From the IMG/VR virus record IMGVR_UViG_3300042891_000711, positions 154,903 to 218,902 of that record: DNA of 64,000 nucleotides; one strand, given 5' to 3'. Of this stretch, positions 1-64,000 are shown piece by piece. The notes beneath the pieces are model-generated. The model was not told the origin of the DNA, did no database searches, and was given only the letters and a program-made list of their open reading frames with translations. Both the position numbers and the translations under genes were made by a program. How positions within the stretch are numbered: position 1 is the stretch's first letter; every line of letters begins with the position of its first letter.

Positions 1-1526
1 TGTATCATTTCTTTCTGCCAGGGTTCTGGTTGCCAGCTAAAGTCAAAGCGGGCATAATCACATAGACTGCTGATTATCCATACGTGTTCTGTTGAGGCAG
101 TTGCCATAATACGTTTAAAGGTATCAAGGTAGTTGTCAACATATCGAGTCGATTTAATATCGGGGTGTTTCTTTTGTAGTTGCTCAAGTTGATCATTATC
201 ATTGCCATGATCCACAAAGTAAATGTCATGCAGGTCGTCTGGTATTATAATACTTTGATCTTGTACAAAGTTTAGGTTTGGAAATTCTTCTAAGCTGTTA
301 GCCCATGCGGATGTACGTTCAAATTCCCAACGATTAATTAAATAGGTATCACTCCACTTTTGATGTTGTGAACCAAATACATGTGTCATGTAACTTTGCC
401 ACGGTTCAGCATGCCATGCAAAGTTAAAGTCATCGTAGACGTTTTCACTACTGATAACCCAAAACTTACTGGTCTTTGCTCGTGCTACACAACGACGAAT
501 TGTGTCAATCATTGAATTAACATAGCGTACTCGTTGTACCTGTGGATACTGTTCAACTAATTTTTCATAACGTGCGGCCGAACTAGCATTGCTCCGGTCA
601 ATAAAGAATATATCTAATACTTGTATCACCGGGTTATCGTGTTGTCCTATAGTAGGAATATCTCCAGCAAACTTAACTTCGGTTGCACCCGGCGCAGTAT
701 AGGTCAGTCCGATACTAGATTGAAACTCTGAGCCAAAATGATAGATGTAGGGAGGATCCTGCGGATGCGGCACCCATCCAAAGTCTACAGTATCTGCATT
801 GACTTCTTCTGGTATAGTCCATAAGGTACGATCAGGTAAGGTACGTGCTACCACTACATCAATATATTTTTCTTGTGTAGCACCCGGTACGTGATATTCA
901 GGACCGCCCACTGCATTCCACACTGTAGGGAATTTATATATATAGGGTTCTTCTGCTGGGTGTGGTACCCAACTAAAGTCAAATGATTCTTTGTCTATAT
1001 TAGCAGGTACCTGCCAACGACTCATGTCACTGAGTGTGCGAGCAAAGAAATCATCTACAAACTTAACAGCAGTTGCACCAGGTACACGATATTCTGGACC
1101 ACCAATACGCTCCCATCCCCACTTAACAGGGAACTGATATACGTATGGTGGATCCAATGGATCAGGTGCCCATCTTTGATCAATACTGGCGGGATCTATG
1201 TTATCAGGTACATGCCAATAGTCTAAATTAGGCAGACGATGTGTGTATGTTTCTTTATGGTAGTTGTGTACTTTATCTTGTACAGTATACTTGTTAGCAA
1301 AGTAGGTGCCACCATCCTGTTGCCATTGGTTTGCCCACGTATGTATTTGATGCTGTTCCCAAGGCACTGCACGGAAATTAAAATCAAATCCTGTGTAGTC
1401 ATTCTGTCCATCTATGTACCAAAAGAATTTAGTGCGACTTAGTTCAGCCGCTTTGGCTAGTGTATCGGCCGGCAGTTCAAAAGGAAATAAGTTGGGCTTA
1501 GGGCCCTTATAGAATACATCAAACAT
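1..1526 (-). CDS. Large repeat protein with degenerate glycosyltransferase (GT-A)-like domains; runs off the window edge (3' truncated)
   Basis: Not in the ORF track. Manual translation from ATG at 1526 is open to base 1 (MFDVFYKGPKPNLFPFEL...). It has three ~66-aa W.VP..I...DF.W.PHP..PPYIY.FP...GGPEY.VPGAT repeats, then two domains (DIFFID...TSKFWVISS...FNFAWHAEPWQ; DIYFVD...TEHVWIISS...FDFSWQPEPWQ) resembling the N-terminus of the 15038..15934 protein. It overlaps the dCMP deaminase stop by 8 nt. Confidence 0.8.
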   Translation of the reverse strand, partial: MFDVFYKGPKPNLFPFELPADTLAKAAELSRTKFFWYIDGQNDYTGFDFNFRAVPWEQHQIHTWANQWQQDGGTYFANKYTVQDKVHNYHKETYTHRLPNLDYWHVPDNIDPASIDQRWAPDPLDPPYVYQFPVKWGWERIGGPEYRVPGATAVKFVDDFFARTLSDMSRWQVPANIDKESFDFSWVPHPAEEPYIYKFPTVWNAVGGPEYHVPGATQEKYIDVVVARTLPDRTLWTIPEEVNADTVDFGWVPHPQDPPYIYHFGSEFQSSIGLTYTAPGATEVKFAGDIPTIGQHDNPVIQVLDIFFIDRSNASSAARYEKLVEQYPQVQRVRYVNSMIDTIRRCVARAKTSKFWVISSENVYDDFNFAWHAEPWQSYMTHVFGSQHQKWSDTYLINRWEFERTSAWANSLEEFPNLNFVQDQSIIIPDDLHDIYFVDHGNDNDQLEQLQKKHPDIKSTRYVDNYLDTFKRIMATASTEHVWIISSLCDYARFDFSWQPEPWQKEMI

Positions 1527-1941
1527 CTAACTGTTCTACTTCCACTCCCGAAGCCTTAAGGAAATTGACTCCACTATCATCGCGATAACTAGTAGCGTAG
1601 TAAACTCGTTTGATACCACTTTGGTATATGAGCTTGGCACAATCCAAACAAGGACTATGAGTAACAAATAAGTCAGCATCAAGTCCAGACTCAGTGCTCC
1701 TGGCTAGTTTTGCAAGTGCGTTAGTTTCAGCATGTAGGACTTCCGGTTTAGTTTTAATCGTGCCATCGTCAAGTTCATACTCGCAGTTATTATCCCAACC
1801 AGTAGGCATACCATTGTAGCCAATTGAAATAATTCTGTCGTCTTTAACTACTAGTGCACCAACTTTAAGTCTACGTGCTGTGCTTAGATCACTGTAGAGA
1901 TGTGCAGCTCGCATGTGTGCTAGTTTATATTTTGTTTTCAT
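1519..1941 (-). CDS. cd: dCMP deaminase
   Basis: Motifs VGAL..KDDRIISIGYNG, HAE.NA and PC..CAKLI.QSGI. The start at 1941 (MKTKYK) forms an ATGA overlap with the upstream gene. Confidence 0.93.
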   Translation of the reverse strand: MKTKYKLAHMRAAHLYSDLSTARRLKVGALVVKDDRIISIGYNGMPTGWDNNCEYELDDGTIKTKPEVLHAETNALAKLARSTESGLDADLFVTHSPCLDCAKLIYQSGIKRVYYATSYRDDSGVNFLKASGVEVEQLDV

Positions 1942-2372
1942 TCTAGTATCCAAACTAAATCAGCCAAGGTCTTACTCCATTGATCAATATCATCAAATGT
2001 AGTAATACGGAAATCATATTCTTCAATGGACAAAGGTTCAAACAATTGATTAGTATCTTCGTAACGACCAGACCGAATAGTATCCATCCAAACCACTAGA
2101 TCAGCATCAAATATTTTTCTCAGTTCCCGTGTGGGACAGACAAAATCGCATATGGCAATTATATCTCGTTGCTCAATTGCAGTTGCGATATGTCGCATGC
2201 GATGTGCTTGTCGTAGTCTACCTTCACTGGTAAAATCCCAATCGTTGGTGGCCTGTCGGACTTCGTCGGCATTAACCCACTCTACAGCAAAGTTATTGGC
2301 TATTTCTTCTGTTAACCGTTCAGCTAACGTAGTTTTACCTGAGCCGGGTAGGCCACAAATTAAGATTTTCAT
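1938..2372 (-). CDS. Adenylylsulfate (APS) kinase-like P-loop kinase, short form
   Basis: MKILICGLPGSGKTTLA, NADEVR, DFTSEGR.RQ and ICDFVCP match the CysC pattern. The start is placed at 2372, 7 nt after a TATAAT box. Confidence 0.75.
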   Translation of the reverse strand: MKILICGLPGSGKTTLAERLTEEIANNFAVEWVNADEVRQATNDWDFTSEGRLRQAHRMRHIATAIEQRDIIAICDFVCPTRELRKIFDADLVVWMDTIRSGRYEDTNQLFEPLSIEEYDFRITTFDDIDQWSKTLADLVWILE

Positions 2373-2379
2373 ATTAGTT

Positions 2380-2408
2380 ATTATACAACCATTTTTAATG
2401 TACGTCAA
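2380..2408 (-). promoter_or_regulatory. Sigma70-type promoter for the APS kinase / dCMP deaminase / GT-repeat genes (probably leaderless)
   Basis: Minus strand reads TTGACG-N17-TATAAT, then 7 nt to the ATG at 2372. Confidence 0.75.
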
Positions 2409-2437
2409 GTATTTAATATCATGTAGCTGCCCCAAAT

Positions 2438-2445
2438 AATAAATA
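2438..2445 (+). promoter_or_regulatory. T4-type late promoter (AATAAATA) for the sulfotransferase-like gene
   Basis: TAAATA core 5 nt upstream of ATG 2451. Confidence 0.55.
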
Positions 2446-2450
2446 CAAGC

Positions 2451-3692
2451 ATGAATGTACTAATTCTTACACCCGACAGAGTTGGGTCAACCCTGCTACA
2501 AAGATTGCTTACCGTGTATATGTTAAGAAAAGGGTTTGATAAACCAGTAATTAACCTACATGAGTTAACCAACGGACTAGTACAATATTACAATACTACC
2601 ATAAATCAAACTGTTCTGGGTAAACCCGAAGGTCAAGACTGGGGATACCATCAATCCTTGTCCGAAGTTATTGAATTGCTATCTTCAACAGACCATTATA
2701 AAACTAGTAGACTAGCACACTATCATATTGTTAATAGACAGGATTCTATTGCCGAACAATTAAAGTTTTATGATTATCTCAATAAGAATTTTTATATAAT
2801 CAGCTGTCGTAGAGAAAATCTATTGGAGCATGCACTAAGCTGGTCAATTAATGCGCATAGTAAAAAATTAAATGTATACAGTCCACACGAAAAGATTAAT
2901 TCATTTTATGATATCTATCGTAACGGTATAGAAGTTCAACGAGATACTATGTATGCTCATTTAAAAAAATATAAAGAATATATCGATTGGTCTGACAGAT
3001 ATTTTAACATACAGTCACATTTTTATTATGAAAATGATGTGCCTAAGATTGAAGATTATATTTTAAATTTAGATTTTATGCAAGGGCACGCCAACAACTC
3101 CTGGCAGGATATGTTTGGGCAAAGCTTCGTCGACTATAATACCTGTCACAAACTTATTCCAGATTTATTGTTGTCTAATAATGTTACTGCCGATACAACA
3201 AAAATCAGTCGTCCACAGTGGGCGTGGAATTCTGAGTCGCTTAATGAATTAAATTGGAATACTGTTAAAGGGAAAGATTGGCCAGAGTACGATGATGTAA
3301 CTGTTGAATCATTTAATAAACTGCCAGCACCTATACAATCAGAACTTACTGAATTTGGCTATAACCCAAACAAGTATTCAGTATCAGTTACTGCTGATGT
3401 TTACAATTTTTTAAACCAGCATGTTGCACAGTATAAAGACACAGATGACCAACTGAACAAACTAGTACAAGATGGATTCTTAGTAACAGGCATTCCAATT
3501 AAACTACAGTCGTTCAGTGAAAAGAAATCTATTGTTAGAAACTTTAACGAATGTGTCGATTGGTATAATGAGTGGACTGTGGATAATTCCTATGGAAAGA
3601 AATATTCTGCGGAAGACATAAGTCAATTATGCATCATTGAAGATACTCGATTGACATTGCCTTTAGTGACTGTTAGTAAATTACTTTCATAA
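2451..3692 (+). CDS. Sulfotransferase-like protein (P-loop/Stf0-like)
   Basis: N-terminal ILTPDRVGSTLL (5'-PSB-like RxGST) and IISCRRENLLEHALSW (3'-PB-like R...S); adjacent to the APS kinase. Confidence 0.6.
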   Translation: MNVLILTPDRVGSTLLQRLLTVYMLRKGFDKPVINLHELTNGLVQYYNTTINQTVLGKPEGQDWGYHQSLSEVIELLSSTDHYKTSRLAHYHIVNRQDSIAEQLKFYDYLNKNFYIISCRRENLLEHALSWSINAHSKKLNVYSPHEKINSFYDIYRNGIEVQRDTMYAHLKKYKEYIDWSDRYFNIQSHFYYENDVPKIEDYILNLDFMQGHANNSWQDMFGQSFVDYNTCHKLIPDLLLSNNVTADTTKISRPQWAWNSESLNELNWNTVKGKDWPEYDDVTVESFNKLPAPIQSELTEFGYNPNKYSVSVTADVYNFLNQHVAQYKDTDDQLNKLVQDGFLVTGIPIKLQSFSEKKSIVRNFNECVDWYNEWTVDNSYGKKYSAEDISQLCIIEDTRLTLPLVTVSKLLS

Positions 3693-4521
3693 GGTCTGAC
3701 ACAAAATTAGTTGCAGTAGCTTTGTCATAATGGTGACCATCTCTTGCTAGATCAACCTGTGTCAACTGAATAATATTATTACGAATTGCCGAATCGGTTA
3801 GATGTATGTACTCGTAGTAATCATTATAAAAATCATACGTACTTAACTCTTCTTTAATGTTCACAGGAAGGGAATCAAATTCTAGTTTTGTGCGAGGTGC
3901 AGTGGGCCATGTATCTCCACTAAGTTTTTTCCATTTAATATTGAAAAATTCTTCATTTTCTATACGGTACGCACCAGGAATCATTGAATGAATTAATTTA
4001 GTAGTGGTTACAGCGGTATTAACGGCATCTAAATTTTTATCAAAATTATGTAAATAAACTTTATTATCTAAATCAGTATATGCCAGGCGGCGATTCTCGT
4101 CAATCTTAGTGTCATCTGTGTCTTCAGCTCGTTCAACATAAGTCCACTGGATAATTATACATCGAGGAGTTATAGTTTCTAACAAGCGTAGTACTTTTCT
4201 TGCGATCCAATCATTGCTGGCGCCGTCCATACTAACATTAATACACCGAATGTTAGTTTTATTTTGTAATATGTTTACCCAAGTATGCTCTAATGGGCTA
4301 CCCAATCCTACTGTAAAACTATCACCAAAGCACCATATTGCATCGGTTATGTTATCGGGCCATTCACTGTCTCTGAATCCTCGAGAATTGTAATTGTATT
4401 CAATGGCATAAGGATAAGAATTAAAATGATGTTTATCCGTGCAATATTTCTCAGAATCTATACCAGATTCATTCCATACTTTATGTTGTCTGGTAGTTAA
4501 TATAAAATCTGGTAGTATCAA
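3673..4521 (-). CDS. SGNH/GDSL-fold protein (esterase or acyltransferase)
   Basis: Block I CFGDSFTVG, block II GASN, and C-terminal DGHH (DxxH). Confidence 0.7.
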   Translation of the reverse strand: MILPDFILTTRQHKVWNESGIDSEKYCTDKHHFNSYPYAIEYNYNSRGFRDSEWPDNITDAIWCFGDSFTVGLGSPLEHTWVNILQNKTNIRCINVSMDGASNDWIARKVLRLLETITPRCIIIQWTYVERAEDTDDTKIDENRRLAYTDLDNKVYLHNFDKNLDAVNTAVTTTKLIHSMIPGAYRIENEEFFNIKWKKLSGDTWPTAPRTKLEFDSLPVNIKEELSTYDFYNDYYEYIHLTDSAIRNNIIQLTQVDLARDGHHYDKATATNFVSDLMKVIY

Positions 4522-6008
4522 GATAAAACTCGAATTCCGTATAACTGCTCAAAGCGGTCAGCATCTGCACGATCGTTAACCATCGGTTCACCACGTACAT
4601 TTAAACTTGTATTAAGTAACATAGGACAACCTGTCCAAGTATACCACAAGCACAATAGTTCACGTATACCACTGCCATCTCTGGGCACAGTCTGTACACG
4701 ACTTGTACCATCTACATGTATTATAGCAGGAAATTCATCGGGTCGCAGGCACTTTGCAGTTGTTTGCATGTATCTGCTTGTGGCAAATCCGTTGGGCATT
4801 TCAAAATACTCATCAACAAACTCCTCTAGTATTATAGGAGCGAATGGTCTAAACTTCTGTCTACGTTTAATTTGATTAACTGCATCTTTAATGTCAGGGC
4901 CACGTGGGTCGGCTAATAAACTACGATTGCCCAATGCTCTAGGGCCAAACTCTGCACGGCCGCTAGCAACGCCAACGATCTTATTGGTCATTAGCTCAGA
5001 GACAACATCGGTGACAGGATAACTGCCACTAATATTATGGCCAAGAAAAGCATTATTCCAATTAAGTTTACCCCCGTGTGCCAATGCCGCCGCTCCAAGG
5101 CTGCTACCAGCATCACCAGGATTAGGCATAATCCATATTTCATCAAAGTATTCTCCTAGATCTCTATTAGCACTGCAATTAAGAGCAACTCCGCCAGCAT
5201 ATACTAAATTACTATTAGGTGCTAGCTTCTTTGCCTTGTACATAATATTATGTATCAATTGTTCTGTTAATGTCTGTGCCGCATTAGCAATTTCAAAATC
5301 ATTCCAACGAGCTCGCATGTCATTATCGGGTAGACCAATATGTAGATTGTGTTTTAATGTTAGATTAAACTCATGGTCAACTAACCAAGTTGACAGTTGA
5401 TCACTTAGACGTGTGGTATTTTGTTTTGCCCAACCTGCCATACCCATCAAGATGTATTCTTCATCTAGTGGTTTAAGTCCAACTTCTTTAGTAAATGCAC
5501 TGTACATCAAGCCGATGCTGTGTGGATATAGTTGTCGCCATACTCGGGTGTATTCAGCACGGCCATTGACATACTTAGCTGACCATATGCTTATGGTGTC
5601 CCACTCGCCGATGGCATCGATTACCACAACTGTTGCGCTGTCAAACGGGCTAGTTTGAAAGCCGGCCGCTGCATGACTTAAATGATGATTGTATGTATTA
5701 ATCGGAGTAGAACTCAACCACGGAGCGACTTTGTGTATCATGTTGCGCACACTCCAGCCTTTAGTTAGTTCGCTGTACTGGCCAGCATAGAGTTGACGTG
5801 TCTTTTTAACCCAGGGTCTTTCGTAGTAGGCAATTAGATCAGGTTCGCCATGATTAAATATGCAATCTTTAAACAGTTCACTGTTTAAATTTGGATCGTG
5901 TTTAATCTTGCTGTAACGTTCAGCATGGCCCGCAAAGACAATGTCATCGCCTTTGATTAATGTAATTGCTGCGTCATGAAACCCAGCCGAGATGCCTAAT
6001 ATGTTCAT
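4518..6008 (-). CDS. O-carbamoyltransferase (NodU/CmcH/TobZ family)
   Basis: GISAGFHDAA, ERYSKIKH, HHLSHAA, DAIGE, GGVALNC, GDAGSSLGAA, EFGPRALGNRS, RPFAP, HVDGTSRVQTV and LLNTSLNVRGEP. Confidence 0.95.
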   Translation of the reverse strand: MNILGISAGFHDAAITLIKGDDIVFAGHAERYSKIKHDPNLNSELFKDCIFNHGEPDLIAYYERPWVKKTRQLYAGQYSELTKGWSVRNMIHKVAPWLSSTPINTYNHHLSHAAAGFQTSPFDSATVVVIDAIGEWDTISIWSAKYVNGRAEYTRVWRQLYPHSIGLMYSAFTKEVGLKPLDEEYILMGMAGWAKQNTTRLSDQLSTWLVDHEFNLTLKHNLHIGLPDNDMRARWNDFEIANAAQTLTEQLIHNIMYKAKKLAPNSNLVYAGGVALNCSANRDLGEYFDEIWIMPNPGDAGSSLGAAALAHGGKLNWNNAFLGHNISGSYPVTDVVSELMTNKIVGVASGRAEFGPRALGNRSLLADPRGPDIKDAVNQIKRRQKFRPFAPIILEEFVDEYFEMPNGFATSRYMQTTAKCLRPDEFPAIIHVDGTSRVQTVPRDGSGIRELLCLWYTWTGCPMLLNTSLNVRGEPMVNDRADADRFEQLYGIRVLS

Positions 6009-6522
6009 TGATTACTTCCGCTATTCGTTGATGCCCTAGTTCCAGTGGATGTCCACCCGGTCCTTTTGGACAATCACCCATCCATTCTACTATGCCTTGG
6101 TTTGGCCAGCCTAGCCAACATGATAATCCTGTGTCAGTTGCTTGTTGTTGTATATCAAAGGTACTTACAAACACGTGTGGTATATTGTGTAAATAGGCAT
6201 CTAATAACTTAGTCTGTACTATAAATTTTTTATAAGCCCATGCAGTGTCCCAGTCAGCAAATACACTATTGACTACAGGACCATATTTTTTATAACTAGC
6301 CGATGTTAAATGTTTGCCAGGCAATTCAATACGGTTAGGACTAGTCCATGCTACGATTACATAATCAACTGAATGTGTGTCGACATAGTCAACTGTTGAT
6401 CTAAGTATGTAATCATTACTAGCACCAGGAACACTAATGTTTACAGTGCCACTGATTAAATCAGGCCATGCAACTTCGCTTTCTTCACCTGCGGTAAAAC
6501 TATCGCCATTGACTAAAATCAT
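5974..6522 (-). CDS. SGNH-fold protein
   Basis: NGDSFTAG, GASN, WTSPNR and GGHPLELGH. Confidence 0.7.
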   Translation of the reverse strand: MILVNGDSFTAGEESEVAWPDLISGTVNISVPGASNDYILRSTVDYVDTHSVDYVIVAWTSPNRIELPGKHLTSASYKKYGPVVNSVFADWDTAWAYKKFIVQTKLLDAYLHNIPHVFVSTFDIQQQATDTGLSCWLGWPNQGIVEWMGDCPKGPGGHPLELGHQRIAEVINEHIRHLGWVS

Positions 6523-6620
6523 TTATAGATAAAAGGATCGCGTTTACGTAATTCTTTTAATTTTTTACGATAGTTTATTTCTAATCGAATTCTACTGTAT
6601 AAATTCTTTAACCAGTTCAT
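6519..6620 (-). CDS. 33-aa basic peptide MNWLKNLYSRIRLEINYRKKLKELRKRDPFIYK
   Basis: Below the ORF-track cutoff. It bridges the gap between two SGNH genes, and its TGA overlaps the ATG of the next gene (ATGA at 6519-6522). Confidence 0.75.
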   Translation of the reverse strand: MNWLKNLYSRIRLEINYRKKLKELRKRDPFIYK

Positions 6621-7419
6621 GATAATTCTCCCGAATATATTTTGCAGCATCAATATGCGCAGGTTCCAACGGATGTGTTGTGCCTATAGGATATTTAAAG
6701 TCTCTTGCCCAGGTATAAAATCCTTGATTATTTGGGAAAGTAATCCAACGATCGAAGTCAATTTGATTGTATAATAATGCTATACTTTCATCATTCATTA
6801 GATGCATACAGTTATTTAATAGTGCTTCATCCACCATTGAAAATATATAGGGTATCTTTCTTAACTGTAGATATTGCTGTAACATAATTATTTCTGTCAG
6901 CGAATTATAAGTTTCCCAATACTGTTCTTTTGATGCACCGATGTGCTTATAAAATGTTTTGGCAAATTCAGTTACGCCTGAACGTTTTGCTCGATTTAAA
7001 TGTGTAACGTGATGTTCGAGTATATCAGGATCATCTGTTTTAAATTCGCGTTTAATATCTTCTATATCATCAATGATTGACCAAGAAGTAAGGTTGTACC
7101 AATTACCCCAACGTTCTTCTGTATCATAATTAAATCTAAATTCGTATCTACCAGGAAAGGTCCATGTCACAATCACTAATCCAACGTCTTGTAATTTTTC
7201 ACAGGCGTTCATCGTAGTCCGACGAATAGCACTGTTACTAAATCCGGGATATGCTGCACATTCATAGTGCATACCAAAGTTTTGGGCTAAGAGTGCCGGG
7301 TAAGTACTTAAACTGACTATCTGATGGGCAGGGTCAGGGTTAGTAGTATCTCTATGAGTAACACTATCGGTTAGTTCACTGCCATAAGTAAAACTATCAC
7401 CGCCTGATAGTAAAATCAT
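6592..7419 (-). CDS. SGNH-fold protein
   Basis: GGDSFTYG, GFSN, WTFPGR and THPLEPAH; paralog of 5974..6522. Confidence 0.7.
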   Translation of the reverse strand: MILLSGGDSFTYGSELTDSVTHRDTTNPDPAHQIVSLSTYPALLAQNFGMHYECAAYPGFSNSAIRRTTMNACEKLQDVGLVIVTWTFPGRYEFRFNYDTEERWGNWYNLTSWSIIDDIEDIKREFKTDDPDILEHHVTHLNRAKRSGVTEFAKTFYKHIGASKEQYWETYNSLTEIIMLQQYLQLRKIPYIFSMVDEALLNNCMHLMNDESIALLYNQIDFDRWITFPNNQGFYTWARDFKYPIGTTHPLEPAHIDAAKYIRENYHELVKEFIQ

Positions 7420-7420
7420 C

Positions 7421-8506
7421 TTAGGATATCCTTAGGATCTGTTGATCTCGATAGTCACTGTCTGACCAATCGTATGTATAAGTTACAGTAGCACTACTAG
7501 TTCGTATGCTGTGTACATTTAAGTGTAGGCCGAGCTGTGCCCATATAACGTTATAGTCTGTTGATCCAAAACTTCTAATTAAATCAACTTGTCCGACCTG
7601 TGGGTGACCAATTGTTAATGTTTTATCTTCTGGATCGAATCCATTGTCAATTAACCATGTTCTAAACGCTTCAAGACTTCGTATTTGCCAATGATATTTG
7701 CCCGGGTCATTGGCCCATTCAATATCAAAGTCTCCGGCGGCTTCTGTTTGCGAACGCAATGTTGTAGTAGTCAATTCATCTATTCTATGCCCTGCTGCGC
7801 CTTCATCTCGAAATACTTCATAATGATGTTTGCCCACTGCTTTGTTGACTCCAGCGAATACACCACCCAGTGGTCGGTTTATGCTGTTAATTCCAAACAA
7901 TTCAAAATCATCTGCATCTAATACAAATCTTGGTGCATTTAACCAACACATTAGCTGACTTGGTCTTCGCCATTCTGGTGCGTGCGCGGCTTTGCGCATG
8001 CTCAACACCAGCGATTCGTATTCATGACATAATAAATTTAATTGTCGAATGTGCCATTTAGTTTGATTATCAGCACGGTTGTAATATTCTGTCATATGGC
8101 CGCTAGTGCCCTGCAGGTCTTCAAAATATCGATGCAATTGATTTAATTTATCATGTATAATCATACCACCTGGTAAATCATCACCTACCGGTCCGGGCAT
8201 TATTGTATTAGCCACTGTGAAATGATCATCAATTTGATAGCCAATATTAGCTTGATTAATTGCAGCAATTGACTGATTCATTTGATCAGTTATATACTCT
8301 GCATTACGTTCAGATTCGATAAAGCCGTGAAAACAATAATTCTTTTCTAAGTGATAGTTATTTTCTACTAGATGATTTAATGCTGATAACCATTTACGAC
8401 TAAGTGAGCTGTCAAATACATCAATGTATACAGTTAACAGTTCGTTGGTTTTATTGTTTTTTAAATCAATTTCAATTTGATCAAGCAATGTTGTTGTACC
8501 ATTCAT
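7421..8506 (-). CDS. Hypothetical protein in the radical SAM operon (His/Glu-rich helical motifs)
   Basis: 361-aa ORF coupled to both neighbours, with LNQLHRYFE and LNLLCHEYE motifs; no family recognised. Confidence 0.6.
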   Translation of the reverse strand: MNGTTTLLDQIEIDLKNNKTNELLTVYIDVFDSSLSRKWLSALNHLVENNYHLEKNYCFHGFIESERNAEYITDQMNQSIAAINQANIGYQIDDHFTVANTIMPGPVGDDLPGGMIIHDKLNQLHRYFEDLQGTSGHMTEYYNRADNQTKWHIRQLNLLCHEYESLVLSMRKAAHAPEWRRPSQLMCWLNAPRFVLDADDFELFGINSINRPLGGVFAGVNKAVGKHHYEVFRDEGAAGHRIDELTTTTLRSQTEAAGDFDIEWANDPGKYHWQIRSLEAFRTWLIDNGFDPEDKTLTIGHPQVGQVDLIRSFGSTDYNVIWAQLGLHLNVHSIRTSSATVTYTYDWSDSDYRDQQILRIS

Positions 8507-9770
8507 ATACAGCCGGTCTCTCTTTTAATATGTCTGCTAGCGTATAGGTATCTTTACGTATACTTTCTAATTGTAGCACACGAGCCTTACCTTTTGCAAG
8601 ACTTACTTTATATGTATCTGGCCATTGCTCATCAAACGTTGGTCGTGATTTTAACTGCACAAGTATATCCTGCATAGCACCAGAAGTTTGTGGTATTAGT
8701 TCATCTAGCCAAGGATGTAGTAAGTCGCGTGGTAGTGCCAGCGGACTAAGGATGATGTCAGGGCTAAAGCTAAAAATAACTTTAGCCAAGACATCTACGT
8801 TTTCTTTTTCAGCAAGCTGGGTAATGTTTGTGACTTCAAACATGCCGGGCAGTGTGAGAGTAAAGTCAATTCGCATTTGCCTTCTATGACTTGCTGTTCT
8901 AACTCCTTCACGGAAATTTGCAAGCCATGTATTGTAGTCAAGTCCTGTTCTAATATATTCTCCAATTCGACCAGTTCCGTCGAGGCTTGCACAGATTTGC
9001 CAGTCACGTAGCCCAGATAGAATATCCCTATAGAGATTGATGCCACGATAGTCGACGCGGCTAAGATTTGTATTGTATCTTGCGTAAACATTTTTACCAT
9101 ATCCTAGTTCAACAATGCGTTGCATATAACGCCAATGTTGTTCATACATCAAGGGTTCACCACCCACCCAATATACTTCTTCTACTTGATGATCTTCAAC
9201 TGCTTGAGCAAACTCCTGTTCAATTTGACTATCTTGAAATTTTGATATTTCATTTCTTACTTCGGGCCGCATCCAATTGTTCTTTGGATTATGCCAGTTA
9301 ATCATGTCATATTGTCTTTGTTCAGACTCCCATGCACTGCTTAACATATCACCACACATACGACATTTGAAATTGCATAAGTTACTAAAGCGATAATCCC
9401 AGCTTACAGGACGAAGTGTAGTAGTTCCGTCTGGTTGGGTATTCTCTAGTACTTGCAAATACTTATGGCCAAACAGACTATCAAAATAACTACGGTAAAT
9501 GCTAGTGTTAAGTAATTTGTCATTGCACACTTCGCACTCAGGTAGTGTTTCACCTGCCATCATACGGCGACGTACACTTTTCATGTGTTCGCTATTCCAA
9601 TGTTCTTCAAGTGTAATAGGAATATATGTGCCAGTACCAGCTTTAGTATCTATGTACTGTTCAAAGTTCTGTGCGGGCTCGCGACTAGCACAGCACATAC
9701 GTCGCTCAGTTTGCGGACTAAGATATGTATGTACCCACGGTGCTAGACAAAGTGTACTAGGCTTCGACAT
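8481..9770 (-). CDS. Radical SAM protein with N-terminal twitch (Fe-S) domain
   Basis: N-terminal CLAPW..RMCC..CEVC, core NLCNFKCRMC, GGEP and YNTN. Confidence 0.9.
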   Translation of the reverse strand: MSKPSTLCLAPWVHTYLSPQTERRMCCASREPAQNFEQYIDTKAGTGTYIPITLEEHWNSEHMKSVRRRMMAGETLPECEVCNDKLLNTSIYRSYFDSLFGHKYLQVLENTQPDGTTTLRPVSWDYRFSNLCNFKCRMCGDMLSSAWESEQRQYDMINWHNPKNNWMRPEVRNEISKFQDSQIEQEFAQAVEDHQVEEVYWVGGEPLMYEQHWRYMQRIVELGYGKNVYARYNTNLSRVDYRGINLYRDILSGLRDWQICASLDGTGRIGEYIRTGLDYNTWLANFREGVRTASHRRQMRIDFTLTLPGMFEVTNITQLAEKENVDVLAKVIFSFSPDIILSPLALPRDLLHPWLDELIPQTSGAMQDILVQLKSRPTFDEQWPDTYKVSLAKGKARVLQLESIRKDTYTLADILKERPAVYEWYNNIA

Positions 9771-12312
9771 AGCCCATTGCTACAGCAATCTCTCTATGAG
9801 TAGTTAACATACTCTGCTCACGGTATGCGTCTGTCTGTTGCATCTTATGTAGGAATTCTGTGCCATCACTACCACCACCATTTTCGATAAATTGAATTAT
9901 CTTATCAATTTCAACTCGATGCTTAACATTAAATGGATAAGCAGATAATCTATCAATTACTAACTTTTGTGCATCCGTTGTCATTCGATTGATACACATA
10001 ACACTCGGGTCATGCAACATATTAAAATGCACCATATCAAATTGTTGAGTATTAACCCAGTCACATAGCTCGGGCAGATAATAAACATTTTGTATGTTAA
10101 CGGTCATGCAAACCTGTGTCTGAATTAAATTAGTTTTCATGGCATTAAATTTTATAACATTAGTTTTTACTTCTTCCCACACAGCACCATAGCGTTCGTA
10201 TTCAAAACGTGCTTCGGTATTATCAATACTAACTGCAATTTCAACATTTCTAAATTTACTCCATAAGGCAACTTCTTCGTCGCTTGGGTATACTGTACCG
10301 TTAGTATTATAGTGTATATCAATACGTTTACTATATCCATGCTCAACTGCATAGCGTAATAGTTTAAAATGCTCTTCGATTAGGAATGGTTCGCCGCCTG
10401 TGAATTCAAAGTACTTAATGTTTGGTAATAGTTCTTTTAAATTTTCCCAAAATACTTCGCTTTCCCTCGGCCAGGTTCCTTCTTGTAGGAACATATATGC
10501 ACCGTGTTGTTTACGGTCATATCCCTGCACGTCTTTATATTTTCTAGCTTCGTAATCAATTTCTTCTTTAGCCCATTTACTGCTACTCCATGATCCGCAT
10601 ATACGACATTTAAGATTACAGATGTTGCCTAGTTTAAGATCAATGAACCAAAGTTGATCCGGTGTATCATTACGCCAATCAACTATTGGATAGAATTCTT
10701 TAAGTCTAATTCTGCTGTTGATACGTTTACTAACTATGCCCGCATCTTCTTCACTCCAGCAACGATTGCATGTACTAGGCTTTTCACCTCGACGGAATTG
10801 TTGGCGCAGGTCCTGCATGTATTCACTATTGTAAATTTCAGCCAAGGAGCTTTCTCTAAGTTTATACGGAGTACCATCGGGTTTAGTAATTTCATCTTTA
10901 GCCAGACAACACGGACGGGCTGTGCCGACTGGACTTGCTTCAATACTGACCCACGGCAACATACAGATATTATCATGTGTCTTATTGATTCCCAAATGGT
11001 CTCTCAACTCTTGATATTCTGGAAACACTTCTTCGAATGTTTCTTTTCTAAACTCATCGGTTTGATCATTTATCTTAAAAAATTCTTTTAATAAATGGCT
11101 CTTATCGTCTTGATACATAAATGTGATAATAGCTCGATAACCCGATATAGCTCGTTGTAAATGATCCTGTGGGTCAAGCCAAGCAATATGTTCTTCAACA
11201 CGTTGCTTAATTCTATCTTTAAACTGAATTGGTAATACATCGATTCGATCACGTTCTGGACTTTGTAGAATGTTAACATTCCAATCCATTGCTTTAATTA
11301 AGCCAAGTTCAACCCATTCTTTATGAAATTCAGTTAAATGCCAAGCATTAAGTATACTAACTGTACTGCTGACATAAAAGTCAACTTTAGGACAAATTTC
11401 AATCATTTTGCGTCGATTTTCTACTGTTTCTGCCCAGTCTGTGCCCTTGCGGATGTATTCTCCGCGAAGATATGAATCATCTAAACTAGCACCCACACTT
11501 ACTACATCAAACAGTTTCCAATATTCAAATACCATCTTATCTTTAAGACGTATGTGACTGAAGTTTGTGTTGTAGATTAACCTAACATGGAACATTTCAC
11601 GCTTAACCAGTTCTTCTAATATGCGATAATGTTCTTCCATGATTAATGGCTCGCCGCCGGCAAAGTAAATCTGTTCTAGATAGGGAATGTGTTCCTGCAT
11701 CTGTTCCCACATGTCATCTTTATTTTTACCTGCAAACATAATCTGCGGATGATTTAATTTACCGAATAGTTTAGTTTCTTCTGCAAACCAACTACTGCTG
11801 AATAAACTACCACAAGTACGGCAACTAAAGTTACATAGATTACTAAAACGTACATCATAGTAGCGTAGTTTAAAGTCATCTAAACTACCGTCGGCATTAG
11901 TTTTATCTGCTAAGGCAATATGATGTCCAAAGTTCTTATTTTGACTGTTGCGCATCGAAAAGAATCCGTTGTCTTCTTGTTCGTAACAACGTGTACATTC
12001 TTTACTGGGTTTATCCTCTAACATATTTAGACGCATCTGTTTGTATGGGGTTCCATTCCATACTTCTGCCATGGTATTCTCTTTGAAGTTACCAATCGGC
12101 AAATGCATTTCACCTAAACAACATGGATATGCACGACCATCGGGAATTCCATGCATGTGCGTCCATGGTATCATACAGAAGTGCTTGCTTTCTATTAGTT
12201 TATATGTTTGATCTTCTGTTAACTCATCTTCATGTATATACACAGGTTTACGTGTATTGTAATTGTGATTTTTATGATGTACAGTTAATTTTTTGCTTGG
12301 CTCATCGCTCAT
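9757..12312 (-). CDS. Tandem double twitch-radical SAM protein (two complete modules)
   Basis: Module 1: CMIPW..PCC..CTRC + CNFSCRTC + GGEP. Module 2: CMLPW..PCC..CNRC + CNLKCRIC + GGEP. Confidence 0.9.
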   Translation of the reverse strand: MSDEPSKKLTVHHKNHNYNTRKPVYIHEDELTEDQTYKLIESKHFCMIPWTHMHGIPDGRAYPCCLGEMHLPIGNFKENTMAEVWNGTPYKQMRLNMLEDKPSKECTRCYEQEDNGFFSMRNSQNKNFGHHIALADKTNADGSLDDFKLRYYDVRFSNLCNFSCRTCGSLFSSSWFAEETKLFGKLNHPQIMFAGKNKDDMWEQMQEHIPYLEQIYFAGGEPLIMEEHYRILEELVKREMFHVRLIYNTNFSHIRLKDKMVFEYWKLFDVVSVGASLDDSYLRGEYIRKGTDWAETVENRRKMIEICPKVDFYVSSTVSILNAWHLTEFHKEWVELGLIKAMDWNVNILQSPERDRIDVLPIQFKDRIKQRVEEHIAWLDPQDHLQRAISGYRAIITFMYQDDKSHLLKEFFKINDQTDEFRKETFEEVFPEYQELRDHLGINKTHDNICMLPWVSIEASPVGTARPCCLAKDEITKPDGTPYKLRESSLAEIYNSEYMQDLRQQFRRGEKPSTCNRCWSEEDAGIVSKRINSRIRLKEFYPIVDWRNDTPDQLWFIDLKLGNICNLKCRICGSWSSSKWAKEEIDYEARKYKDVQGYDRKQHGAYMFLQEGTWPRESEVFWENLKELLPNIKYFEFTGGEPFLIEEHFKLLRYAVEHGYSKRIDIHYNTNGTVYPSDEEVALWSKFRNVEIAVSIDNTEARFEYERYGAVWEEVKTNVIKFNAMKTNLIQTQVCMTVNIQNVYYLPELCDWVNTQQFDMVHFNMLHDPSVMCINRMTTDAQKLVIDRLSAYPFNVKHRVEIDKIIQFIENGGGSDGTEFLHKMQQTDAYREQSMLTTHREIAVAMGYVEA

Positions 12313-13661
12313 AAGGTGTCGTACCAGTTAGTTAATTGTGTAAATGTATATTTAAAGTCTTTGCCTCGACGTTGGTCGTATTGCTGATAAAATTGTTTAA
12401 AATCGTTTTGTAATTTAGGCAAATCAAATGCTTCAGCATGCGGAATATCTACCATGGTCAAATATTCAATTAGTCGTTTAATGTGCTCAAATTCGTGCTC
12501 ATGAAATACTGTATTCTTATTATTGTTAGCTAAAAAAGTTTCAAGTTCTAAACTATATTTTTTACGTAGTTCTAAGGGTAATATTAAAGGGCTTTGGAAA
12601 CTTGGAAAGCGCAGAATATTTAGAGTAAACGACAATGAATCACGTCCGTATTTCTCTTTGAGTTTCATTATATTGTACAAAAATTCACTGAGGCTTGATA
12701 AACACAGGGCATTGATTGTGCCCATGATATGCACGCCGCGCACCTGTTTGGATTCTAATAGAAATACTAAATTTTTGACCCATTGTTTCCATTCTAATCC
12801 ATCACGTATATACTCTGCTTGTGCGCCCATAGCTTCGTTACTGGTGTAGATATCAAGTTCGATACCCTGTGTGCTATCCAGCAAGCGTTCGAGTACATCA
12901 CGTTTAAAGCCAAGATTACTATTGATAGCTAGGCGTGTAGTACTGGCACCTTTATGTTCTTTAAACCAATCTATTAGACGCCATGTATAACCCGACATCA
13001 AGGGTTCACCACCTGTGATGCGCAGTTCTTTTAACGTCTTGTGTAGGTCTGTTTCCCACCACTTAAAGAACGCTTCCACATAAGGATTAACTTCATTGAG
13101 TGTGTAAAGTTGACTACTATCATGAACATGAGTAAAGTGATTCCTACCGTCTGATACCAAGTTTGTGTAAGCACCATTTGTTTTAATATCTCTGACCCAG
13201 GCGCTACTAAAAGCAGGATTGCAGTAACTACAAGCAAATTGACAAGTACGGTCAAAAGAAATTTCCAATGTCTGCAGATCCACGTCTTGGTCCGCGGGTA
13301 AATTATATGCATAATCTAAATCCTCATCTTTATAAATTACAGTTTTGTACACACGGTCACTGACTGCCGCTGTGCCCATGTCTTCAATCTTCCAGCAGTA
13401 TTCACAGCCCGCGGGTCGTTCACCTTGTTGCATCATACGACGTTCTTCTTTCTTACGTATGCTGTTGTGCAGGGCTTTGGGATTAGCAGCAATATCCTCA
13501 AGTGACACTTTGTGCGGTAGTGGATGATGACAGCTAGTAGTCATACCCGAACCCAACCATATAGTAGCATTGTACCACTTGGCCGCACAGAATGATTCTG
13601 ACTTAATGTCAATTACTCTACGCTTGTATTCTAAGTCTGTTTCGTTATTAATTTTCGGCAT
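12309..13661 (-). CDS. Radical SAM protein with N-terminal twitch domain (SCHHP subtype)
   Basis: CAAKW..SCHHP..CEYC, core CQFACSYC and GGEP. Confidence 0.9.
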   Translation of the reverse strand: MPKINNETDLEYKRRVIDIKSESFCAAKWYNATIWLGSGMTTSCHHPLPHKVSLEDIAANPKALHNSIRKKEERRMMQQGERPAGCEYCWKIEDMGTAAVSDRVYKTVIYKDEDLDYAYNLPADQDVDLQTLEISFDRTCQFACSYCNPAFSSAWVRDIKTNGAYTNLVSDGRNHFTHVHDSSQLYTLNEVNPYVEAFFKWWETDLHKTLKELRITGGEPLMSGYTWRLIDWFKEHKGASTTRLAINSNLGFKRDVLERLLDSTQGIELDIYTSNEAMGAQAEYIRDGLEWKQWVKNLVFLLESKQVRGVHIMGTINALCLSSLSEFLYNIMKLKEKYGRDSLSFTLNILRFPSFQSPLILPLELRKKYSLELETFLANNNKNTVFHEHEFEHIKRLIEYLTMVDIPHAEAFDLPKLQNDFKQFYQQYDQRRGKDFKYTFTQLTNWYDTL

Positions 13662-15045
13662 GATATTTGCATTCGTTCCAAAATTCTCGCATCTGTGGGA
13701 ATATGTCTGTAAAATGTCCTATGTCAGTTTCGTATGCGCCGCGACGTTTATCGTATTCGCTAAAGAATCGATAGAAGTCCGCACGTTGTAGTGTAACATA
13801 CTTTGCATCTAACTTGCTACCATCTCGCATCCAAAGTAAGTTGCGTTCCATACGCTGTATTTCATAATCTTTAAAGCCAACAAAACTATCGTTGGGCATT
13901 AGGTTAGCCCGCATAAATGCTATAACATCTTCTAATACTGTCTGGTAACTTGCTGGAAGTATCTGTAAACTTTGCCAAGTTGGACTACGTAGTAAAGGTG
14001 TATCAAACCAAACACGTTGATAAGTTTCGCTATACAATTCACGTTGATCTAATACAGTCTGCAATAATTGTTTTAGTCCTAAAATATTTAAATTACTCAT
14101 CGTGATGATATAGGTTAGGCTATTGCGATAAGGTATATGTGTAAGATAACGATGTACATATGAATTTACTCTATGTTGATTTAAACCACGACGAATATAC
14201 TCCGACTGTCTGGTGTCACCCGAATCTAAACTAACATACTGCATAAAGTGTTCGATGCGTTCACCTTCGCATAGCTGTTTTACTTTGTCTAGATACTTGT
14301 CAAACAGTTCAGGCTCGACACTAAAGTTACTGGTTACATCAACGTGCAAGTCACTCTTAGGCAAGGCAAGTATGTAGTCAAACACACGATGCGTATTCTT
14401 ATCCATAAGTGGTTCGCCACCTGTCATACGGAAGTGTTTTAGTTTAGGATATAGTTCAGGCCACCAAGACCAAAATGCATCTACATAAGGATTTTCTGCA
14501 CGTACTGGAATTGGCTTACGTCGACCTTCAAAATGTTCAGGCGCATTGTGCGGAGTACTAGTTGGATATGCTCCCCATCGGTCAATATCTGTACCCCACT
14601 TAGTACTGTACTGCGGACTGCAATAGCTACATGCCAAATTACAGCCATGACTGAAGTTTACTTCTACATAACTTGGCGTAACGTCCTGATCCCAAGGTGC
14701 ATTAACTATAGTTTCGTAGTGTTCAGCAGCCCATGGTTCGCCACTGCGATAATGCCTATCGCTTAGTTGCTGGTTATCTTCTGCACTCCAACAGTAGCTG
14801 CATTCTGCCGGACGTGTTTGCTCTAGCATAAGTTTACGTTGCTGTTTCTTATAGTCAGTATTGTGTAAGGCACTGGGATTGAATAGTAATGGTGCGCTAT
14901 CAATTTCATGTAAAGGCGGATGATAACAACTGTTAGTTAAGCCCGTTGGTAAATGTAGACTTACCTGTTGCCACTTAGCCAAGCAGAGTGCCGGACCTAA
15001 CTTGTCCTTCATTTCTTCTGCGGCAGACATGAAATTACTACTCAC
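13648..15045 (-). CDS. Radical SAM protein with N-terminal twitch domain (SCYHP subtype)
   Basis: CLAKW..SCYHP..CSYC, core CNLACSYC and GGEP. The start is probably GTG 15045 (overlapping the upstream stop) or ATG 15030. Confidence 0.88.
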   Translation of the reverse strand: MSSNFMSAAEEMKDKLGPALCLAKWQQVSLHLPTGLTNSCYHPPLHEIDSAPLLFNPSALHNTDYKKQQRKLMLEQTRPAECSYCWSAEDNQQLSDRHYRSGEPWAAEHYETIVNAPWDQDVTPSYVEVNFSHGCNLACSYCSPQYSTKWGTDIDRWGAYPTSTPHNAPEHFEGRRKPIPVRAENPYVDAFWSWWPELYPKLKHFRMTGGEPLMDKNTHRVFDYILALPKSDLHVDVTSNFSVEPELFDKYLDKVKQLCEGERIEHFMQYVSLDSGDTRQSEYIRRGLNQHRVNSYVHRYLTHIPYRNSLTYIITMSNLNILGLKQLLQTVLDQRELYSETYQRVWFDTPLLRSPTWQSLQILPASYQTVLEDVIAFMRANLMPNDSFVGFKDYEIQRMERNLLWMRDGSKLDAKYVTLQRADFYRFFSEYDKRRGAYETDIGHFTDIFPQMREFWNECKYHAEN

Positions 15046-15934
15046 GTGACATTGGGCCTCGGTTTTTAAACACACTTTTGTAGTGATGTTTAAAGAATCT
15101 ACTTTGATCAGCTGTGAAATGTGGAGCAGGTAATCCTAGTTTTACGCTTAATGTATGTGACATTTCACTACATTCTTCTACTAGATTATATACTTTATGT
15201 TGATGCCATATATTGTTTAGTGCATCGAAGTCCTGCACTTCTCTATAATCCCAATCTGTAATCATAGTCATGTATGTGCCTAGTTTAGCACCGTACATGG
15301 CCCAGTCACCGTTCTCTACATCTATGCCCACATTGTGCCATATGCTTAGATGATCATAGTTACGTTCGTGTACACGTTTTTCAAATTCTTGTAGTGTAGG
15401 TTTGGCACCACGATCCAAACACATCTTAACACCTTCTCTAAAGCCAGCTCGCCATGCTTGATAAGGACTTTGATTTGGATATGTTGTGCTGTAGCAATCA
15501 TTCATTGCCCAATATCGTGGATCAAAACAAAACTCAACTGCGGTATCATCTGCACCATCGCTGGCTTCGTGTGTACGCATATTGTTTACAAAATCCTTGG
15601 TCCAGCAACTCATACCACCATTGCCGTACATAAGTCCGTTGATAATGTTACGTGCTTTCCAACGGAATACTACATCTCGATTAGTATCATCCAGTGTAAG
15701 CTGTAGGTTAAAGAACTCTGGATCGGGTAAGTTATCACCATCTATTAATACAAAGCGTTCAGTATCACTTGCGGCGGCCGCGGCTTTATGTGCAGCATCA
15801 CTGCCCTTGACACCGTCTACTCGTTTAGCCCACGGCACCATGTTTTGAATTTTAATCCAAAACTCTTCTTTTTTAGGTTCATCGTAACTTAGGTAGATGC
15901 AGTCTAAATCTGCAATATCAACGATTTGTGTCAT
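15038..15934 (-). CDS. Glycosyltransferase-like protein (GT-A fold)
   Basis: DCIYLSYDEP...AHKAAA...FVLIDGDN (DxD), YGNGG and WRAGFREGVK. Confidence 0.6.
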   Translation of the reverse strand: MTQIVDIADLDCIYLSYDEPKKEEFWIKIQNMVPWAKRVDGVKGSDAAHKAAAAASDTERFVLIDGDNLPDPEFFNLQLTLDDTNRDVVFRWKARNIINGLMYGNGGMSCWTKDFVNNMRTHEASDGADDTAVEFCFDPRYWAMNDCYSTTYPNQSPYQAWRAGFREGVKMCLDRGAKPTLQEFEKRVHERNYDHLSIWHNVGIDVENGDWAMYGAKLGTYMTMITDWDYREVQDFDALNNIWHQHKVYNLVEECSEMSHTLSVKLGLPAPHFTADQSRFFKHHYKSVFKNRGPMSRE

Positions 15935-16268
15935 AGTATTCTATATCCTGGTAGGTGTCAGTTGATTCTATTATTAGTCCTGCATGTTTCTTTACAGTAG
16001 CGTAGCCTGTGATACTACTAGTTAATTGTACACGATAACCCGGGTTGTTGTCAATCTTTTTTAGACGGCAGTCTACAATTGTATAGCGGAAATAATTCTC
16101 ATATTCATCTTGACTAACAACAACATACTGCGTATCTGCTGGGTGGTTCATCATTGTACACATTGTAATGATTCCAAGTTCATTGTAGTGTAATCTATAT
16201 TCTTTAACTTCTTCTACAGTAGGTTTGAGCATTGCCAATGCTTTTTCAAATTCACTTAAAGAGTTCAT
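15918..16268 (-). CDS. Hypothetical protein
   Basis: ~116-aa ORF overlapping both neighbours in the operon. Confidence 0.6.
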   Translation of the reverse strand: MNSLSEFEKALAMLKPTVEEVKEYRLHYNELGIITMCTMMNHPADTQYVVVSQDEYENYFRYTIVDCRLKKIDNNPGYRVQLTSSITGYATVKKHAGLIIESTDTYQDIEYYDTNR

Positions 16269-17109
16269 GTTCATACTCCTTGACTAATTGATCCGTTACC
16301 CAAGACTTTTCATGATAGTGAACGGGGTGATATTGATTGGTGTTTGCTATGCGTATCATTGGCAGTTCTGTTTCACACATGACTAACTCGGGCCAGGGTG
16401 TACTAGTCCATGCATTAATTGCTGGCTTCATATGCACAAAATTAATAAAGTCTAGGCTAGGTAGTGTACAATCTTCTACACCAAGTAACTTTGCAGCTAG
16501 AGCATAGACAACATCAGTAGTGGGATTATCATCACGGCAGTTAAGTAATACATTGTCACGTATGTAGGCCCAATTTTTAAATATTTGTTCTGCTAAGGCA
16601 AAGAATTGCGTAGCTTCACGACTGTATCTAAAATACATTAGCCCATTGTAGGTATCGGGCAATTCATTATCGTCAAATAACTTTCTGTATTCTCGTGATA
16701 CGCTTAACTCCTGCTGATAGTTTCTACAGCCGGTGCTTAGTACAACATTTTTTAATCTAAAAGCAGTCCACCAATGTGCAATACTTCTAGTGAATACAAT
16801 GTCACTTTCAAGTTTAATTGTTTCTTTGAATGGAGTGAGATAAAATGCCTGCCATTCATTTGATAACTTCCATGTTTCGTTTTCAGCTAGGTCATTCTCA
16901 ATAGTAACAACATAATCAAACACCCGTCGATGTTGTTCTGTTATCTGTTCAAGTGTATGTTTATCAACTGCTACTGCGTATAAACTATCAGGCATGGTCA
17001 GTTTAATACTCATTGCTTGCACGTAAGCAAGCTGTAAGTAATCAACCTCTGTGGTATTCTGCGCAATGGTCATAAAACCCTGCTGTGCTTGATGTGGTGT
17101 TATGCGCAT
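16252..17109 (-). CDS. Nucleotide-diphospho-sugar transferase-like protein (GT-A; ESD in place of DxD)
   Basis: TPFKETIKLESD, YNGLMYF, TTDVVYALA and FVHMK; paralog of 17100..17876. Confidence 0.6.
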   Translation of the reverse strand: MRITPHQAQQGFMTIAQNTTEVDYLQLAYVQAMSIKLTMPDSLYAVAVDKHTLEQITEQHRRVFDYVVTIENDLAENETWKLSNEWQAFYLTPFKETIKLESDIVFTRSIAHWWTAFRLKNVVLSTGCRNYQQELSVSREYRKLFDDNELPDTYNGLMYFRYSREATQFFALAEQIFKNWAYIRDNVLLNCRDDNPTTDVVYALAAKLLGVEDCTLPSLDFINFVHMKPAINAWTSTPWPELVMCETELPMIRIANTNQYHPVHYHEKSWVTDQLVKEYEHELFK

Positions 17110-17876
17110 ACTGTATCTACCAACTGATTAAAATTTTCACTAAGCAAATAATCTTTATCCATCACGTGTATGTTTTGCAGGGCAATGACATGTGCAGAAT
17201 TTTCTTCGCGTATAATCATCTTTTCGCCCGTTATTTCAATGTTTTTAATTAGTTTATCCAGGGTTAACATAGTCCAAGGTATACTTTGTGTGGTGTTAGT
17301 AGTGTACCCATTAATGATGTTGTTAGCAATAGCAAACGCATAATCATTGCGGAAATTACGTTCTCTTAAGTGATATAGTTTTTGATAGTAAGCATAGTTA
17401 CGTTCAATACGACCAACTAAATCAAATAACATTTGTGTTTTATCTGTACGCTTAAATGTTATAGCAGTTGCCCATACATAATCTAAACTTAACTGACCCA
17501 TGTTGCCCGACATTGACTGTTCAGGGCTTTGATTATTGTGCATTAACTTATAATCAACTGTTGTATCAAGTATAGTTAATAAACTTGAGTCTAACTGTAG
17601 ATAGTCACTGTCAAGTAAGATAGTTTCGTCATAAGGGCTAAGTTCGTATGCACGATATCTACCACCATTCTTCCATTCTGTACCACCAGCATAGCCAGTG
17701 CGATAGTTAGCTAAACTAGGTACGCCCAGATCTGTGATAATGGTAGTAGGTAAGTTTAATGTATGTTTTATTAGTCGTGCGGCTTGCTCAGCGATTCTAA
17801 CATAATCAACTGTGGCAGTGTTAACAGCAAATAGTACAACACCTTTAGACTTTGCGGGCACGTCGAATTTCTTCAT
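17100..17876 (-). CDS. Nucleotide-diphospho-sugar transferase-like protein (GT-A)
   Basis: SPYDETILLDSDY (DxD), WATAITF, FRNDYAFAIA and HVMDK. Confidence 0.65.
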   Translation of the reverse strand: MKKFDVPAKSKGVVLFAVNTATVDYVRIAEQAARLIKHTLNLPTTIITDLGVPSLANYRTGYAGGTEWKNGGRYRAYELSPYDETILLDSDYLQLDSSLLTILDTTVDYKLMHNNQSPEQSMSGNMGQLSLDYVWATAITFKRTDKTQMLFDLVGRIERNYAYYQKLYHLRERNFRNDYAFAIANNIINGYTTNTTQSIPWTMLTLDKLIKNIEITGEKMIIREENSAHVIALQNIHVMDKDYLLSENFNQLVDTVCA

Positions 17877-18162
17877 ATTGAATATGCCATGCGTTCATTA
17901 CTTGTTGATAGTGTTGCTGACACAATTCTAAAAATGCTAGTCGTTGTATTTCTATAGGATTTTCGTAGGTATCTTCAAGATATAGTGTATCAGCAGTCCA
18001 AGTTGATAGGAATGCTATAAGTTCCGGTGTTACTTTAAAGAGTCCATTGTTATACGGAACATGTAAGTCCGTTTGTATTTTTTCTTTAAGTATGCGTTTG
18101 TTGGTTTGATAATCCGTTGCTTGTTTAATTTGAGCAACTAGTTGAGTAATTTCTGTTGTCAT
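17845..18162 (-). CDS. Hypothetical protein, first gene of the modification operon (possible tail-fibre-assembly-like fold)
   Basis: The start MTTEIT at 18162 lies downstream of the promoter/terminator junction. The helical protein contains YNNGLFKVTPELIAF...LEDTYENPIEI. Confidence 0.55.
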   Translation of the reverse strand: MTTEITQLVAQIKQATDYQTNKRILKEKIQTDLHVPYNNGLFKVTPELIAFLSTWTADTLYLEDTYENPIEIQRLAFLELCQQHYQQVMNAWHIQYEEIRRARKV

Positions 18163-18178
18163 AATAGTAATTAGCCAT

Positions 18179-18209
18179 AAAAATAGGTAAGTCAAAATAA
18201 CTTACCTAT
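18179..18209 (-). terminator. Intrinsic terminator after the last tail-fibre gene
   Basis: Perfect 10-bp inverted repeat ATAGGTAAGT (18183-92) / ACTTACCTAT (18200-09), followed by a T run on the minus strand. Confidence 0.7.
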
Positions 18210-18238
18210 AGTATAAGACATTTGTATTAAGTTGTCAA
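18210..18238 (-). promoter_or_regulatory. Consensus sigma70 promoter driving the GT/radical SAM operon
   Basis: Minus strand reads TTGACA (18238-33) - N17 - TATACT (18215-10). Confidence 0.8.
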
Positions 18239-19180
18239 CTAAGTTATAGTTGGTGTACCCCATGCATTAGTTGTAAGATACGTTGATTCTGGGTATACAA
18301 CGTCAACTGCCATTCTGTAGGTTAAACTTAATGTGTCATTCCAGGTTTTGTCAGCAACAGTGAACACAGTGCGGAAAACTACGTTTAATCCGTTTGAGCC
18401 GTTAGTAGTGTCACTACTGCTTGTATACACTTGTAAATACCCAGTGCTTGCTGTGTAACTTGCTGTGGTATCAGTTACTTGCACTATAGTAGCCGGTGTG
18501 TTAAGTACGTTAGTTCTATAACCAAGTGCTGTATTGTTGGTATTTAAGGTAATACCAGACCCAGTGCGTCCTGTGTTCGTGGTATTTCTAAATCCAACAC
18601 CGCCTAGGCCAGTTACTAGTCTAGCAAAACTACTTTCTGATCCGTTGTCAGCCGCATTAAGTGTGCTTAGTCGTAAATTTAATTGGCCACCAGCATTAAA
18701 GAAATAGCGTGCTTGATTGGCGCTGCCAAATGTCACTACACGGTCTACTGTATAACTACTTAAACCTGTTGAACCAGTTACTGATGCATCAAAGTTGGCG
18801 CCAGTTAGTGTAGAACCTTGCGCACTATATAAAGCCGCATTTGTATTAATTGTTGTTACCGCTGTTGCTACGTTGGCAAAGTATGTAATAGTTTGTCCGG
18901 CAGTATAGTTACCACTTAATTGTGCGCCGGCACCACTTTGATGTCCCAATGCACCATTAAGTAGTGTTAGTAATCCACTCCATTGTGTGGCTGTTACAGT
19001 TGCGGCAGCTGCAACTGTATTAATAGCAGTAACAGTTTGACCATATCCTGTGGCACCTGTGCCTACACCCATAACATACGCAATGTTTTTAGTAACATTG
19101 GTATAGGTACCCTGGGTACCGCCCCATGCTAGGTTGTTATAGTCTGTTGCTGAAATTAATCCACCTGATGCGTATGCCAT
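18239..19180 (-). CDS. Virion structural / tail-fibre-associated protein
   Basis: T/G/A/N-rich; MAYASGGLISATDYN, GYGQ and ARYFFNAGGQL; located in the tail module. Confidence 0.65.
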   Translation of the reverse strand: MAYASGGLISATDYNNLAWGGTQGTYTNVTKNIAYVMGVGTGATGYGQTVTAINTVAAAATVTATQWSGLLTLLNGALGHQSGAGAQLSGNYTAGQTITYFANVATAVTTINTNAALYSAQGSTLTGANFDASVTGSTGLSSYTVDRVVTFGSANQARYFFNAGGQLNLRLSTLNAADNGSESSFARLVTGLGGVGFRNTTNTGRTGSGITLNTNNTALGYRTNVLNTPATIVQVTDTTASYTASTGYLQVYTSSSDTTNGSNGLNVVFRTVFTVADKTWNDTLSLTYRMAVDVVYPESTYLTTNAWGTPTIT

Positions 19181-19190
19181 TCTTTATTCC

Positions 19191-20648
19191 TTAACTGTTT
19201 AATTTGACTATTGCCTCAACAGTGCCTTCGCCTGTTGATGTTTTATTCTCTAACGCACGTCCGATAACATTAAATGCTGTCATTTCGCTACGTGTTGCGG
19301 CGCGAGCTAGCCCGCGTCCTGCACTTACTAATCTATCGCCTTTGGTTACACTACCAATTACTCTAACGGGTACACGCCCATTAACTGCCACTGGCGGGTG
19401 AGTGGCGTTATCACCTGCACTACCATTCATTAGGAAGCCTGCGTTAGTACTTATCACACCAAAAACTGCTTCACTTAATTCTTGAACTGCGGCAGTAATT
19501 TCTTTAACTCCGCCAAGTTCAACTACTGTGCCCGGTAATAATGGTGTATCTGTTTCAAATCGTTCTGCCAAGTCAGCGTAACTTGCTGTAATTGCCTGAC
19601 CAATAAAAAATGTACCATGTACGTTAGCAAATCTACTCGATGTACTACCAATGTTAATTGTAGCATTACCGTTAGGTAGTATTGAGTTAGATACAACTGT
19701 AATACCTTGATTTAAAGTATAGCCAGTAACTGTTAAATTACCCGCAACACTTGCTGCACCCTGCGCAATTAAACTACCTGGTAATGTAACTGCTGCAGTA
19801 GTACCGCTAATACCGATTGCTTTAGTATCGCCGCCACTACTTCTTTTAACCCATAAATTCATATCACCATTAACAAAACTATTAGTTAAACTAATTGTAC
19901 CAGTTGCTGAACGAATAGCTAGATTACCAACATCAACTCCGCCGCCAGCGGCAATATTATATGCAGTTTCAGTATCTTGGTCTGAACGTAAATACGATCC
20001 GCCGGCAACACCGCCTACTTGTAATGCATTACTAGCCGATCCAGTAAATTGTGCCCCGGTTAATACAGTTGGACTAATTAAATTCATACCAGGTTTAATT
20101 GAATCAAAACCTGTAATCGATGTCTGCGGAGTAAATTCGCTGTCTTTGCTCAGAATAGCAATTACACTATTTGAAATATAAAATTTAACAATAACGTGAC
20201 TAATTGTATTACTGTCTAAAATAGTTTCAACTACTGCTCCGCTGGTGCCAGATGTTGTTGTATACGATGGGCCAATTGTTACCCATGCACTGCCGCTCCA
20301 TACTTTAAGTTGTGCATTGCTAGTGTCCCACCATAAGTCGCCTGTTACAGGTCCTGTTGGTGAACTGCTAGATGCTGCTGAACTGCTGATAGGCTTCCAC
20401 AAACTACCACTATATACTTTTAATACATTATTTGTACTATCATACCATAACTGACCGGTGCGTGCATTTAATGGTGCTACTGTGTTGGTAAAATTTTCAA
20501 GTAATTTAACATAATTCTCATTAAGGAACAAACCATAACCGGCATAGTTTTTACCAATCAGAGTTAAACTTGTAGCAGATGTATTCACTGTTCCATCTGC
20601 TATACTTGCAATAGTTACTCCTGCTGTTGTAGTTACTGTATATGACAT
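19191..20648 (-). CDS. Tail fibre protein with C-terminal intramolecular chaperone/peptidase-like domain
   Basis: N-terminal SLTLIGKNYAGYG..NENYVKLLENF and G(Q/D)LW(Y/W)D repeats; C-terminal YADLAERF..PGTVV..GVIST..GRVPVRV..KGDRLVS. Confidence 0.75.
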   Translation of the reverse strand: MSYTVTTTAGVTIASIADGTVNTSATSLTLIGKNYAGYGLFLNENYVKLLENFTNTVAPLNARTGQLWYDSTNNVLKVYSGSLWKPISSSAASSSSPTGPVTGDLWWDTSNAQLKVWSGSAWVTIGPSYTTTSGTSGAVVETILDSNTISHVIVKFYISNSVIAILSKDSEFTPQTSITGFDSIKPGMNLISPTVLTGAQFTGSASNALQVGGVAGGSYLRSDQDTETAYNIAAGGGVDVGNLAIRSATGTISLTNSFVNGDMNLWVKRSSGGDTKAIGISGTTAAVTLPGSLIAQGAASVAGNLTVTGYTLNQGITVVSNSILPNGNATINIGSTSSRFANVHGTFFIGQAITASYADLAERFETDTPLLPGTVVELGGVKEITAAVQELSEAVFGVISTNAGFLMNGSAGDNATHPPVAVNGRVPVRVIGSVTKGDRLVSAGRGLARAATRSEMTAFNVIGRALENKTSTGEGTVEAIVKLNS

Positions 20649-20680
20649 TGTTTTTACCTATTATATATTATTTATCTGTT

Positions 20681-22039
20681 CTATACAGTGTATTGGAACC
20701 AGAAATCGCCATCATTACCCTGTCCAGAATCCGGAGCTGATGTGCTTACAAATTTAGCACTGCCGCCCCACCATTGGCCGGCTGTTCTTACATATTGTGT
20801 AGTTGCTACTGCACCATTACCTGCACTTGTATAAGTCTGCGCCTGAGTTGTCGCAGTTGCACCAGATGCTAAAAATACACCACTTGCACTTGCAGTTAAT
20901 ACACTTGTACCATCGATGGCTAAATTTGCACTGCCTGTTCCGCTATCAAGAATTTCTAAGAAACTATTTCCTTGATATATTTTATTTTTTAAGAAACCAG
21001 AATTATTAACAACAAATTCAGTAGTCGCAATTGCAGTATTTGCTGTCAAAGCTGGCATTGTAATTGCTGTCGAAATTCCAGTTAATGTAGCATCAACAAA
21101 ACTGCCGTCAACATAATTTTTTGTAGCAACACCCAATGTAGTTGTTGGATCTGCGGCAACTTCGATAGTGCCGGTTGTGCCATTAACTGTTAAATAAGTT
21201 GTGCTGTTAGTAACTAAATTAATATCACCATTGGTAGAATTGTTTATTATCGATGCGTTAACTCCGCTAACTGATAACGATAAGTCCAGTCCAGCACCAA
21301 TTGTAATTCCACTATCATTTATAATGCGCAGATTACCGGTGCTACTGTTATTAGTGTCTGTACGTAGATAATTGCTAGCAATAACACCACCTAAATAACT
21401 AGCATTATTAGCAGTACCCCATAGTGTGTGACTACTACGTAAATTATGTCCAGTTTTAATAGAAGTAAATCCAGTAATTGCAGTCTGCGGGGTAAATTCA
21501 CTATCTTGATTAATAATTGCTGTACGTGTGCCATCTATGTACAATGATACAACATTATGAGTTATAGAACTAGTGTCTATAATTTGTTCCCATAAGGCGC
21601 CGCTCTCACCGTTCCTTATGCTCCATACCGGTCCAACTAATTTCCAGCCTGCGACATTATACGGAGTAGTACCATCATATACGTATAATTGTTCGGCATA
21701 GGTATCCCACCAGATATCTCCTGCAACGACTGTTGACGGTGCACCAACGGTATCACTATTTTGTGCAGTTGCACTGCTGATAATTTTAAAATATGTACCA
21801 GTGTATACTTTTAATAATTTAGCTGAAGTATCCCACCACAATTGTCCATCTAGTGGATTACTAGGTTCAATGTCATAGGCAAAATTTTCAATTAATGCTA
21901 CTAAGTTATCAGTCATTATCTGACCGTAGTTACTGTAGTTACGACCAACTAATGTTAAACTAGTCTGCGCAGTATCTACAGTACCATCTAGGATAGTACC
22001 AAGTGTTGTTCCGTTTGTTTTTCTTATTATATACGCCAT
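20681..22039 (-). CDS. Tail fibre protein, paralog of 19191..20648
   Basis: Same N-terminal SLTLVGRNYSNYG..LIENF and GQLWWDT; ATKNYVD and ATTEFV motifs; C-terminal GNDGDFWFQY. Confidence 0.75.
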   Translation of the reverse strand: MAYIIRKTNGTTLGTILDGTVDTAQTSLTLVGRNYSNYGQIMTDNLVALIENFAYDIEPSNPLDGQLWWDTSAKLLKVYTGTYFKIISSATAQNSDTVGAPSTVVAGDIWWDTYAEQLYVYDGTTPYNVAGWKLVGPVWSIRNGESGALWEQIIDTSSITHNVVSLYIDGTRTAIINQDSEFTPQTAITGFTSIKTGHNLRSSHTLWGTANNASYLGGVIASNYLRTDTNNSSTGNLRIINDSGITIGAGLDLSLSVSGVNASIINNSTNGDINLVTNSTTYLTVNGTTGTIEVAADPTTTLGVATKNYVDGSFVDATLTGISTAITMPALTANTAIATTEFVVNNSGFLKNKIYQGNSFLEILDSGTGSANLAIDGTSVLTASASGVFLASGATATTQAQTYTSAGNGAVATTQYVRTAGQWWGGSAKFVSTSAPDSGQGNDGDFWFQYTV

Positions 22040-22052
22040 TTTATTATCCTAG

Positions 22053-22727
22053 TTATGCAGTGGTACTTAAATTAGTCAGTGTTTGTATGCGCACTGTGTA
22101 ATCAATTTGAATCAATCTGTTTAGTGATTTTTGTACTGGGCTAAAAATCACGTGTGTTAGTAATTTACCAAGTCCTTCGCCCGAAGAACTAAATCCTTTT
22201 AAGCCTAGTTCATCAAATACAAATTGATCGTTTAAATCTTGGCTGTTATCAAATACCGCTTGTCCGTTTGGTTCACCGTAATCTAATAGACAGCTAACAA
22301 TGATGTCTGAATAAATTTGCCCCGGTACGTGAGTAATCACCATTTTATTGCGTAATGGGTCACCGTTGGCAGCGTTGGTATCATCAACAATCTTAAAATA
22401 TTGTGGACTGTATAAGTCAGCATTTTGTACGTTGGTGTTTGTGGGCAAGTATGTAATAACACCAGTGGGGTCAACTGTAGTACCACCGTTACCGAAATGC
22501 ATTTCAGTAATAAATTGTGTACCTTTATTACTTAAACTTTGTGCAATTGCTTCACTCATGTTTTCATAATGAATAGCGTTGCGTTTGTTTACAAAGACTT
22601 CGTTAGTCTCAGGATCAAATATCTTAATATGACCTTGAAGGTGTATACCACCACGCTCATCAGGTTGTTTAGCTGGTGCAGCAGTTGGTTGTGAGTTCAT
22701 TGTTGAATCTTGCATTTTTTTATCCAT
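22053..22727 (-). CDS. Baseplate/tail-associated structural protein
   Basis: GHIKIFDP..NAIHYENMS, FGNGGT, LDYGEP, FDELGL and THVIFSPVQKSLNR. The start is set 5 nt after an AATAAATA late promoter. Confidence 0.6.
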   Translation of the reverse strand: MDKKMQDSTMNSQPTAAPAKQPDERGGIHLQGHIKIFDPETNEVFVNKRNAIHYENMSEAIAQSLSNKGTQFITEMHFGNGGTTVDPTGVITYLPTNTNVQNADLYSPQYFKIVDDTNAANGDPLRNKMVITHVPGQIYSDIIVSCLLDYGEPNGQAVFDNSQDLNDQFVFDELGLKGFSSSGEGLGKLLTHVIFSPVQKSLNRLIQIDYTVRIQTLTNLSTTA

Positions 22728-22762
22728 ATACTTATTTATTTCATTATCATTCATAGGTCTTT

Positions 22763-24391
22763 CTACCATGCGTCACGTGCAGCTCTAATCCATTGATCGG
22801 TTTCAACACAGATATAAATGTAACTAGCATCGTATACAATGTCACCTTTAATACCAGTATCAGTGGCACTAGCTGGAGTTACATTGGCTAATGTTGCTGT
22901 ATATGCTGTTTGCTGATTTGTACTATCAGGAAAACTAATTACTCCCACATTAGCAACTGTAGTAAATAACCAACTGTAACTTACATTACCGTCAATTTGG
23001 TCACCTATTATAATAGCGGCATTGTATTCATTAACAGTAACTTGGTTGAATACTCCGTTAATCGCTGTAATATTTGAACTAATGGCTGCAATGGACACAC
23101 CACCATTGATTCCAGACGACAGACTTACCGATGGCATTCCTGGGGTATCTTCGTTTGTTTCTAATACACTGCCGTTTGGTAAATTAATATCGCCATCTTT
23201 AGTGAACTGCCAAGTGTGTGTCACCGCTGTGTTTGCATTATATATTAAAACATTAGCTTGGGTTTGAGTAACTGCTACATAATTATTACTAGCAGTTATT
23301 GCCGCTCCGCCAATATTCGATCCGTTTAATACTGAATAATCTGTTCCTTCAAATAATACACTAGTTAGTGTGCCATTTAATGGTAAGTTTATAGTTGATA
23401 CTGAAATAGTATTAGTATATAAACTAGTCCATTGATACGACATGTTACCCAACGAATACAAACCATCTACAGATGGTATAATATTTCCAAATCCTATCGA
23501 TCCGTTAGTAATGTTTTCAATTGATGTTAATTGAGTTGCATTATTAGCATCGACATAGCCCTTCATATTGGTGTTGGCTGTTGTAATTGTATTAGTTAAC
23601 GTAACCGAAAGATTGGCATCATTTCCTAATGCCGCTGCTATTTCATTTAATGTGTCAAGTGCCGACGGTGCGCCACCTATCAATGAGGTAAGTTGTCCAT
23701 CAACGTAGCCCTTCATGTTGGTGTTGGCTGTTACAATAGCGGCATTAGCACCAGTTACTGAATTACTAACGACTGTGATTTCATTTGATTGAATTGTATT
23801 AGCCGCATCAACATAGCCTTTCATATTGGTGTTGGCTGTTACAATAGCGGCATTAGCACCAGTTACTGAATTGCTAATTATAGTATCTTGTGCATCAACA
23901 TAACCTTTAAGTGCTGTATTAGCTGTTACAATAGCAGCATTGGCACCAGTTACTGAATTGCTAATTATAGTATCTTGTGCATCAACATAACCTTTAAGTG
24001 CTGTATTAGCTGTTACAATAGCAGCATTGGCAGCTATAACCGAATTACTGATTATAGTATCTTGTGCATCAACATAACCTTTAAGTGCTGTATTAGCTGT
24101 TACAATAGCAGCATTGGCAGCTGTTATCTGACTTAATTGTGTTTCGGCATTGGCCTGCCAGGCAGCACTAACGTCAGCAATTGCGCCACTTTGTACTGCA
24201 GCATTAGCTGTAGTTGACGCAGTTAAATTTGCTAAATCTGTAACTACAGTTCCGAGGATGTATGTTTGTAATTGTGCAACATTACTTTGTACTGTTGTCA
24301 ATGTTCCGGCAATATTACCAACTACAGGAATTATTACATTCCCCTGCACCGTGGTTAAATTTCCTAATTGGCTAATCTTAATCGTCGACAT
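22763..24391 (-). CDS. Fibre protein with coiled-coil tandem repeats
   Basis: N-terminal IKISQL, 29-aa KGYVD repeats, GAPSALDTLNEIAAAL motif and C-terminal G.KGDIVYD..YIYIC...W.R. Confidence 0.75.
   Translation of the reverse strand: MSTIKISQLGNLTTVQGNVIIPVVGNIAGTLTTVQSNVAQLQTYILGTVVTDLANLTASTTANAAVQSGAIADVSAAWQANAETQLSQITAANAAIVTANTALKGYVDAQDTIISNSVIAANAAIVTANTALKGYVDAQDTIISNSVTGANAAIVTANTALKGYVDAQDTIISNSVTGANAAIVTANTNMKGYVDAANTIQSNEITVVSNSVTGANAAIVTANTNMKGYVDGQLTSLIGGAPSALDTLNEIAAALGNDANLSVTLTNTITTANTNMKGYVDANNATQLTSIENITNGSIGFGNIIPSVDGLYSLGNMSYQWTSLYTNTISVSTINLPLNGTLTSVLFEGTDYSVLNGSNIGGAAITASNNYVAVTQTQANVLIYNANTAVTHTWQFTKDGDINLPNGSVLETNEDTPGMPSVSLSSGINGGVSIAAISSNITAINGVFNQVTVNEYNAAIIIGDQIDGNVSYSWLFTTVANVGVISFPDSTNQQTAYTATLANVTPASATDTGIKGDIVYDASYIYICVETDQWIRAARDAW
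23545..24125 (-). repeat. 87-bp (29-aa) tandem repeat ANAAIVTANT(AL/NM)KGYVDAQDTIISNSV, three near-identical plus 2-3 diverged copies
   Basis: The block tagtatcttgtgcatcaacataacctttaagtgctgtattagctgttacaatagcagcattggc starts at 23881, 23968 and 24055. Confidence 0.9.
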
Positions 24392-24393
24392 TC

Positions 24394-27300
24394 TTAATCC
24401 TCAATAATTGTTTTACTATCTTCAGTAGTTAGTGTATTTACCGCATCTTCTGTTGTAATCATATCTTTAATCGCTGTAATTACGATATTTGTTGCTGTAC
24501 TGCCTTTTAAGAATGTCACTGGTACAGTTGTTGAACCGTCAAATCCAGTACCATCAGTTGCTACTCCACTGCCCAAATTATACCATACATTTGTTGTGTG
24601 TAATTCTATATTTGCTGCAATAGTTACGTTACCGTTATTATCAACAAACGGAATTCCGTTATCGTTTCTACCAACCGGAACAATACTTAACGGGTAAACA
24701 TTTCCGGTGTTAGTACCATTTATTATTATTTCCGAATTAAGTGTGATATTACCAGTTATAGTAGTTGGATAAACTGCAACATTGGATCCATTTATTGCAA
24801 TATTACCACTAGCTCTGCCTGTATTCAATGTTGTAATGCCGTAGTAACTTACTTCAACGTTGCTAACATTGGCACCAGTAGTCAATACTGTTACATTAGC
24901 ACCTGTTGATGATTGTGTTATGTAATCACCACTAGATACTGTAACATTTCCGCTTAGTTTTAAATAATTATCTTGGAACGTTAAGCTGTTTGAATTATTC
25001 CGCACAACCAATAATACTCTGGCTACTGAATCAATACCAGCTACCGTTAGTGATGCACCAGATGCAGTTTGTGTTATTACATCACCCACGTTAGCAGTTA
25101 TACTTTCAGTTAGTGAAAGATAGTATGAACGAGTCGATGTCACAGTATACGGTGTAGTTGTACTAAGAACTACATTAGACACTGTTCCTGGAACAATTTG
25201 GTCAACACTACCATCAGTTACAACTGCACCGGCGTATTGAATTACTGGAGTAGCAGTACCTTGTGTACCACGACGTATTTGCCCAAGTGTATTAGTAATT
25301 AAATCACGAGTGTAGTAAGTTATACGTTCACCGTTAATAAACACTACTCCTGGAATAGATATTTGTGCTATACCAATTGCATCCATAAATGGTTCAGCCA
25401 GTTTGCTAGCATCCGCTACGACAATTTCAGTATCAGTTAAGCCCAACGGAGCCGCAAGTGTCGTTGCGTGTGCATCAGCAATACGCAAGTAACTTTCTTC
25501 ACGCATCATGTTACTAAACATTCTGTAGGCAATTACATCAACGTTGCTGTTAATTTTAGTATAGACCTGCATGTCTAGTGTGTCAAATACAATACCAGGA
25601 ACCATTTCTTCTGGAGCATGGCTCGAGTATGTGTCTACATAAGCACCACCGACAACATCGATATCTTCTGCACGTGTGCCAAGAGCTAAGTCAGTATAGT
25701 TACTCTGTATAATTGTATCAACGGTTGCATCATCTAATAATGGTAAGCCATCTGCATCATATTGTATTTGGTCAAACAAGCCGGTATCAAATGGTGTTGC
25801 TCCACTGAACCCAGGTGCTTGATCAAATCCAAGTCCTTGTACTCGTACACCTGGATAATCAATTCCACGTAGTAGTTGATTCAAATCACGTGCTGGCATT
25901 GAAGCACCAGGCTCATAATATCCCACAATACGATCGTTAGCAGTAGTAAAATTAGCCGAGTTATATTCAGTATAATCATCCGTATGTACAAAAGTAGAGC
26001 CTGATGTTATATTTGCTGTTACTATAAATGCATGACGAACAGCACCTGCCAGTGAGCCCACATGAGTCACGATATCGCCAACGGTATAAGCAGTATTTGC
26101 TGTCCATTCCTGCACGCTACTTGTATAGCTAATTCTATCAAATTTTAGTGTTGTATCAAATGTTCTGACTTGATTATTTTTAAGCACAGCATACGCAGTT
26201 GCTGGTGTTGTATTTGTACCATTGATTAACACAGTTGGAGTTAAGAAATATCCAGTGCCACGAGTTAAGATTTCAATACTGGTTACGGTACCTAAATCAA
26301 AATCAATAATTGCACGTGCTGTTGCTCCCGTAGCTGCGAGGCCGCCGCCAACAATAGTAACGATTGGTTCAGCAGTGTATCCACTACCGCCATATTCCAC
26401 AATGATATTCTCGACACGGTGATTTCTATTCGCATACCATTGATTATACGTATCAGTTTGCCACAATGCTTCATCTTTAATTACATTTTCGCCACTTGGA
26501 CTACGGAATACTTTTGTTTCAGTATCGTAATAAGCCGGTAAATCAAAGTCAGTTACACTACCTGCAAATTCATCATTACTGTCATAATTAATAGAATATT
26601 CACGTATTTTAGTTGAATATGGTTTAACTTCTGTAATGTAATTTTCGTAATACGTTTGATTATCTTTAATATAATTAGGATATTGCAATAGTGAACGTAA
26701 CTTATGTGATACACTAATAAAGCTGGTTTTAAATATCCAATCAACATATTTTTGCTCATTGAATAGATAGTTAATCATTACAAAGAATAATTTGTTAAAT
26801 TCTGTATCTAATTCGCCAACAAAAATATCATCTTTAAGTGCGTTAATTATATAACGAACTTCAGTGGTCGGAGTTGTATTATTAATAAAATTCCCAGACG
26901 ATGTTTTTAATTGTATAGTGCCGTCTTGTATTCCTACAACGTCAAATTGGTTATTGCTGTTAAGAACTAGTAGGTTCCACCCACGACTATTGCCAGTACT
27001 TACTCTGACCAGTACTTCTTCACCGACAGCCACTGGTAATTTTAAGGCATCTGTTAATGTTTCAACTACATACTCGAGTTGAGTGTCTGTGCCATAACCA
27101 GGAGCATACCAATCAACATACTCCCAATACAAGTCAGTTTTATAACTTTGAATTCGAATTATTTCCCAAATTTTAGTAGTAGACAACTCGTATAGCACCC
27201 ACAGGTTATCTCGGGTAGTATCTTGATTTACTAGAACTTTATACCCAACAGCCAATACACTCACATCGAGATATTGTAACTCTATTTCTGTTGCTATTTT

Positions 27301-30300
27301 TAAATTGTATTCACCTAATTTAATATTAGGTTGTGCTTCGGCTGAACTAATAGTAGTCAAATCACAATTTCTTGCTATCGGTTTAGTTATCAATATACTA
27401 TTCGCATAGTCCACTAAGTTAGCATAGGCTGCAAATCTATCAGCAAATATAGCCTGACGTGGTCTAGTGCCCAGGCCAAATTTATCAGCCTGGCTGAGTG
27501 CAGGATCAGGAACTTCTGCACCTAATATATCAATACCAGCTAGACTATCAATTAGCTTATTAATAATTTTAGGAGATATAATACTATTTGCATTACCTTT
27601 TTCTACTAGTTCATACTCACTGTGAATAATATTAGTGTTCTTAACTGTGTTATAGTCAAGGTGCAAAATAGTATTTTTCGCAGAAAGATAACTACCCACG
27701 TTGTATACAACAAATGCATTGTTTTGTATAATTGCTGCATAAGGTGTACCTTGATTTTTAGGATTTTCAATTATATCTTTTATTGCGGCAATTGGTAAAC
27801 GTCTAGTTTCGTTGTTTAGATCAACTGTAGTTTTATCTTTAACCCAGTAAAAATATTTGATACTGATAATATTAGTAACTTGGTCAACATACACAAGTTC
27901 AACATAGGCACTATCGTCGGCATATTTTGGAATGCCTTCACCACCGTTGGCAACATACGCACTTGGTAAGTAATCACTTTCTACCCACTCTAATAATTCG
28001 ACAGTTGAGCCAGGGAATAATCGACCCCAGTTAATACTACGATATGTTAATGTATCTTGCTCATAGTCAATATAACTAAGTTGACTTAGGTTCCACCATA
28101 CTTGTCCAACTTGCTCGCCATTCCAGAATATAGTATCATTTAAACTAACTGCACTATTTGTGCCGCGATTATACACAGCTGGATCGTAGCCGGTTTTGTA
28201 TGATATTTCTTGATCTGCACGGCCAAGTATTTTACCTTTTGCAGGATCAATAAATTCTAATGTTGTTAGAATAGTGTTTGACAGATTGCTGTATAGATAC
28301 ATTCTATTAACTGATTCTATATCCACTGTCGGTTGCTGATATCTAATTAAACTCCAACCACGTTTGTTTATTGTATTATTAAATAGATATATACTACCTG
28401 TGTTTTCAACAACATTATTAATATAAGTTGATGTAGCAACACCATTAATCCAAATTGGATATACAACTTCAACTCCGTCAACTATTACTGTACCCGTCAC
28501 AAAATGATCTGTCCCAGCCGGTGATACTGTAATATTTGTACTAGCAGTGGCATCAGCACTAACAATATATCTAATATTATCTGACGCTTTTTGGGTAATT
28601 ATATCCCCAGCACGTACAGTTACCGCTGTAGATAATGTAAGATTGGTTATAGTGTCATCGCTTGGTGCACTTACTATAATGTGTCCGCCAATTATGTCAA
28701 TTGCTGCGCCAAAGCCGTCGCCTGTGTTTAAATCAGTTGGATTAAGTTGTTGACAGAATGCATAACGTCCAGGATGTTCAACCATATCACGAGGGTCATC
28801 GTACAATTCATATGTATACACACTACCGCTGGCTTTAACACTATCAACAAACGGCGTAGAATCATCATCAATTACTGTGGTATCGCTGTCAAAGGTAGTA
28901 AACGTATTGGTTGTTCCTCCATCACTGCTGATAACCAACATGTATGCGTTACGAGCTAATATAACTTTAGTACCAAAATATTCATTGTTACTACTGTATG
29001 GATTAACAATAATCTGCATGAACGCAAATATAGCCAAGCCTGCGTCAGCATACACTGCACCACTACCTGATAGAACACGTAAACGATTTTTAGCTACAGT
29101 TTTATCACTGTCTAATCTTAAGTATCCATTTTCATTGACTGCCGTAATACCCAATAGTTTAGCATCATTGATATCTTTTATTAAACTATCAAGACTTGAC
29201 ATAGGCAATCCGGTAATAGGATCATTATGCAATGGTTGTACAGTAATTTGGAAGTTATCCAACCGAATTGTATCGCCCGGAGTAAATGTTGGATTTTTCG
29301 TAAATCCTCTGTTGATACCGTATAGCGTACCTTTGTTATGGAATTTCCACACAGCACCAGTATTATAAACTGTATCTGCATTATAGAATGGAGCACCGAT
29401 ATAGAATGCACAATTATTTGAACAAATAGTCAGCGATGTTCCGAATCGTGCACCTTGTTGGATAGCACTTAAACTTCCACCTAAGCTGTCAACCCCAATT
29501 AATTTTTCTAATAGAGTAAATTGATTAGTTTCAATTTTTACATTTTTACCTACCCCAAGCGGTACAAATAGTGTTATTTCGTTTGCGCCAGTCTTAGTAT
29601 AATTAAATGTTTCGATATCATCAACTGTTACTGCATGCACAGGTGCAATATTCCCTTCTGTAGTATACACTGTGCCATTTGTACTATTGAATGCCTCAAT
29701 TACCCGATCGTAAACATAAACAGCACCAGCACTTACATTTTCAACATAAGATATACGCGGTAATACATTACCATCTACAGTAATCGATGCAGTATTAGTT
29801 CCTACAGGAATTGATCGGTCAACTGTTGTTATTCCATCACTAAACACTGCTACGTTAACAGTATCTGCAGGTGCGCCTACACCAAGTTGTGCACCATTTA
29901 AACTTGCATCAATACAAAAACCAAATTCACTGCCTGCCGGTCCAACAAGTGGATAAAGTGGATCAGTTGGATCACCGATTAACGCATAGTACGGACCTTG
30001 TGAAATTGTCAGCGTATCGTTAACGTTTCCGGATATAAATGTTATCGTTGTTCCGGATAAGGTGTAATCAATATTTGGAATGTATGTACGTGTCGCACTA
30101 GTAACTACTAATGAATTAGCATCATCAGTTACTTCGGGTGTGAATGGTACTGTTATAGATGATACTGAACCAGATGTAGTAACTGTTCCATTTGCTTCAG
30201 TTACAAATCGTTTTAAACCGTAGACATAAACTTTAGGAGTCGATTCATAAGGTGCACCGACATATAACCAGTGACCCAATTCATCAAACGCAAAGCCATA

Positions 30301-33300
30301 GCCGAACTGTCCGTTAACGGCGCTGACATTGCCTGCAATAACCTGTCCTCGATTCCATACAGTTTCGCCTTCAAGTTTATTATAGGTATAGATTAAACCA
30401 ACATTAGCAGCACCAGCTAAACCAGAACTTGTCGGTGCATTAACTGCTAGACGTACCTGTGTACCATCAACGGCTGTATCGATATGTGAACCATAGGTAA
30501 ATGTGTTTACACCGTCGGGTATTATTGTAGTTGATGTACTATATATGTTTGCAGTATTTTTATCAAATACATTAACTGCACCCGTATTAGTCGAAACAGA
30601 TAAGTTTGCATATAACGTAGTACCAACAAAAATAGTTTGCTCGGCATTATCAATCATTTTTAATGCTCGACCGTAGCCAATGTTTGCAGAATATTCATTA
30701 TTAGTTGTCAATGAAGATACTGTAGTGTTTGCTGGGAATATATTATTAGTACTAACTATCTGACTTGCGCTTACAGAAAAAGCATTTGCACTAGTAAGGA
30801 AATTTGATATAATACCCACAGCATTACCTGTAATAGTTGTGATATTAGTTACAACGTTGCCGCCAATAGTTAATGTACTTGTGGCATTGGCCAATGCTAC
30901 ATTACTAAATGTAATGTACATGTCATTGGTTTTTACCAAGCGTTGATCTATTTCCCATGGATGTGTTTTTTCGTAGACTTTCCATGTGCCACTAGGTTGC
31001 GTACCATATGGTTGACCCTGCACTGCATTAGTTTCGGCATCATCGTCGATCCAAATCTTTTCACCAACTTTCCATTGATGTTTAGGAGAATATAATCGTG
31101 CATCTTCCATGTATTGAAATCGTATGCTATCTAAAATAAACAACATACCGTCGCCATCAAGTGTGGTTAATTGTGTTGTATCACCAGAATATTTGACTAA
31201 TATATTATTGAGGTCAACTATTTCTTCAACTTGGTAGAATCCATCAAATTCTGTAGTAAAACTACGAATTAGGAATATATCGCCAGCGGCCAATCCGTGT
31301 GGATCATCGGTGGTAAATGTCACATATCCATCGAGTGAGTTTGACACCAACAATACATGATTGTTAGTTTCTGATACTCGATAAACATTCCAGTTTTGCG
31401 AAAAGTCTTTTGCACACCATATAGTATATCCAGTACCTATTGCACTTAAAGAATTGTTTAAATCTATAAAATTAGCCAAATCAAATATAGTAGTATCAAC
31501 ATCGTCGATGTTTACATATCCGGCGGTGGCAATATCATTATTATAATCACTAGCTGCATCTCTGTTTAATGCAATAGTACCTGCATATTGTTCAGTTGAT
31601 TTATATAGTTGTGATTTATTAAATGTAGTTACACCGTCACTGCCATCAGCAGTCACAAAAGTAGCAATTGCAGGATTAACCGAAAATGCTTTTTCGTCGA
31701 GTGCAATTTCAACATACGGGTTAGTATCTAACGCACCGTATTCACCCACACGTATTGCCCATTCTTCGTAGAAATTTATAGCACTACTTAAATTGTTAAA
31801 TTCTGCATTTGATAATTGATTAATTGCATTTGCAGAACCTTTTTGTTTAATGAATCCTTTATACAATTCAATTTGTGTAGTGTCACTTAGGCCCAGATCT
31901 GCTAGATATTGACGTGGTTTAAATCCGATTAAGCCGTGACTATATTTGATTTGGTCTGCATCTTTAAAGTTTGTATATGAATCATAATATACCTGCGACT
32001 TAGCAGCTATAGTGGCAAAGTTTGGTAACAACCCCTTTTTAATTTCAGTTGTAGAAATTTGTTTCCAGTAAGCAAATACAAATTCAGTTGTTGCTGCAAC
32101 ATTTTGTAGGGCAACATAATATTGATTTTTATATTGTACCAGATCACCTTTTAAATAATCCTTGCCGCCTTGCCAGGCATCTACATCACCAGAATTATAA
32201 ATAAAGCCCGGAGCACTTAAACTGCCATCCCAATCTGCTGTTTTTTGTCCAATTAATTTTAATCTAAATTGTCTATTACCTAGTTCTGGTTTGTAAATAA
32301 TATCGTTGAACACTGTTGTATTATCAAATATCAATACATGTTCATATTGCACCAAATTTAATTCAATGTAGCCTATAACTGCATCGTTAGTTAATGTCAG
32401 TTTAAAAGCAGTTGGACTACGCAATACGTTATAGTTTGTAGTCTTAACCAGGGCAAAATTTTGATCTAATACTTTAGAACCGTATTGACTATCTGTAATA
32501 GCATCCGTAATTGCGCCAACGGTAACTGCATTTATTACATTAGCCACCGGACTTAGTACCAAGATACTACCAGGTGCCCACCCTTGTTGCGCCCAGAATA
32601 AGAATTCCTTAGTTGATAGTTTCCAATTACGAGTTTCACCAAGTTGTTCATCGGTATCATTGAACGTAAAGCCTTGTGCCATTAAATGTCTTTCGTAACT
32701 AATTAAAAAATCAGCTACTTGTTGTTGAGTATTAAATTCGTAGCCGTATGGCACTGTTAGTTTTAAGTTTTGATAATCTTTAAACACAGTCACTGAATTG
32801 TTTAATACAGTAATTTTATATGCGTTTGTGTTTATAACACTTGGAATAATAGTAAAGTATGGATTGGATAAATTATATCCACGTACACTATACCCGTTTG
32901 TAGTTTTTTCAACAATTACACCGCTGTAGACTATCCTATCAACCGGAGTTGATTTATACAAATGTACATTATAATTTTCATTTGGGATAATAATACTATC
33001 ATTTGTACTAGTCGGTGAACTTTGCTCTGCCAACACCTGCAGATATTTTTGATCACTGAATCCAGCCATTTTATATGCAAGATTAACTTCGTAATTTTTC
33101 AATAAAGGAGTAATAACACTGGCCGGATTAATTCCTTGTTTTACTAAGAAATCCGCAATCCAGTTTATGTAACCTGCTGTCCTAACCGCTGTGCCAGATG
33201 ACGTATCACCATTAAATGTCATTGATGTTTGTTTAATATGATCATTTGTGTCAGTTATGTACTGGTCTAATACGTAATTTTTTGAATAACGTGATACATC

Positions 33301-36300
33301 CATTAATAGGCCAAAGTATCTAGCCGGTTTAGCCAACGCTAGAGCTTGTTGAGCGGCAAATGGGTAATCACTACTGTTGCGCCAGGCAGCTTCAACTGGA
33401 CCTTGTTGCCCTACTGCCCACGATGTTGCGGCTCTAGTGGAGTTAAACGATGCTGTCATAATTGCCGCTGGACTTAATAGTAGTCCATTTACGTCAATTG
33501 GAATAACTGCCGATAAGCCAGGACGAGCAAAATTAGTATCTATACCAGCACGTTCGCCATATTTAATTAAACCTAGTTCTAGGTCGTCCCATAAGAGTTT
33601 GTTACCACCAGTGTAAGGTGCAGGACCGTATTCTTCTACCCACCATGATGGCATTGTAGAGAAGCCCAACATCTCCCACGGAGTTTGATGTGGACGTATT
33701 GTATCGTAGAAGTATTGATAACAGGCTCTCCAGCTGCCAGGTAATATTTCACCGCTAATTCTATCAACGAATCGACCATAGTTCCAAGTAAATGGATCAT
33801 TGCTTTCAAATGTGTCGTTAATTGTAAAATCAATTTTATTATTGCCAATCCAATTTAAGAAATTCTTAGATAATAATTGATTAGCATCAGCCAATGAATA
33901 ATCACCTGTTCTAAATTTTCCTGGCATAACTGCATATATGTCTCGATAACTGCTCGAATCTCTAAGAGTAATGTTGTTGTATATACGCTTTTCTAATTCT
34001 AATATAAAACTATCTCTATAATCTTCAAATGCTGGTGTCATACTGCCATCATGACCACGAATAACATTAATAGGTGTACGATACGTATCGTCTAAAAAGA
34101 TTTCAGGAATAAATTTAGGATATAACCCTAATTTACTCGGAGTTTCTGGCACATACGATCCATTTGTATCTTGATATTCTACAATTTTAACATTATCGTC
34201 GACTTCTAAAGTAACAGTATCCTTAAATGTTATTGCTGGACGATCTGTATCAAATGTATAATCTCTATCTATGATTAACTGTACATCATTTAAATAAACC
34301 AATACCGCAGTATTACCTAAGGCAGTGGCGTCAAATACTGTAGTAATTTCATATGAACGTACCAATGGATCAAATATTGTATAACCTGCACCATTGACAA
34401 TATTTTTTAATGTACCATACGGTATCATGTCACTGTAGAACCACGGGAATGTTTTATTTTTAATCTTGTTAATTTCTGTTAAGATTAAATCAACGCTGGC
34501 CACAGGATCAGTTGGCTGTATGCCCGACAATGTTGCACTCAATTCTAAAAATTTATTTTTAAATCTAGCATATTCTTGTTGTGCATAACGAACAGCGTCA
34601 ATAAAGTTTGTGCTATCGTTTAATAAAAATAATGCTGCATTTGATATCGGTGCACTGTGTTGCAGTATGTTGCCGCCTTGTGATTTAATCTCAATGTCAC
34701 GCAGATTACTTTCACTAAGTATATCACCCACTAACTCGCTGCTATTCTGACTTAGCTCCACTAGATGATTTCTAATTTGTCCCAATGTCAATGATTCTAA
34801 ATCAATGTTTTGTGCATTTAAATCTAAGTTCTGCGGTACTTGATATTGTCCAAGTTTACTTACTTCGAGACTATAAATTAAGATATCAATCTTGTCGCCA
34901 ATCGCTGGTGCAGTGGTCAACGTTAACTCATTATTTGTTAGTGTCCACTGTGTTATGTTCAAGAATGTATTATTTTTATAAACTTTAACATGAGGAACAG
35001 ACGCTGATGCCACAGGAGTAATATCAATTTTAAACGGGCTATTAATACCATTATAGATGTATGTAATTAATTGATACTGTTTAAGTGGTTCAGCCACTGT
35101 ATTCCAATTATTTTTTGGAACTACTGTATTTCTGTCGATGATTTGTTGTAGGAAACCAGTGGCGATTCGATCAGTGTATTCCACTCTATCACGCACATAG
35201 GTAAATGTATCCGTATCAAAGTAGTTAGAAAATTCAATGTCGCCTTGCGCACGGAATGTTCTGTATTTTAATGGAAAGTATAATACTGTATCTGCTACAG
35301 TGCTGGTGCTAGTACGATTATAACCAAATAATCGTGTACCTGCAAATGTACTTGATTCATATTCAGCAAGACGAGTGCCATTGGTGTCATACACATCAAA
35401 CAATGGATCTTGTTGTAGGCTAGTCTTTGTCTGACTTTGTGTCCATGTATCTCCGTTGTACCACCACGCTGTTCCTTTATACAATCCTGTTTTTACTACC
35501 ACAGTATCATAAATTTCGTTATTAGCATCATCTGCAGGATTTAAATTGATATATACCGGTCCCGTTAGTCGCCCAATCTCGTCCAGTTGAGTTTGTACTA
35601 AATTAATTGTATAGATATTATCACGCACCACTGGATCATTATCATTGACAAATATAATTCTCATACCGTCAACTAGTGTAACTCCTCCTACAATAGTTAA
35701 TATTTTTCCATTCAACTCATTAAATGCATCTCGAGTAGTTGTATCTAGTATATCAATTGGTCGTTTACCAATTCTACCAAAATTAAATAATTGTAGATCT
35801 GCTTCAAATTGCACAATTGGACGTTGAGCACGATATGTTTGATCGTATGTAACAACTACATTATTATATTCGGCGGTTAATTTAATCACATCACGGTGAA
35901 ACCAACGATTGCCACGAGACCAAGGATTCAAATCTTTACTACAACGATTAATTGTAATATATTCTGCATTAGACACATTACCTGGCAAGCCATCTGGATA
36001 ATTTAATGCTAGTTCATCATTGTATAGCTCAGGTGTAACTAATAATTCTACATCAATTAGCTGTATTCCGGTTGGTGCCCCTACATTCTCAACATAATAT
36101 TCTTTATTTTGATAAGACGCCGGAGTAACATCGGTACCAAAACTTACCTTTAATCCACTGGTGAATATTACTCCATTAGGGCTAGTATAGTTAGGTGTTC
36201 CTATAATATCATTTTCGACATCAATTTCCCAGCCAGTAATATCAACAAGTTTGATTGTACCGTAAATAGATGGATCACTGCCGTCTTGGAAGTATAGCGT

Positions 36301-37506
36301 ATTTTGTATACTTGAGATTACAGGAACAACATGAAAAAATTCATCATAATCTTTAAAGAACTCTTTATTGGCATTCACAAGTCCAGATTTAATGTACACT
36401 TTTTCATTAAGCAATACATTTTGAACATGCACTAAGCGAATTAATGGATCGTTAATATTGCCTATATCAGTGAACTGCACTTTCCATACGCCGTAACGTT
36501 GGGCATTTGGAATAACTGTACCAGCATTGTATCCAGAAACAACCAACCCGGTGTCCGGATCAATGACTTCGGGCATGGTCCATGCTTCTTCACCACGACT
36601 TGTTAACAGATTTTGGTTTATGAAAATTGCAGTTTTACCATTAAGTTGCCCAGTAATTCCTGCGTATGCTGGAAATTCTGCAAGAAATTGACTAACAGTG
36701 CGATTTTGTATATCTGCATAGGCAAGAGGGACAGCATATTCCACATTAGCTACTACATTCATTAACACATATCGATCTTGTGCTGTTGACTGTGGAACAT
36801 TAAATGTAATTGTACCTGTTTCTGCGCCGTTATTAGTAACGCCAAGTACATCTCGTGTGCTAACTGTCGGAGTTGCATTTACTAATCCATCAACGCCTAA
36901 TTCAGTTTGTATCCAAAATCCGGAGCCAAGTTGATCGACTTCGAACGTATATTGCCCACCACGAGCCAAGGTAATTGTATTTTTTACTAAGCCACCTGTG
37001 GTAAAATCATAACGAGATATGTTTGCGTTACGAGTGACAGTAAATGTTTTTTCTAAGTCGACTCCGCCGGTATTAACATCAACCGGATCTGGTCCATCTT
37101 TAAGCCAGTAGTATTGACTGAAGTTAACAAACTTATCAAAAGAGATTTGCGGATCAAAACTATAGTATTCGCCATCAAATAGTCTGTCATGATTGGCTGT
37201 CAACCCACTGTAGTATTCAATTTTATTTAATATATCATTATAGCCAGCAAAGAATGTAATTTCTTTTTGATCATTGCGAACAACAATACTTGGCTCGAGT
37301 TGATACTTTTGTCTGTCAGCTGAACTTTCAATTACATAGCTGTCTTTACTTTTGTATGTAGGAGCAAATGTTCTTCCAATATAGCCATATATATTTCTCA
37401 AATTTGGTTCAGTTACTAACTGATCCATTGTGGCCGACAAGAACTTATTGTTAACGTCGGTTTGAAATATGGTAGGAAGAAAATTTGAAGTCTTTTTTGT
37501 CGCCAT
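24394..37506 (-). CDS. Giant (4370-aa) baseplate wedge / structural protein with beta-propeller and carbohydrate-binding-like modules
   Basis: Follows the gp6-like gene. It has FG-GAP-like repeats, two W...Y..GD.V.(Y/H) CBM5/12-like motifs and G.GY...P.V.I repeats. Confidence 0.7.
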   Translation of the reverse strand: MATKKTSNFLPTIFQTDVNNKFLSATMDQLVTEPNLRNIYGYIGRTFAPTYKSKDSYVIESSADRQKYQLEPSIVVRNDQKEITFFAGYNDILNKIEYYSGLTANHDRLFDGEYYSFDPQISFDKFVNFSQYYWLKDGPDPVDVNTGGVDLEKTFTVTRNANISRYDFTTGGLVKNTITLARGGQYTFEVDQLGSGFWIQTELGVDGLVNATPTVSTRDVLGVTNNGAETGTITFNVPQSTAQDRYVLMNVVANVEYAVPLAYADIQNRTVSQFLAEFPAYAGITGQLNGKTAIFINQNLLTSRGEEAWTMPEVIDPDTGLVVSGYNAGTVIPNAQRYGVWKVQFTDIGNINDPLIRLVHVQNVLLNEKVYIKSGLVNANKEFFKDYDEFFHVVPVISSIQNTLYFQDGSDPSIYGTIKLVDITGWEIDVENDIIGTPNYTSPNGVIFTSGLKVSFGTDVTPASYQNKEYYVENVGAPTGIQLIDVELLVTPELYNDELALNYPDGLPGNVSNAEYITINRCSKDLNPWSRGNRWFHRDVIKLTAEYNNVVVTYDQTYRAQRPIVQFEADLQLFNFGRIGKRPIDILDTTTRDAFNELNGKILTIVGGVTLVDGMRIIFVNDNDPVVRDNIYTINLVQTQLDEIGRLTGPVYINLNPADDANNEIYDTVVVKTGLYKGTAWWYNGDTWTQSQTKTSLQQDPLFDVYDTNGTRLAEYESSTFAGTRLFGYNRTSTSTVADTVLYFPLKYRTFRAQGDIEFSNYFDTDTFTYVRDRVEYTDRIATGFLQQIIDRNTVVPKNNWNTVAEPLKQYQLITYIYNGINSPFKIDITPVASASVPHVKVYKNNTFLNITQWTLTNNELTLTTAPAIGDKIDILIYSLEVSKLGQYQVPQNLDLNAQNIDLESLTLGQIRNHLVELSQNSSELVGDILSESNLRDIEIKSQGGNILQHSAPISNAALFLLNDSTNFIDAVRYAQQEYARFKNKFLELSATLSGIQPTDPVASVDLILTEINKIKNKTFPWFYSDMIPYGTLKNIVNGAGYTIFDPLVRSYEITTVFDATALGNTAVLVYLNDVQLIIDRDYTFDTDRPAITFKDTVTLEVDDNVKIVEYQDTNGSYVPETPSKLGLYPKFIPEIFLDDTYRTPINVIRGHDGSMTPAFEDYRDSFILELEKRIYNNITLRDSSSYRDIYAVMPGKFRTGDYSLADANQLLSKNFLNWIGNNKIDFTINDTFESNDPFTWNYGRFVDRISGEILPGSWRACYQYFYDTIRPHQTPWEMLGFSTMPSWWVEEYGPAPYTGGNKLLWDDLELGLIKYGERAGIDTNFARPGLSAVIPIDVNGLLLSPAAIMTASFNSTRAATSWAVGQQGPVEAAWRNSSDYPFAAQQALALAKPARYFGLLMDVSRYSKNYVLDQYITDTNDHIKQTSMTFNGDTSSGTAVRTAGYINWIADFLVKQGINPASVITPLLKNYEVNLAYKMAGFSDQKYLQVLAEQSSPTSTNDSIIIPNENYNVHLYKSTPVDRIVYSGVIVEKTTNGYSVRGYNLSNPYFTIIPSVINTNAYKITVLNNSVTVFKDYQNLKLTVPYGYEFNTQQQVADFLISYERHLMAQGFTFNDTDEQLGETRNWKLSTKEFLFWAQQGWAPGSILVLSPVANVINAVTVGAITDAITDSQYGSKVLDQNFALVKTTNYNVLRSPTAFKLTLTNDAVIGYIELNLVQYEHVLIFDNTTVFNDIIYKPELGNRQFRLKLIGQKTADWDGSLSAPGFIYNSGDVDAWQGGKDYLKGDLVQYKNQYYVALQNVAATTEFVFAYWKQISTTEIKKGLLPNFATIAAKSQVYYDSYTNFKDADQIKYSHGLIGFKPRQYLADLGLSDTTQIELYKGFIKQKGSANAINQLSNAEFNNLSSAINFYEEWAIRVGEYGALDTNPYVEIALDEKAFSVNPAIATFVTADGSDGVTTFNKSQLYKSTEQYAGTIALNRDAASDYNNDIATAGYVNIDDVDTTIFDLANFIDLNNSLSAIGTGYTIWCAKDFSQNWNVYRVSETNNHVLLVSNSLDGYVTFTTDDPHGLAAGDIFLIRSFTTEFDGFYQVEEIVDLNNILVKYSGDTTQLTTLDGDGMLFILDSIRFQYMEDARLYSPKHQWKVGEKIWIDDDAETNAVQGQPYGTQPSGTWKVYEKTHPWEIDQRLVKTNDMYITFSNVALANATSTLTIGGNVVTNITTITGNAVGIISNFLTSANAFSVSASQIVSTNNIFPANTTVSSLTTNNEYSANIGYGRALKMIDNAEQTIFVGTTLYANLSVSTNTGAVNVFDKNTANIYSTSTTIIPDGVNTFTYGSHIDTAVDGTQVRLAVNAPTSSGLAGAANVGLIYTYNKLEGETVWNRGQVIAGNVSAVNGQFGYGFAFDELGHWLYVGAPYESTPKVYVYGLKRFVTEANGTVTTSGSVSSITVPFTPEVTDDANSLVVTSATRTYIPNIDYTLSGTTITFISGNVNDTLTISQGPYYALIGDPTDPLYPLVGPAGSEFGFCIDASLNGAQLGVGAPADTVNVAVFSDGITTVDRSIPVGTNTASITVDGNVLPRISYVENVSAGAVYVYDRVIEAFNSTNGTVYTTEGNIAPVHAVTVDDIETFNYTKTGANEITLFVPLGVGKNVKIETNQFTLLEKLIGVDSLGGSLSAIQQGARFGTSLTICSNNCAFYIGAPFYNADTVYNTGAVWKFHNKGTLYGINRGFTKNPTFTPGDTIRLDNFQITVQPLHNDPITGLPMSSLDSLIKDINDAKLLGITAVNENGYLRLDSDKTVAKNRLRVLSGSGAVYADAGLAIFAFMQIIVNPYSSNNEYFGTKVILARNAYMLVISSDGGTTNTFTTFDSDTTVIDDDSTPFVDSVKASGSVYTYELYDDPRDMVEHPGRYAFCQQLNPTDLNTGDGFGAAIDIIGGHIIVSAPSDDTITNLTLSTAVTVRAGDIITQKASDNIRYIVSADATASTNITVSPAGTDHFVTGTVIVDGVEVVYPIWINGVATSTYINNVVENTGSIYLFNNTINKRGWSLIRYQQPTVDIESVNRMYLYSNLSNTILTTLEFIDPAKGKILGRADQEISYKTGYDPAVYNRGTNSAVSLNDTIFWNGEQVGQVWWNLSQLSYIDYEQDTLTYRSINWGRLFPGSTVELLEWVESDYLPSAYVANGGEGIPKYADDSAYVELVYVDQVTNIISIKYFYWVKDKTTVDLNNETRRLPIAAIKDIIENPKNQGTPYAAIIQNNAFVVYNVGSYLSAKNTILHLDYNTVKNTNIIHSEYELVEKGNANSIISPKIINKLIDSLAGIDILGAEVPDPALSQADKFGLGTRPRQAIFADRFAAYANLVDYANSILITKPIARNCDLTTISSAEAQPNIKLGEYNLKIATEIELQYLDVSVLAVGYKVLVNQDTTRDNLWVLYELSTTKIWEIIRIQSYKTDLYWEYVDWYAPGYGTDTQLEYVVETLTDALKLPVAVGEEVLVRVSTGNSRGWNLLVLNSNNQFDVVGIQDGTIQLKTSSGNFINNTTPTTEVRYIINALKDDIFVGELDTEFNKLFFVMINYLFNEQKYVDWIFKTSFISVSHKLRSLLQYPNYIKDNQTYYENYITEVKPYSTKIREYSINYDSNDEFAGSVTDFDLPAYYDTETKVFRSPSGENVIKDEALWQTDTYNQWYANRNHRVENIIVEYGGSGYTAEPIVTIVGGGLAATGATARAIIDFDLGTVTSIEILTRGTGYFLTPTVLINGTNTTPATAYAVLKNNQVRTFDTTLKFDRISYTSSVQEWTANTAYTVGDIVTHVGSLAGAVRHAFIVTANITSGSTFVHTDDYTEYNSANFTTANDRIVGYYEPGASMPARDLNQLLRGIDYPGVRVQGLGFDQAPGFSGATPFDTGLFDQIQYDADGLPLLDDATVDTIIQSNYTDLALGTRAEDIDVVGGAYVDTYSSHAPEEMVPGIVFDTLDMQVYTKINSNVDVIAYRMFSNMMREESYLRIADAHATTLAAPLGLTDTEIVVADASKLAEPFMDAIGIAQISIPGVVFINGERITYYTRDLITNTLGQIRRGTQGTATPVIQYAGAVVTDGSVDQIVPGTVSNVVLSTTTPYTVTSTRSYYLSLTESITANVGDVITQTASGASLTVAGIDSVARVLLVVRNNSNSLTFQDNYLKLSGNVTVSSGDYITQSSTGANVTVLTTGANVSNVEVSYYGITTLNTGRASGNIAINGSNVAVYPTTITGNITLNSEIIINGTNTGNVYPLSIVPVGRNDNGIPFVDNNGNVTIAANIELHTTNVWYNLGSGVATDGTGFDGSTTVPVTFLKGSTATNIVITAIKDMITTEDAVNTLTTEDSKTIIED

Positions 37507-37536
37507 GTCGTTATAATCTCAAGTGTTATATAGTAT

Positions 37537-40500
37537 TTAAGCCAGTACAGTTTGGTTGATTTGCGCCGCGGTAATTGCACTAATAATCTGTACATTGTCT
37601 ACTGTAGCTGCACTAACAATAATTTCATTGTAGTTTGCATTGATTTGTAACAAGCTACCAAATGTACTAGATTCGCTTGACGGCACAATAGTTATACTCG
37701 AAATGTTAGGTGCAAGTACACTATGCAGATATGCACTTAGTTCACTAAAATAAAATGTTTCGCCAAAGTCCCAGTTTGCAACATCAAAATAGTTATTGAT
37801 TGCATCAATAACTTTAGTTTTAACATCGTTGTCACTAACAATAATACTTGCATTTTTTACAACTTTAAATGTTGCTTGCAATGCGGTTGGCGCTTTGGCG
37901 CCAAATATTGGTTTGAATTTAGCAGGATTATAAATGATGGTATCTGTTAAATTTTTATAATTTTCTAATGTACTAAATTCTGTACTTAAGGCATCAACTG
38001 TTGGCGCAGTCGGTTCGCCGACGGTGCCAGTGCTATCCTGTATCCAGGCTGTATAATCTGTTGAATATTGTTTTGTTAATAGATACAAATCAATAATATT
38101 ATTTGGGCTTGGATCAATACGACGATAGTTAGGACTATTGTGTCTGTATTGGAAATATAAATCTTGTCGTCCTACTTTAGCAGTATAATCAAATACTTCG
38201 TTTAATGTGTAGGCTGCGCCGGTAACAGTTAATTGATAGAATTTATTTTCTGGTGCAATGTAAAACAATTTGCCAGATGTGTACAACGTTGCATCAGCTT
38301 GTGCTGCAACCAAAGTTTCATAAGTTGATTCTACTAATGTATTGCTTACTAAAGTCTGTGTAACAAAATTATCATATCCGTAAGTTGATTGGAAAAATAC
38401 ATACTTGCTATTACTATTAACGTCAGGACTAACAATTAACTCAAATAATTCCGGATTATCCAAAATACCATTAGTGTCCAAATCAGAAAATGTAACTAGA
38501 ATTTTACTAGGATTTTCATATCCGTCAACTTCGATAATATTTTTATAAATGTACCATGTATAATCTAAGGCCAATGGATTAACATCATCTGGATTACTAT
38601 TAACTTTTAATATTTTAATATTATCGTGTACTGTAAATCCAGTTTTTGGATCGAATACTTTTACAGTATTATCAAAGTAGAAGTTAGTTTCTTTTACACT
38701 TTCAAATACGTAATTTAAACCACGATACAGTACAGTATATGTCTGACCAACTGTTTTAAAGCGTATTAGCCAGCTGGCATCTAACCCTGTACTGCTGGTA
38801 TTACCTGCATAGCCTAAATTAAATTCCCCAGTATCTAAGTCACCAGGTAATATTAATTTCCATGATGTAGTATCGATATCATATCGTAGACCAAAATCTT
38901 CATATGCCTGTACATAACCAACAATAGAATCTACTAGTGCTGTTGAAAAGTCAGTGTCAAATACCGCATATACCGCAACAGCTATAGCACCGTTAGGAAC
39001 TTGTTCACCTAATATAATTGGGCCGGAACCATTGGCTAAATTACCTGTGCCACCATTGGTTCCATCACCTATTACCTGCTGAACATTTGCATAGATATAA
39101 AATTTGTCACCAGACTTGCTTGGTATACCTGTTTGAATAGTATTGCGTGCATCAAAATAGTTGCCGGTGCCTGCACTAAATTTAATTATAGAGCTTTGTT
39201 TAATAAACTTGTTATTTGTAGACACTACATCGCCAACTTGAAGTATAGTATCATTTGAATCAATAAAATAACCCGTAGATCCATTGGCCACAGTAGTTGA
39301 ATAATTCCAGTATGCGTTAGTGATAGTAATAGTTGGGTATTTACTGTAGAAAAATTGTAATGTTTCCTGTGCTGATGCCACCGGTTTTACTTTATTGTAA
39401 ATTGCTTTGTAAATATCATTTCTTGTAGTATAATCAAAAGAGAATGTGCTGACAAATGGGTCACGATACAATACACCATCATCTGCAAAGATATTAGTGC
39501 TTGAGTATTTTCCAGTTGTGTCAATAACATCTAAGTAACGGCTAATACCAGAACTAGTACGATTAACTGCTTTTACTTTTAAAATATTGCTGAACAATGT
39601 GTAAGGTAAGATATTATAATCTTCACCTGTTACCATACGATCCTGTGTATAGTATTGTTGTGGTGCTTTTTGACGAATTTCATCAAGTGTTTCACGTGAA
39701 CTAGCATTAGCTACTGTGTAGCGTAGGCTAGCACGAATAGTTATAGTTTCAACGCGGCCGGTTCGACTGATATAATTAACTGGTACAACTATACCCTGCA
39801 TCTCATCCGGAGTAATTTTATAATCAGCACCATTACTTACACGATAATATAATCTATAATTGCCTTGTGGAATATTAGCAAAAGATCCATCGCCGAACAC
39901 TAGATCAATTTGATCACTGGCTCTAGTGTTAACTTGAAATACGGATTTATTAGTACTTTTATTATAGATAACATTAGTATTGTTTACTGTTGCAACCTGT
40001 GTCCATAAGGCATTTGGTAATCCTTGTGCGTCTAAACTGTATAACCATATATCGGTATTATTAATATTATCTACATTAACACTGTAGACACGATTTGGTG
40101 TACTTTCTTGGAATGTGAAATCAAGTGATTTTAATTCGCCCTGTTTGAAGTAGGTAAAAAAGCCTGTATTATTACTAGTGTTGCCTAAATTGTCGTTACG
40201 GTAAAGTAGATTAAATGGTTGATTTTGACGAGGTGCGCTTTCATATATAAAAGTTTTACCGGCACTTGTTGGGCTGGTCATTTCAAATTTAGTCGTAGTA
40301 CCTTCGATGTTAGTGGTAAAACTATATGTTGCAATAATACTTGGTACTAAATTTATTTGATATTCGTCGGTGGTTATACCATTAATCAATTGAGTGTTGC
40401 TAGGTTTACCTATAGATTGAGTTGATAACAACCCTGCATTAATCACTGCGGTGAACTGCTCATACCAATTATCATTTGCTGAATCAGACCAATTAATTAC

Positions 40501-40920
40501 TAGGCCAGATAAATTTATACCGTTGCTATCGTACACAGTTTCAGTTGTACTTACACTGTCAACTTTTAAGAATCCGCTTGCAGAGATATTACGTTTAGGA
40601 TTATATGAAATTAGTTTGGCCAATTTAAGAACACTATCACGACGTTGTGCAGTATCAATAAAGTTTTCACGTGCGTTTAAGTCGCCGCGGAATGCCAGGC
40701 TTTGACCTAAGAACGCAATCAAATCAATCAGTGCAATGAATTCACTTGATTCGATAAAGTCGTTAAAGTCTTCTGGGTAATATAAGCGTAAATAATCAAT
40801 CATTGACTTACGAAGTGTTTCGTAGTCATAGCTTTGAAAGTCCGCATTACGGAAGGTTTGATAGACTCTTGTCCAGTCTTCTGCAACTAATAAACCTGAT
40901 TGTCTTGTGGTAATAGCCAT
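37537..40920 (-). CDS. Baseplate wedge protein (T4 gp6-like)
   Basis: DFQSYDYETLRKSMIDYL, ENFIDTAQRRDSVLKLAKLISYNPKR, FGDG and QDRMVTGEDY. Confidence 0.85.
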   Translation of the reverse strand: MAITTRQSGLLVAEDWTRVYQTFRNADFQSYDYETLRKSMIDYLRLYYPEDFNDFIESSEFIALIDLIAFLGQSLAFRGDLNARENFIDTAQRRDSVLKLAKLISYNPKRNISASGFLKVDSVSTTETVYDSNGINLSGLVINWSDSANDNWYEQFTAVINAGLLSTQSIGKPSNTQLINGITTDEYQINLVPSIIATYSFTTNIEGTTTKFEMTSPTSAGKTFIYESAPRQNQPFNLLYRNDNLGNTSNNTGFFTYFKQGELKSLDFTFQESTPNRVYSVNVDNINNTDIWLYSLDAQGLPNALWTQVATVNNTNVIYNKSTNKSVFQVNTRASDQIDLVFGDGSFANIPQGNYRLYYRVSNGADYKITPDEMQGIVVPVNYISRTGRVETITIRASLRYTVANASSRETLDEIRQKAPQQYYTQDRMVTGEDYNILPYTLFSNILKVKAVNRTSSGISRYLDVIDTTGKYSSTNIFADDGVLYRDPFVSTFSFDYTTRNDIYKAIYNKVKPVASAQETLQFFYSKYPTITITNAYWNYSTTVANGSTGYFIDSNDTILQVGDVVSTNNKFIKQSSIIKFSAGTGNYFDARNTIQTGIPSKSGDKFYIYANVQQVIGDGTNGGTGNLANGSGPIILGEQVPNGAIAVAVYAVFDTDFSTALVDSIVGYVQAYEDFGLRYDIDTTSWKLILPGDLDTGEFNLGYAGNTSSTGLDASWLIRFKTVGQTYTVLYRGLNYVFESVKETNFYFDNTVKVFDPKTGFTVHDNIKILKVNSNPDDVNPLALDYTWYIYKNIIEVDGYENPSKILVTFSDLDTNGILDNPELFELIVSPDVNSNSKYVFFQSTYGYDNFVTQTLVSNTLVESTYETLVAAQADATLYTSGKLFYIAPENKFYQLTVTGAAYTLNEVFDYTAKVGRQDLYFQYRHNSPNYRRIDPSPNNIIDLYLLTKQYSTDYTAWIQDSTGTVGEPTAPTVDALSTEFSTLENYKNLTDTIIYNPAKFKPIFGAKAPTALQATFKVVKNASIIVSDNDVKTKVIDAINNYFDVANWDFGETFYFSELSAYLHSVLAPNISSITIVPSSESSTFGSLLQINANYNEIIVSAATVDNVQIISAITAAQINQTVLA

Positions 40921-40971
40921 ACTAATTCCCTGTTATAATGTATTTATTTAAGGAAAAAAGTACGTAGTTTA

Positions 40972-41349
40972 TTAGTTTGCAGTAAGTGTTCTGTTTTGAT
41001 TGTTGAATCTAAGATTCATTAGATTTGTTTGATTTGTCTGTAGATAGCGTAGTTCGAGTTCGATTTGAATACCTGTTTCATACTCAGTGACAATGACATT
41101 GTCAATAGAAACACGTGGATCATAGGCAGCAATTGCCTTGATGTCAGCTATAATAGCACTCTTAAGTTCGGGAGTAAATGGATCGTATAATACGTTCCAT
41201 ATAATAGTGCCAAAATTAGGATTCATCAGTTTCTCACCTTTGCGGATTTGAAAGTGATTGATTAAATCTTGTTTAATTAACTCAAAGTCAGTTAGACGAA
41301 ACTTTTTATTTCTGCCTACTGTTGAGAAACCTTTATATAAAATAGCCAT
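40972..41349 (-). CDS. Baseplate wedge subunit (T4 gp25-like)
   Basis: LIKQDLINHF.IRKGEKLMNPNFGT.IW..LYDP and YDPRV. Confidence 0.9.
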   Translation of the reverse strand: MAILYKGFSTVGRNKKFRLTDFELIKQDLINHFQIRKGEKLMNPNFGTIIWNVLYDPFTPELKSAIIADIKAIAAYDPRVSIDNVIVTEYETGIQIELELRYLQTNQTNLMNLRFNNQNRTLTAN

Positions 41350-41368
41350 AATAATATTTATCCTAGGG

Positions 41369-43507
41369 TTATGTGGATTTAATTGGTTGATCTAGTGTGG
41401 CCATTTTTGGTCCTAGTACTGCAACGGCATATTTGCCTTTGGCAAAATAATTATCGCCGGTAGTACCAAACGCATCTGTTTTACCACTGCCGCCGCGCCA
41501 TTGTTTAGCACCACCTGCGCCCAGTAAGTGACTTACTGCTAATAATCCCGCTACGTCTTCGAGAGGAGTATCTTTAGTCACAGTACCAATATTACATAAT
41601 GTTTTGTAGTTGCGTTTGGTATAAGCACACATCTCAGCTTCTTGTATAGCTGGACTGTTTAGAAATTTTTCTAAGCTATCAATGCCGTCTTTGCCAATCC
41701 AGTTATTTGGGTTACGTAACTGTGCATTACTACCGCAGGACATTTTAACATGTTTGGCATCCTGTAGTGCAGGATATCCAAATTGATATTTACCTACAAA
41801 CCCGATACTATTGATACATCGATATCCGCTCTCACCGTTTGCTTGTCCGCCTCGTCCGGGAGATCCGCTTTCGCTTTTACCTATAACTGCATAGTACGCT
41901 GTCATTTGTGCAGAAGTTAGGCCGCCAATTGAACAGTCAGTAGTAGGTTGATTTCGTAGATCAACTTCAGTGGCTGGATTTTTAACTCCTGTGCCAGTAG
42001 TGGTTTTAGTTGCATCAGTCTTACCTGTATATGTTTCAGCAGGTTGTTGTCCAATTGATTCTGCCGCTGCAAACGGCAATGGCGCACTTCGTCTATATGG
42101 TTCGTGCGTAGGAGCAACTGTGACTATCGAAGATAAACTACCGGTGCTGGTATATAAGCCAACTGTTGAATTAAGTACAACATCTGACAGATTATTGATT
42201 TGTATTTCTTTTGGCTTATTAACTGACTGTGCGCCGCCGCTGTTTTGTTTTATCAATTCACCGGTGTGAGCAATATCTCCGGCTGCCTTCATTGATATAC
42301 TTGCGGCGTCGATGTTAACAGGTGAATCACTTTGTAATCCTATAGTACCGCTCGCTCCGACAGTAACTACTCCAGTAGACAACATGTTAAAACTACCACA
42401 GTCAATTTGAAATTTACTGCCCGATTTCATGTTTATTTTATTAGCGGCATTAAGGTTTATATTATTGTCTGAATGTAAATTAATAGACCCTTCACTTCTT
42501 ACATTAAACCCATTATTTGTATAGATATTAATTGCACCGTCTTTAGTTAATTCAACCCAGCTTGTACCATCACTATGCGAGATATACAAAGTATTGTCAG
42601 TCGCAGTGTCATTCATCATTATCTGATGACCGCCAGCAGTACGCAATCTTACTAATTGATTTTCACCCGTTACAGCACCGTCATCCATGACAAACGTGTG
42701 GCCGCCTACACGAGTTGAAAAACGATAATCGTCTTCAGTTAAGGTTCCGGCTTTTACTTTGGCAAGATATGCTTCGCGATTGTTAGCCGGATCATCTGCA
42801 TATGGTCTGCCGGGTGTGCTAATACCAAAAACGTTACTCGGGCTTTCACGTTGACTACTACTGGTAATTGTACCGCGGGCAGTATCCCTATCTAACCCTT
42901 GTGTTTTTAGTATAGAATATTGTTGTTCATGTATTGGTTTAGGATTATCAATAAAGTTTGGATTTTTTCGAAGATTGGGGTCAATTTCATTATATTCAAC
43001 CACAGGAGCAGTGATTCCATTTTGATATGATTTTTTAGTATCAGCTGATGCACCCGATGTATCAATCTTATTACTGCTGGCCATACCCGGCATCATGTGT
43101 CTGCTGACATTTGAGTTAACACAGGCAATAAAATATCCGCGCAATGGATCGCCGGCAATGAATATCACAATTACTTCTACGCCAATATCAGGTGGCACCA
43201 TCCACATGCCATAGGTATGTGGCACATTTACAAACTTATTATCACTATTAGGTCTGTCTGCATATTTTGATGCAATATCAGTTGTGCCCATAAACGGGCT
43301 AGCATAGCTGACTGTACGCCAATTTCTTGATTCGTCGGGGTCACCACCTAAATCCGGAATCCATACCTGTAGTCGACCTGCACGTGTTGGGTCGAGATTG
43401 TTTTTAACAATACCAATGTATGGGTGCGGGTCAACTCTGGTGGCAGCCGCATCTTCTTTACGTAGATGTTTAACTACTTTACTACCAACTCTATGATCTA
43501 TTGCCAT
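41369..43507 (-). CDS. Baseplate central spike (gp5/VgrG-like) with C-terminal lysozyme-like domain
   Basis: OB-fold DPTRAGRLQVWIP..PPDIG.EV, beta-helix GHTFVMDD/RLRTAGGHQI, and C-terminal ES..Y..IN..G..GKYQFG. Confidence 0.8.
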   Translation of the reverse strand: MAIDHRVGSKVVKHLRKEDAAATRVDPHPYIGIVKNNLDPTRAGRLQVWIPDLGGDPDESRNWRTVSYASPFMGTTDIASKYADRPNSDNKFVNVPHTYGMWMVPPDIGVEVIVIFIAGDPLRGYFIACVNSNVSRHMMPGMASSNKIDTSGASADTKKSYQNGITAPVVEYNEIDPNLRKNPNFIDNPKPIHEQQYSILKTQGLDRDTARGTITSSSQRESPSNVFGISTPGRPYADDPANNREAYLAKVKAGTLTEDDYRFSTRVGGHTFVMDDGAVTGENQLVRLRTAGGHQIMMNDTATDNTLYISHSDGTSWVELTKDGAINIYTNNGFNVRSEGSINLHSDNNINLNAANKINMKSGSKFQIDCGSFNMLSTGVVTVGASGTIGLQSDSPVNIDAASISMKAAGDIAHTGELIKQNSGGAQSVNKPKEIQINNLSDVVLNSTVGLYTSTGSLSSIVTVAPTHEPYRRSAPLPFAAAESIGQQPAETYTGKTDATKTTTGTGVKNPATEVDLRNQPTTDCSIGGLTSAQMTAYYAVIGKSESGSPGRGGQANGESGYRCINSIGFVGKYQFGYPALQDAKHVKMSCGSNAQLRNPNNWIGKDGIDSLEKFLNSPAIQEAEMCAYTKRNYKTLCNIGTVTKDTPLEDVAGLLAVSHLLGAGGAKQWRGGSGKTDAFGTTGDNYFAKGKYAVAVLGPKMATLDQPIKST

Positions 43508-43529
43508 TTATTACTTTCCTTATTTTTGA

Positions 43530-46500
43530 TTAAACCGCTCTTGAATATGCATCTAATGCATTAACGTATGCAGTTTGTGCGGCTTTATTGGCTGCGTCCA
43601 ATGGCGCATATTTAGCTTGAGCAGTTGCTAACTGAGTTTCTGCTGCAGCCAAGGATTGTTGATTATTAGCAATTAATGGGTCAGCTTCAGCTTGTGTTAG
43701 TACTCCCCGTGCTACTCTGTCAGGGTATCTATCGAGGTTAGCACGTATGGTTTCAATTCTAGATTGAATTTGCATAACTGCATCTAACGCAGTATTTGCT
43801 GCAGATTGTGCTTGATCTCTTGCAGCTCTAGCTTGATCAGCTGTAGCCTTTAATGCTAATTTAGCATCACTCATTGGAGCTACACTCGGTGGAGGAACAG
43901 CAACCGGTTCTGTTTGTGTAGTAATTGCAGTTTCTGTTGCTGTTGCATCAACTTTAGCCAACTCTTTCTCTTCAGCAGTTTGTAGTGGAGCCACAGTGTC
44001 AGCAACTGGCGCACTACCGGGTGCTTTCTCGTCGCCTGTTGCTTTTACGGAAAAATCAGGACCAATATTAGCCTGAGCATCTACGTCAATTGATCTTGGT
44101 GCGGTTGCAACTATAGCTCTATTGCCTTTTTCTTCTTTGCCGGCTGTTGATGGTTCTAATGATGTTTGTCGTGGTAATCGAACTGCATCTAATACCTGCT
44201 CGAATTTCCCGCCCGAAAATGTACTTTCGACAGTTAAAACACGATACATTCCAGAAAATAAACTTACTGAGTGTTTAGAGTCGAACTTCATCATGCCAGT
44301 TGATTCGTCTATGTCGCTGGGACTTTTGACTGTGATCTGTATATAAAGTTCACCTTGATCCATACGTAGACTACCGTTGGCAATTAATCGAGGGTCTATC
44401 CCAGTGCCGTCAACTTGCTCTGTTATATTGGTCATCTCCGGTGCATAAAACACGTCATCTTGTTTAATATAGTGGGGGTCACCAATTATCTTTAGTTTTG
44501 TCTGCAACATATCGCCGCCGGCTGAGGTATACAGCGATGCTTCAATGTCTGCTAGAGCAATTGCTTCTACTGTCACTGCTCCACCAGTTGAATTTTGTTG
44601 CGAGTTATGAACAACTTGTTTCTCAACCATGGGCATTAATGCGTTGGCTTCCTGTGCAGCAGCATCGAGTTTTGCGTTTTTAGTTTCTGCTATTTGTAAA
44701 TTTTGTGTTTTAGATAAATTTTCTCGATAGGCTGTAGTAGCAGTATAATACAGTGCATTAAATTCTATTGTAAAATCAAGCACATCATTATTTTTTCCTG
44801 TATACCAATAGTTGTGTATTTTACAAGGCTCGGTCCATGTTCCTTGCGGGCCTTCGCGTGTTTTTGTATTATACACTGTGTAGGGTAAGATGTGATAGGT
44901 AACTTCTCTTGCCCAAGATTCACGTGCGTCATTGTATTTGCCTAACTTTATAGTCGGCACAACTTTATACCATTTTAGAGGTATATTAGCCTGTTCTTCA
45001 AGATATTTTTTGTATGCAACATCATCACCATTAAATGTTGACACTGGTCGTACTTGTCCTTGTAAATATTTGGTATGCCGCATGGCAAATGCAATAACCT
45101 GATCTATACTTGTACCCGCATTAATTGAAAGTACCCGAACACTATGGTCTAGATTTCCTGGAGTACCTCTAATAGACATACCATTTTCTTCGCTGGCCAT
45201 CGCAGTATGCGCTGTACTCAATGTCTCTACACTAAGATTAAACTGGCCACCATCATCCTTAAGAATATCTGGATGAATTATAAATTTATATTTGTCTGCT
45301 ATTTCTGTATTATCTCTAGCAGCCAAATCTGCATAATAAGCATCTAATGCTGCAGGATATGATTTTACTTTATATACTGCATCTTTACCTAGTATAACAT
45401 TAGTGGTTTGGTCGCTTACTAGCAAGGACGGGGCATAGGTTAATTGTCCATCTGGTCCTATTAGATTACCTGTACTTCCAGCTATAGTAGCCACTCCTCG
45501 GCCATTGGCTCCGGCAGTTGGCGCCGCACGTAGAATAGTTGGTCTCTCCCTACTTGCTTTTAACTGGGCTGCCATAATTTCTTCAGTGTTGCTTTTTAAA
45601 AAACTTTCTAATGTGCCGGCCGTGACTTCGATGAGTACCGGTGTACCAACAGTTGATAAATCGTAAGCTGAATGACTATACGGACAGGCTTCTATTTCAT
45701 ATTCGGCGCCTTTGGGCGAGGCTTTTATATCCAGTTTTAACAAACGTATAGGTATGCGTTTGGTTAGATCGGGAATAATTCCAACAATTTCGCCAGCGTC
45801 ATTTGTGCCAAAAAAATCAATCTGTAATAGATATGGCTGTGCTATATAATTAGGAGATTTAATCTCAGTGCTAAGATCAATGATTCGATTTAATAATGTA
45901 ACTCCGTAGGGTTCGATGATTGAAAATTTAAGATTTATTGCGTTGGTAGAACGTGAGCGATCATTCAATCCAATCACTGTGGTCATGTTAAGATTTTCAA
46001 AGTAAAAATCTTCAGCAAAGAATGGAGCACGTTTGAACATCGATGCCCCTTCGTCGTTATTGTATCTACCAGCACTGGCTATGATAACCCGATTTGATTT
46101 ATAATTTTTAACGTCAGCCACTATATCATTGTATTCGTCAACAGTCAACAATGCCAAACTTAATCCATATGTGTACGATGGATAAGCTAATAAAGGATTA
46201 GGTATTGGATCTTTTCTCTTTTTATTATTTGCTGTAGGTGCTTTTGCTGGTTCACCGCTGGTAACTTCAGATGCAGTTGATGTAGCATCAGCAACAGTGG
46301 CCGGCGAGTTATTTGCTATTCTTGCATCTTCAGTTTTTGAAACCACAGGCACTCTCGATAGTGCTTCGTTTTGCTGTGCTCTGAGTTTCTCAAATTCATT
46401 TTGGAATTGTGTTTGATTTATTTTTCCACTTTTTAAATCATTTGCTAGATTAACCTGATATTGCGTGTACTGCTGATTAATACGATCAGCTGAACCGGCT

Positions 46501-46688
46501 GCAGGTGGAGGAGTAGATGCTAGTTTATTTGCCGCAGTATCTTGAGTCGGTGCTTGTTCTTTTAATAATTGTGCATTTATTTTTGCGATTCCGGCTTGAA
46601 ATTGTGCCTGTGTTATAGTGCCGGCAGACAAATCATTTACTAATTTAAGTTGAGCTTGCTGAGCTAGTTCAGCTTTTGTAAGTGCCAT
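43530..46688 (-). CDS. Baseplate hub-like tail protein with low-complexity N- and C-terminal extensions
   Basis: PNPL..YPSYTY, IIEPYGVTLL, PYLLQIDFFG, YWYTGKNNDVLDF, IIGDPHYI and FSGMYRVLTVESTFSGGKFEQ; located between the gp53- and gp5-like genes. Confidence 0.6.
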   Translation of the reverse strand: MALTKAELAQQAQLKLVNDLSAGTITQAQFQAGIAKINAQLLKEQAPTQDTAANKLASTPPPAAGSADRINQQYTQYQVNLANDLKSGKINQTQFQNEFEKLRAQQNEALSRVPVVSKTEDARIANNSPATVADATSTASEVTSGEPAKAPTANNKKRKDPIPNPLLAYPSYTYGLSLALLTVDEYNDIVADVKNYKSNRVIIASAGRYNNDEGASMFKRAPFFAEDFYFENLNMTTVIGLNDRSRSTNAINLKFSIIEPYGVTLLNRIIDLSTEIKSPNYIAQPYLLQIDFFGTNDAGEIVGIIPDLTKRIPIRLLKLDIKASPKGAEYEIEACPYSHSAYDLSTVGTPVLIEVTAGTLESFLKSNTEEIMAAQLKASRERPTILRAAPTAGANGRGVATIAGSTGNLIGPDGQLTYAPSLLVSDQTTNVILGKDAVYKVKSYPAALDAYYADLAARDNTEIADKYKFIIHPDILKDDGGQFNLSVETLSTAHTAMASEENGMSIRGTPGNLDHSVRVLSINAGTSIDQVIAFAMRHTKYLQGQVRPVSTFNGDDVAYKKYLEEQANIPLKWYKVVPTIKLGKYNDARESWAREVTYHILPYTVYNTKTREGPQGTWTEPCKIHNYWYTGKNNDVLDFTIEFNALYYTATTAYRENLSKTQNLQIAETKNAKLDAAAQEANALMPMVEKQVVHNSQQNSTGGAVTVEAIALADIEASLYTSAGGDMLQTKLKIIGDPHYIKQDDVFYAPEMTNITEQVDGTGIDPRLIANGSLRMDQGELYIQITVKSPSDIDESTGMMKFDSKHSVSLFSGMYRVLTVESTFSGGKFEQVLDAVRLPRQTSLEPSTAGKEEKGNRAIVATAPRSIDVDAQANIGPDFSVKATGDEKAPGSAPVADTVAPLQTAEEKELAKVDATATETAITTQTEPVAVPPPSVAPMSDAKLALKATADQARAARDQAQSAANTALDAVMQIQSRIETIRANLDRYPDRVARGVLTQAEADPLIANNQQSLAAAETQLATAQAKYAPLDAANKAAQTAYVNALDAYSRAV

Positions 46689-46691
46689 TTA

Positions 46692-46997
46692 CTATAATCC
46701 CAATGCCGCAATGATTGTTTCTTTTTTAGGAATGAATATTGTTGTACCTGGTAAGAAATCAAATACTGGATCTTGTATAGTATTTGGATTACGCATAGCA
46801 AATACCCACCACAATGCACTATCTCCATATAAGTCATAGGCTAATAAATCTGGGCGATATTTGTAGGTTGCGGCAATTCTATATACTACATCAGCTGCTA
46901 GTGCCGGAATATCTCTAAACGTTGTAACATCTAAAAAGAATCCGTATGTTTCTGTTTTATTGTACGGACTTGTTTGACTGTATATGACTGCTGACAT
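46692..46997 (-). CDS. Baseplate wedge protein gp53-like (LysM-like)
   Basis: YRPDLLAYDLYGDSALWWVFAMRN...G..IFIP. Confidence 0.8.
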   Translation of the reverse strand: MSAVIYSQTSPYNKTETYGFFLDVTTFRDIPALAADVVYRIAATYKYRPDLLAYDLYGDSALWWVFAMRNPNTIQDPVFDFLPGTTIFIPKKETIIAALGL

Positions 46998-48232
46998 TAT
47001 AGGAATCCTCCTGTAGTTGCAGTTTGTATTAGTCTGCCCGCAGCAAATGAATCAAGATTAAAATTATCGTGTAGATTTTTGCGGCTGTATATTGGTTTAA
47101 GCGTGATCTGTATAGTGCTTACCGCCGGCACTCGTGTTGATGATGTTACTGTCTTGTAAGATGATACCATTGTTTCTGCTGTGGCTTTTTTACTGCCCCA
47201 TTGTGGCTGATATTTCATACCGTCATTATCCAGTGTGTTTACCACGCTCATTGGTGTTGTTGGTGCAGCCAATGATTCTGTTAAAGTTGTAGTTTCTACT
47301 GGTATTTGTATATAGTCTACTTCATTTGGCATAGTATGTGTAAAGTTAGTTATCACACATGGTACATGAGGGAAATAGTGACTACCATAGCCGTCTAAAA
47401 ATACCAGCGGCGGTGGGTTACCTGCATTTGCGCCTTGACCAAAAAACATTTTGGTAGCTGATCTAAAAAAGTAGATAGCTGCTAGTAAATATTTGCCTTC
47501 GTCAATGCCTTGTACTGTAAATTCACCGCCAATGGTAATGTCACTTACTTCACTGTTAGTGTAAAATTGTTGCGAGTAGTTGCTGTGTACTGGTGTAGTC
47601 GAGCTATAATTGGCCACATGCGATACTGTTATAGTTGGTGTATATGGAAATATAACTCCGTTTGTTTCTTTCAATGGAGCCATGAGATTATTTGGGTTTA
47701 CTCCACTGGCTTTGTAAAATATAGTTGCTTTATCAGCTAAACTTATACGTACTCGCCAATCATCATCCGATGCTCCTCCACCGGTATTTGCATCTTGTAT
47801 TGCAATTGATGGTTCATTTTTTGTGCCGGCTTCTGCTGCATTATCAGGTAATAAACTTCTTCTAGCATCTTCCGATTCATACGAAGCAACATCCTTCGAT
47901 GGGTCATAACCGCCGGTACCACTTTCTTCAATCTGGTCACCATAAAAGCCGCCTCTAAAATCAGCACCTTGATTATAATTTTCAGTTATAGCTGCACGGC
48001 CGCCAATTGAATCTGTTCCTGTTAAATAGGCACTAGGGTTGCTAGGATTATAGCCGCCGCCACTGCTTAGTGTCTGTTCACCATTATACCCGCCAGCAAA
48101 ACTAGGTGCATAAGCACCGGTGTAATTTTGCGGAGCATACGGGTCATATCCACCGTTAGTAGATTCAACTTGTCCCGGTACATATCCGCCTCTATTGTCG
48201 TATACGGGTGCATCTGTAGGATTTAGAGCCAT
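46997..48232 (-). CDS. Tail tube initiator / baseplate-tube junction-like protein with GGY-repeat N-terminus
   Basis: DWRVRIS, GVIFPYTPTI, FFRSATKMFFG, GNPPPLVFLDGYG and VPCVITNF; typical position upstream of the LysM gene. Confidence 0.6.
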   Translation of the reverse strand: MALNPTDAPVYDNRGGYVPGQVESTNGGYDPYAPQNYTGAYAPSFAGGYNGEQTLSSGGGYNPSNPSAYLTGTDSIGGRAAITENYNQGADFRGGFYGDQIEESGTGGYDPSKDVASYESEDARRSLLPDNAAEAGTKNEPSIAIQDANTGGGASDDDWRVRISLADKATIFYKASGVNPNNLMAPLKETNGVIFPYTPTITVSHVANYSSTTPVHSNYSQQFYTNSEVSDITIGGEFTVQGIDEGKYLLAAIYFFRSATKMFFGQGANAGNPPPLVFLDGYGSHYFPHVPCVITNFTHTMPNEVDYIQIPVETTTLTESLAAPTTPMSVVNTLDNDGMKYQPQWGSKKATAETMVSSYKTVTSSTRVPAVSTIQITLKPIYSRKNLHDNFNLDSFAAGRLIQTATTGGFL

Positions 48233-48255
48233 AATAAAACCTCTGTGTTATAGTG

Positions 48256-48263
48256 TATTTATT
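48256..48263 (-). promoter_or_regulatory. T4-type late promoter heading the tail/baseplate operon
   Basis: Minus strand AATAAATA-CACTATAAC, then GAGG SD and ATG 48232. Confidence 0.65.
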
Positions 48264-48306
48264 ACCGGAGAAATAGTAGCAGTTAAAGATTAACCGCATA
48301 AATAGG

Positions 48307-48336
48307 TTGTATAGTGCAATGCTATTATGTTATACT
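48307..48336 (+). promoter_or_regulatory. Sigma70-like promoter (extended -10) for gp55
   Basis: TTGTAT-N18-TATACT with TGn before the -10 box; AAAGGA SD before GTG 48358. Confidence 0.55.
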
Positions 48337-48357
48337 AATTAAAAGGAACCAAACACT

Positions 48358-49254
48358 GTGGCTCGTAAAATTAATTATCTCAACAACAAAGATATACTAA
48401 AAGAAATAGCAAAAAGTAAATTAGCATACTGTAGTTTCGTTAATAAAGAAGTAACTATATACGATGCTATTGTATCAAATGTAAGTGCAATAAACAAAAA
48501 ATCCGTGGCAGACGCAAGGGCAACACGTGCAACTAGACTAGCTAAAGAAGCACAAGAAGCCGAACTAGCATTAGGCAATAAACGCAAACTAGATGAATTT
48601 GCAATCCCTGTAGAAAATATTCCAGTCACTGACATTGTATTCCGTGTCATGACCTGGGAGCATATACCCATTGACGAAGTTAAACAGAAAAAATCTGACG
48701 CCAAGGCGCAAGAAGCCTACGATGAAGATTTATTCGAAACTGAGTATGATGAACCAGCAGTTAAGGTTAAAGGTGCTACCAAGTACGTTAAACTAAATTT
48801 TCCTCCATTCTTTCACTATTCAGTAACAGAAGAACTAACTCCGATTATTGTAGGCAAGAGTCACTGGAAAGGCGATTTAGAAACTGGCATTTTCAGTAGA
48901 GACCATGGGCAGATGACTCCAAAACTAGCGCACATGTTTGTTAAACTATGCGAACGTTATGCTACACGTAGCAACTGGCGTGGTTATACTTATAACGATG
49001 AAATGCGCAGTCAAGCATTGCTACAGTTAAGTCAAATTGGTCTACAATTTGATGAAAGCAAATCAGACAATCCCTTTGCCTATTACACAGCGGCTATCAC
49101 CAACAGCTTCACCCGTGTTCTTAACATTGAAAAGCGCAATCAAAACATCCGTGATGACATCTTGGAAATGAACAACTACGCACCTAGCTACACTCGTCAA
49201 AATCAAGGTGGCGGATCATGGGGTGGCGGTGGTGGACACGGTGCAGACGAGTAA
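48358..49254 (+). CDS. gp55: Late transcription sigma factor (T4 gp55-like)
   Basis: NYLNNKD, NWRGYTY.DEM and FDESKSDNPFAYYT...NSF.R.L..EK. Confidence 0.85.
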   Translation: MARKINYLNNKDILKEIAKSKLAYCSFVNKEVTIYDAIVSNVSAINKKSVADARATRATRLAKEAQEAELALGNKRKLDEFAIPVENIPVTDIVFRVMTWEHIPIDEVKQKKSDAKAQEAYDEDLFETEYDEPAVKVKGATKYVKLNFPPFFHYSVTEELTPIIVGKSHWKGDLETGIFSRDHGQMTPKLAHMFVKLCERYATRSNWRGYTYNDEMRSQALLQLSQIGLQFDESKSDNPFAYYTAAITNSFTRVLNIEKRNQNIRDDILEMNNYAPSYTRQNQGGGSWGGGGGHGADE

Positions 49255-49306
49255 TTTGGCTACATTCTATTAGACTTCACAGGGTTAAGTAGTATATACT
49301 AATTAT

Positions 49307-50323
49307 ATGGCAAATTTATTTAAAAAAGCGGCAGTTCTGACAGACATACATTTTGGCCTAAAGTCAAATAGTCAAACACACAACGACGATTGTTTAAACT
49401 TTGTTAAGTGGTTTATTAGCAAAGCTAAAGAAGAAGATTGTGATGTTTGCTTTATGTTAGGTGACTGGCATAACAACAGAGCGGCAATTAATATTATCAC
49501 GCTAAACTATAGCTTACAAGCTCTCGAGTTACTAGGCCGGGCGTTTGAGCGTGTTATATTCATACCGGGCAATCATGATTTATATTATCGTGATAAACGT
49601 GATATACAGTCAGCTGAGTGGGCTAGACATATTCCTAATATCGAAATCATCAATGATTTCTACCAAGAAGGTGATGTTAGTATTGTCCCGTGGTTAGTAG
49701 GTGACGATCATAAGAAAATACAAAAGATTAATGCCAAGTATATGTTTGGTCACTTTGAACTGCCGGGCTATTACATGAACGCAATGGTACAGATGCCAGA
49801 GCATGGCGAGATTAGACGTGAGGATTTTGGGCATATCGATCATGTCTACAGTGGGCACTTTCATAAACGTCAAACTGGTAAGAACATTACTTATGTTGGC
49901 AATGCATTCCCGCATAACTATGCCGACGCCGGCGACGATGAGCGTGGCATGATGATACTATCCTGGGGTGAAGAGCCGACATTTCATGCATGGCCCGATC
50001 AACCCAAGTATCGTGTATATACTTTAAGCGGTATTTTACAGAATCCAGATACTTTGTTACAAAAGGGTATGCACTGTCGTGTAAATATCGATGTAGATAT
50101 TTCATACGAAGAAGCAACCTTCATTAAAGAAACATTTGTGGGCACATATAATCTACGTGAACTTACTCTAATACCAGTCAAGCATACTGATGTCGGCACA
50201 GATATTATGTTAGGCAATATTCAATTTGAAAGTATTGATACCATTGTAACTAGTCAACTAACAGCTATTAACAGTGATCACTACAATCCAGCATTGTTAT
50301 TAGACATCTACAGGAATCTATGA
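49307..50323 (+). CDS. gp47: Recombination endonuclease subunit (gp47, Mre11/SbcD-like)
   Basis: DIHFG, GDWHNNR, GNHD, GHFE and SGHFH metallophosphoesterase motifs. Confidence 0.93.
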   Translation: MANLFKKAAVLTDIHFGLKSNSQTHNDDCLNFVKWFISKAKEEDCDVCFMLGDWHNNRAAINIITLNYSLQALELLGRAFERVIFIPGNHDLYYRDKRDIQSAEWARHIPNIEIINDFYQEGDVSIVPWLVGDDHKKIQKINAKYMFGHFELPGYYMNAMVQMPEHGEIRREDFGHIDHVYSGHFHKRQTGKNITYVGNAFPHNYADAGDDERGMMILSWGEEPTFHAWPDQPKYRVYTLSGILQNPDTLLQKGMHCRVNIDVDISYEEATFIKETFVGTYNLRELTLIPVKHTDVGTDIMLGNIQFESIDTIVTSQLTAINSDHYNPALLLDIYRNL

Positions 50324-50769
50324 GTTGGAGATCAATTCAATTAGGGGAAAGATTATGCGACCAAGATCAACTAATAATAAATTTATTTCAAGGGCGTACA
50401 GTAAACTATATTGGCAACGATGATGAATTTTCAAAAAATTTAAATTTAGATCCTGCTTCGAAAAATATTATTGCTATTTTTAATCATGCTGGTTGGTTAA
50501 GTGATTTATTAAAATTCATCGAAAGTTCCATAAAAGATGCCGATGAATTTTATATAGGAATTAACAGATACACAATATTAGGAAACGACATCGATATAAT
50601 GTTTGCAGATGGTAATAGTAGCACACTGATTGACTTTATTTTGCAGTACACAGATTCTTTGGGATTTTCTATTAGCAAATCCGGATCATTTGATCAAGAC
50701 CAAGGAAGGTATTTTAATTTTGTACAACCGATAACCTGGGTATATGGAACAAACAAACGTAACCGATAG
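50320..50769 (+). CDS. Hypothetical protein inserted between gp47 and gp46
   Basis: ATGA overlap with gp47; AT-rich. Confidence 0.6.
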   Translation: MSWRSIQLGERLCDQDQLIINLFQGRTVNYIGNDDEFSKNLNLDPASKNIIAIFNHAGWLSDLLKFIESSIKDADEFYIGINRYTILGNDIDIMFADGNSSTLIDFILQYTDSLGFSISKSGSFDQDQGRYFNFVQPITWVYGTNKRNR

Positions 50770-51298
50770 TAACCGAATTGCATTTTTTCAGCAAGTATAT
50801 GCTGTTTCGACTTATTCGCAAAAAGAATTACTCGATATTCAAGAGTACCGAGATAAGAAAATATTAGCCGTCGATTCTTGCGGGTCACACTATGAAAAAA
50901 TGTTTCCAGAAGTAACCATTACAAAATTTGAACATGTACAAACAGTTAAAGAATATCAGTTACCCCAGGGGTATTTTAATAAATTGTATAATAAGATAGA
51001 AAATATAAAAGAAAAAACAAATGTATTGCTGTTAGATCATTGTCCTACTATTTTTAAATACAAAACAGAAATCGAGTTAGCCGATATATTATCTATTATA
51101 ATTAAAAATACAGATGCCGACTTATGTTTAGTGCGTATCGACACTGTTACGTTGGCTGATAATCGTTTAGTAGATCGTTTTAAAAATCTGTCTTTGATAA
51201 TACCGGAAAATTATGTAATTAATTATTTTATGTACAACCAAAAAGAACTATCATTTAAACTAACAAAAAAACAAAATTATGCTACCAGTATCTATTGA
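50744..51298 (+). CDS. Hypothetical protein inserted between gp47 and gp46
   Basis: Overlaps both neighbours; AT-rich. Confidence 0.6.
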   Translation: MEQTNVTDSNRIAFFQQVYAVSTYSQKELLDIQEYRDKKILAVDSCGSHYEKMFPEVTITKFEHVQTVKEYQLPQGYFNKLYNKIENIKEKTNVLLLDHCPTIFKYKTEIELADILSIIIKNTDADLCLVRIDTVTLADNRLVDRFKNLSLIIPENYVINYFMYNQKELSFKLTKKQNYATSIY

Positions 51299-52151
51299 TT
51301 TTGTTGCCGGCAGTCACGGACATTTTTTAGAATATGTTTGCAATCGATTTATAGCAAAACAAAACATTGAATTTAGCCCGTTTGATTCGTTGGGTGCCAG
51401 TCATGCTATGCCCGCAGAATATCAACAGGAGAAAATATTTAAATGCAATCATTATTCAAATTATCATATACCCACCGAACCTAATGTGGTTAAAATCTCT
51501 TTTGATAATAACGATTTATTAGCATTATCTAGTGTTTGCTTTTTACGGGCCGGTAATTCAAATATTGATATCAGTAATCTCGAGTACAATACATACAATA
51601 AGTTAAAAGATGGGTTTTTTAAAGAGTTAATTAGCGAAATAACTGTAGCTTATCCTAATCTTGTGCTAAATGAATCTATGCCTAATTGTCCGAGGTACAT
51701 ATTGCGAGAATTTTTTAAATTTGGGTTTAAAGATTCTGTTATTAACGGATTTACAAAGAAATTAAAAGAACTACAGTATAATAACAATATTAATGTTTTT
51801 GATTTTAAGTTTAACAATTTTTACAATACCCACCAATTTATAAACAATATTATAGAGATTTCGCATTGGTACGGTGTTACTGTAGACCAAATTAATCAAT
51901 TAAAAATACTACACGAAGAGTTTTTAAGTAAACAACTATTCAAAGAGCATAAACAACAATGTGATTATATTATTGATATGATTATTAAAAAACAAAACGT
52001 TTCTATTAATAATTTAACCATATTTCAAGAGAGCTATATAAATGGTTGTTTGGAAAATTTATATAGCAACGAAATGCCTTTTGTGCAAGAAAAGTATTTT
52101 AATTCAACTCAAGATGTAGTATACTACTTAAATACCTCAGGGCTCAGATAA
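51279..52151 (+). CDS. Hypothetical protein, possibly sulfotransferase-like P-loop fold
   Basis: N-terminal beta strand plus glycine loop IDFVAGSHGHFLEY; weak resemblance only. Confidence 0.4.
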   Translation: MLPVSIDFVAGSHGHFLEYVCNRFIAKQNIEFSPFDSLGASHAMPAEYQQEKIFKCNHYSNYHIPTEPNVVKISFDNNDLLALSSVCFLRAGNSNIDISNLEYNTYNKLKDGFFKELISEITVAYPNLVLNESMPNCPRYILREFFKFGFKDSVINGFTKKLKELQYNNNINVFDFKFNNFYNTHQFINNIIEISHWYGVTVDQINQLKILHEEFLSKQLFKEHKQQCDYIIDMIIKKQNVSINNLTIFQESYINGCLENLYSNEMPFVQEKYFNSTQDVVYYLNTSGLR

Positions 52152-52152
52152 A

Positions 52153-53925
52153 ATGACATTCAAAATAAAAAATCTTACAGTTAAGAACTTCATGAGTGTT
52201 GGTAATGCAACGCAGGCAGTGGACTTTGATCGCAATGACCTTACGTTAGTACTTGGTGTTAACGTTGACTTAGGTGGGGATGACAGCGGTGCACGTAATG
52301 GTACAGGTAAAACTACTATCATTAATGCCTTGAGCTACAGTTTGTTTGGGCAAGCATTAACTAATATTAAACGTGATAACTTAATTAATAAAACTAACGG
52401 TAAGAATATGTTAGTCACAGTTGAGTTCGAGCATAACGGGCAAGATTATAAGATTGAACGTGGCCGTAAACCTAACATAATGAAGTTTTATGTAGGCGAT
52501 GAAGAAAAAGAAATTACCGATGAAAGTCAAGGCGACAGTAGAGAAACACAGGCTGAGATTGAACGCTTGTTAAGCATGTCGCACAATATGTTCAAACACA
52601 TTGTTGCACTTAATACATATACTGAACCATTTTTAAGTCTTAAATCTAACGACCAACGTGAGATTATCGAACAACTACTTGGTATTACTGTCTTAAGTGA
52701 AAAAGCAGAAAAACTTAAAGAGTTGGGTCGTGCCACTAAGGATGCAATACTGCAAGAAGAGTTCAATATTAAAGCCATAACCGACGCAAATGGCCGTATT
52801 CAGGAGCAAATTGACAGCTTAAAACGTCGGCAAACTTTGTGGACTACCAAGCATGCAGACGATACAGTAAAACTACAAAATGCCCTTACAGAACTGCTTA
52901 AAATTGATATCGAACAAGAGCTAGCAGCACATACTGCGCTAACTGCTTACAATCAACAGCGCAAAGACCTAGATGATTTATCCAAGGCCATTCTGCGTAG
53001 CGAAGCTGACATTGCCCGTGAACAAAAGACTATAGACAAAGTTACTAAAGAAATTGCAGACTTAGAATCACATACCTGTTATGCTTGTGGACAACATTTT
53101 CACGATAGTAAGCACGAAGAAGTGTTGGCAGCTAAACGTGCTTCGCTCGAAACTGCTACAAATCAATATCTGTCAGATGAGTCGCAATTACTTGCGCTTA
53201 CTGGTGCTAAGACAGAAATTGGCATACTTGGTGCGCAACCTCGAGTGTTTTATGACAAGGAAGCTGATGCATTCCATCATAAAGGTTCTATTACCAGCTT
53301 AGAAACGCAGTTAGCCGCTAAGTCTGCAGAAGTAGATCCATATGCTGAACAGATTGAAGAAATGACTCAAACTGCCCTAGTTGAAACTGATTATACTACC
53401 ATGAATGATCTAGTCAAGTTAAAAGAACATCAGGACTTCTTGTTAAAACTATTAACTAACAAAGATAGCTTTATCCGTAAGCGTATCATTGATCAGAACT
53501 TGTCGCATTTAAACGCACGATTAAGTCAATACTTGGATCGTATCGGCTTACCACATACGGTGACGTTCTTAAACGATTTAAGTGTTGAGATTACAGAACT
53601 TGGGCGTGAGTTAGACTTTGACAACTTATCGCGTGGTGAACGTAACAGGCTTATCTTAAGTTTATCATGGGCTTTCCGTGATGTATGGGAAAGTTTATAC
53701 AATCCAATTAACTTATTGTTTATCGACGAGCTTATTGACAGTGGTATGGACAGTAGCGGTGTTGAAAGTTCATTGGGCATACTTAAAAAGATGTCACGTG
53801 AGCATGAGAAAAGCATTTGGCTTGTTTCACACAAAGATGAACTTGCAGGGCGAGTTAACAATATTATGACTGTAACCAAAGAGAACGGGTTCACATCATA
53901 TAGTACCGACGTAGAAGTAATATGA
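52153..53925 (+). CDS. gp46: Recombination ATPase subunit (gp46, Rad50/SbcC-like)
   Basis: KNFMSVGN, Walker A NGTGKTT, zinc hook CYAC, signature LSRGE and Walker B LLFIDE. Confidence 0.95.
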   Translation: MTFKIKNLTVKNFMSVGNATQAVDFDRNDLTLVLGVNVDLGGDDSGARNGTGKTTIINALSYSLFGQALTNIKRDNLINKTNGKNMLVTVEFEHNGQDYKIERGRKPNIMKFYVGDEEKEITDESQGDSRETQAEIERLLSMSHNMFKHIVALNTYTEPFLSLKSNDQREIIEQLLGITVLSEKAEKLKELGRATKDAILQEEFNIKAITDANGRIQEQIDSLKRRQTLWTTKHADDTVKLQNALTELLKIDIEQELAAHTALTAYNQQRKDLDDLSKAILRSEADIAREQKTIDKVTKEIADLESHTCYACGQHFHDSKHEEVLAAKRASLETATNQYLSDESQLLALTGAKTEIGILGAQPRVFYDKEADAFHHKGSITSLETQLAAKSAEVDPYAEQIEEMTQTALVETDYTTMNDLVKLKEHQDFLLKLLTNKDSFIRKRIIDQNLSHLNARLSQYLDRIGLPHTVTFLNDLSVEITELGRELDFDNLSRGERNRLILSLSWAFRDVWESLYNPINLLFIDELIDSGMDSSGVESSLGILKKMSREHEKSIWLVSHKDELAGRVNNIMTVTKENGFTSYSTDVEVI

Positions 53926-54446
53926 AAATTGCAATCACAGGACATAGTCGAGGAATCGGGTTAGCAATAGCTAATCAGTTAAATCAGCATGACATAATTG
54001 GCTTAAGTCAAACCAATGGATATGATATTGCTAATATTTCTCAAATTATAAATGCAGTGCGTGATTGTGATGTATTCATTAATAATGCGTATTGTGATTA
54101 TTATCAGACTGAATTACTCTCAGCATTATATTTAGAATGGCAAGATCTTAATAAGATTATTGTTAATATCGGCAGTACCAGTACTGCATACCCGCGCACC
54201 GAAGCTGCATTAAATGATCTACCTTGGCCGTATAGAGATCATAAGATAAGTTTAGAAAAAGAATTTAGAAAATTAGCATGGCAAGGCGCTAACTGTAGAC
54301 TTGCATTGATAAATCCCGGCGCAATAGATACCGATATGATGCGAGCACAAAACTGTATTAAATTAAATCCTATAGAAATTGCCAAAGCTGTAGAAATAGT
54401 ATTAACTAATCCTTATATTAAAGAGATGACAGTTTATGCAAAATAA
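53922..54446 (+). CDS. Short-chain dehydrogenase/reductase (compact)
   Basis: TGHSRGIG, FINNA, NIGS, YRDHK (YxxxK) and PG.IDT. Confidence 0.85.
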   Translation: MKIAITGHSRGIGLAIANQLNQHDIIGLSQTNGYDIANISQIINAVRDCDVFINNAYCDYYQTELLSALYLEWQDLNKIIVNIGSTSTAYPRTEAALNDLPWPYRDHKISLEKEFRKLAWQGANCRLALINPGAIDTDMMRAQNCIKLNPIEIAKAVEIVLTNPYIKEMTVYAK

Positions 54447-55557
54447 GTATGGATTTCAGTTATACCATTGGCATCTTGAACCAAGTAGTCGTTGTACATT
54501 ACGTTGTCCTCGCTGTCCTCGTGAAGAAATGGGCGGTGATATACCATGGCTTAATAAAGATATCACTTTAGAATTATTTAAAAAAACATTTACAGAAGAA
54601 TTACTTAAAACACAGGTTAAACGTATTACTATGTGCGGTGATGTCGGCGATCCAATTTATTGCCATGACTATTTAGATATATGTGAATATATTAAAACTA
54701 CTAACCCTGATATACATATCTATACTATCACTAATGGCAGTTATAAAAAACAAGATTGGTGGGAACGCTTTGGTAATATATTAAATGAACGTGACACTGT
54801 AGCATTTAGTATCGACGGATACGATAACGATAGTAACAATTTATATAGAGTCAATAGTAACTGGGACAGTATAATTACCGGTGTAACTACGTTAACTAAA
54901 TTAAAAAGAGCTTATGTAACCTGGGCTGTAATTGTATTTGCATTTAATCAAGATCAGCTAAAACTAATAGAAAATATAGCACGTGACGCAGGATGCGATA
55001 GTTTACAGGTTACTAAAAGTATAAAGTTTGGTAGTCGATTTAATAGTTACAATACAACAGATAGCACAGACGAATTAGAACCGAGGCCGGAGTTTGTTAG
55101 TCAAAGTGGTCGTTACGAAAGATATAGTGTTCAATTAAGTAATCGTCGATTTGATAATGCTGACTATATGCAGACTAATTTAATACAGTGGAAGAATACA
55201 GTTAATACCTATAAAGATGATTATGTAATTCCACTTTGTTTAATTGGTAATCGTGGATTGTACCTAAATGCGGCTGGTCAATTATACCCATGCAGTTGGG
55301 TAGCGGCTCCTCACAAAGGTAGACATAGTCCTATTACAAATAAAACATTGAAATTAGAAGACAGCTTGTTTAGGAAACACGAAGACTTATTTAATCTGCA
55401 TACTAGGTCATTAGAGGAAGTATTAAATGACCCAGTCTGGGAAAAGTTATTTGATAGTTGGCACAAAAAAGAAGATGCATTTATTGAATGTGAAGAAAAA
55501 TGCAATAACTGTGCAGTCAGTCAAGAAAATTACAGTGTAGGATATTTAACAAATTAA
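54436..55557 (+). CDS. Radical SAM protein with C-terminal twitch/SPASM-like domain
   Basis: CTLRCPRC, GDVGDP, TNG and FSIDG; C-terminal C...LYLNAAGQLYPC...CEEKC. Confidence 0.88.
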   Translation: MQNKYGFQLYHWHLEPSSRCTLRCPRCPREEMGGDIPWLNKDITLELFKKTFTEELLKTQVKRITMCGDVGDPIYCHDYLDICEYIKTTNPDIHIYTITNGSYKKQDWWERFGNILNERDTVAFSIDGYDNDSNNLYRVNSNWDSIITGVTTLTKLKRAYVTWAVIVFAFNQDQLKLIENIARDAGCDSLQVTKSIKFGSRFNSYNTTDSTDELEPRPEFVSQSGRYERYSVQLSNRRFDNADYMQTNLIQWKNTVNTYKDDYVIPLCLIGNRGLYLNAAGQLYPCSWVAAPHKGRHSPITNKTLKLEDSLFRKHEDLFNLHTRSLEEVLNDPVWEKLFDSWHKKEDAFIECEEKCNNCAVSQENYSVGYLTN

Positions 55558-55611
55558 TTTGCCACCCACTACAAGGCGGTTAAATACACATAACAACAAG
55601 GAGAAGTAAAC

Positions 55612-55797
55612 ATGTCAATTCATGAAGATATTTTAGCAGCAGTAGAATTATACGTATCAGAATCAGAGAAATTTGAAGTTAAGGGTGTTAAGGCCGCAGC
55701 GGCACGTGCTCGTGGTGCATTGGGCGATTTAGGTAAATTAACTAAAGCCCGTCGTGCAGAAATCCAAGAGAAGAAAAATGCAGCGGCTGCAAAATAA
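55612..55797 (+). CDS. Small basic histone H1/Hc1-like DNA-binding protein
   Basis: EKFE.KGVKAAAARARGALGDLGKLTKARRAEIQ; TAAATA late promoter (55581) and AAGGAG SD upstream. Confidence 0.65.
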   Translation: MSIHEDILAAVELYVSESEKFEVKGVKAAAARARGALGDLGKLTKARRAEIQEKKNAAAAK

Positions 55798-55804
55798 ATA
55801 ACGT

Positions 55805-56245
55805 ATGACATACGACTTTCCCTGGATCTATAATGGTACACCTTTTGATTCAGGGGATATCGGTGAATACTATGGTTTCATTTATAGAATAACCAATCTT
55901 ACTAACGGCTACGATTATGTGGGCCGTAAGTATTTCAAAACTATTAAGAAAAGACCACCACTAAAAGGCAAGAAGAACAAACGTCTAGAAACAATCGAAA
56001 CTGATTGGAAAGACTACTGGGGTTCGTCAAGTCGATTAGTAGCAGATATATTAGAATTAGGCAAAGAACAGTTTACTCGCGAAATTATACACTTGTGTAA
56101 GAGTCGCGGTGAAACAAATTACATGGAAGCGTACTATCAATTTACAGAAGGTGTACTGTTGAAGGAAAATAACTACAACGGTATCATACAAATTAAACTT
56201 GGCAAGGGTTCCGTAAAAGATTTAATAATTAATAAAAACAGTTGA
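55805..56245 (+). CDS. GIY-YIG endonuclease (single catalytic domain)
   Basis: GFIYRITN..NG..YVG, YWGSS, FTREII, E, and YN. Confidence 0.85.
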   Translation: MTYDFPWIYNGTPFDSGDIGEYYGFIYRITNLTNGYDYVGRKYFKTIKKRPPLKGKKNKRLETIETDWKDYWGSSSRLVADILELGKEQFTREIIHLCKSRGETNYMEAYYQFTEGVLLKENNYNGIIQIKLGKGSVKDLIINKNS

Positions 56246-56270
56246 CCAACGACACTAAACGTATTACAAT
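56242..56270 (+). promoter_or_regulatory. Sigma70 promoter facing an ORF-free region
   Basis: TTGACC (56242-47) - N17 - TACAAT (56265-70). Confidence 0.75.
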
Positions 56271-56276
56271 AAACAC

Positions 56277-56840
56277 ACAGCTCCTAGACACCAAGTCACT
56301 CTCATAGAAACAAATTCCAACTCCGTAGTAAAGTAGTAAATGTTTTAACAGCCCTATTGCAGATTAAGTTCTGTATTCAGAGGAGATCGTGCTCGCGTAA
56401 TGGCCGCACGTGGAACGTGTAGACTAGACTACACACTGAATGGCGACCGTGTATTGTGCTATAAAAAGCGAATCAACAATATAAAAATTAGGTGTAAAAA
56501 CCGAATGATTTGGGCACTGTGAAAAAGATACAACCCATATGATGACATAGTTTGGCTAACTACGGATTATGCATCAACCGTCGTAAGAAGCAAGAGTAGG
56601 GAGTACAGGGCGACCGCTTCCGTGTAAATGAATATAATCTCTTTTAGTTAGTATGATGAAGCACTCGGATGAAGTCGCTCTGTTTTACTTTGCCTTTAGT
56701 GGGTGAAGTATGACTATAATCTGGATGAAGCAGTTCTAAAGTCAAAAGCATTACAGTACATAACAAAGTAAATTAGATTAATTAGATTAGAAGAAAAAGC
56801 ATGAGCGCAAGCGAAATGCGAATGTCTTTAGACATTCTTT
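56277..56840 (+). ncRNA. Candidate large structured non-coding RNA (or primer-RNA / origin region)
   Basis: No ORF of 60 aa or more, an upstream promoter, many stems with G-U pairs and two long loop-to-distal complementarities (see findings). Confidence 0.6.
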
Positions 56841-56901
56841 AAATGTAGTTAATTGTCTTTTGCTCTTATAATGACTTTGATAGACGTATGTTATAGTCAA
56901 T

Positions 56902-56925
56902 AAAAAAGCACAATAAATGTGCTTT
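56902..56925 (-). terminator. Intrinsic terminator for the gp26/gp51-like genes (possibly bidirectional)
   Basis: AAAGCACA-ATAAA-TGTGCTTT hairpin with an A run on the left, just past the stop at 56930. Confidence 0.65.
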
Positions 56926-56929
56926 AGTA

Positions 56930-57148
56930 TTAAAAAAATGGAAGTCCGCTTTTTTGTGTAGTTTCCATATTATCTTTAATAATCTTTCCGATAATATCTC
57001 TTTCTTGCTGTGTTAAAAACATTGCATCTTCATAACTTAAACCACCCCGCATATACCAACACATACGTAATGCTTCTTCTCTGAAGGCTTTTGACTCTTT
57101 ATCGTAGGAATCAAGCAGTTCTACGATGGCATCATTATCTAGGGTCAA
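56930..57148 (-). CDS. Small baseplate hub assembly protein (gp51-like)
   Basis: CWYMRGGLSYEDA..L...ER; ATGA-coupled to the gp26-like gene. Confidence 0.55.
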   Translation of the reverse strand: MTLDNDAIVELLDSYDKESKAFREEALRMCWYMRGGLSYEDAMFLTQQERDIIGKIIKDNMETTQKSGLPFF

Positions 57149-57999
57149 AAGCCTCGAGCGAAAAAACTTGCGTAATCGAAATCAATGGATAATTTAAATT
57201 CATTTGAGCATTCAGTACACACTACGTCGACTGGTTTAATACTAATTGATTTAGACAGTTCTTCAATTGTTTGTTGTACTGTGCGTATTACAGTTGATTC
57301 GGAATTTGTGTAGTACTCTCTAATAAATTTTGTATCTGATACAACGTCGCCATCTTCTGTCGTAATCGCCGCAGTACAATTAGATATAGTTTCGATGTTT
57401 AATTCAACCATTTTATTAATATGTTCATTGTATTTGACTTTTCTAACGTCTGCGTCAAGATCGGGATCTGCTAGTGTCTGGATTAACTTTTCTTCTTCAA
57501 ACACAGTATTACCAGATTTACTAATTTGAGCGTAAGTTAATGGTTTAAGACTAACAGACAACCCGTCTGATAATTCCACAGTCTTTGAATAATCTGGCAT
57601 TGATACAGAACCTAATGTAGCAGTTAAGTCTACATCATAATCATGTTCCGTACCGCATTGTGGGCAAGTCGATCCTATGGCCATTGTAGGACCATAACTA
57701 GCAATACGAATAGCAATCAATGTAGTGTCTACATCTACGCTGGGCATATCCCACGCATTTTTAATATTTGGGCAGCAACTCTGAATAACATCAACGACGC
57801 TTGTACCACTGATCAACGCATCTGGTGTGCGTAATGTAATTTCGTCTCTGGTAGTCATTGGATATACAGGTAGTTCGCCTGTTACTGGTAGTTCTAATGA
57901 ACCCTCTTTCCAAAACTTTCCTTCGCTAGTTAACTTGATATACAGCGCAGGTTGGCGAAAGTGTTTAGCTAACGGATTTGCGTTATTGATTTGAGCCAT
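57145..57999 (-). CDS. Baseplate hub subunit / assembly protein (T4 gp26-like)
   Basis: NPL..HFRQP, MT.RDEI, IAIRIASYG and two CxxC motifs. Confidence 0.75.
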   Translation of the reverse strand: MAQINNANPLAKHFRQPALYIKLTSEGKFWKEGSLELPVTGELPVYPMTTRDEITLRTPDALISGTSVVDVIQSCCPNIKNAWDMPSVDVDTTLIAIRIASYGPTMAIGSTCPQCGTEHDYDVDLTATLGSVSMPDYSKTVELSDGLSVSLKPLTYAQISKSGNTVFEEEKLIQTLADPDLDADVRKVKYNEHINKMVELNIETISNCTAAITTEDGDVVSDTKFIREYYTNSESTVIRTVQQTIEELSKSISIKPVDVVCTECSNEFKLSIDFDYASFFARGF

Positions 58000-58057
58000 G
58001 GTTTTATTTCCTATAAATATAATTGATATACTGTATATTTATAGGTTAAAACCATGG
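57996..58057. promoter_or_regulatory. Palindromic pair of opposing TATAAATA late promoters
   Basis: TATAAATA on + at 58012-19 and on - at 58036-43, embedded in 12-bp and 11-bp perfect inverted repeats. Confidence 0.8.
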
Positions 58058-60684
58058 ATGAAAAAGAATTAGACCAGAAGATCGAGGCCCTAGCCAATGC
58101 TTCAGCAAAAGCACGGGATGACATGGTGTTTTTGGCTGAAGCAATCAATAAAATGGGATTGCGCGGAGTTGATGCTAAGAAAAAACTAATAGAAATGGCT
58201 GTTGGTGTAGACAAAGTTACAGTCGCAATGAAAAAGTCTGCGGTTGATATTAAACAATCCATGGAAGCTCTTAAAAAGAGCATTAACAAAGGCGAAGTAA
58301 GCTCTGAAGAGCTCACAGAGCAATTAACTACTCTCAGAGATCAAATTAACAAAACATCTGATCAAGGTAAAAAGCAAGCTCTGCTTGATGCTAAAGCTGA
58401 TCTTGAGGCAATGAATGCTCGTAATCAAGCAAACGCCGCATTAAAAGACAGTTTGTGGAATATGGCGGGTGTTCTAACTGTTGGAGCTGCTAATGCATTT
58501 AAAGGTGCAACTACTAAAGCATTGTCTGGAGCAGATGCATTTGACATAGCTGGTTCAATGATGACTGCTGGTGTTGATCTTGTTAATACTGCCAATCAAG
58601 GTGGAGCAAACGCTTTAAAATCATTCGGAGCTGCTACGGCTGGAGCAGGCGGAAAAATGGGATGGGCCGGCGCCGCAGCAAGTGTACTAGGTGAAGGGTT
58701 AAGTGCCGCAAGTGTTGGGTTAAGTGAATTAGCTAAAGCAGGCATTGGATTTATGCTTGCACAAACCAAGCAATTAATTGCAGGGTTTCAAACATTGTCT
58801 TCTGTGGGTGCTGTGTATAATGGCGGTATGATGGCCATGGTTAACACTAGTCTTCGTGCTGGTATGACTATGGAACAATTTAGTAAATCTGTATCAGCTA
58901 ATAGCGATAATTTAGCTAGAACCGGACTAGGTGTGGCAGAAGCAAGTAAACGTATGGCCGGTGCAATGGACGGAACTTCAAAAGCCGGTATTGCTGCTCG
59001 TAAAGGTATGTTTGCTTTAGGTATGGGCATGGAAGAGCAAGTTGATGCATTTGCTAATACTATGGCACGTATGGCTGGGCCATTAGGGCAATTACGTGCT
59101 AGCGATAAAGAAGTAGCACAAGCAACGCAAGAATATGCTAAGAATTTAAAAATGGTATCTGCAATCACCGGTGAAGATGCCAAAGCCAAACAAGAAAAAA
59201 TTCGCCAAGAACAAGATAATCTATGGATGGATGGTCAACTTGCTAGTATGAGCACAGAACAACGAGAATCGTGGAATGCTATGATGCTTTCGTTGAACGA
59301 AGATGATAGAAGAGCAGTAATTGAAAGAAAAAAATACGGCAGTGTTATTAGTAAAGATCTTGCAGGTGGTGAAGCGTTGGTTCCTGCTATAGCAAAAATG
59401 CGAGATCGAGCACTTCATATGGCTCTAGATGCACATAGTACAACTGCAGACGGTTATAGAATGCAAGGAGAATTTGCTAAAGAAACTCAAAGACAGGGGC
59501 TAGAACATGCCAATACACTAGGTATAGCTACAAGCGAAACTGCTATAGCTATGTCGAGTAGCATACATAAATCAATTAAATCTGCAGCTGCAACTTCAGA
59601 AGGTGCAGAAAAACTTGCTGCTGCTGCAATCGAAAGACAAAACAAAGCCGGCAAGGCAGGAACAGATGTCGGAGCAAATAATTTAGAAATGCTTCAGAGT
59701 AATATGATTGACATGCAAAAGCTCGCAGTTGATAATATGGATCAATTTCAAAAAGCATTAAAAATGTCATACGATGCTGCTATGTGGGCAGTTCGAGGAT
59801 TGGGCAGTTTAGGTACAGCGGCTGCCAATAATCCAATTAAAACTGGATTGTTGGCTATATTACCGGCAATAGTCGGTACAATTGGCCCATTGTTATTAAC
59901 AAAAATGTTTGGTGGTAAATTTGGTGTACTAGGAGCATCAGCAGCAAATCCGATGCATGTTACCGGCGGTGGCTTTGGTGGACCAGGCGCAGGTGGCGGT
60001 GTAGATAAAAATGGACGATACAGAGACTCAAAAGGTAGATTTGCCAAAGCCCCTACTGCAATGTCTACTCTTAAAAGTGCCGGTGCATTGGGAAAAATTG
60101 CCGGTGTTACAGGTGCTATAGTTGGAACTGCAATGGCAGTAGGCGATATCTATGATACAGAAAATGATAAAACATTAACTAAAGGTCAAAAACGCGAAAA
60201 AGAAGGAAGTATAGTTGGTAGTGCCGCCGGCGGCGCCGCCGGCGCTTGGGCTGGCGCAACTGCCGGCGCAGCTATGGGGGCATTTGGCGGCCCACTCGGT
60301 ATAGCCGTTGGCGGACTAATAGGCGGAGCATTAGGATATTGGGGTGGTAGTGAAGGCGGAGAGAAATTAGGCAAAGCCATAATGAAAGACGAGTCTGCTA
60401 CTAGCAAAGTTGCAGCAGCAACTTCAGTAGCCGTTAGTGGGGCAACTACTCAAACAACTACTCCAAAACCAGTAACTAGCTCATCACAAAACTTAGCAGC
60501 TGAACAAATTAAATTGTACGGTGCTGTTGTTGATCCCGAAGCAGCTAAAAAAGCAGCAACAGAAAAACCAGTAGCCAGTGCAAATCCAGCAGAGCAACAA
60601 CAAATCAATCTATTACAAAGCATTTTAACTACTATGCAAAAGAACAACCAGATAACGTCAGGAATTTTACAGAACAGCTATTAA
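58054..60684 (+). CDS. Tape-measure-like protein
   Basis: Long Ala/Gly-rich helical protein with a hydrophobic segment, an RYRDSKGRF motif and a C-terminal glycine zipper; divergent from the baseplate hub gene. Confidence 0.6.
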   Translation: MDEKELDQKIEALANASAKARDDMVFLAEAINKMGLRGVDAKKKLIEMAVGVDKVTVAMKKSAVDIKQSMEALKKSINKGEVSSEELTEQLTTLRDQINKTSDQGKKQALLDAKADLEAMNARNQANAALKDSLWNMAGVLTVGAANAFKGATTKALSGADAFDIAGSMMTAGVDLVNTANQGGANALKSFGAATAGAGGKMGWAGAAASVLGEGLSAASVGLSELAKAGIGFMLAQTKQLIAGFQTLSSVGAVYNGGMMAMVNTSLRAGMTMEQFSKSVSANSDNLARTGLGVAEASKRMAGAMDGTSKAGIAARKGMFALGMGMEEQVDAFANTMARMAGPLGQLRASDKEVAQATQEYAKNLKMVSAITGEDAKAKQEKIRQEQDNLWMDGQLASMSTEQRESWNAMMLSLNEDDRRAVIERKKYGSVISKDLAGGEALVPAIAKMRDRALHMALDAHSTTADGYRMQGEFAKETQRQGLEHANTLGIATSETAIAMSSSIHKSIKSAAATSEGAEKLAAAAIERQNKAGKAGTDVGANNLEMLQSNMIDMQKLAVDNMDQFQKALKMSYDAAMWAVRGLGSLGTAAANNPIKTGLLAILPAIVGTIGPLLLTKMFGGKFGVLGASAANPMHVTGGGFGGPGAGGGVDKNGRYRDSKGRFAKAPTAMSTLKSAGALGKIAGVTGAIVGTAMAVGDIYDTENDKTLTKGQKREKEGSIVGSAAGGAAGAWAGATAGAAMGAFGGPLGIAVGGLIGGALGYWGGSEGGEKLGKAIMKDESATSKVAAATSVAVSGATTQTTTPKPVTSSSQNLAAEQIKLYGAVVDPEAAKKAATEKPVASANPAEQQQINLLQSILTTMQKNNQITSGILQNSY

Positions 60685-60686
60685 GC

Positions 60687-60694
60687 TATAAATA
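60687..60694 (+). promoter_or_regulatory. T4 late promoter TATAAATA for the portal gene
   Basis: Exact consensus 25 nt upstream of the portal ATG. Confidence 0.8.
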
Positions 60695-60719
60695 CACTAT
60701 CGTAAAGAGAATATAACTA

Positions 60720-62434
60720 TGTCATGGAAAAAACATTTCCGAACTGCAAACACTGGTGGACAACTAAGTCCAATTAGTGGTATTAACAATTCAGCAGATC
60801 CGAGCTATCGTAACTATCAAAGCCAATTACCTGAGGTATATATCGGCCATCCAAATCGTACTGAACGTTATAATCAATATGAGCAGATGGATATGGACAG
60901 TGAAGTTAATGCTGCACTTGATATTATTGCAGAATTCTGCACACAACCAAATACAGAAAATGGCACAGGCTTTGATTTATTCTTTAAAGAAGATCCAACA
61001 GATAACGAAGTTAAATTACTTAAAGATCAACTGCTACAGTGGGTTAATCTAAATCAATTAAACAAACGTCTATTCAAACTTGTACGTAATACATTAAAAT
61101 ACGGTGATCAAGTATTCCTACGTGATCCAGAAACATTCAAATTATACTGGACAGAAATGGGCAGTGTAATCAAAGTTATTGTTAATGAAGCAGAAGGCAA
61201 AGAGCCCGAGCAATACGTAATTAAAAACCTTAATCTTAACTTTCAAAACTTAACTGCTACTGCATTAAGTTCGAGCGATACCTACACAAATCACCCGCAA
61301 CAAGGCGGTAGTGGTGGCGCAGGTTCCTATGTACAACCTAACGTACCTTACAGTGGCGGTTCACGTTTTAGTCATGCTCAAAACGAAGCAGTATTAGATG
61401 CAGAACATGTAGTGCATATCAGTCTGACAGAAGGTCTAGATGTAAACTGGCCATTTGGTACTAGTATTCTTGAAAGCATATTTAAAATCTTTAAACAAAA
61501 AGAATTGTTAGAAGACGCTATTATTATCTATCGTGTGCAACGTGCACCGGAACGTCGTGTATTTAAAATTGACGTAGGTAACATGCCTACACACATGGCT
61601 ATGGCCTTTGTGGATCGCATTAAAAATGAAGTACATCAACGTCGTATTCCAACACAAACTGGTGGTGGACAAAATATGATGGATGCTACATACAATCCAT
61701 TAAGCACAAACGAAGACTTTTTCTTCCCAGTAGGCGCAGAAGGCCGTGGATCGAGCGTTGAAGCATTGCCAGGCGGTAGTAACCTGGGTGAAATTACAGA
61801 CTTACGTTTCTTTACTAATAAAATGTTCCGAGGTTTACGTATTCCTAGTAGCTACTTGCCTACAGGCAGTGATGATAGTTCATCTACATTTAATGATGGC
61901 AAGTCAACTACTGCATTAATTCAAGAATGGCGCTTTAATCAATACTGTATGCGTTTACAAACTATGATAGTTGAAAAACTAGACAATGAGTTTAAAATGT
62001 TCATGCGTTGGAGAGGTATTAACATTGATGGTCAGCTATTTGAACTACGCTTAAACGAACCACAAAACTTTGCCAAATATCGTCAAGCAGAAGTAGATGC
62101 GGCACGTATACAAGCATTTACATCATTAGAACAAACACCATACCTAAGTAAACGTTTCTTATTAGAGCGTTACTTAGATCTAAGTGAAGAAGAAATGCAA
62201 CGCAATGATGAATTATGGGCAGAAGAGCATAATGATACTCCGAATCCTGGAGATACTGATGTTGGATTACGTGCAATTAACGTTACACCAGCGGGGATTG
62301 AAAGCGATATGAGTAATTTAGAAATGCCCAACTTAACCGCAGAACCAGCACCTGGAGTAGAACCGGGTGCATTACCTGCAACGGGTGCTGCACCAGCAGT
62401 ACCAGAAACGCCTGCTGCACCTCCTGGTTTATAA
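60720..62434 (+). CDS. gp20: Portal protein (T4 gp20-like)
   Basis: EVNAALDIIAE, LEDAIIIYRVQRAPERRVFKIDVGNMP, EDFFFP, LPGG.NLGEI.D and L.IP.SYL. The ORF track gives 60719..62434. Confidence 0.95.
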
Positions 62435-62454
62435 TATTTTAGGTAAATAATATT

Positions 62455-62679
62455 ATGAATCTACTTGAAATATTTAATTCTGAATTAGTGCAACAGCACC
62501 AAACTGAAAAGGACGATAACACTCCTTTAAAGTTGTCTGATCTGCGCAAAACTAAATTAACATTAACTCAATTACATCGTTTGCGCATTATGAATGATGT
62601 ACGTAGGTTAGAAAAAGAGCAAGACTTGGAACGAGTAAGAACACAGTACAAACCAGCAGAAGTTGCTCCACCGATGTAG
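62455..62679 (+). CDS. Small head-module protein
   Basis: DLRKTKLTL.QL.RLR; GGTAAATA late promoter 5 nt upstream. Confidence 0.65.
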   Translation: MNLLEIFNSELVQQHQTEKDDNTPLKLSDLRKTKLTLTQLHRLRIMNDVRRLEKEQDLERVRTQYKPAEVAPPM

Positions 62680-62806
62680 TTATCAACTAGAATCAATCAA
62701 AAAACACGCATTTAACTTCAATTTTTCAATAAACCAGTAAATAATATTACAGAGATATTACGTAACGTAAATCTCACCTAGACAGACACAATTTAAGGAG
62801 TTCTTT

Positions 62807-63589
62807 ATGAACAAGTATGAACAGTTAATAGAACACATCATTAATGATGAAACTGATAAGGCTCGCGAATTATTCCACAACATCGTTGTTGAAAAATCAC
62901 GTGACATTTATGAAAGCCTAATCGACGAAACAGATTTAGACGAAGTTGGCGGAAATAAAGTACAAGGCTACATGGATGAAGTTACTATCGATGAACAAGG
63001 TCTTAGCGAAGAAGAGGAAGAAGCCGGCGAATTTGAAATGGACAGCGAAGAAGGCGAAATGGAAAATGATTTCGACAACTCAGGTGATTTAGATTCACAC
63101 GAAGAAGAGCACGGCGATGTTGAAACACGTGTTGATGATTTAGAGTCTGCATTAGACGAACTTAAAGCTGAATTTGATGCGTTAATGGCCGGCGAAGAAG
63201 GCGAAGAAGAACACGCTGACATGTTTGGTGGCGACGAAATGGGTACTGACGAAGTTGCTCAAGAAGAAATGTACGAAGCTGAAGAATGTGATACAGAAGA
63301 AGATGACGAAGAAGAAGTTGAAGAATCTATTGTACGTGAATACGTAGAAAAAGTAGCTGCTCCGTCAAATACTGAAGGTGCTGATAACAAGCAATCTACA
63401 GTAGCTAAGAAAAATGACATGGGCGGTTCATCTGCTAATATCGTACGCGGTGGTACAGAAAACGGCGGCACAGTTAAAAAACCAGCAGTAAATAACATGG
63501 GTAATATTAATGTTCCTGGTGGTAAAGCTGGTAATGCATTTGCTAAGAAAGAAAAAGTAGCAACTACAGAGTCACGTAAAAGCAAATAA
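62807..63589 (+). CDS. Acidic prohead core/scaffold-like protein
   Basis: Very Glu/Asp-rich with a coiled-coil segment; lies between portal and protease; AAGGAG SD. Confidence 0.65.
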   Translation: MNKYEQLIEHIINDETDKARELFHNIVVEKSRDIYESLIDETDLDEVGGNKVQGYMDEVTIDEQGLSEEEEEAGEFEMDSEEGEMENDFDNSGDLDSHEEEHGDVETRVDDLESALDELKAEFDALMAGEEGEEEHADMFGGDEMGTDEVAQEEMYEAEECDTEEDDEEEVEESIVREYVEKVAAPSNTEGADNKQSTVAKKNDMGGSSANIVRGGTENGGTVKKPAVNNMGNINVPGGKAGNAFAKKEKVATTESRKSK

Positions 63590-63603
63590 TTTAGGATAAG
63601 AAA

Positions 63604-64000
63604 ATGGCTTCATACTTAAAAGAAAACTTAACCTTTGACAATGCTAGAATGGAAATTCTAACAGAAGATAGTCATGATGGTAAAGGTAAGAATCTTTATA
63701 TGAAAGGCATATTCATTCAAGGTGGCGTTAAAAACCATAACGAACGAGTGTATCCAGTAAATGAAATTAGCAATGCCGTAACAAACATCAATGAACAAAT
63801 CAAGGGTGGCTACAGCGTTTTAGGCGAAGTAGATCACCCAGATGATTTGAAAATTAATTTGGACCGTGTGTCACACATGATTACAGATATGTGGATGGAC
63901 GGTCCTAACGGCTTTGGTAAATTAAAGGTTCTCCCTACTCCAATGGGTAAGTTAGTAGAAACAATGTTGGAAAGTGGAGTTAAACTTGGTGTTAGTTCTA
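63604..64000 (+). CDS. gp21: Prohead protease (T4 gp21-like), truncated at the window end
   Basis: Manual translation: MASYLKE...LYMKGIFIQGGVKNHNERVYP...LGEVDHP...INLDRVSH...TPMG...GVKLGVSS. Confidence 0.92.
   Translation, partial: MASYLKENLTFDNARMEILTEDSHDGKGKNLYMKGIFIQGGVKNHNERVYPVNEISNAVTNINEQIKGGYSVLGEVDHPDDLKINLDRVSHMITDMWMDGPNGFGKLKVLPTPMGKLVETMLESGVKLGVSS

What the first reader, a model, noticed from the sequence alone, without database searches (positions are those of the whole stretch)
1..18238. Phage-encoded ~18-kb glycan-building and tailoring cluster next to the tail fibres (GTs, five rSAM domains, three SGNH, carbamoyltransferase, sulfotransferase, APS kinase)
Seen: 14 minus-strand ORFs from 18162 to 3673 overlap or abut like one operon, in the order adaptor-like ORF, GT, GT, small ORF, GT, four rSAM genes, unknown, SGNH, peptide, SGNH, carbamoyltransferase, SGNH. 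These are followed by a sulfotransferase-like gene, an APS kinase and a GT-repeat protein. Established: NodU-type enzymes O-carbamoylate sugars; twitch rSAMs such as BtrN oxidise sugar C-H bonds; SGNH proteins add or remove O-acyl groups on glycans; APS kinase makes PAPS for sulfotransferases. Inference: this is a complete pathway for a heavily decorated (oxidised, acylated, carbamoylated, sulfated) glycan. Its most likely target is the virion (fibres or baseplate), given the position. The alternative is DNA hypermodification, since phage carbamoyltransferases acting on 5hmC are known and a dCMP deaminase is embedded here. I know of no characterised phage pathway with this enzyme set.
Basis: partly seen in the sequence, partly recalled or inferred. 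Interest (0 to 1): 0.9.

Follow-up and report, generated by a model that had tools for sequence, protein, structure and literature searches.

The report
Phage peptide-plus-glycan tailoring gene cluster
A large group of uncultured giant phages carries a conserved ~18-kb block of enzyme genes built around a tiny, almost invariant 33-residue peptide; it most likely makes a sugar-decorated, chemically tailored peptide product, which has not been described for phages.

Summary
Window 1-18238 holds an operon-like minus-strand chain in a T4-like jumbo myovirus, and about 70 of 80 related viral contigs keep the same gene order.

Verified parts:
- five N-terminal-twitch radical-SAM domains (NCBIfam NF033640);
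- a NodU/TobZ-type carbamoyltransferase;
- three SGNH-like proteins (DUF6071-like);
- three GT-A-like proteins (weak but consistent evidence);
- an APS-kinase-like P-loop kinase;
- a dCMP deaminase.

The "sulfotransferase" has no support and is accessory.

New findings:
It lies upstream of the carbamoyltransferase in 59 of 59 loci. It also occurs, unannotated, in Ralstonia phage RsoM2USA and in a marine virus.
- A terminator and its own promoter separate the cluster from the tail-fibre genes.
- NDP-aminosugar genes lie just beyond the window.
- The neighbouring thymidylate synthase is canonical (Asn177), which weakens the 5hmC DNA-modification reading.

Best reading (confidence about 0.4): a RiPP-like or mycofactocin-like pathway that tailors and glycosylates this peptide. 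Rivals are virion-protein glycosylation, DNA hypermodification and host-surface glycan remodelling. The product and its target are unknown.

The parts
18183..18238 (-). Transcription-unit boundary: TTGACA-17-TATACT promoter-like site, then a 12-bp hairpin and a T run
   Evidence: 11 of 12 match; the strongest terminator-like site in 1-20000. The same gap in 47 distinct relatives holds a terminator hairpin followed by a -10-like element.
17845..18162 (-). Small conserved protein (about 105 aa), function unknown; first gene of the unit
   Evidence: Present in 68 of 81 loci. No Pfam, PHROG or PDB match. Also in RsoM2USA locus A.
17100..17876 (-). GT8-like (GT-A) glycosyltransferase-like protein, paralogue of 16252-17109
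   Evidence: hhalign against the 16252 family: 98.3%, E 1e-14. Invariant D89-x-D91.
16252..17109 (-). GT8-like glycosyltransferase-like protein
   Evidence: The ortholog profile hits glycogenin-1 at E 8e-4 over residues 4-112. Invariant E101-x-D103. Weak Pfam Mannosyl_trans3 hit at 0.031.
15918..16274 (-). Small conserved protein (118 aa), function unknown
   Evidence: Present in 46 of 81 loci. No informative match.
15038..15934 (-). Most conserved non-radical-SAM enzyme: a new GT-A-fold protein with invariant D65-G-D67
   Evidence: Alignment with 74% mean column identity. AF2 model pLDDT 87.8. All top Foldseek PDB hits are GT-A glycosyltransferases (WrtF, SunS/ThuS, RmlT, TarS; E from 3e-4, TM 0.30-0.39).
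13648..15075 (-). N-terminal-twitch radical SAM enzyme (paralogue 1)
   Evidence: NF033640 at 2e-81. Four twitch Cys plus CxxxCxxC plus GGEP.
12309..13661 (-). N-terminal-twitch radical SAM enzyme (paralogue 2); its ortholog sits beside the peptide in RsoM2USA
   Evidence: NF033640 at 2e-87. 51% identical to RsoM2USA_202.
9757..12312 (-). Fusion of two N-terminal-twitch radical SAM enzymes (paralogues 3 and 4); two separate genes in most relatives
   Evidence: NF033640 at 9e-216 with two stretches. Two separate hits in most loci.
8481..9770 (-). N-terminal-twitch radical SAM enzyme (paralogue 5)
   Evidence: NF033640 at 3e-86.
7421..8506 (-). Conserved 361-aa protein with a phage-only fold, function unknown
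   Evidence: AF2 pLDDT 88.1. No PDB fold match. BFVD matches only uncharacterised phage proteins, including one from Atu_ph07.
6592..7419 (-). SGNH-like hydrolase or acyltransferase (DUF6071-like)
   Evidence: Invariant Ser9, Gly, Asn62 and His. Best PDB profile hit is a GDSL lipolytic protein at 0.0035. RsoM2USA-type homologues carry PF19547.
6519..6620 (-). 33-aa peptide gene (with stop codon); C-terminus ...YRKKLKELRKRDPFIYK nearly invariant; proposed substrate or scaffold
   Evidence: 56 DNA variants with a synonymous-site pattern. GGGAG Shine-Dalgarno site and ATGA stop/start overlap with the next gene. 59 of 59 co-occurrence with the carbamoyltransferase. 1395 homologues and 220 clusters at 50% identity.
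5974..6522 (-). SGNH-like protein (DUF6071-like), translationally coupled to the peptide
   Evidence: (DUF6071, 0.007).
4518..6008 (-). NodU/CmcH/TobZ-type carbamoyltransferase
   Evidence: Pfam Carbam_trans_N at 3e-38 and Carbam_trans_C at 1e-47. NodU model at 1e-42 but far below its cut-off. 47% identical to RsoM2USA_199.
3673..4521 (-). Accessory SGNH-like protein (few relatives have it)
   Evidence: hhalign to the SGNH-like family: 97%, E 8.5e-11. Pfam GDSL_2 at 0.0095. Found in 4-7 loci.
2451..3692 (+).
   Evidence: No Pfam, NCBIfam, PHROG or PDB support. Present in 4 loci.
2380..2408 (-). Second sigma-70-like promoter site (TTGACG-17-TATAAT), just upstream of the kinase start
   Evidence: 11 of 12.
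1938..2372 (-). APS-kinase-like P-loop kinase (about 144 aa from the ATG at 2372); substrate unknown
   Evidence: Pfam APS_kinase at 1e-11 over profile positions 3-90 of 152. NCBIfam hits are below their cut-offs. Orthologs are 133-155 aa.
1519..1953 (-). dCMP deaminase, probably ordinary dTMP supply
   Evidence: Pfam at 3e-22. Canonical ThyA and DHFR lie nearby in the same phage.
1..1526 (-). N-terminal 508 aa of an 872-aa protein made of degenerate 15038-like (GT-A-like) modules and three 'PYIY' repeats; last gene of the chain
   Evidence: Its C-terminal domain is homologous to 15038-15934 (98%, E 1.6e-13).

Best explanation
The region is a separately transcribed biosynthetic gene cluster. 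It is conserved across a large clade of uncultured T4-like jumbo myoviruses and is built around a ribosomally made 33-aa peptide: a basic helix followed by an invariant C-terminal DPFIY(K).

Proposed mechanism:
1. The peptide is the substrate or scaffold.
2. The five N-terminal-twitch radical SAM enzymes carry out radical chemistry on it, for example cross-linking, epimerisation or decarboxylation-type steps around the aromatic C-terminus.
3. The NodU/TobZ-type enzyme O- or N-carbamoylates it via carbamoyl-AMP.
4. The SGNH-like proteins add or remove acyl groups, or cleave the peptide.
5. The three GT-A-like proteins, plus the multi-module 872-aa protein, attach sugars supplied in part by the adjacent phage NDP-aminosugar genes.

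The product would be a tailored glycopeptide or a peptide-derived glycosylated small molecule (RiPP-like; closest analogy mycofactocin).

Shown: the gene content, the protein families, the reality and conservation of the peptide gene, its co-occurrence with the enzymes, and the transcription-unit boundary.

Inferred: that the peptide is the substrate, which residue is modified, the order of steps, and the role of the product.
For: Peptide gene:
- It is under strong purifying selection. 56 DNA versions exist, third-position entropy is 40 against 20 and 14 at positions 1 and 2, and D-P-F-I-Y is invariant with up to 6 synonymous codons per residue.
- It has a Shine-Dalgarno site and an ATGA overlap with the next gene.
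- It lies 23-1623 nt upstream of the carbamoyltransferase in 59 of 59 loci.
- It occurs in an unannotated gap of RsoM2USA, between DUF6071 genes and next to a radical SAM and the carbamoyltransferase. It also occurs in marine virus AG-345-D19 in the same company.
- Across 220 clusters at 50% identity the N-terminus varies while the C-terminal ~20 residues stay fixed, and the match almost always ends at the protein's C-terminus.

Radical SAM enzymes:
- All five domains belong to NF033640, with a 4-Cys twitch plus CxxxCxxC.
- Elusimicrobia members are fused to 500-650 aa of TPR repeats, which are protein/peptide-binding modules.
- A Bacteriovoracaceae genome keeps 8 in tandem, orthologous to the phage paralogues, with no GT or carbamoyltransferase. 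The radical SAM set therefore works as a unit independent of sugar genes.

Glycosyltransferase evidence.

NDP-sugar aminotransferase and dehydratase genes adjacent to the cluster, conserved in relatives.

Precedent: mycofactocin combines a C-terminal Val-Tyr peptide, a radical SAM enzyme and the GT MftF (PMC7491314).
Against: - No RRE/PqqD-like peptide-binding domain, leader peptidase or exporter was detected.
- True bacterial N-twitch radical SAM loci lack this peptide.
- Twitch radical SAMs such as BtrN act on sugars (established knowledge), so the radical SAMs could tailor sugars instead.
- RsoM2USA splits the system. The GT-like genes plus one radical SAM sit beside fibre genes, and the peptide, SGNH-like genes, carbamoyltransferase and one radical SAM sit 93 kb away among DNA-metabolism genes. 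The two halves might be separate pathways.
- An invariant 'core' is atypical for antibiotic RiPPs.
- The GT assignments rest on weak scores (E about 1e-3 to 1e-4, TM 0.3-0.39).
Confidence: 0.4

Rival explanations
1. Virion-protein glycosylation. The GT-A-like enzymes build a glycan on tail fibres or the baseplate. The radical SAMs, SGNH-like proteins and carbamoyltransferase tailor the sugars. The peptide is an accessory factor (primer, chaperone or regulator).
For: - The cluster always follows the fibre genes. In RsoM2USA the GT-like half also stays beside a fibre-type gene.
- NDP-aminosugar genes are adjacent.
- GT-A folds are supported.
- Two bacterial N-twitch radical SAM neighbourhoods contain Peptidase_S74 fibre-chaperone domains.
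- Precedents from my own knowledge: mycobacteriophage capsid and tail glycosylation, and Mimivirus and chlorovirus glycan machinery.
Against: - A terminator plus an own promoter separate the cluster from the fibre genes in this phage and its relatives.
- This reading does not explain the ultra-conserved peptide or its strict link to the carbamoyltransferase.
- It does not explain the radical SAM arrays without GTs in bacteria.
- There is no direct evidence for any glycosylated virion protein.
Confidence: 0.25
2. DNA hypermodification. The carbamoyltransferase acts on 5-hydroxymethylpyrimidine in DNA or dNTPs, as the known 5hmC carbamoyltransferase does. The GT-A-like enzymes glycosylate bases, and the kinase and deaminase feed the pathway.
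For: - A phage carbamoyltransferase of the same Pfam families makes 5-carbamoyloxymethyl-C and co-occurs with dCMP deaminase domains (PMC8670742).
- Phage GT-A enzymes that glycosylate 5hmC are known (bioRxiv 10.1101/2023.12.21.572611).
- Here the deaminase and a P-loop kinase follow the carbamoyltransferase.
- In RsoM2USA the peptide/carbamoyltransferase locus lies among DNA ligase, DHFR and helicase genes.
- The promoters are sigma-70-like rather than the late type.
Against: - The thymidylate-synthase homologue next to the cluster has Asn177, the catalytic PPCH Cys, a canonical C-terminus and an adjacent DHFR. It is therefore ThyA, not a dCMP hydroxymethylase.
- No TET/5mYOX, C5-methyltransferase, PRA-PH or second TS was seen in the about 84 kb examined.
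- In the cited study, carbamoyltransferases on unmodified contigs are flanked by GTs.
- Five radical SAMs and the peptide have no role in any known DNA pathway.
Confidence: 0.12
3. Host-envelope remodelling. The enzymes alter host LPS, capsule or another surface glycan during infection, for example to block superinfection or help release.
For: - The enzyme families (GT8, GT2-like, SGNH, NodU-type, DegT, 4,6-dehydratase) are typical of O-antigen, capsule and Nod-factor tailoring (established knowledge).
- The promoters are host-type.
Against: - No flippase, polymerase, lipid-carrier transferase or membrane protein was found in the cluster.
- The cluster is a conserved core of a lytic-type jumbo phage clade with very high enzyme conservation (65-80%), which is unusual for host-specific surface modification.
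- The peptide is unexplained.
Confidence: 0.08

Closest known systems
Mycofactocin pathway (MftA peptide, radical SAM/SPASM MftC, GT2 glycosyltransferase MftF)
   Same: A short ribosomal peptide whose conserved part is the extreme C-terminus, with an aliphatic residue followed by Tyr (Val-Tyr there, Ile-Tyr here). A radical SAM enzyme with auxiliary Fe-S clusters. A GT-A-fold enzyme that glycosylates the peptide-derived product (PMC7491314).
   Different: No MftB-like RRE, MftE peptidase or MftD was found. Here there are five N-terminal-twitch radical SAMs rather than one C-terminal SPASM enzyme, plus a carbamoyltransferase and SGNH-like proteins. The system is encoded by a lytic-type phage. 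No sequence homology to MftA or MftC beyond the superfamily (MftC model at 1e-6, far below its cut-off).
Radical-SAM RiPP pathways in general (PQQ, streptide, darobactin, sactipeptides) and glycocins (SunA/SunS)
   Same: A small precursor gene embedded among radical SAM enzymes with auxiliary clusters. SunS and ThuS peptide glycosyltransferases are among the structural matches of 15038-15934.
   Different: The twitch domain is N-terminal. No RRE, protease or transporter is present. The core is invariant rather than variable. The peptide has no Cys.
Phage 5hmC carbamoyltransferase system (Yang et al. 2021, PMC8670742)
   Same: The same Pfam carbamoyltransferase architecture, with a dCMP deaminase close by.
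   Different: The partner thymidylate-synthase homologue here is a canonical Asn177 ThyA. The enzyme is shorter (496 aa against about 63 kDa). It is always preceded by the 33-aa peptide.
Virus-encoded glycosylation of virions (mycobacteriophage capsid and tail glycosylation; Mimivirus and chlorovirus glycan machinery; my own knowledge)
   Same: Virus-encoded GT-A enzymes and NDP-aminosugar synthesis genes placed next to structural genes.
   Different: None of those systems includes radical SAM arrays, a carbamoyltransferase or a conserved small peptide. Here the cluster is a separate transcription unit.
Nod-factor tailoring set (NodU, NodH, NodPQ, NodL)
   Same: A NodU-family carbamoyltransferase together with an APS-kinase-like gene and acyl-modifying enzymes.
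   Different: The NodU equivalog score is not reached (146.8 against a cut-off of 1000). No NodH-like sulfotransferase or NodC was detected. The kinase is truncated.
BtrN-type twitch radical SAM sugar dehydrogenases
   Same: A radical SAM core plus one auxiliary [4Fe-4S] 'twitch' cluster.
   Different: The twitch is N-terminal here. No solved homologue came closer than viperin or MoaA at E about 1e-6. The substrate is unknown.

Membership tests
NF033640 N-terminal-twitch radical SAM | Score above the curated cut-off (170 bits) over the full model | tested here: met
   274-294 bits for the single-domain genes and 716.6 bits for the fusion.
NF033640 N-terminal-twitch radical SAM | CxxxCxxC radical SAM cluster motif plus four N-terminal Cys for the auxiliary cluster | tested here: met
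   C46, C64, C106, C109, C160, C164 and C167 are invariant in all five domains, as is GGEP.
NodU/CmcH/TobZ carbamoyltransferase | Both Pfam domains (PF02543, PF16861) above gathering score | tested here: met
   132.4 and 162 bits against cut-offs of 24 and 27.
NodU (equivalog) | NCBIfam NF041651 cut-off of 1000 bits | tested here: not met
   146.8 bits. It is a family member but not NodU itself.
5hmC carbamoyltransferase DNA-modification system | Partner thymidylate-synthase homologue with Asp at E. coli position 177 (dCMP hydroxymethylase) | tested here: not met
   The neighbouring TS reads ...GVPFNIASY... (Asn) and has DHFR beside it. The rest of the genome was not searched.
5hmC carbamoyltransferase DNA-modification system | dCMP deaminase or MafB19-type deaminase within a few kb | tested here: met
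   1519-1953 hits PF00383 and PF14437. This is also expected for ordinary dTMP synthesis.
RiPP biosynthetic cluster | A translated precursor peptide gene inside the cluster | tested here: met
RiPP biosynthetic cluster | A peptide-recognition element (RRE/PqqD-like) in or beside the modifying enzyme | tested here: not met
   No PqqD or RRE hit in Pfam, NCBIfam or PDB-profile searches of any cluster protein. Fold-level detection was not possible for the small proteins.
RiPP biosynthetic cluster | The modified peptide is detected | not testable with these tools
   Needs mass spectrometry.
GT-A fold glycosyltransferase (15038-15934) | Rossmann-like GT-A fold with a DxD metal/nucleotide motif | tested here: met
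   All top Foldseek hits are GT-A enzymes (E from 3e-4; TM only 0.30-0.39). D65-G-D67 is invariant. No Pfam hit better than 0.057.
GT8 (16252-17109, 17100-17876) | Sequence-profile similarity to GT8 members and a DxD motif | tested here: inconclusive
   Glycogenin at E 8e-4, N-terminal 110 residues only. The paralogue has no PDB hit. DxD-like motifs are invariant.
SGNH/GDSL hydrolase | Conserved Ser (block I), Gly (II), Asn (III) and His (V) | tested here: met
   S9, G59 (nearly invariant), N62 and H249/H255. Database scores are below cut-offs. Relatives are typed as DUF6071.
APS kinase | Full-length match, including the lid, and curated cut-offs reached | tested here: inconclusive
   Pfam 45.4 bits (above 21.1) but only positions 3-90 of 152. 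All NCBIfam APS-kinase models are below cut-off.
Sulfotransferase (2451-3692) | Any detectable similarity to a sulfotransferase family | tested here: not met
Phage virion glycosylation system | A glycan on a virion protein that depends on the phage GTs | not testable with these tools
   Only adjacency to fibre genes is seen, and transcription is separate.

The most novel reading that the evidence does not exclude
A globally distributed clade of jumbo phages encodes, as a conserved core function, a RiPP-like pathway. It would convert a 33-aa peptide with an invariant DPFIY C-terminus into a glycosylated, carbamoylated peptide-derived molecule (cofactor-like or ligand-like, in the manner of mycofactocin or PQQ). 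If so, it would reveal the first substrate of the uncharacterised N-terminal-twitch radical SAM family.
Probability: 0.3. Interest if true: 0.9.

Novelty: new variant of a known kind. Interest (0 to 1): 0.78.

Why it matters
- The N-terminal-twitch radical SAM family (thousands of metagenomic members) has no known substrate. This cluster offers a concrete, testable candidate: a 33-aa peptide.
- A peptide-centred, multi-radical-SAM, glycosylating pathway that is core to a widespread lytic phage lineage would be a new kind of phage biochemistry. The product could act in virion function, host takeover or defence evasion.
- The work corrects the annotation of a cultured phage: RsoM2USA has an unannotated peptide gene.
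- It shows that carbamoyltransferase plus deaminase adjacency alone should not be read as DNA modification.

Tried and rejected
- Nucleotide search against isolated phages: no match.
- PHROG scan of the unannotated proteins: nothing.
- PDB sequence-profile searches for 7421, 15038, 17100, 17845, 15918 and 2451: uninformative.
- Foldseek of 7421 against the PDB: no match, so the fold is unassigned.
It was repeated with three domains.
- Bacterial neighbourhoods of N-twitch radical SAMs: heterogeneous and not decisive.
- Search for conserved small ORFs beside bacterial radical SAMs: only frame artefacts of TPR repeats.
- 2451-3692 as a paralogue of the 357-aa ORF outside the window: rejected (blastp E 0.3).
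- Resemblance of the peptide's DPFIY to the 'PYIY' repeats of the 872-aa protein: judged probably structural coincidence, because the same strand reads IHVF or THVF in the other modules.
- Literature searches for this gene set, the N-terminal twitch or DUF6071: nothing.
- The RsoM2USA paper does not mention these genes.
- Considered from memory only and not pursued: the peptide as a mimic of the FtsZ or SSB C-terminal tail. The motifs do not match.

Full report
**What the window is.** The window comes from a T4-like jumbo myovirus. The evidence:
- The portal is about 50% identical to those of Agrobacterium phage Atu_ph07 and Pseudomonas phage PA5oct.
- The window encodes a gp55-type late sigma factor, gp46/47-type nuclease subunits, and gp5, gp6 and gp25-type baseplate proteins.

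No isolated phage matches at the DNA level. The same phage does occur in IMG/VR as contigs of 63 kb and 218.9 kb.

**Checking the observation.** From 18162 down to 3673, fifteen minus-strand ORFs overlap or abut, counting the small peptide ORF. Downstream of them lie a plus-strand ORF, a small kinase, a dCMP deaminase, and an ORF that leaves the window at its left end.

The family assignments held up to differing degrees:

| Gene(s) | Call | Evidence |
|---|---|---|
| 4518-6008 | Carbamoyltransferase, firm | |
| 13648-15075, 12309-13661, 9757-12312, 8481-9770 | Radical SAM genes, firm | Five domains (9757-12312 is a fusion), all NCBIfam NF033640 'twitch domain-containing radical SAM' at 1e-81 to 1e-216. 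Four N-terminal Cys, CxxxCxxC and GGEP are invariant across the five domains. |
| 1519-1953 | dCMP deaminase, firm | |
| 6592-7419, 5974-6522, 3673-4521 | One SGNH-like family | Invariant Ser, Gly, Asn and His. Weak GDSL hits. hhalign 97% for 3673. RsoM2USA-type homologues are typed as DUF6071. |
| 16252-17109, 17100-17876 | GT8-like paralogues | hhalign 98% between them. The profile touches glycogenin at E 8e-4. |
| 15038-15934 | GT-A fold | The best-conserved non-radical-SAM protein. Confident AF2 model, pLDDT 87.8. All top PDB neighbours are GT-A glycosyltransferases, though TM is only 0.30-0.39. D-G-D is invariant. |
| 7421-8506 | Phage-only fold, function unknown | Confident model (pLDDT 88.1) with no PDB match and only uncharacterised phage proteins in BFVD. 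|
| 1938-2372 | APS-kinase-like, but incomplete | Matches only the first 90 of 152 APS_kinase positions and misses every NCBIfam cut-off. Orthologs show the true start is the ATG at 2372. |
| 2451-3692 | 'Sulfotransferase' unsupported | No support in any library. |

**Conservation.** A scan of IMG/VR with one radical SAM found at least 597 relatives, of which 80 loci were kept. About 70 of them share this order:

fibre genes → 17845 → 17100 → 16252 → (15918) → 15038 → 13648 → 12309 → 9757N → 9757C → 8481 → 7421 → (SGNH-like genes, variable number) → carbamoyltransferase → kinase → deaminase → repeat protein.

The ORFs 2451 and 3673 occur in only a few loci. The radical SAMs and 15038 are 65-80% identical across phages whose fibre proteins are only 40-50% identical. 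The module is therefore a core feature of the clade, not a variable island.

**The overlooked element: the peptide.** The small ORF between 6592 and 5974 encodes a 33-aa peptide from its internal ATG (window 6620-6522, stop at 6521-6519).
- Its C-terminal part...YRKKLKELRKRDPFIYK, is almost invariant in every related locus that reaches that far.
- Among 56 distinct DNA versions, variation sits at third codon positions (summed entropy 40, against 20 and 14). W3, L21 and D-P-F-I-Y never change, although Leu uses six codons and Pro four.
- The gene has a GGGAG Shine-Dalgarno site, and its stop overlaps the next start as ATGA.
- It lies 23-1623 nt upstream of the carbamoyltransferase in 59 of 59 loci.
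- The large protein database holds 1395 homologues, nearly all called as 33 aa.
- A full HMM scan of 1.8 billion representatives finds 220 clusters. In these the N-terminus drifts, while the ~20 C-terminal residues and the terminal position of the motif are kept. The residue after Tyr can be K, H, D, E or absent.

**The peptide in other phage lineages.** Ralstonia phage RsoM2USA has the peptide (...IRKQDPFIYK) in an unannotated 108-nt gap between ORFs 201 and 200. RsoM2USA-like metagenomic contigs show the order DUF6071, radical SAM, DUF6071, peptide, DUF6071, carbamoyltransferase. Marine virus AG-345-D19 has ...KSDPYIYEE directly before its carbamoyltransferase, with SGNH-like genes and an N-twitch radical SAM alongside.

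RsoM2USA splits the system in two. The GT-like genes, the 17845-like gene, 15038-like genes and one radical SAM stay beside a fibre-type gene. The peptide half lies 93 kb away among DNA-metabolism genes.

**Surroundings.** The left-end ORF is 872 aa in the full contig. It consists of degenerate 15038-like modules plus three repeats, and its C-terminal domain is homologous to 15038 (98%) but lacks the DGD motif. It is the last gene of the chain.

Convergent on it are the following genes:
- a DegT/DnrJ/EryC1 sugar aminotransferase (1e-84);
- an NAD-dependent epimerase/4,6-dehydratase-type gene (2e-40);
- a thymidylate synthase and a DHFR.

This arrangement is conserved in relatives, some of which have two aminotransferase/epimerase pairs. 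The thymidylate synthase has Asn177, the PPCH cysteine and a canonical C-terminus. Together with the DHFR and the dCMP deaminase, it forms an ordinary dTMP route.

**Transcription.** TATAAATA is rare in the window: 4 copies against 11.6 expected. Three of the four sit 25-40 nt upstream of structural genes. (A/G)ATAAATA precedes other structural genes, including the fibre gene at 20648.

The only real gap in the chain is 18163-18238. It holds a TTGACA-17-TATACT site followed by a 12-bp hairpin and a T run. In 47 distinct relatives the equivalent gap holds a terminator hairpin followed by a -10-like element. A second 11-of-12 promoter-like site precedes the kinase. The cluster is therefore its own transcription unit. 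Adjacency to the fibre genes is conserved, but co-transcription is not.

**The radical SAM family elsewhere.** A scan of bacterial genomes found true cellular members at 35-43% identity. Contigs L082-L087 are phage contigs binned into MAGs and carry the whole module.
- The neighbourhoods are heterogeneous: other radical SAM/SPASM genes, PhyH, GT28, Peptidase_S74, GDSL, and single cases of carbamoyltransferase and sulfotransferase.
- Elusimicrobia members are fused to 500-650 aa of TPR repeats.
- One Bacteriovoracaceae chromosome carries eight in tandem, including orthologues (41-53%) of the phage paralogues, without GT, carbamoyltransferase or this peptide.

These points favour a protein or peptide substrate and a radical SAM set that acts as a unit. 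This is inference.

**Interpretation.** I favour a peptide-centred pathway at confidence 0.4. In it the 33-aa peptide is the substrate or scaffold. The radical SAMs modify it, the NodU/TobZ-type enzyme carbamoylates it, the SGNH-like proteins acylate, deacylate or cleave it, and the GT-A-like proteins glycosylate it with phage-made sugars.

The closest analogy is mycofactocin, which combines a C-terminal Val-Tyr peptide, a radical SAM enzyme and glycosylation by MftF (PMC7491314). Membership of that family is not claimed. No RRE, MftE or MftD was found, the twitch domain is N-terminal, and the scores against MftC are negligible.

The rivals:
- **Virion-protein glycosylation (0.25).** It fits the position and the sugar genes, but it leaves the peptide unexplained.
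- **DNA hypermodification (0.12).** It has a real precedent in the 5hmC carbamoyltransferase, which co-occurs with deaminase and TS domains (PMC8670742), and in DNA-glycosylating GT-A enzymes. The defining partner, an Asp177 TS homologue, was tested nearby and not found. The rest of the genome could not be searched.
- **Host-surface remodelling (0.08).** It lacks any membrane or lipid-carrier component.

**Limits.**
- The GT and SGNH assignments rest on weak database scores backed by motif conservation.
- Only about 84 kb of the phage genome was seen.
- Promoter calls are consensus matches. The total number of sigma-70-like sites is not above chance (62 against 71.6 expected). Only their placement in the two intergenic gaps and their conservation in relatives give them weight.
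- No product, target or timing has been observed.

Noticed in passing
L001:14026-14133 (MG752970.1, about 125894-126001, minus strand): Ralstonia phage RsoM2USA has an unannotated 36-aa gene ending in DPFIYK, in the gap between ORF201 and ORF200. It is homologous to the window's peptide.
   Followed up: yes
window 24394-37506 (-): A single 4370-aa ORF lies between the fibre genes and the gp6-like baseplate wedge. It is presumably a giant fibre or baseplate-associated protein and was not analysed.
   Followed up: no
window 53922-55557 (+): A second, unrelated radical SAM gene with a canonical C-terminal SPASM domain (54436-55557). It is preceded by a short SDR-like ORF (53922-54446), just after the gp46/47-type nuclease genes.
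   Followed up: partly
window 55805-56245 (+): A SegE-type GIY-YIG homing-endonuclease-like gene (Pfam 2e-36).
   Followed up: no
window 58012, 58036, 60687; 48263, 40948, 20676: Likely late promoters. TATAAATA is depleted overall (4 copies against 11.6 expected), but it sits 25-40 nt upstream of structural genes. (A/G)ATAAATA sits 28-31 nt upstream of other structural genes.
   Followed up: partly
L082-L087 (MAGs labelled Legionellales, Porticoccaceae, Flavobacterium, Haliscomenobacter, Rickettsiales): These 'bacterial' MAG contigs carry the whole phage module, including fibre genes and the peptide. They are most likely phage contigs mis-binned into MAGs.
   Followed up: partly
L102, L106 and sister contigs of Elusimicrobia MAG MJ-2014_bin-0981: Arrays of 4-7 tandem genes, each encoding a long TPR region fused to an N-twitch radical SAM domain. 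An asparagine-synthase-like gene lies nearby.
   Followed up: partly
L091:6040-18036 (Bacteriovoracaceae UBA6144): Eight N-twitch radical SAM genes in tandem on a bacterial chromosome, next to obg- and rsfS-type genes. They include orthologues of the phage paralogues, with no GT, carbamoyltransferase or DPFIY peptide.
   Followed up: partly
window 1-1526 (-) / L166:10001-12619: The 872-aa protein has three repeats containing D-P-P-Y-I-Y-(K/H/Q)-F, which resembles the peptide's D-P-F-I-Y-K. It is probably a structural strand of the module, but a shared recognition motif is not excluded.
   Followed up: partly
L014, L007, L021 and other loci, between orthologs of 15038, 13648, 12309 and 8481: Many relatives carry 1-5 kb inserts and extra, divergent (about 25% identical) radical SAM paralogues between the conserved genes. 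The inserts were not characterised.
   Followed up: no
window 19191-20648 (-): A tail-fibre protein with a C-terminal Peptidase_G2/IMC-type autoproteolytic chaperone domain. The fibre proteins 18239-22039 contain no cysteine.
   Followed up: no
P0241 (75 aa), L074:17582-18526: Some relatives have two copies of the peptide, either as two genes or fused in one ORF.
   Followed up: partly

What the first reader, a model, noticed from the sequence alone, without database searches (positions are those of the whole stretch)
8481..15045. Five permuted (N-terminal twitch) radical SAM modules in tandem, in two subtypes, one as a fused dimer
In characterised SPASM/twitch enzymes the auxiliary Fe-S domain is C-terminal. 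Here all five modules have it N-terminal, a known but functionally uncharacterised architecture. Three modules have C..PW/CC/CxxC and two have C.AKW/SC(H/Y)HP/CxxC. The 851-aa protein fuses two complete modules, implying sequential or heterodimeric action. This is a heavy Fe-S and SAM investment for a phage and suggests stepwise radical chemistry on one substrate.
Basis: partly seen in the sequence, partly recalled or inferred. Interest (0 to 1): 0.7.

Follow-up and report, generated by a model that had tools for sequence, protein, structure and literature searches.

The report
Phage radical-SAM array in a sugar-tailoring operon
A lake-water T4-like giant phage carries five complete radical-SAM enzyme modules of an uncharacterised "auxiliary iron-sulfur domain first" family, conserved in fixed order beside sugar-transfer and sugar-decorating genes next to its tail-fibre genes, which points to unexplored radical chemistry on a glycan.

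Summary
Four minus-strand genes (8481-15075) encode five complete modules of NCBIfam NF033640 (N_Twi_rSAM), at 274-717 bits against a cut-off of 170. Each module keeps four N-terminal Cys, CxxxCxxC and GGE. The four N-terminal Cys align with the C-terminal twitch Cys of BtrN, so the domain order is truly reversed. The two subtypes form a supported split in a tree.

The 851-aa fusion is real. Contigs from three independent lake samples bridge the junction without a difference. It is derived: closer relatives have it, and more distant relatives have two overlapping genes. Two- and three-module fusions recur across the family.

The array is the best-conserved core of a roughly 14.5-kb block of soluble proteins. 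The block holds a GT-A glycosyltransferase, two further DxD proteins, a NodU-like carbamoyltransferase, SGNH-like proteins and an APS kinase. About 30 uncultured phage contigs share it, always just after the tail-fibre genes.

Elsewhere the family is fused to GT2 domains and sits among glycosyltransferases and sugar-nucleotide enzymes. It is sporadic in bacteria (3 of 301 genomes sampled). No characterised or solved relative was found.

Best reading: stepwise radical tailoring of a glycan. The substrate and acceptor are unproven. The whole 219-kb record holds eight such modules and twelve radical-SAM domains.

The parts
8481..9770 (-). rS1: single N-terminal-twitch radical SAM module (429 aa), subtype C..PW/CC/CxxC
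   Evidence: NF033640 at 290 bits. Motifs. Orthologues are 73-91% identical in most related loci, 58% in L032 and 44-45% in the most distant loci L036/L038/L040.
10993..12312 (-). rS2N: first module (residues 1-440) of the 851-aa fused protein
   Evidence: NF033640 at 394 bits. AlphaFold2 model pLDDT 94.3, pTM 0.91. It is a separate 435-452-aa gene in L009, L024-L033 and L035.
9757..10992 (-). rS2C: second module (residues 441-851) of the fused protein
   Evidence: NF033640 at 335 bits. It is a separate 392-415-aa gene in more distant relatives.
10972..11019 (-). Fusion junction: a short linker (..LGINKTH..) between the last helix of module 1 and the first twitch Cys of module 2
   Evidence: Unfused relatives overlap stop and start by 1-17 nt. 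Contigs from three independent lake-water runs bridge the junction with 0 differences and 0 gaps (X2 record 2, X3 record 20, X5 record 27).
12309..13661 (-). rS3: single module (450 aa), subtype C.AKW/SCHHP/CxxC
   Evidence: NF033640 at 294 bits. More than 8000 database proteins match at E<=1e-5, the tool's candidate cap, and all 120 listed are 70-96% identical.
13648..15075 (-). rS4: single module (475 aa from GTG 15075; more likely 465 aa from 15045), subtype C.AKW/SCYHP/CxxC
   Evidence: NF033640 at 274 bits. Orthologue lengths are 461-470 aa.
15038..15934 (-). GT298: GT-A-fold glycosyltransferase, always directly upstream of the radical SAM array
   Evidence: No Pfam, PHROG or PDB sequence hit. 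Model pLDDT 82. Foldseek top hits are ThuS/SunS and PBCV-1 A64R, probability 0.96-1.0. VIA-align Z 9.7 over residues 8-153 to GT-A enzymes. D65 and D67 are invariant in 18 orthologues.
15918..16274 (-). unk118: small conserved protein of unknown function
   Evidence: Syntenic in most relatives. No family hit.
16252..17876 (-). GT285 and GT258: two candidate GT-A glycosyltransferases (DxD-like motifs ESD, DSD)
   Evidence: Motifs read. The only family support is a weak Mannosyl_trans3 hit, E 0.031. Syntenic in relatives. Assignment is tentative.
17845..18195 (-). unk116: first gene of the island (probably 104 aa from an internal ATG)
   Evidence: Relatives are 103-105 aa. No family hit.
18183..18238 (-). 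Sigma-70-like promoter (TTGACA-17-TATACT) followed at once by a hairpin and T-run, between the tail-fibre gene and the island
   Evidence: 11 of 12 consensus match, 12-bp hairpin. The same layout, with different sequences, occurs in seven relatives.
7421..8506 (-). unk361: conserved protein of unknown function, always directly after rS1
   Evidence: Syntenic in the loci that carry the five-module form of the block and reach that far; no match in L034 or L036-L040. No Pfam, PHROG, NCBIfam, PDB-profile or Atlas hit. Conserved columns are listed.
5974..7419 (-). SGNH275 and SGNH182: two proteins that begin with a GDS.T motif (SGNH/GDSL-like)
   Evidence: Motif. Weak DUF6071 hit. GDSL proteins also flank the family in two Bacteroidota loci. 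Tentative.
4518..6008 (-). NodU/CmcH-type carbamoyltransferase, the conserved end of the core block
   Evidence: Carbam_trans_N at 132 bits and Carbam_trans_C at 162 bits. NodU is the closest NCBIfam model. Present in relatives, including the most distant ones.
1938..4521 (.). Accessory tailoring genes: SGNH-like 282 aa (3673-4521, -), 413-aa protein with a sulfotransferase-like N-terminal motif (2451-3692, +), APS-kinase-like P-loop protein (1938-2435, -)
   Evidence: APS_kinase at 45 bits against a cut-off of 21. The 413-aa protein has no family hit, and it is present only in L012 and L022. SGNH282 is found in L012, L022 and L029.

Best explanation
The five modules are catalytically complete members of the uncharacterised N-terminal-twitch radical SAM family. 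They form the conserved core of a soluble operon that builds and tailors a glycan.

Shown: each module has the SAM-cluster motif, the GGE SAM-binding motif and a four-Cys twitch domain placed before the core. Each of the five is a separate, strongly conserved orthologue kept in fixed order. The array is always flanked by a GT-A glycosyltransferase upstream and a sugar-type carbamoyltransferase downstream. The family elsewhere is fused to, or interleaved with, glycosyltransferases and sugar-nucleotide enzymes.

Inferred: each module reductively cleaves SAM. The 5'-deoxyadenosyl radical abstracts a hydrogen from a sugar carbon. The twitch [4Fe-4S] cluster takes or returns the electron, as in the twitch enzyme BtrN. 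The result would be an oxidation, epimerisation, deoxygenation or cross-link. Each paralogue would do a different step or act on a different sugar, between or after glycosyl transfers. Carbamoylation, (de)acylation and possibly sulfation would then follow.

None of the island's proteins has a membrane segment, and the island sits directly after the tail-fibre genes. The acceptor is therefore most likely cytoplasmic, and virion (tail-fibre) proteins are the leading candidate. The rS2N-rS2C fusion replaced translationally coupled genes and suggests that the two act consecutively or as a pair.
For: Family membership and intact motifs. Reversed domain order and Cys-for-Cys alignment with BtrN's twitch. 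High-confidence fold.

The order GT298-rS4-rS3-rS2N-rS2C-rS1-unk361 is conserved in L009, L012-L033 and L035. CarbT lies downstream wherever the locus reaches that far. The most distant relatives keep GT298, then 8-10 radical SAM genes, then CarbT. Orthologues are 55-96% identical, against 16-31% between paralogues.

A relative has UDP-glucose dehydrogenase and an NAD-epimerase/dehydratase inserted next to the array. GT298 has a GT-A fold with an invariant DxD. Carbamoyltransferase of the NodU type.

Fusions elsewhere: the family is joined to Glycos_transf_2 in two different arrangements. Other contexts: GT2 genes alternating with radical SAM genes; a GT with UDP-glucose dehydrogenase; PMT_2, GT2, GT1, DegT aminotransferase and a transketolase-type pair; a methyltransferase-GT2 fusion, a GT22-like protein and a GDSL protein.

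No hydrophobic 19-residue window above 1.6 in any island protein. The family is sporadic, so not housekeeping. The fusion is verified in independent samples, and the unfused genes overlap.
Against: No substrate is identified and nothing was assayed. Sequence-level support for GT285, GT258, the SGNH-like proteins and the sulfotransferase-like protein is weak or absent.

Three of the eight unrelated contexts show no glycosyltransferase: L049, L056 and L057. A fourth, in Bacteroidota, pairs the family with 2OG oxygenases, a halogenase and a secreted fibre-like protein. That context would also fit protein or small-molecule targets.

Most characterised SPASM/twitch enzymes modify peptides. GT298's best Foldseek matches are peptide S-glycosyltransferases, so the radical SAM enzymes could act on the protein rather than the sugar.

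The conserved sigma-70-like promoter before the island suggests transcription apart from the late tail-fibre genes. That weakens the link to virion assembly. The three other copies in the genome lie next to unrelated genes such as UvdE and ClpP.
Confidence: 0.45

Rival explanations
1. The radical SAM modules modify protein side chains or backbone (cross-links, epimerisation, C-H functionalisation) of phage structural proteins such as the adjacent Ser/Thr/Gly-rich tail-fibre proteins, or of a small conserved protein of the island. The glycosyltransferases then decorate the same protein, giving a RiPP-like or glycocin-like logic applied to a virion protein.
For: SPASM/twitch enzymes are mostly peptide maturases (established knowledge). 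The nearest solved cores include SkfB, CteB, anSME and SuiB. GT298's best Foldseek hits are the glycocin S-glycosyltransferases ThuS/SunS and the capsid-glycosylating A64R. The island is always next to tail-fibre genes. One Bacteroidota locus pairs the family with a secreted fibre-like protein carrying Peptidase_S74. One family member is fused to a Peptidase_S8 fragment.
Against: No peptide-recognition (PqqD/RRE) domain appears among the Pfam hits. No conserved short precursor-like ORF lies in the intergenic space. The tail-fibre proteins contain no Cys. The direct fusions are to GT2 and GNAT domains, and the recurring neighbours are sugar-nucleotide enzymes.
Confidence: 0.2
2. The island makes modified nucleotide sugars or glycans that are fed into the host's envelope (LPS, capsule, S-layer glycan) during infection. 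This would change the cell surface and block superinfection, as proposed for glycosyltransferases in the hypervariable tail-fibre region of pelagimyophages.
For: [quoted passage not shown] The sigma-70-like promoter suggests expression independent of late genes. Sugar-nucleotide enzymes occur in relatives and elsewhere in this genome.
Against: The island has no membrane protein, flippase, polymerase or lipid-carrier transferase. The block is conserved in order over wide divergence rather than hypervariable.
Confidence: 0.15
3. The island hypermodifies phage DNA: a glycosyl, carbamoyl or other group is built on a base by the glycosyltransferases and radical SAM enzymes, to evade restriction.
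For: T4-like phages glycosylate DNA using early genes. Radical SAM enzymes take part in thymidine hypermodification in other phages (established knowledge: Lee et al., PNAS 2018). The block ends beside a small P-loop kinase and a dCMP deaminase. It has a probable early-type promoter.
Against: The only thymidylate-synthase-family gene in the 219 kb held is a canonical ThyA, above the equivalog cut-off. No hydroxymethylase was found. GT298 has a GT-A fold and most resembles protein and polysaccharide transferases. The family's bacterial contexts are glycan clusters. About 38% of the genome is missing by CheckV's estimate, so a hydroxymethylase cannot be excluded.
Confidence: 0.08
4. The island makes a diffusible small molecule, such as an aminoglycoside-, nucleoside- or oligosaccharide-type natural product, during infection.
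For: The closest mechanistic analogue, BtrN, works in aminoglycoside biosynthesis, and carbamoyltransferases of this type (TobZ, NodU) decorate such compounds (established knowledge). Bacterial arrays sit with B12-radical SAM enzymes, 2OG oxygenases and a halogenase, as in natural-product clusters. A cyanophage paper reports 'antibiotic synthesis genes', including a radical SAM maturase.
Against: There is no transporter, no scaffold-forming enzyme (cyclitol synthase, NRPS or PKS) and no resistance gene in the island. The position next to the tail fibres is fixed across relatives.
Confidence: 0.1

Closest known systems
NCBIfam NF033640 N_Twi_rSAM (twitch domain-containing radical SAM protein)
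   Same: All five modules exceed the curated cut-off over the full model length. Same domain order, same four twitch Cys, same CxxxCxxC and GGE.
   Different: The family has no assigned function. What is specific here is the fixed five-orthologue array, a two-module fusion, and a phage operon with a GT-A enzyme and a carbamoyltransferase.
BtrN (2-deoxy-scyllo-inosamine dehydrogenase, the founding twitch radical SAM enzyme; PDB 4M7T)
   Same: The four auxiliary-cluster Cys of BtrN align with the four invariant N-terminal Cys of the family. The substrate is a sugar-like molecule. There is one auxiliary [4Fe-4S] cluster rather than the two of SPASM enzymes.
   Different: BtrN's twitch domain is C-terminal, and here it is N-terminal. 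Overall similarity is weak (E 1.2e-5 for the profile). The modules are about 170 residues longer and have a helical C-terminal region of their own.
SPASM peptide maturases (anSME, SkfB, CteB, SuiB, AlbA, MftC)
   Same: Best structural matches of the radical SAM core. Pfam SPASM matches the N-terminal domain.
   Different: TM by query is at most 0.38. Only the first half of the SPASM Cys pattern is present. The domain order is reversed. No peptide-recognition domain appears among the Pfam hits, and no precursor-like short ORF lies between the island's genes.
Viperin and prokaryotic viperins (nucleotide dehydratases)
   Same: Weak sequence and fold similarity of the core (47 bits to viperin_w_prok). 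They act on the sugar of a nucleotide.
   Different: Far below the family cut-off of 180 bits. Viperins have no auxiliary cluster domain.
Radical SAM cassettes in the tail-fibre hypervariable region of pelagimyophages (PMC7029224)
   Same: T4-like aquatic phages with a giant structural protein, then tail fibres, glycosyltransferases and radical SAM genes (window ORF 24394-37506).
   Different: That paper mentions the cassettes only in passing and gives no family assignment. The present lineage is from lake water and probably much larger (contigs up to 337 kb). Here the block is conserved, not variable.

Membership tests
NF033640 N_Twi_rSAM | Score above the curated whole-protein cut-off (170 bits) over the full model | tested here: met
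   290, 717 (two stretches), 294 and 274 bits. Per module: 394, 335, 294, 290 and 274 bits.
NF033640 N_Twi_rSAM | Twitch (half-SPASM) Cys-rich domain placed N-terminal to the radical SAM core | tested here: met
   Pfam SPASM at residues 46-110 and again before the second core. The alignment to BtrN's twitch shows the reversed order.
Radical SAM superfamily | CxxxCxxC cluster motif and GGE SAM-binding motif intact | tested here: met
   Invariant in all eight modules of the genome and in 75 family members.
Radical SAM superfamily | Binds [4Fe-4S] and reductively cleaves SAM | not testable with these tools
   Needs anaerobic reconstitution, EPR and detection of 5'-deoxyadenosine.
Canonical SPASM/twitch enzymes (BtrN, anSME type) | Auxiliary-cluster domain C-terminal to the core | tested here: not met
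   The domain is N-terminal in all five modules.
SPASM (two auxiliary clusters) | Seven-Cys motif including the second CxxCxxxxxCxxxC half | tested here: not met
   Only four conserved Cys lie outside the SAM motif. This is a twitch-type domain, not full SPASM.
RiPP radical SAM maturases | Peptide-recognition (PqqD/RRE) domain and an adjacent short precursor gene | tested here: inconclusive
   No such Pfam domain among the hits. No conserved intergenic short ORF. Structure-based RRE detection was not done.
Viperin family | Score above the NF038283 cut-off (180 bits) | tested here: not met
   At most 47 bits.
GT-A glycosyltransferases (for the partner GT298) | Rossmann-like GT-A fold with a DxD metal/nucleotide-sugar motif | tested here: met
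   Z 9.7 over residues 8-153. Foldseek probability 0.96-1.0 to GT2-type enzymes. D65 and D67 invariant. No Pfam GT family is matched.
NodU/CmcH carbamoyltransferases (for the partner at 4518-6008) | Both Carbam_trans_N and Carbam_trans_C domains above the gathering scores | tested here: met
   132 and 162 bits.

The most novel reading that the evidence does not exclude
Arrays of N-terminal-twitch radical SAM enzymes are a so far unrecognised class of glycan-tailoring catalysts. They would work module by module alongside glycosyltransferases to install radical-derived modifications (keto, epimerised, deoxy or cross-linked sugars). In this widespread lineage of lake phages the product would be a heavily tailored glycan on the tail fibres or other virion proteins. 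That would be the first radical-SAM-dependent virion glycosylation pathway.
Probability: 0.22. Interest if true: 0.85.

Novelty: new variant of a known kind. Interest (0 to 1): 0.62.

Why it matters
The family is large: about 7,400 clusters at 50% identity reach E<=1e-30. It has no characterised member, no solved structure and no assigned substrate.

This phage lineage offers a compact and strongly conserved genetic context. It has five distinct orthologues in fixed order, one GT-A enzyme and one carbamoyltransferase, all soluble. That makes the family's chemistry directly testable by co-expression.

If the glycan reading holds, it adds radical C-H chemistry to the known ways of diversifying glycans. 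It would also show that abundant freshwater phages invest up to a dozen Fe-S enzymes in it, possibly to decorate their receptor-binding apparatus. If the target proves to be protein or DNA, that would be equally new for this family.

Tried and rejected
- **Phage collection, DNA:** megablast of the region found nothing.
- **Phage collection, protein:** tblastn found only 22-26% identical hits in Vibrio and Ralstonia jumbo phages, annotated as hypothetical or 'moaA/nifB/pqqE family'.
- **Neighbours:** PHROGs gave no hit for ten neighbours and NCBIfam none for eight of them.
- **GT298 and unk361:** the Atlas found only unnamed viral clusters for GT298 and nothing for unk361. PDB profile searches for both gave nothing meaningful.
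- **Locus scans:** the eight-module alignment was too diverse for a locus scan. Relatives cannot be drawn for a virus record. One protein look-up (from L036) was not on record.
- **Complex prediction of rS2N with rS2C:** no verdict (score 0.00). This is no evidence either way.
- **Cyanophage idea:** no psbA in the record. The runs that hold the window are lake-water metagenomes.
- **Phage-encoded reductant:** no Fer2 or flavodoxin in the 219 kb.
- **T4 late promoter TATAAATA:** none in the island, and only four in the window.
- **Sigma-70-like sites overall:** not enriched over shuffles. Only the conserved intergenic one is used as evidence.
- **Literature:** searches for the family name, an N-terminal twitch, or radical SAM with glycans in phages found no characterisation. 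Two candidate papers, on amoC-phages and moraphages, concern other lineages.
- **PDB 8VPO:** the best sequence hit is a cyclopropyl-synthase RiPP enzyme that matches only the core.
- **Metatranscriptome:** contigs at 90-95% likeness cover parts of rS2-rS4. DNA carry-over cannot be excluded, so transcription is not claimed.

Full report
**What is there.** The minus strand of window 8481-15075 carries four tightly packed or overlapping ORFs of 429, 851, 450 and 475 aa. All four exceed the curated cut-off (170 bits) of NCBIfam NF033640, 'twitch domain-containing radical SAM protein' (N_Twi_rSAM). The scores are 290, 717, 294 and 274 bits. The 851-aa protein matches twice over the full model, and a six-frame search scores the five modules at 394, 335, 294, 290 and 274 bits. 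Pfam places its SPASM model (the Cys-rich auxiliary-cluster domain) before the Radical_SAM core.

**Are the modules complete, and is the architecture really permuted?** I aligned the eight modules of this genome. The invariant columns are four N-terminal Cys (C46, C64, C106, C109 in rS2N numbering), the CxxxCxxC motif, GGE, an NTN/SxD pair and an EY.R motif. The same columns hold in 75 family members.

A profile of the family matches BtrN, the founding twitch enzyme, in two pieces. BtrN's CxxxCxxC aligns with profile positions 105-150. BtrN's C-terminal twitch region aligns with profile positions 21-90, and its four Cys fall on the four invariant N-terminal Cys. From published work on BtrN, which I recall and did not test here, those four Cys ligate its auxiliary [4Fe-4S] cluster. 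The domain order is therefore reversed relative to BtrN, and a fully Cys-ligated auxiliary cluster is the natural inference.

The first module folds with high confidence (pLDDT 94.3, pTM 0.91). Full-length structural matches (TM up to 0.84) exist only among unnamed AlphaFold DB proteins. One of them is labelled 'Twitch domain-containing radical SAM protein'. Solved structures and reviewed proteins match only the core, at TM 0.38 or below: SkfB, viperin, CteB, anSME, MoaA, AlbA and MftC.

**Subtypes and age.** The motifs are as described:
- C..PW / CC / CxxC in rS1, rS2N and rS2C.
- C.AKW / SC(H/Y)HP / CxxC in rS3 and rS4.

Paralogues share only 16-31% identity. Each has orthologues at 55-96% identity in related phages. 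In a tree of 142 modules each orthologue group is a supported clade. rS3, rS4 and a sixth copy from elsewhere in the genome lie together on one side of a branch with 100% local support. These are old, individually maintained enzymes and not recent duplicates.

**The fusion.** Eight distinct viral contigs at 77-100% identity carry the fused 837-857-aa form. More distant relatives (46-70% identity to the two modules) carry two genes of about 440 and 400 aa. In those relatives the stop and start codons overlap by 1-17 nt, a sign of translational coupling. In the fused clade a short linker replaces the overlap.

Contigs from three independent lake-water runs bridge the junction with no difference or gap. 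The fusion is therefore not an assembly error. It is also not unusual for the family. Among the best 150 representatives of a library-wide profile search, many are two-module proteins of about 800-900 aa and some have three modules. A complex prediction for the two halves returned no verdict, so physical pairing rests on gene fusion alone.

**Where it sits.** The window is the last 64 kb of a 218.9-kb IMG/VR record that CheckV rates 62% complete. It is a T4-like myovirus, with a baseplate wedge and hub, a portal, a gp46-like nuclease and a 4370-aa ORF. Twenty-three lake-water metagenome runs hold the region, and related contigs reach 337 kb.

About 30 viral contigs share this conserved block, in this order:
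1. Tail-fibre genes.
2. unk116, GT258, GT285, unk118, GT298.
3. rS4, rS3, rS2N, rS2C, rS1.
4. unk361, two SGNH-like genes, the carbamoyltransferase.
5. An APS-kinase-like gene, dCMP deaminase and a repeat protein.

The most distant relatives keep GT298, then 8-10 tandem radical SAM genes, then the carbamoyltransferase. That trio is the core. The radical SAM genes and GT298 are the best-conserved proteins of the block.

**What the partners are.**
- **GT298** has no sequence-family hit. Its model (pLDDT 82) is a GT-A fold. VIA-align gives Z 9.7 over residues 8-153 against GT2-type enzymes. The Foldseek top hits are ThuS/SunS peptide S-glycosyltransferases and the chlorovirus capsid glycosyltransferase A64R. 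Its DxD motif is invariant.
- **The 496-aa protein** has both carbamoyltransferase domains, and NodU is its closest named model.
- **The P-loop protein** passes the APS_kinase threshold.
- **GT285 and GT258** (DxD-like motifs; one weak Mannosyl_trans3 hit), the three GDS.T-motif proteins and the sulfotransferase-like 413-aa protein are tentative assignments.
- **unk361** remains entirely dark.
- **Membrane segments:** no island protein has a 19-residue hydrophobic window above 1.6, so no membrane step is encoded.

**Independent context for the family.** One relative has UDP-glucose dehydrogenase and an NAD-epimerase/dehydratase inserted beside the array. Family members elsewhere are fused to Glycos_transf_2 at either end, to a GNAT domain and to a subtilase fragment. 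The neighbourhoods examined were:
- A 22-kb stretch with nine radical SAM genes interleaved with five GT2 genes.
- A GT fusion next to UDP-glucose dehydrogenase.
- A three-module protein among PMT_2, GT2, GT1, a DegT aminotransferase and a transketolase-type pair.
- A Bacteroidota chromosome with four adjacent copies, a methyltransferase-GT2 fusion, a GT22-like protein and a GDSL protein.
- A Bacteriovoracaceae array of seven radical SAM genes with no recognisable glycosyltransferase.
- A Bacteroidota locus with five 2OG oxygenase/halogenase genes, a B12-radical SAM gene and a secreted fibre-like protein.
- Two uninformative contexts.

The family is sporadic. Three of 301 evenly sampled genomes of one phylum have it, and none of 14 model genomes do. 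Where present it usually occurs as adjacent copies.

**Most likely mechanism.** The evidence best fits a pathway in which glycosyltransferases build a glycan and each radical SAM paralogue performs one C-H-initiated step on a sugar. The twitch cluster would act as the electron relay, as in BtrN. Carbamoylation, (de)acylation and possibly sulfation would follow.

The shown steps are family membership, intact motifs, the permutation, conserved order, the GT-A and carbamoyltransferase partners, and the glycan-type contexts. The reaction type, the substrate and the acceptor are inferred. A cytoplasmic acceptor is favoured because no membrane component is present. The tail-fibre proteins next door are the obvious candidate. 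I put this reading at about 0.45.

**Rivals.**
- **Protein modification** fits the habits of SPASM/twitch enzymes and GT298's nearest folds, but it lacks a recognition domain or a precursor.
- **Host-envelope remodelling** was proposed for similar regions of pelagimyophages but lacks membrane machinery.
- **DNA hypermodification** is suggested by the neighbouring dCMP deaminase and small kinase and by a probable early promoter. However, the only thymidylate-synthase-family gene is a canonical ThyA and no hydroxymethylase was found in the part held.
- **A small-molecule product** cannot be excluded.

**Transcription.** The 43-nt gap between the last tail-fibre gene and unk116 holds TTGACA-17-TATACT, followed at once by a 12-bp hairpin and a T-run. 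Seven relatives have the same layout with different sequences. I infer that the hairpin ends tail-fibre transcripts and that the promoter starts the island inside the hairpin's first arm. The T4 late motif TATAAATA is absent from the island but lies before the portal gene. The island therefore seems to be its own unit, possibly not late. This is mild evidence against a purely virion-assembly role.

**Verdict.** The enzymes belong to a known but uncharacterised family. The conserved phage operon around them has not been described beyond a passing mention of radical SAM cassettes in related marine phages.

Noticed in passing
Outside the window: G000:C1 29921-31186, 39433-40749, 52998-54140 (loci L008, L006, L007): Three further N_Twi_rSAM genes (205-256 bits) lie scattered elsewhere in the same phage record. 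They sit next to UvdE, a UDP-glucose dehydrogenase-like gene and ClpP. The record holds eight modules in all.
   Followed up: partly
window 54436-55557 (+); also G000:C1 23829-24986, 130696-132738, 139241-140773: Four more radical SAM proteins of other kinds: a 373-aa MoaA/tungsten-cofactor-maturase-like protein inside the window, a 385-aa protein with C-terminal Cys clusters, and two B12-binding radical SAM methyltransferase-like proteins (one KedN5-like). That makes 12 Radical_SAM domains in 219 kb. No ferredoxin or flavodoxin was found.
   Followed up: partly
window 18183-18238 (-): A near-consensus sigma-70 promoter is followed at once by a hairpin and T-run between the tail-fibre genes and the island. 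The layout is conserved in seven relatives although the sequence is not. It may be an overlapping terminator-promoter insulator.
   Followed up: partly
window 3-1526 (-), continuing to G000:C1:153810: An 872-aa protein has three to four repeats of about 55 aa (W.P.P..PPYIY.FP...GGPEY.VPGAT). Its C-terminal domain is 28% identical to the GT-A domain of GT298, but the DxD motif is replaced. It has no family hit.
   Followed up: partly
window 2451-3692 (+): This is the only plus-strand gene in the island. It has an N-terminal motif resembling the PAPS-binding loop of sulfotransferases but no family hit. It is present in only two relatives, L012 and L022. It appears to be a recent insertion beside the APS-kinase-like gene.
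   Followed up: partly
window 24394-37506 (-): A 4370-aa ORF lies between the baseplate genes and the tail-fibre genes. Its position recalls the giant VrlC-type structural protein described upstream of the hypervariable region in pelagimyophages.
   Followed up: no
window 58012-58043 and 60687-60694: The T4 late-promoter motif TATAAATA occurs only four times in 64 kb, fewer than shuffles give. Three of the four lie just upstream of structural genes, including the portal.
   Followed up: no
L066 (G081:C2:1209000-1228000): A Bacteroidota chromosomal locus holds two N_Twi_rSAM genes, five PhyH/WelO5-type 2OG oxygenase or halogenase genes, a methyltransferase, a B12-radical SAM gene, a GDSL protein and a T9SS-secreted protein with a Peptidase_S74 fibre-chaperone domain. 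It is a cluster of C-H-functionalising enzymes beside a fibre-like protein.
   Followed up: partly
window 9757-15075: The phage is widespread in lake-water metagenomes: 23 DNA runs hold 28-97% of the sampled words. One lake metatranscriptome has contigs at 90-95% likeness over parts of rS2-rS4. These may be transcripts of related phages or carried-over DNA.
   Followed up: partly
window 1938-2435 and 17845-18195: The mechanical ORF starts (TTG) are probably too far upstream. Relatives suggest about 133-141 aa for the APS-kinase-like protein and about 104 aa for unk116.
   Followed up: partly

What the first reader, a model, noticed from the sequence alone, without database searches (positions are those of the whole stretch)
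56242..56840. Candidate large ornate ncRNA with two pseudoknots downstream of a GIY-YIG nuclease
Seen: the only long ORF-free gap (~680 nt) in a densely coding window begins with TTGACC-N17-TACAAT. Stems found by eye: TGCAGA/TCTGTA (56358/56370); ATTCAG/CTGAAT (56375/56436) enclosing CGTGC/GCACG and GTGTAG/CTACAC; TATTGT/ACAATA (56452/56476); TGGG/CCCA (56511/56534); TGATG/CATCA (56540/56572); AAGAG/CTCTT (56592/56639) enclosing GGGAGT/GCTTCC; and TACTTTGCCT/GGGTGAAGTA (56686/56701, several G-U pairs). Two loops have distal complements: CTAACTA (56556-62) with TAGTTAG (56645-51), and ACAGGGCGAC (56605-14) with GTCGCTCTGT (56674-83; 10 bp, one G-U). GATGAAG recurs three times (56654, 56668, 56725). 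G-U tolerance points to plus-strand RNA structure. Inference: this is a multi-domain RNA in the size class of phage GOLLD/ROOL RNAs that I cannot assign to a known family. It could be a ribozyme, a scaffold, a partner of the adjacent minimal GIY-YIG protein, or a replication primer.
Basis: partly seen in the sequence, partly recalled or inferred. Interest (0 to 1): 0.85.

Follow-up and report, generated by a model that had tools for sequence, protein, structure and literature searches.

The report
New large structured jumbo-phage RNA
The gap holds a real, roughly 500-base non-coding RNA gene with two pseudoknots, shared by hundreds of uncultured aquatic giant phages and matching no catalogued RNA family; its function is unknown, and it keeps two short sequences identical to each other while they change between phages.

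Summary
Window 56339-56854 (+) is a single-copy, conserved, non-coding structured RNA. Single-sequence folding is not significant (z -1.3). No Rfam 15 family matches the window or 20 homologues. No tRNA, tmRNA or intron signature is present, and there is no conserved ORF or codon periodicity. The RNA occurs in at least 120 IMG/VR and at least 120 metagenome contigs, mostly lake water, in none of 185,579 species genomes, and is not detected in cultured relatives. It always lies between the SbcC-side genes and the convergent p72/baseplate-hub operon. The GIY-YIG gene is a facultative neighbour, absent from 14 RNA-bearing loci, and most likely a homing endonuclease parked beside a conserved RNA gene. 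Freshwater metatranscriptome contigs cover the Hc1-GIY-RNA stretch. One feature is unexplained: two 7-9 nt sequences about 56 nt apart (56667-74, 56723-30) are identical in 162 of 165 homologues across about 20 variants, with no complementary partner nearby. Function is unknown. My best guess is a trans-acting scaffold with twin docking sites.

The parts
56242..56270 (+). Sigma-70-like promoter TTGACC-N17-TACAAT, inside a clade-specific insert of about 100 nt (56246-56345). It is not a family feature.
   Evidence: Scored 10/12 but is one of 10 hits where 9.2 are expected. The insert is present only in the window's close relatives. An RNA-library contig variant skips 56229-56350. In most relatives helix H0 starts 3-20 nt after the upstream stop codon.
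56350..56445 (+). 5' domain, type A. Helices: H0 56351-53/56442-44, H1 56359-63/56370-74, H2 56375-80/56436-41, H3 56388-92/56406-10, H4 56417-22/56429-34. Conserved joints are GAGGAGAU and UGGAAC.
   Evidence: Alignment A2 (35 sequences): 98.4% paired vs 78.2% shuffled, 18/25 pairs change on both sides, slid controls 24-45%. Distant homologues carry a different 5' domain with a CCCAUUGAG...UUGGG motif.
56452..56481 (+). Clade-specific extra hairpin TATTGT/ACAATA.
   Evidence: Present only in the window's clade; most homologues have a short linker here.
56491..56502 (+). Hairpin H5 (GGU/ACC).
   Evidence: 82% paired and all 3 pairs change on both sides (helix 1).
56503..56655 (+). Invariant core. 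Helices: H6 56510-14/56534-38 (plus 56518-19/56531-32), H7 56540-44/56572-76, H8 56546-52/56565-71, H9 56593-96/56639-42, H10 56599-604/56616-21, H11 56623-26/56633-36. 38 positions are invariant, including AGAGUAGGG.GUAC.GG...ACC.C.UCC and A.UCUCU.
   Evidence: Alignments A1 and A3. Covariance model R1 scores 150.6 bits here and finds 93 hits in 100 sources, one per locus.
56556..56562 (+). Pseudoknot 1, 5' strand (H8 loop, CUAACUA). It pairs with 56645-56651.
   Evidence: All 7 pairs change on both sides. Examples: CUGACUA/UAGUCAG, CUAAUCA/UGAUUAG, GCAAUUA/UAAUUGC, UCUAUUC/GAAUAGA.
56645..56651 (+). Pseudoknot 1, 3' strand (UAGUUAG).
56581..56584 (+). Pseudoknot 2 (revised), 5' strand UCGU. 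It pairs with the H10 loop at 56610-56613.
   Evidence: Three pairs are 100% paired with types CG50/UA36, AU48/GC37 and GC44/AU32/CG4/UA4, on a model alignment that did not include this helix (helix 6).
56610..56613 (+). Pseudoknot 2 (revised), 3' strand GCGA in the H10 loop.
56660..56679 (+). Hairpin Hx, whose 9-nt loop UC+X shows copy X1 (GGAUGAAG, 56667-56674).
   Evidence: A local hairpin encloses X1 in 164 of 168 homologues. Mean dG is -4.1 vs -2.0 kcal/mol with the 3' flank shuffled.
56686..56710 (+). Hairpin H12 between the two X copies.
   Evidence: 96.4% paired and 5 pairs change on both sides (helix 11).
56723..56730 (+). Copy X2 (GGAUGAAG) after a conserved AUCU. It is mostly single-stranded.
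   Evidence: The first 7 nt of X1 and X2 are identical in 162 of 165 homologues across about 20 variants. The top covariation scores are identity pairs 56667/56723, 56671/56727 and 56673/56729. A local hairpin encloses X2 in only 67 of 168.
56735..56798 (+). Poorly conserved A-rich linker of variable length, ending in the motif UAGAnUAGAA.
56799..56837 (+). Two 3' hairpins. H13 is 56799-802/56816-19 with tandem G-A, GC/GC and a GNNA loop (conserved GAGCGnnAGCGA). H14 is 56820-26/56831-37.
   Evidence: Helices 13-16 covary. The nhmmer match to the window ends at 56854. No U-tract follows H14.
55805..56245 (+). Neighbour, not part of the RNA: a SegE-type GIY-YIG endonuclease gene of 146 aa.
   Evidence: Pfam PF19835, E 2e-36. 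Upstream of the RNA in 149 of 163 loci with enough sequence and absent in 14. Shows codon-phase periodicity, so it is a live gene.
56905..56925 (-). Boundary, not part of the RNA: intrinsic terminator of the convergent p72/baseplate-hub operon.

Best explanation
Shown by the data:
- 56339-56854 (+) is a stand-alone gene for a structured non-coding RNA of about 500 nt. It belongs to a clade of uncultured aquatic jumbo myophages.
- Its parts, 5' to 3', are: a replaceable 5' domain; a nearly invariant 150-nt core locked by two pseudoknots; a module Hx-H12 that presents two copies (X1, X2) of one 7-9 nt purine-rich sequence; an unconserved linker; and two 3' hairpins.
- It is not tied to the GIY-YIG gene.

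Inferred:
- It is transcribed on the tail of the upstream late operon. A T4-late-like TAAATAC motif lies before the Hc1-like gene. The window's clade may also use its own sigma-70-like promoter.
- It acts in trans as a folded scaffold. The rigid core positions X1 and X2 as two equivalent docking sites, read by base pairing by one partner nucleic acid encoded elsewhere (phage or host).
- This would explain why the two copies must stay identical while their sequence drifts between phages.
- The GIY-YIG gene, and in some relatives a NUMOD3 endonuclease, are homing endonucleases that have settled at the 5' edge of a conserved RNA gene. From my own knowledge, segB sits in the same way in the T4 tRNA cluster.

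Confidence by tier: a real new structured RNA family, above 0.95; independent of GIY-YIG, about 0.9; the twin-docking mechanism, about 0.35.
For: - Conservation: 67-100% identity in about 90 loci at first pass, and an nhmmer hit in 215 of 221 loci.
- Covariation: all with 0/500 shuffles reaching the observed score and slid controls far lower.
- Single copy in the window, and one hit per locus.
- Non-coding: no codon periodicity (phase entropies 0.90/0.88/0.92, against 0.64/0.52/1.20 in the GIY gene) and no conserved ORF.
- No Rfam family, tRNA or tmRNA.
- Distribution: at least 120 IMG/VR and at least 120 metagenome contigs, and 0 in species genomes.
- Fixed synteny next to p72/hub with a variable upstream neighbour.
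- RNA-library contigs span about 55560-56990. In run X16, depth is 159 there against 36, 10 and 0 on the hub side.
- Late-promoter-like motifs.
- X1 equals X2 in 162 of 165 homologues, where about 13% is expected from variant frequencies. All 8 combinations of the three variable positions occur, and the distant L024 has UGCGAAUAG twice.
- X1 lies in a hairpin loop in 164 of 168.
- No complementary partner is found in the RNA, within +-1.5 kb, or in neighbouring genes.
- Identical p72 or Hc1 proteins occur with different X variants, which argues against those two proteins as readers of X.
Against: - No partner for X has been found, so docking by base pairing is an inference from the identity pattern alone.
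- X2 is not consistently in a hairpin loop, so the two sites are not structurally equivalent.
- Strand, ends and abundance of the transcript are not established. Only unstranded assembled contigs were available, the runs were chosen because they hold this stretch, and DNA carry-over cannot be excluded.
- Most relatives have no room for a separate promoter, so a purely cis role as a 3' UTR is not excluded.
- Nothing shows that the RNA is stable or acts in trans.
Confidence: 0.45

Rival explanations
1. X1 and X2 contact each other, within one RNA or between copies in a homo-oligomer, through same-with-same base pairs (G-G, A-A, U-U) in parallel register. The RNA would then be a self-assembling architecture like GOLLD, ROOL or OLE rather than a docking platform.
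For: - Covariation is strictly identity at a constant offset: GG52/AA47, GG61/AA37, UU50/AA48.
- No complementary partner is found anywhere nearby.
- A change then needs only two mutations, as in an ordinary base pair.
- OLE dimers contain a conserved helix of four A-A pairs between chains, and GOLLD and ROOL are held together by loop-loop bridges (PMC12286853).
- The layout of conserved core, variable 5' region and unconserved linker resembles GOLLD and ROOL.
Against: - From my own knowledge, no mixed-sequence parallel same-with-same helix is known in a natural RNA at neutral pH.
- Several X variants contain C, which would need protonation to pair with itself.
- Oligomerisation is untested.
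Confidence: 0.15
2. It is a cis-acting 3' UTR element of the upstream late operon. It would stabilise or process the mRNA, or insulate two convergent transcription units.
For: - RNA-library contigs run without a break from the Hc1-like gene through GIY-YIG into the RNA.
- In most relatives H0 begins 3-20 nt after the upstream stop codon.
- It lies between convergent operons and ends in hairpins.
Against: - The RNA is kept unchanged while the upstream gene is swapped for GIY-YIG, a NUMOD3 endonuclease, a radical-SAM enzyme or a PDDEXK nuclease.
- 38 invariant positions, two pseudoknots and the X1=X2 rule are far more than a stabiliser or terminator needs.
Confidence: 0.15
3. It is a ribozyme, for example one that cuts itself free from the upstream mRNA or cleaves at the two identical X sites.
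For: - Many invariant unpaired nucleotides sit in a double-pseudoknot core.
- Co-transcription would require a release step.
- RNA-library contigs end at 56652, 56664 and 56668 in three runs.
Against: - There is no match to any Rfam ribozyme family.
- The contig ends fall at strain-variable positions (A/G at 56653, and the variable Hx stem). They therefore look like assembly-graph breaks, not RNA ends.
Confidence: 0.1
4. X1 and X2 are the matched ends of a template that is copied repeatedly. A polymerase reaching one copy re-anneals its product at the other, as at the ends of telomerase or DRT2 templates. Alternatively the RNA primes replication.
For: - Identical direct repeats flanking a hairpin-containing unit of fixed size, 51-64 nt, are what template realignment requires.
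- The DRT2 ncRNA gives concatemeric cDNA (10.64898/2026.09.22.753630).
Against: - No reverse transcriptase was found among the roughly 30 window ORFs scanned.
- The 56-nt unit has stop codons in all frames on both strands (my reading of the sequence).
- There is no evidence of repeat products.
Confidence: 0.05
5. It is a guide or cofactor RNA for the adjacent GIY-YIG nuclease.
For: - The two are adjacent in 149 of 163 loci.
- X looks guide-like.
Against: - 14 loci have the RNA, with X1 equal to X2, but no GIY-YIG gene.
- Genes are inserted between the two in several loci.
- L025 has a GIY-YIG homologue but no detectable RNA.
- X does not covary with the only recurrent complementary site in the GIY gene.
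- The protein is a SegE-type homing-endonuclease domain.
Confidence: 0.04

Closest known systems
GOLLD RNA (Rfam RF01998) and ROOL RNA (RF03087)
   Same: Encoded by phages; 500-800 nt; several pseudoknots; a conserved region joined to a less conserved region; an unconserved linker; function unknown; found in lake and other environmental metagenomes (PMC12286853).
   Different: No sequence or structure match. No tRNA genes in the 64-kb window. The host phages are uncultured jumbo myophages and the position beside the baseplate-hub operon is fixed. The X1=X2 twin element has no reported counterpart. Oligomerisation is untested.
OLE RNA
   Same: Large, ornate, with highly conserved unpaired nucleotides. 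Its dimer uses a helix of A-A pairs, a precedent for same-with-same base contacts.
   Different: OLE is bacterial, works with membrane proteins and is unrelated in sequence. Its A-A helix joins the same loop of two chains, not two different sites of one RNA.
Free-standing Seg homing endonucleases beside RNA genes (T4 segB in the tRNA cluster; from my own knowledge)
   Same: A GIY-YIG endonuclease gene sits next to conserved structured-RNA genes, is present or absent between relatives, and has other endonuclease genes at the same spot.
   Different: This explains the neighbour, not the RNA. No cleavage site was mapped.
Lambda-type nut/boxB hairpins and Csr/Rsm sponge RNAs (from my own knowledge)
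   Same: Two or more copies of one short loop sequence in one transcript, kept alike because one partner reads them. About half of the X variants contain GGA in a hairpin loop.
   Different: The partners there are proteins with a fixed motif. Here about 20 variants occur, GGA is not conserved (AGAU, ACAGAAA, GCGAAUAG and others), and the copies sit in a 500-nt pseudoknotted RNA.
Group I introns carrying GIY-YIG genes (T4 td / I-TevI)
   Same: A GIY-YIG gene next to a large structured RNA in a T4-like phage.
   Different: No intron model match. No exons: the upstream ORF ends in a stop codon and nothing is coded downstream on the + strand. The pseudoknot topology does not fit P3/P7.

Membership tests
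GOLLD (RF01998) / ROOL (RF03087) | Match to the family covariance model. | tested here: not met
   No hit at gathering score in the window. None at E<=10 on 56100-57000. None at E<=5 in 20 homologues.
GOLLD / ROOL | Frequent location beside tRNA genes in phages or prophages. | tested here: not met
   ARAGORN finds no tRNA in the 64-kb window. The neighbours are SbcC-side genes and p72/baseplate hub.
GOLLD / ROOL | RNA-only homo-oligomeric cage. | not testable with these tools
   This needs native gels or cryo-EM.
Group I / group II intron | Match to intron models, and flanking exons that join into one gene. | tested here: not met
   No model match. The upstream ORFs end in stop codons and there is no + strand ORF downstream.
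tmRNA | tRNA-like domain plus a tag reading frame. | tested here: not met
   ARAGORN finds none and no Rfam tmRNA family hits.
Nuclease guide RNAs (HEARO/omega RNA type) | Obligate linkage to its nuclease gene. | tested here: not met
   14 loci have the RNA without the GIY-YIG gene. There is no IscB or TnpB gene nearby and no Rfam match.
Csr/Rsm-type sponge RNA | Conserved GGA in repeated hairpin loops. | tested here: not met
   The first base of X is G in 52 and A in 47 of 101 sequences. Distant variants lack GGA.
The new family defined here | Core match to model R1 at 70 bits or more; pseudoknots 1 and 2; X1 equal to X2 around hairpin H12; location beside the p72/baseplate-hub operon. | tested here: met
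   The window scores 150.6 bits. Pseudoknots. X copies: (identical GGAUGAAG at 56667 and 56723). Synteny.

The most novel reading that the evidence does not exclude
The RNA carries a programmable twin element. Two copies of one 7-9 nt sequence must stay identical, for one of two reasons. Either they pair with each other same-with-same in a parallel helix, which would be a structural motif not yet seen in natural RNA. Or they jointly read one external nucleic acid, which would make this a sequence-addressed RNA scaffold of jumbo phages.
Probability: 0.3. Interest if true: 0.9.

Novelty: new variant of a known kind. Interest (0 to 1): 0.78.

Why it matters
Only a handful of large, intricately folded bacterial and phage RNA classes are known, among them GOLLD, ROOL, OLE, raiA and HEARO. 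Each has led to unexpected biology, such as RNA-only cages and guide RNAs.

This is a further such class. It has an unusually clean comparative signal: over 160 distinct sequences, two proven pseudoknots and 38 invariant core positions. It is widespread in lake viromes and present in metatranscriptomes.

The rule that two sequences must match each other by identity rather than by complementarity is not what ordinary RNA folding produces. It points to a specific partner or a new kind of contact, and that is directly testable with paired mutations.

The locus also shows homing endonucleases using a conserved RNA gene as a landing place.

Tried and rejected
- BLAST against 50,697 deposited phage genomes, near and distant modes: no match.
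- Model R1 with filters off on the syntenic loci of the cultured relatives Phosso, Atu_ph07 and RaK2, and on L025 and L026: nothing significant. The best was 11 bits in Atu_ph07, at the right place and strand but unconvincing in alignment.
- Search for a partner of X. No complementary column within the RNA. No recurrent complementary site within +-1.5 kb. The one recurrent site, in the GFIY codons of the GIY-YIG gene, does not covary with X. No enrichment in neighbouring genes on either strand. No enrichment of the motif in the window beyond the RNA.
- p72, Hc1 and GIY proteins as readers of X. Identical p72 and Hc1 proteins occur with different X variants; the GIY comparison had no power.
- A helix between X1 (RGAU) and the AUCU before X2 appears in minimum-energy folds. 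It does not explain the identity rule, because the best combination, A at 56667 with G at 56723, is never seen.
- Contig ends at 56652-56668 as evidence for RNA processing: rejected as unsafe, because they coincide with strain-variable positions.
- Rapid evolution of X: rejected. No pair with a backbone at least 96% identical differs in X, and X changes no faster than the backbone.
- A local hairpin around X2: found in only 67 of 168 homologues and 47.6% paired in the alignment (helix 12).
- Literature: no description found among the papers searched. The 2023 survey of phage structured RNAs reports motifs averaging 67 nt, and its supplementary files are not held here, so partial overlap cannot be excluded.
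Full report
**What the window is.** The 64-kb window comes from a jumbo myophage.
- It has a T4-type portal (60719-62434), baseplate genes, an SbcCD-like nuclease pair and a 4370-aa ORF.
- The nearest deposited phages are Atu_ph07, the PA5oct group and Phosso, at only about 50% portal identity.
- The gap 56246-56929 lies between + strand genes and a convergent - strand operon. The + strand genes are SbcC, a 174-aa ORF, a radical-SAM enzyme, an Hc1 histone-like gene and a 146-aa SegE-type GIY-YIG gene ending at 56245.
- The - strand operon is a 72-aa ORF called p72 here (56930-57148) plus baseplate hub (57145-57999). Its terminator is at 56905-25.

**Checking the observation on the sequence alone.**
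- Folding the single sequence is not convincing: z = -1.31 on the + strand and +0.11 on the - strand.
- The promoter-like site is no more than chance gives.
- Rfam 15 gives nothing at gathering threshold for the whole window and nothing relevant at E<=10 for the region. ARAGORN finds no tRNA or tmRNA.

**Relatives.**
- Searches with the baseplate-hub and GIY-YIG proteins fetched 106 IMG/VR loci.
- BLAST of the gap shows window positions from about 56345 to 56853 conserved at 67-100% identity in about 90 of them.
- A DNA pattern from the most conserved block found at least 120 more IMG/VR loci and at least 120 metagenome contigs. The contigs are mostly lake water, with some estuarine, marine and TARA samples.
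- The same pattern found nothing in one genome for each of 185,579 bacterial and archaeal species.
- A profile HMM hits 215 of 221 loci, once each, and hits the window once at 56339-56854.

**It is non-coding.**
- Substitutions show no codon phase: entropies are 0.90/0.88/0.92, against 0.64/0.52/1.20 in the neighbouring GIY-YIG gene.
- The median longest ATG-ORF is 37 aa.
- The window's 40-aa ORF is intact in 7 of 101 homologues.

**Structure of the 5' domain (56350-56445).** On a structure-blind MAFFT alignment of 35 sequences, five helices are 98.4% paired, against 78.2% after shuffling. 18 of 25 pairs change on both sides, and slid controls give 24-45%.

**Structure of the core and 3' part.**
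- The test used a structure-blind alignment of 51 representatives, each under 93% identical to the others.
- The full structure is 84.3% paired vs 72.5% shuffled. The covariation score is 0.345 vs 0.145, with 0/500 shuffles as high and slid controls at 0.06-0.08.
- Helices H5, H6, H8, H11, H12, H13 and H14 covary.
- H9 (AGAG/CUCU) and most of H10 are invariant.
- G-U pairs fixed in all sequences place the RNA on the + strand.

**Pseudoknots.**
- Instead the H10 loop (56610-13) pairs with 56581-84 just upstream, forming an H-type pseudoknot.
- I built covariance model R1 from the nested helices of the core only. It finds 93 full-length hits in 100 sources at 72-167 bits. These include the distant L024 at 72.5 bits.
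- On the resulting alignment, which knows nothing of the pseudoknots, all 11 pseudoknot pairs change on both sides. They are 84% paired vs 69% shuffled, and three pairs of the new pseudoknot are 100% paired.

**Architecture across the family.**
- Distant members replace the 5' domain with a different one (CCCAUUGAG...UUGGG type). They keep the core, the Hx-H12 module and the 3' hairpins.
- The window's clade has two private additions: a roughly 100-nt insert carrying the sigma-70-like promoter, and the TATTGT/ACAATA hairpin.
- A poorly conserved A-rich linker precedes the 3' hairpins.
- A conserved core, a variable 5' region and an unconserved linker also describe GOLLD and ROOL (PMC12286853).

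**The twin element.**
- The highest covariation scores in the RNA are not base pairs. They are identities between positions 56 nt apart: 56667/56723 (GG 52, AA 47), 56671/56727 and 56673/56729.
- The 7-9 nt after a conserved ACUC (X1, 56667-74) equal the 7-9 nt after a conserved AUCU (X2, 56723-30).
- The first 7 nt are identical in 162 of 165 distinct homologues, and the other three differ at one base. About 13% identity is expected from the variant frequencies.
- All eight combinations of the three common variable positions occur (R-GAU-R-A-W).
- Rarer members carry GACGAA, GUCGAAAG, AUGGGAA, ACAGAAA or AGAUCAA. The most distant member, L024, has UGCGAAUAG twice.
- X changes no faster than the rest of the RNA.
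- X1 lies in the 9-nt loop of a covarying hairpin in 164 of 168 sequences. X2 is usually unstructured.
- I found no complementary partner in the RNA, within 1.5 kb, or in neighbouring genes on either strand.
- Identical p72 or Hc1 proteins occur with different X variants.

**Relation to the GIY-YIG gene.**
- Of 163 RNA loci with at least 2.5 kb upstream, 149 have the gene upstream on the same strand and 14 do not.
- In those 14, the RNA follows a PDDEXK nuclease gene or other genes after SbcC.
- In L034, L046 and L048 a NUMOD3 homing-endonuclease gene is inserted between the GIY-YIG gene and the RNA. In L101 a radical-SAM gene is inserted there.
- The 3' neighbour, p72 plus baseplate hub, is constant.
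- So the RNA is the anchored, conserved element, and its 5' edge is a landing place for endonuclease genes and other cargo.
- From my own knowledge, this is the usual behaviour of free-standing homing endonucleases, for example segB among the T4 tRNA genes.

**Expression.**
- The stretch is held by at least 14 lake-water DNA metagenomes and by six freshwater metatranscriptome runs.
- I laid four RNA libraries from three studies on 55000-58000. Their contigs cover about 55560-56990 (Hc1-like gene, GIY-YIG, RNA).
- In run X16, a single 1550-nt contig has depth 159.5, against 35.7, 9.5 and 0 toward the hub gene.
- A T4-late-like TAAATAC motif lies just before the Hc1-like gene. It resembles the CTATAAATA found before the portal, hub and 876-aa genes.
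- This fits late co-transcription, but the contigs are unstranded. The runs were chosen for holding this stretch, and DNA carry-over is not excluded.
- Contig ends at 56652-56668 coincide with strain-variable positions. I do not read them as RNA ends.

**Cultured relatives.** Synteny (portal, tape-measure-like gene, hub, then gp46) is kept in Phosso, Atu_ph07 and RaK2. The model finds no RNA there, so no laboratory system is at hand.

**Interpretation.**
- This is a new family of large structured phage RNA.
- I commit, with modest confidence, to a trans-acting scaffold whose rigid double-pseudoknot core presents two equivalent sequence-specific docking sites for one partner nucleic acid.
- The main rival is direct same-with-same pairing of X1 with X2, within or between molecules. 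OLE's A-A helix is a partial precedent.
- Cis-acting 3' UTR, ribozyme, template-realignment and GIY-YIG-cofactor readings are less likely, for the reasons given under each rival.
- No description of this RNA turned up in the literature searches.

Noticed in passing
window 24394-37506 (-): A single ORF of 4370 aa inside the structural gene block, followed by ORFs of 1127, 712 and 1052 aa. Not analysed.
   Followed up: no
window 4518-15075 (-): A run of genes for a carbamoyltransferase and at least four radical-SAM/SPASM enzymes. A further radical-SAM/SPASM gene lies at 54436-55557 (+). This looks like a modification or peptide-maturation cluster in a phage.
   Followed up: partly
window 55612-55797 (+): A 61-aa protein matching the chlamydial histone H1-like Hc1 family (Pfam PF07432, E 6e-9). 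A late-promoter-like TAAATAC precedes it, and it is the best covered gene in the RNA libraries.
   Followed up: partly
window 58000-58053: A divergent late-promoter region with CTATAAATA on both strands (58012 + and 58036 -) in a near-palindrome between the hub and the 876-aa gene. The same motif lies before the portal gene at 60687.
   Followed up: partly
L034:3571-4269 (also L046, L048): A 232-aa NUMOD3-motif homing-endonuclease gene inserted exactly between the GIY-YIG leader and the 5' end of the RNA gene.
   Followed up: partly
L342:5724-6737 (Sinorhizobium phage Phosso, record 229759-230772): An unannotated 1-kb gap near the syntenic position in the closest cultured relative. Model R1 finds nothing there and I did not examine it further.
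   Followed up: no
window 56695-56700, and the H12 loop in relatives: In most relatives the H12 loop reads CGGAU, echoing the CUCGGAU context of X1. It does not covary with X.
   Followed up: partly
window 56593-56600 and 56783-56792: The motif UAGAGUAG / UAGAnUAGAA recurs in the core (cUAGAGUAGGG in most relatives) and at the end of the linker. The H4 loop has UAGAnnAGACUA. This may be a repeated protein or tertiary-contact motif.
   Followed up: no
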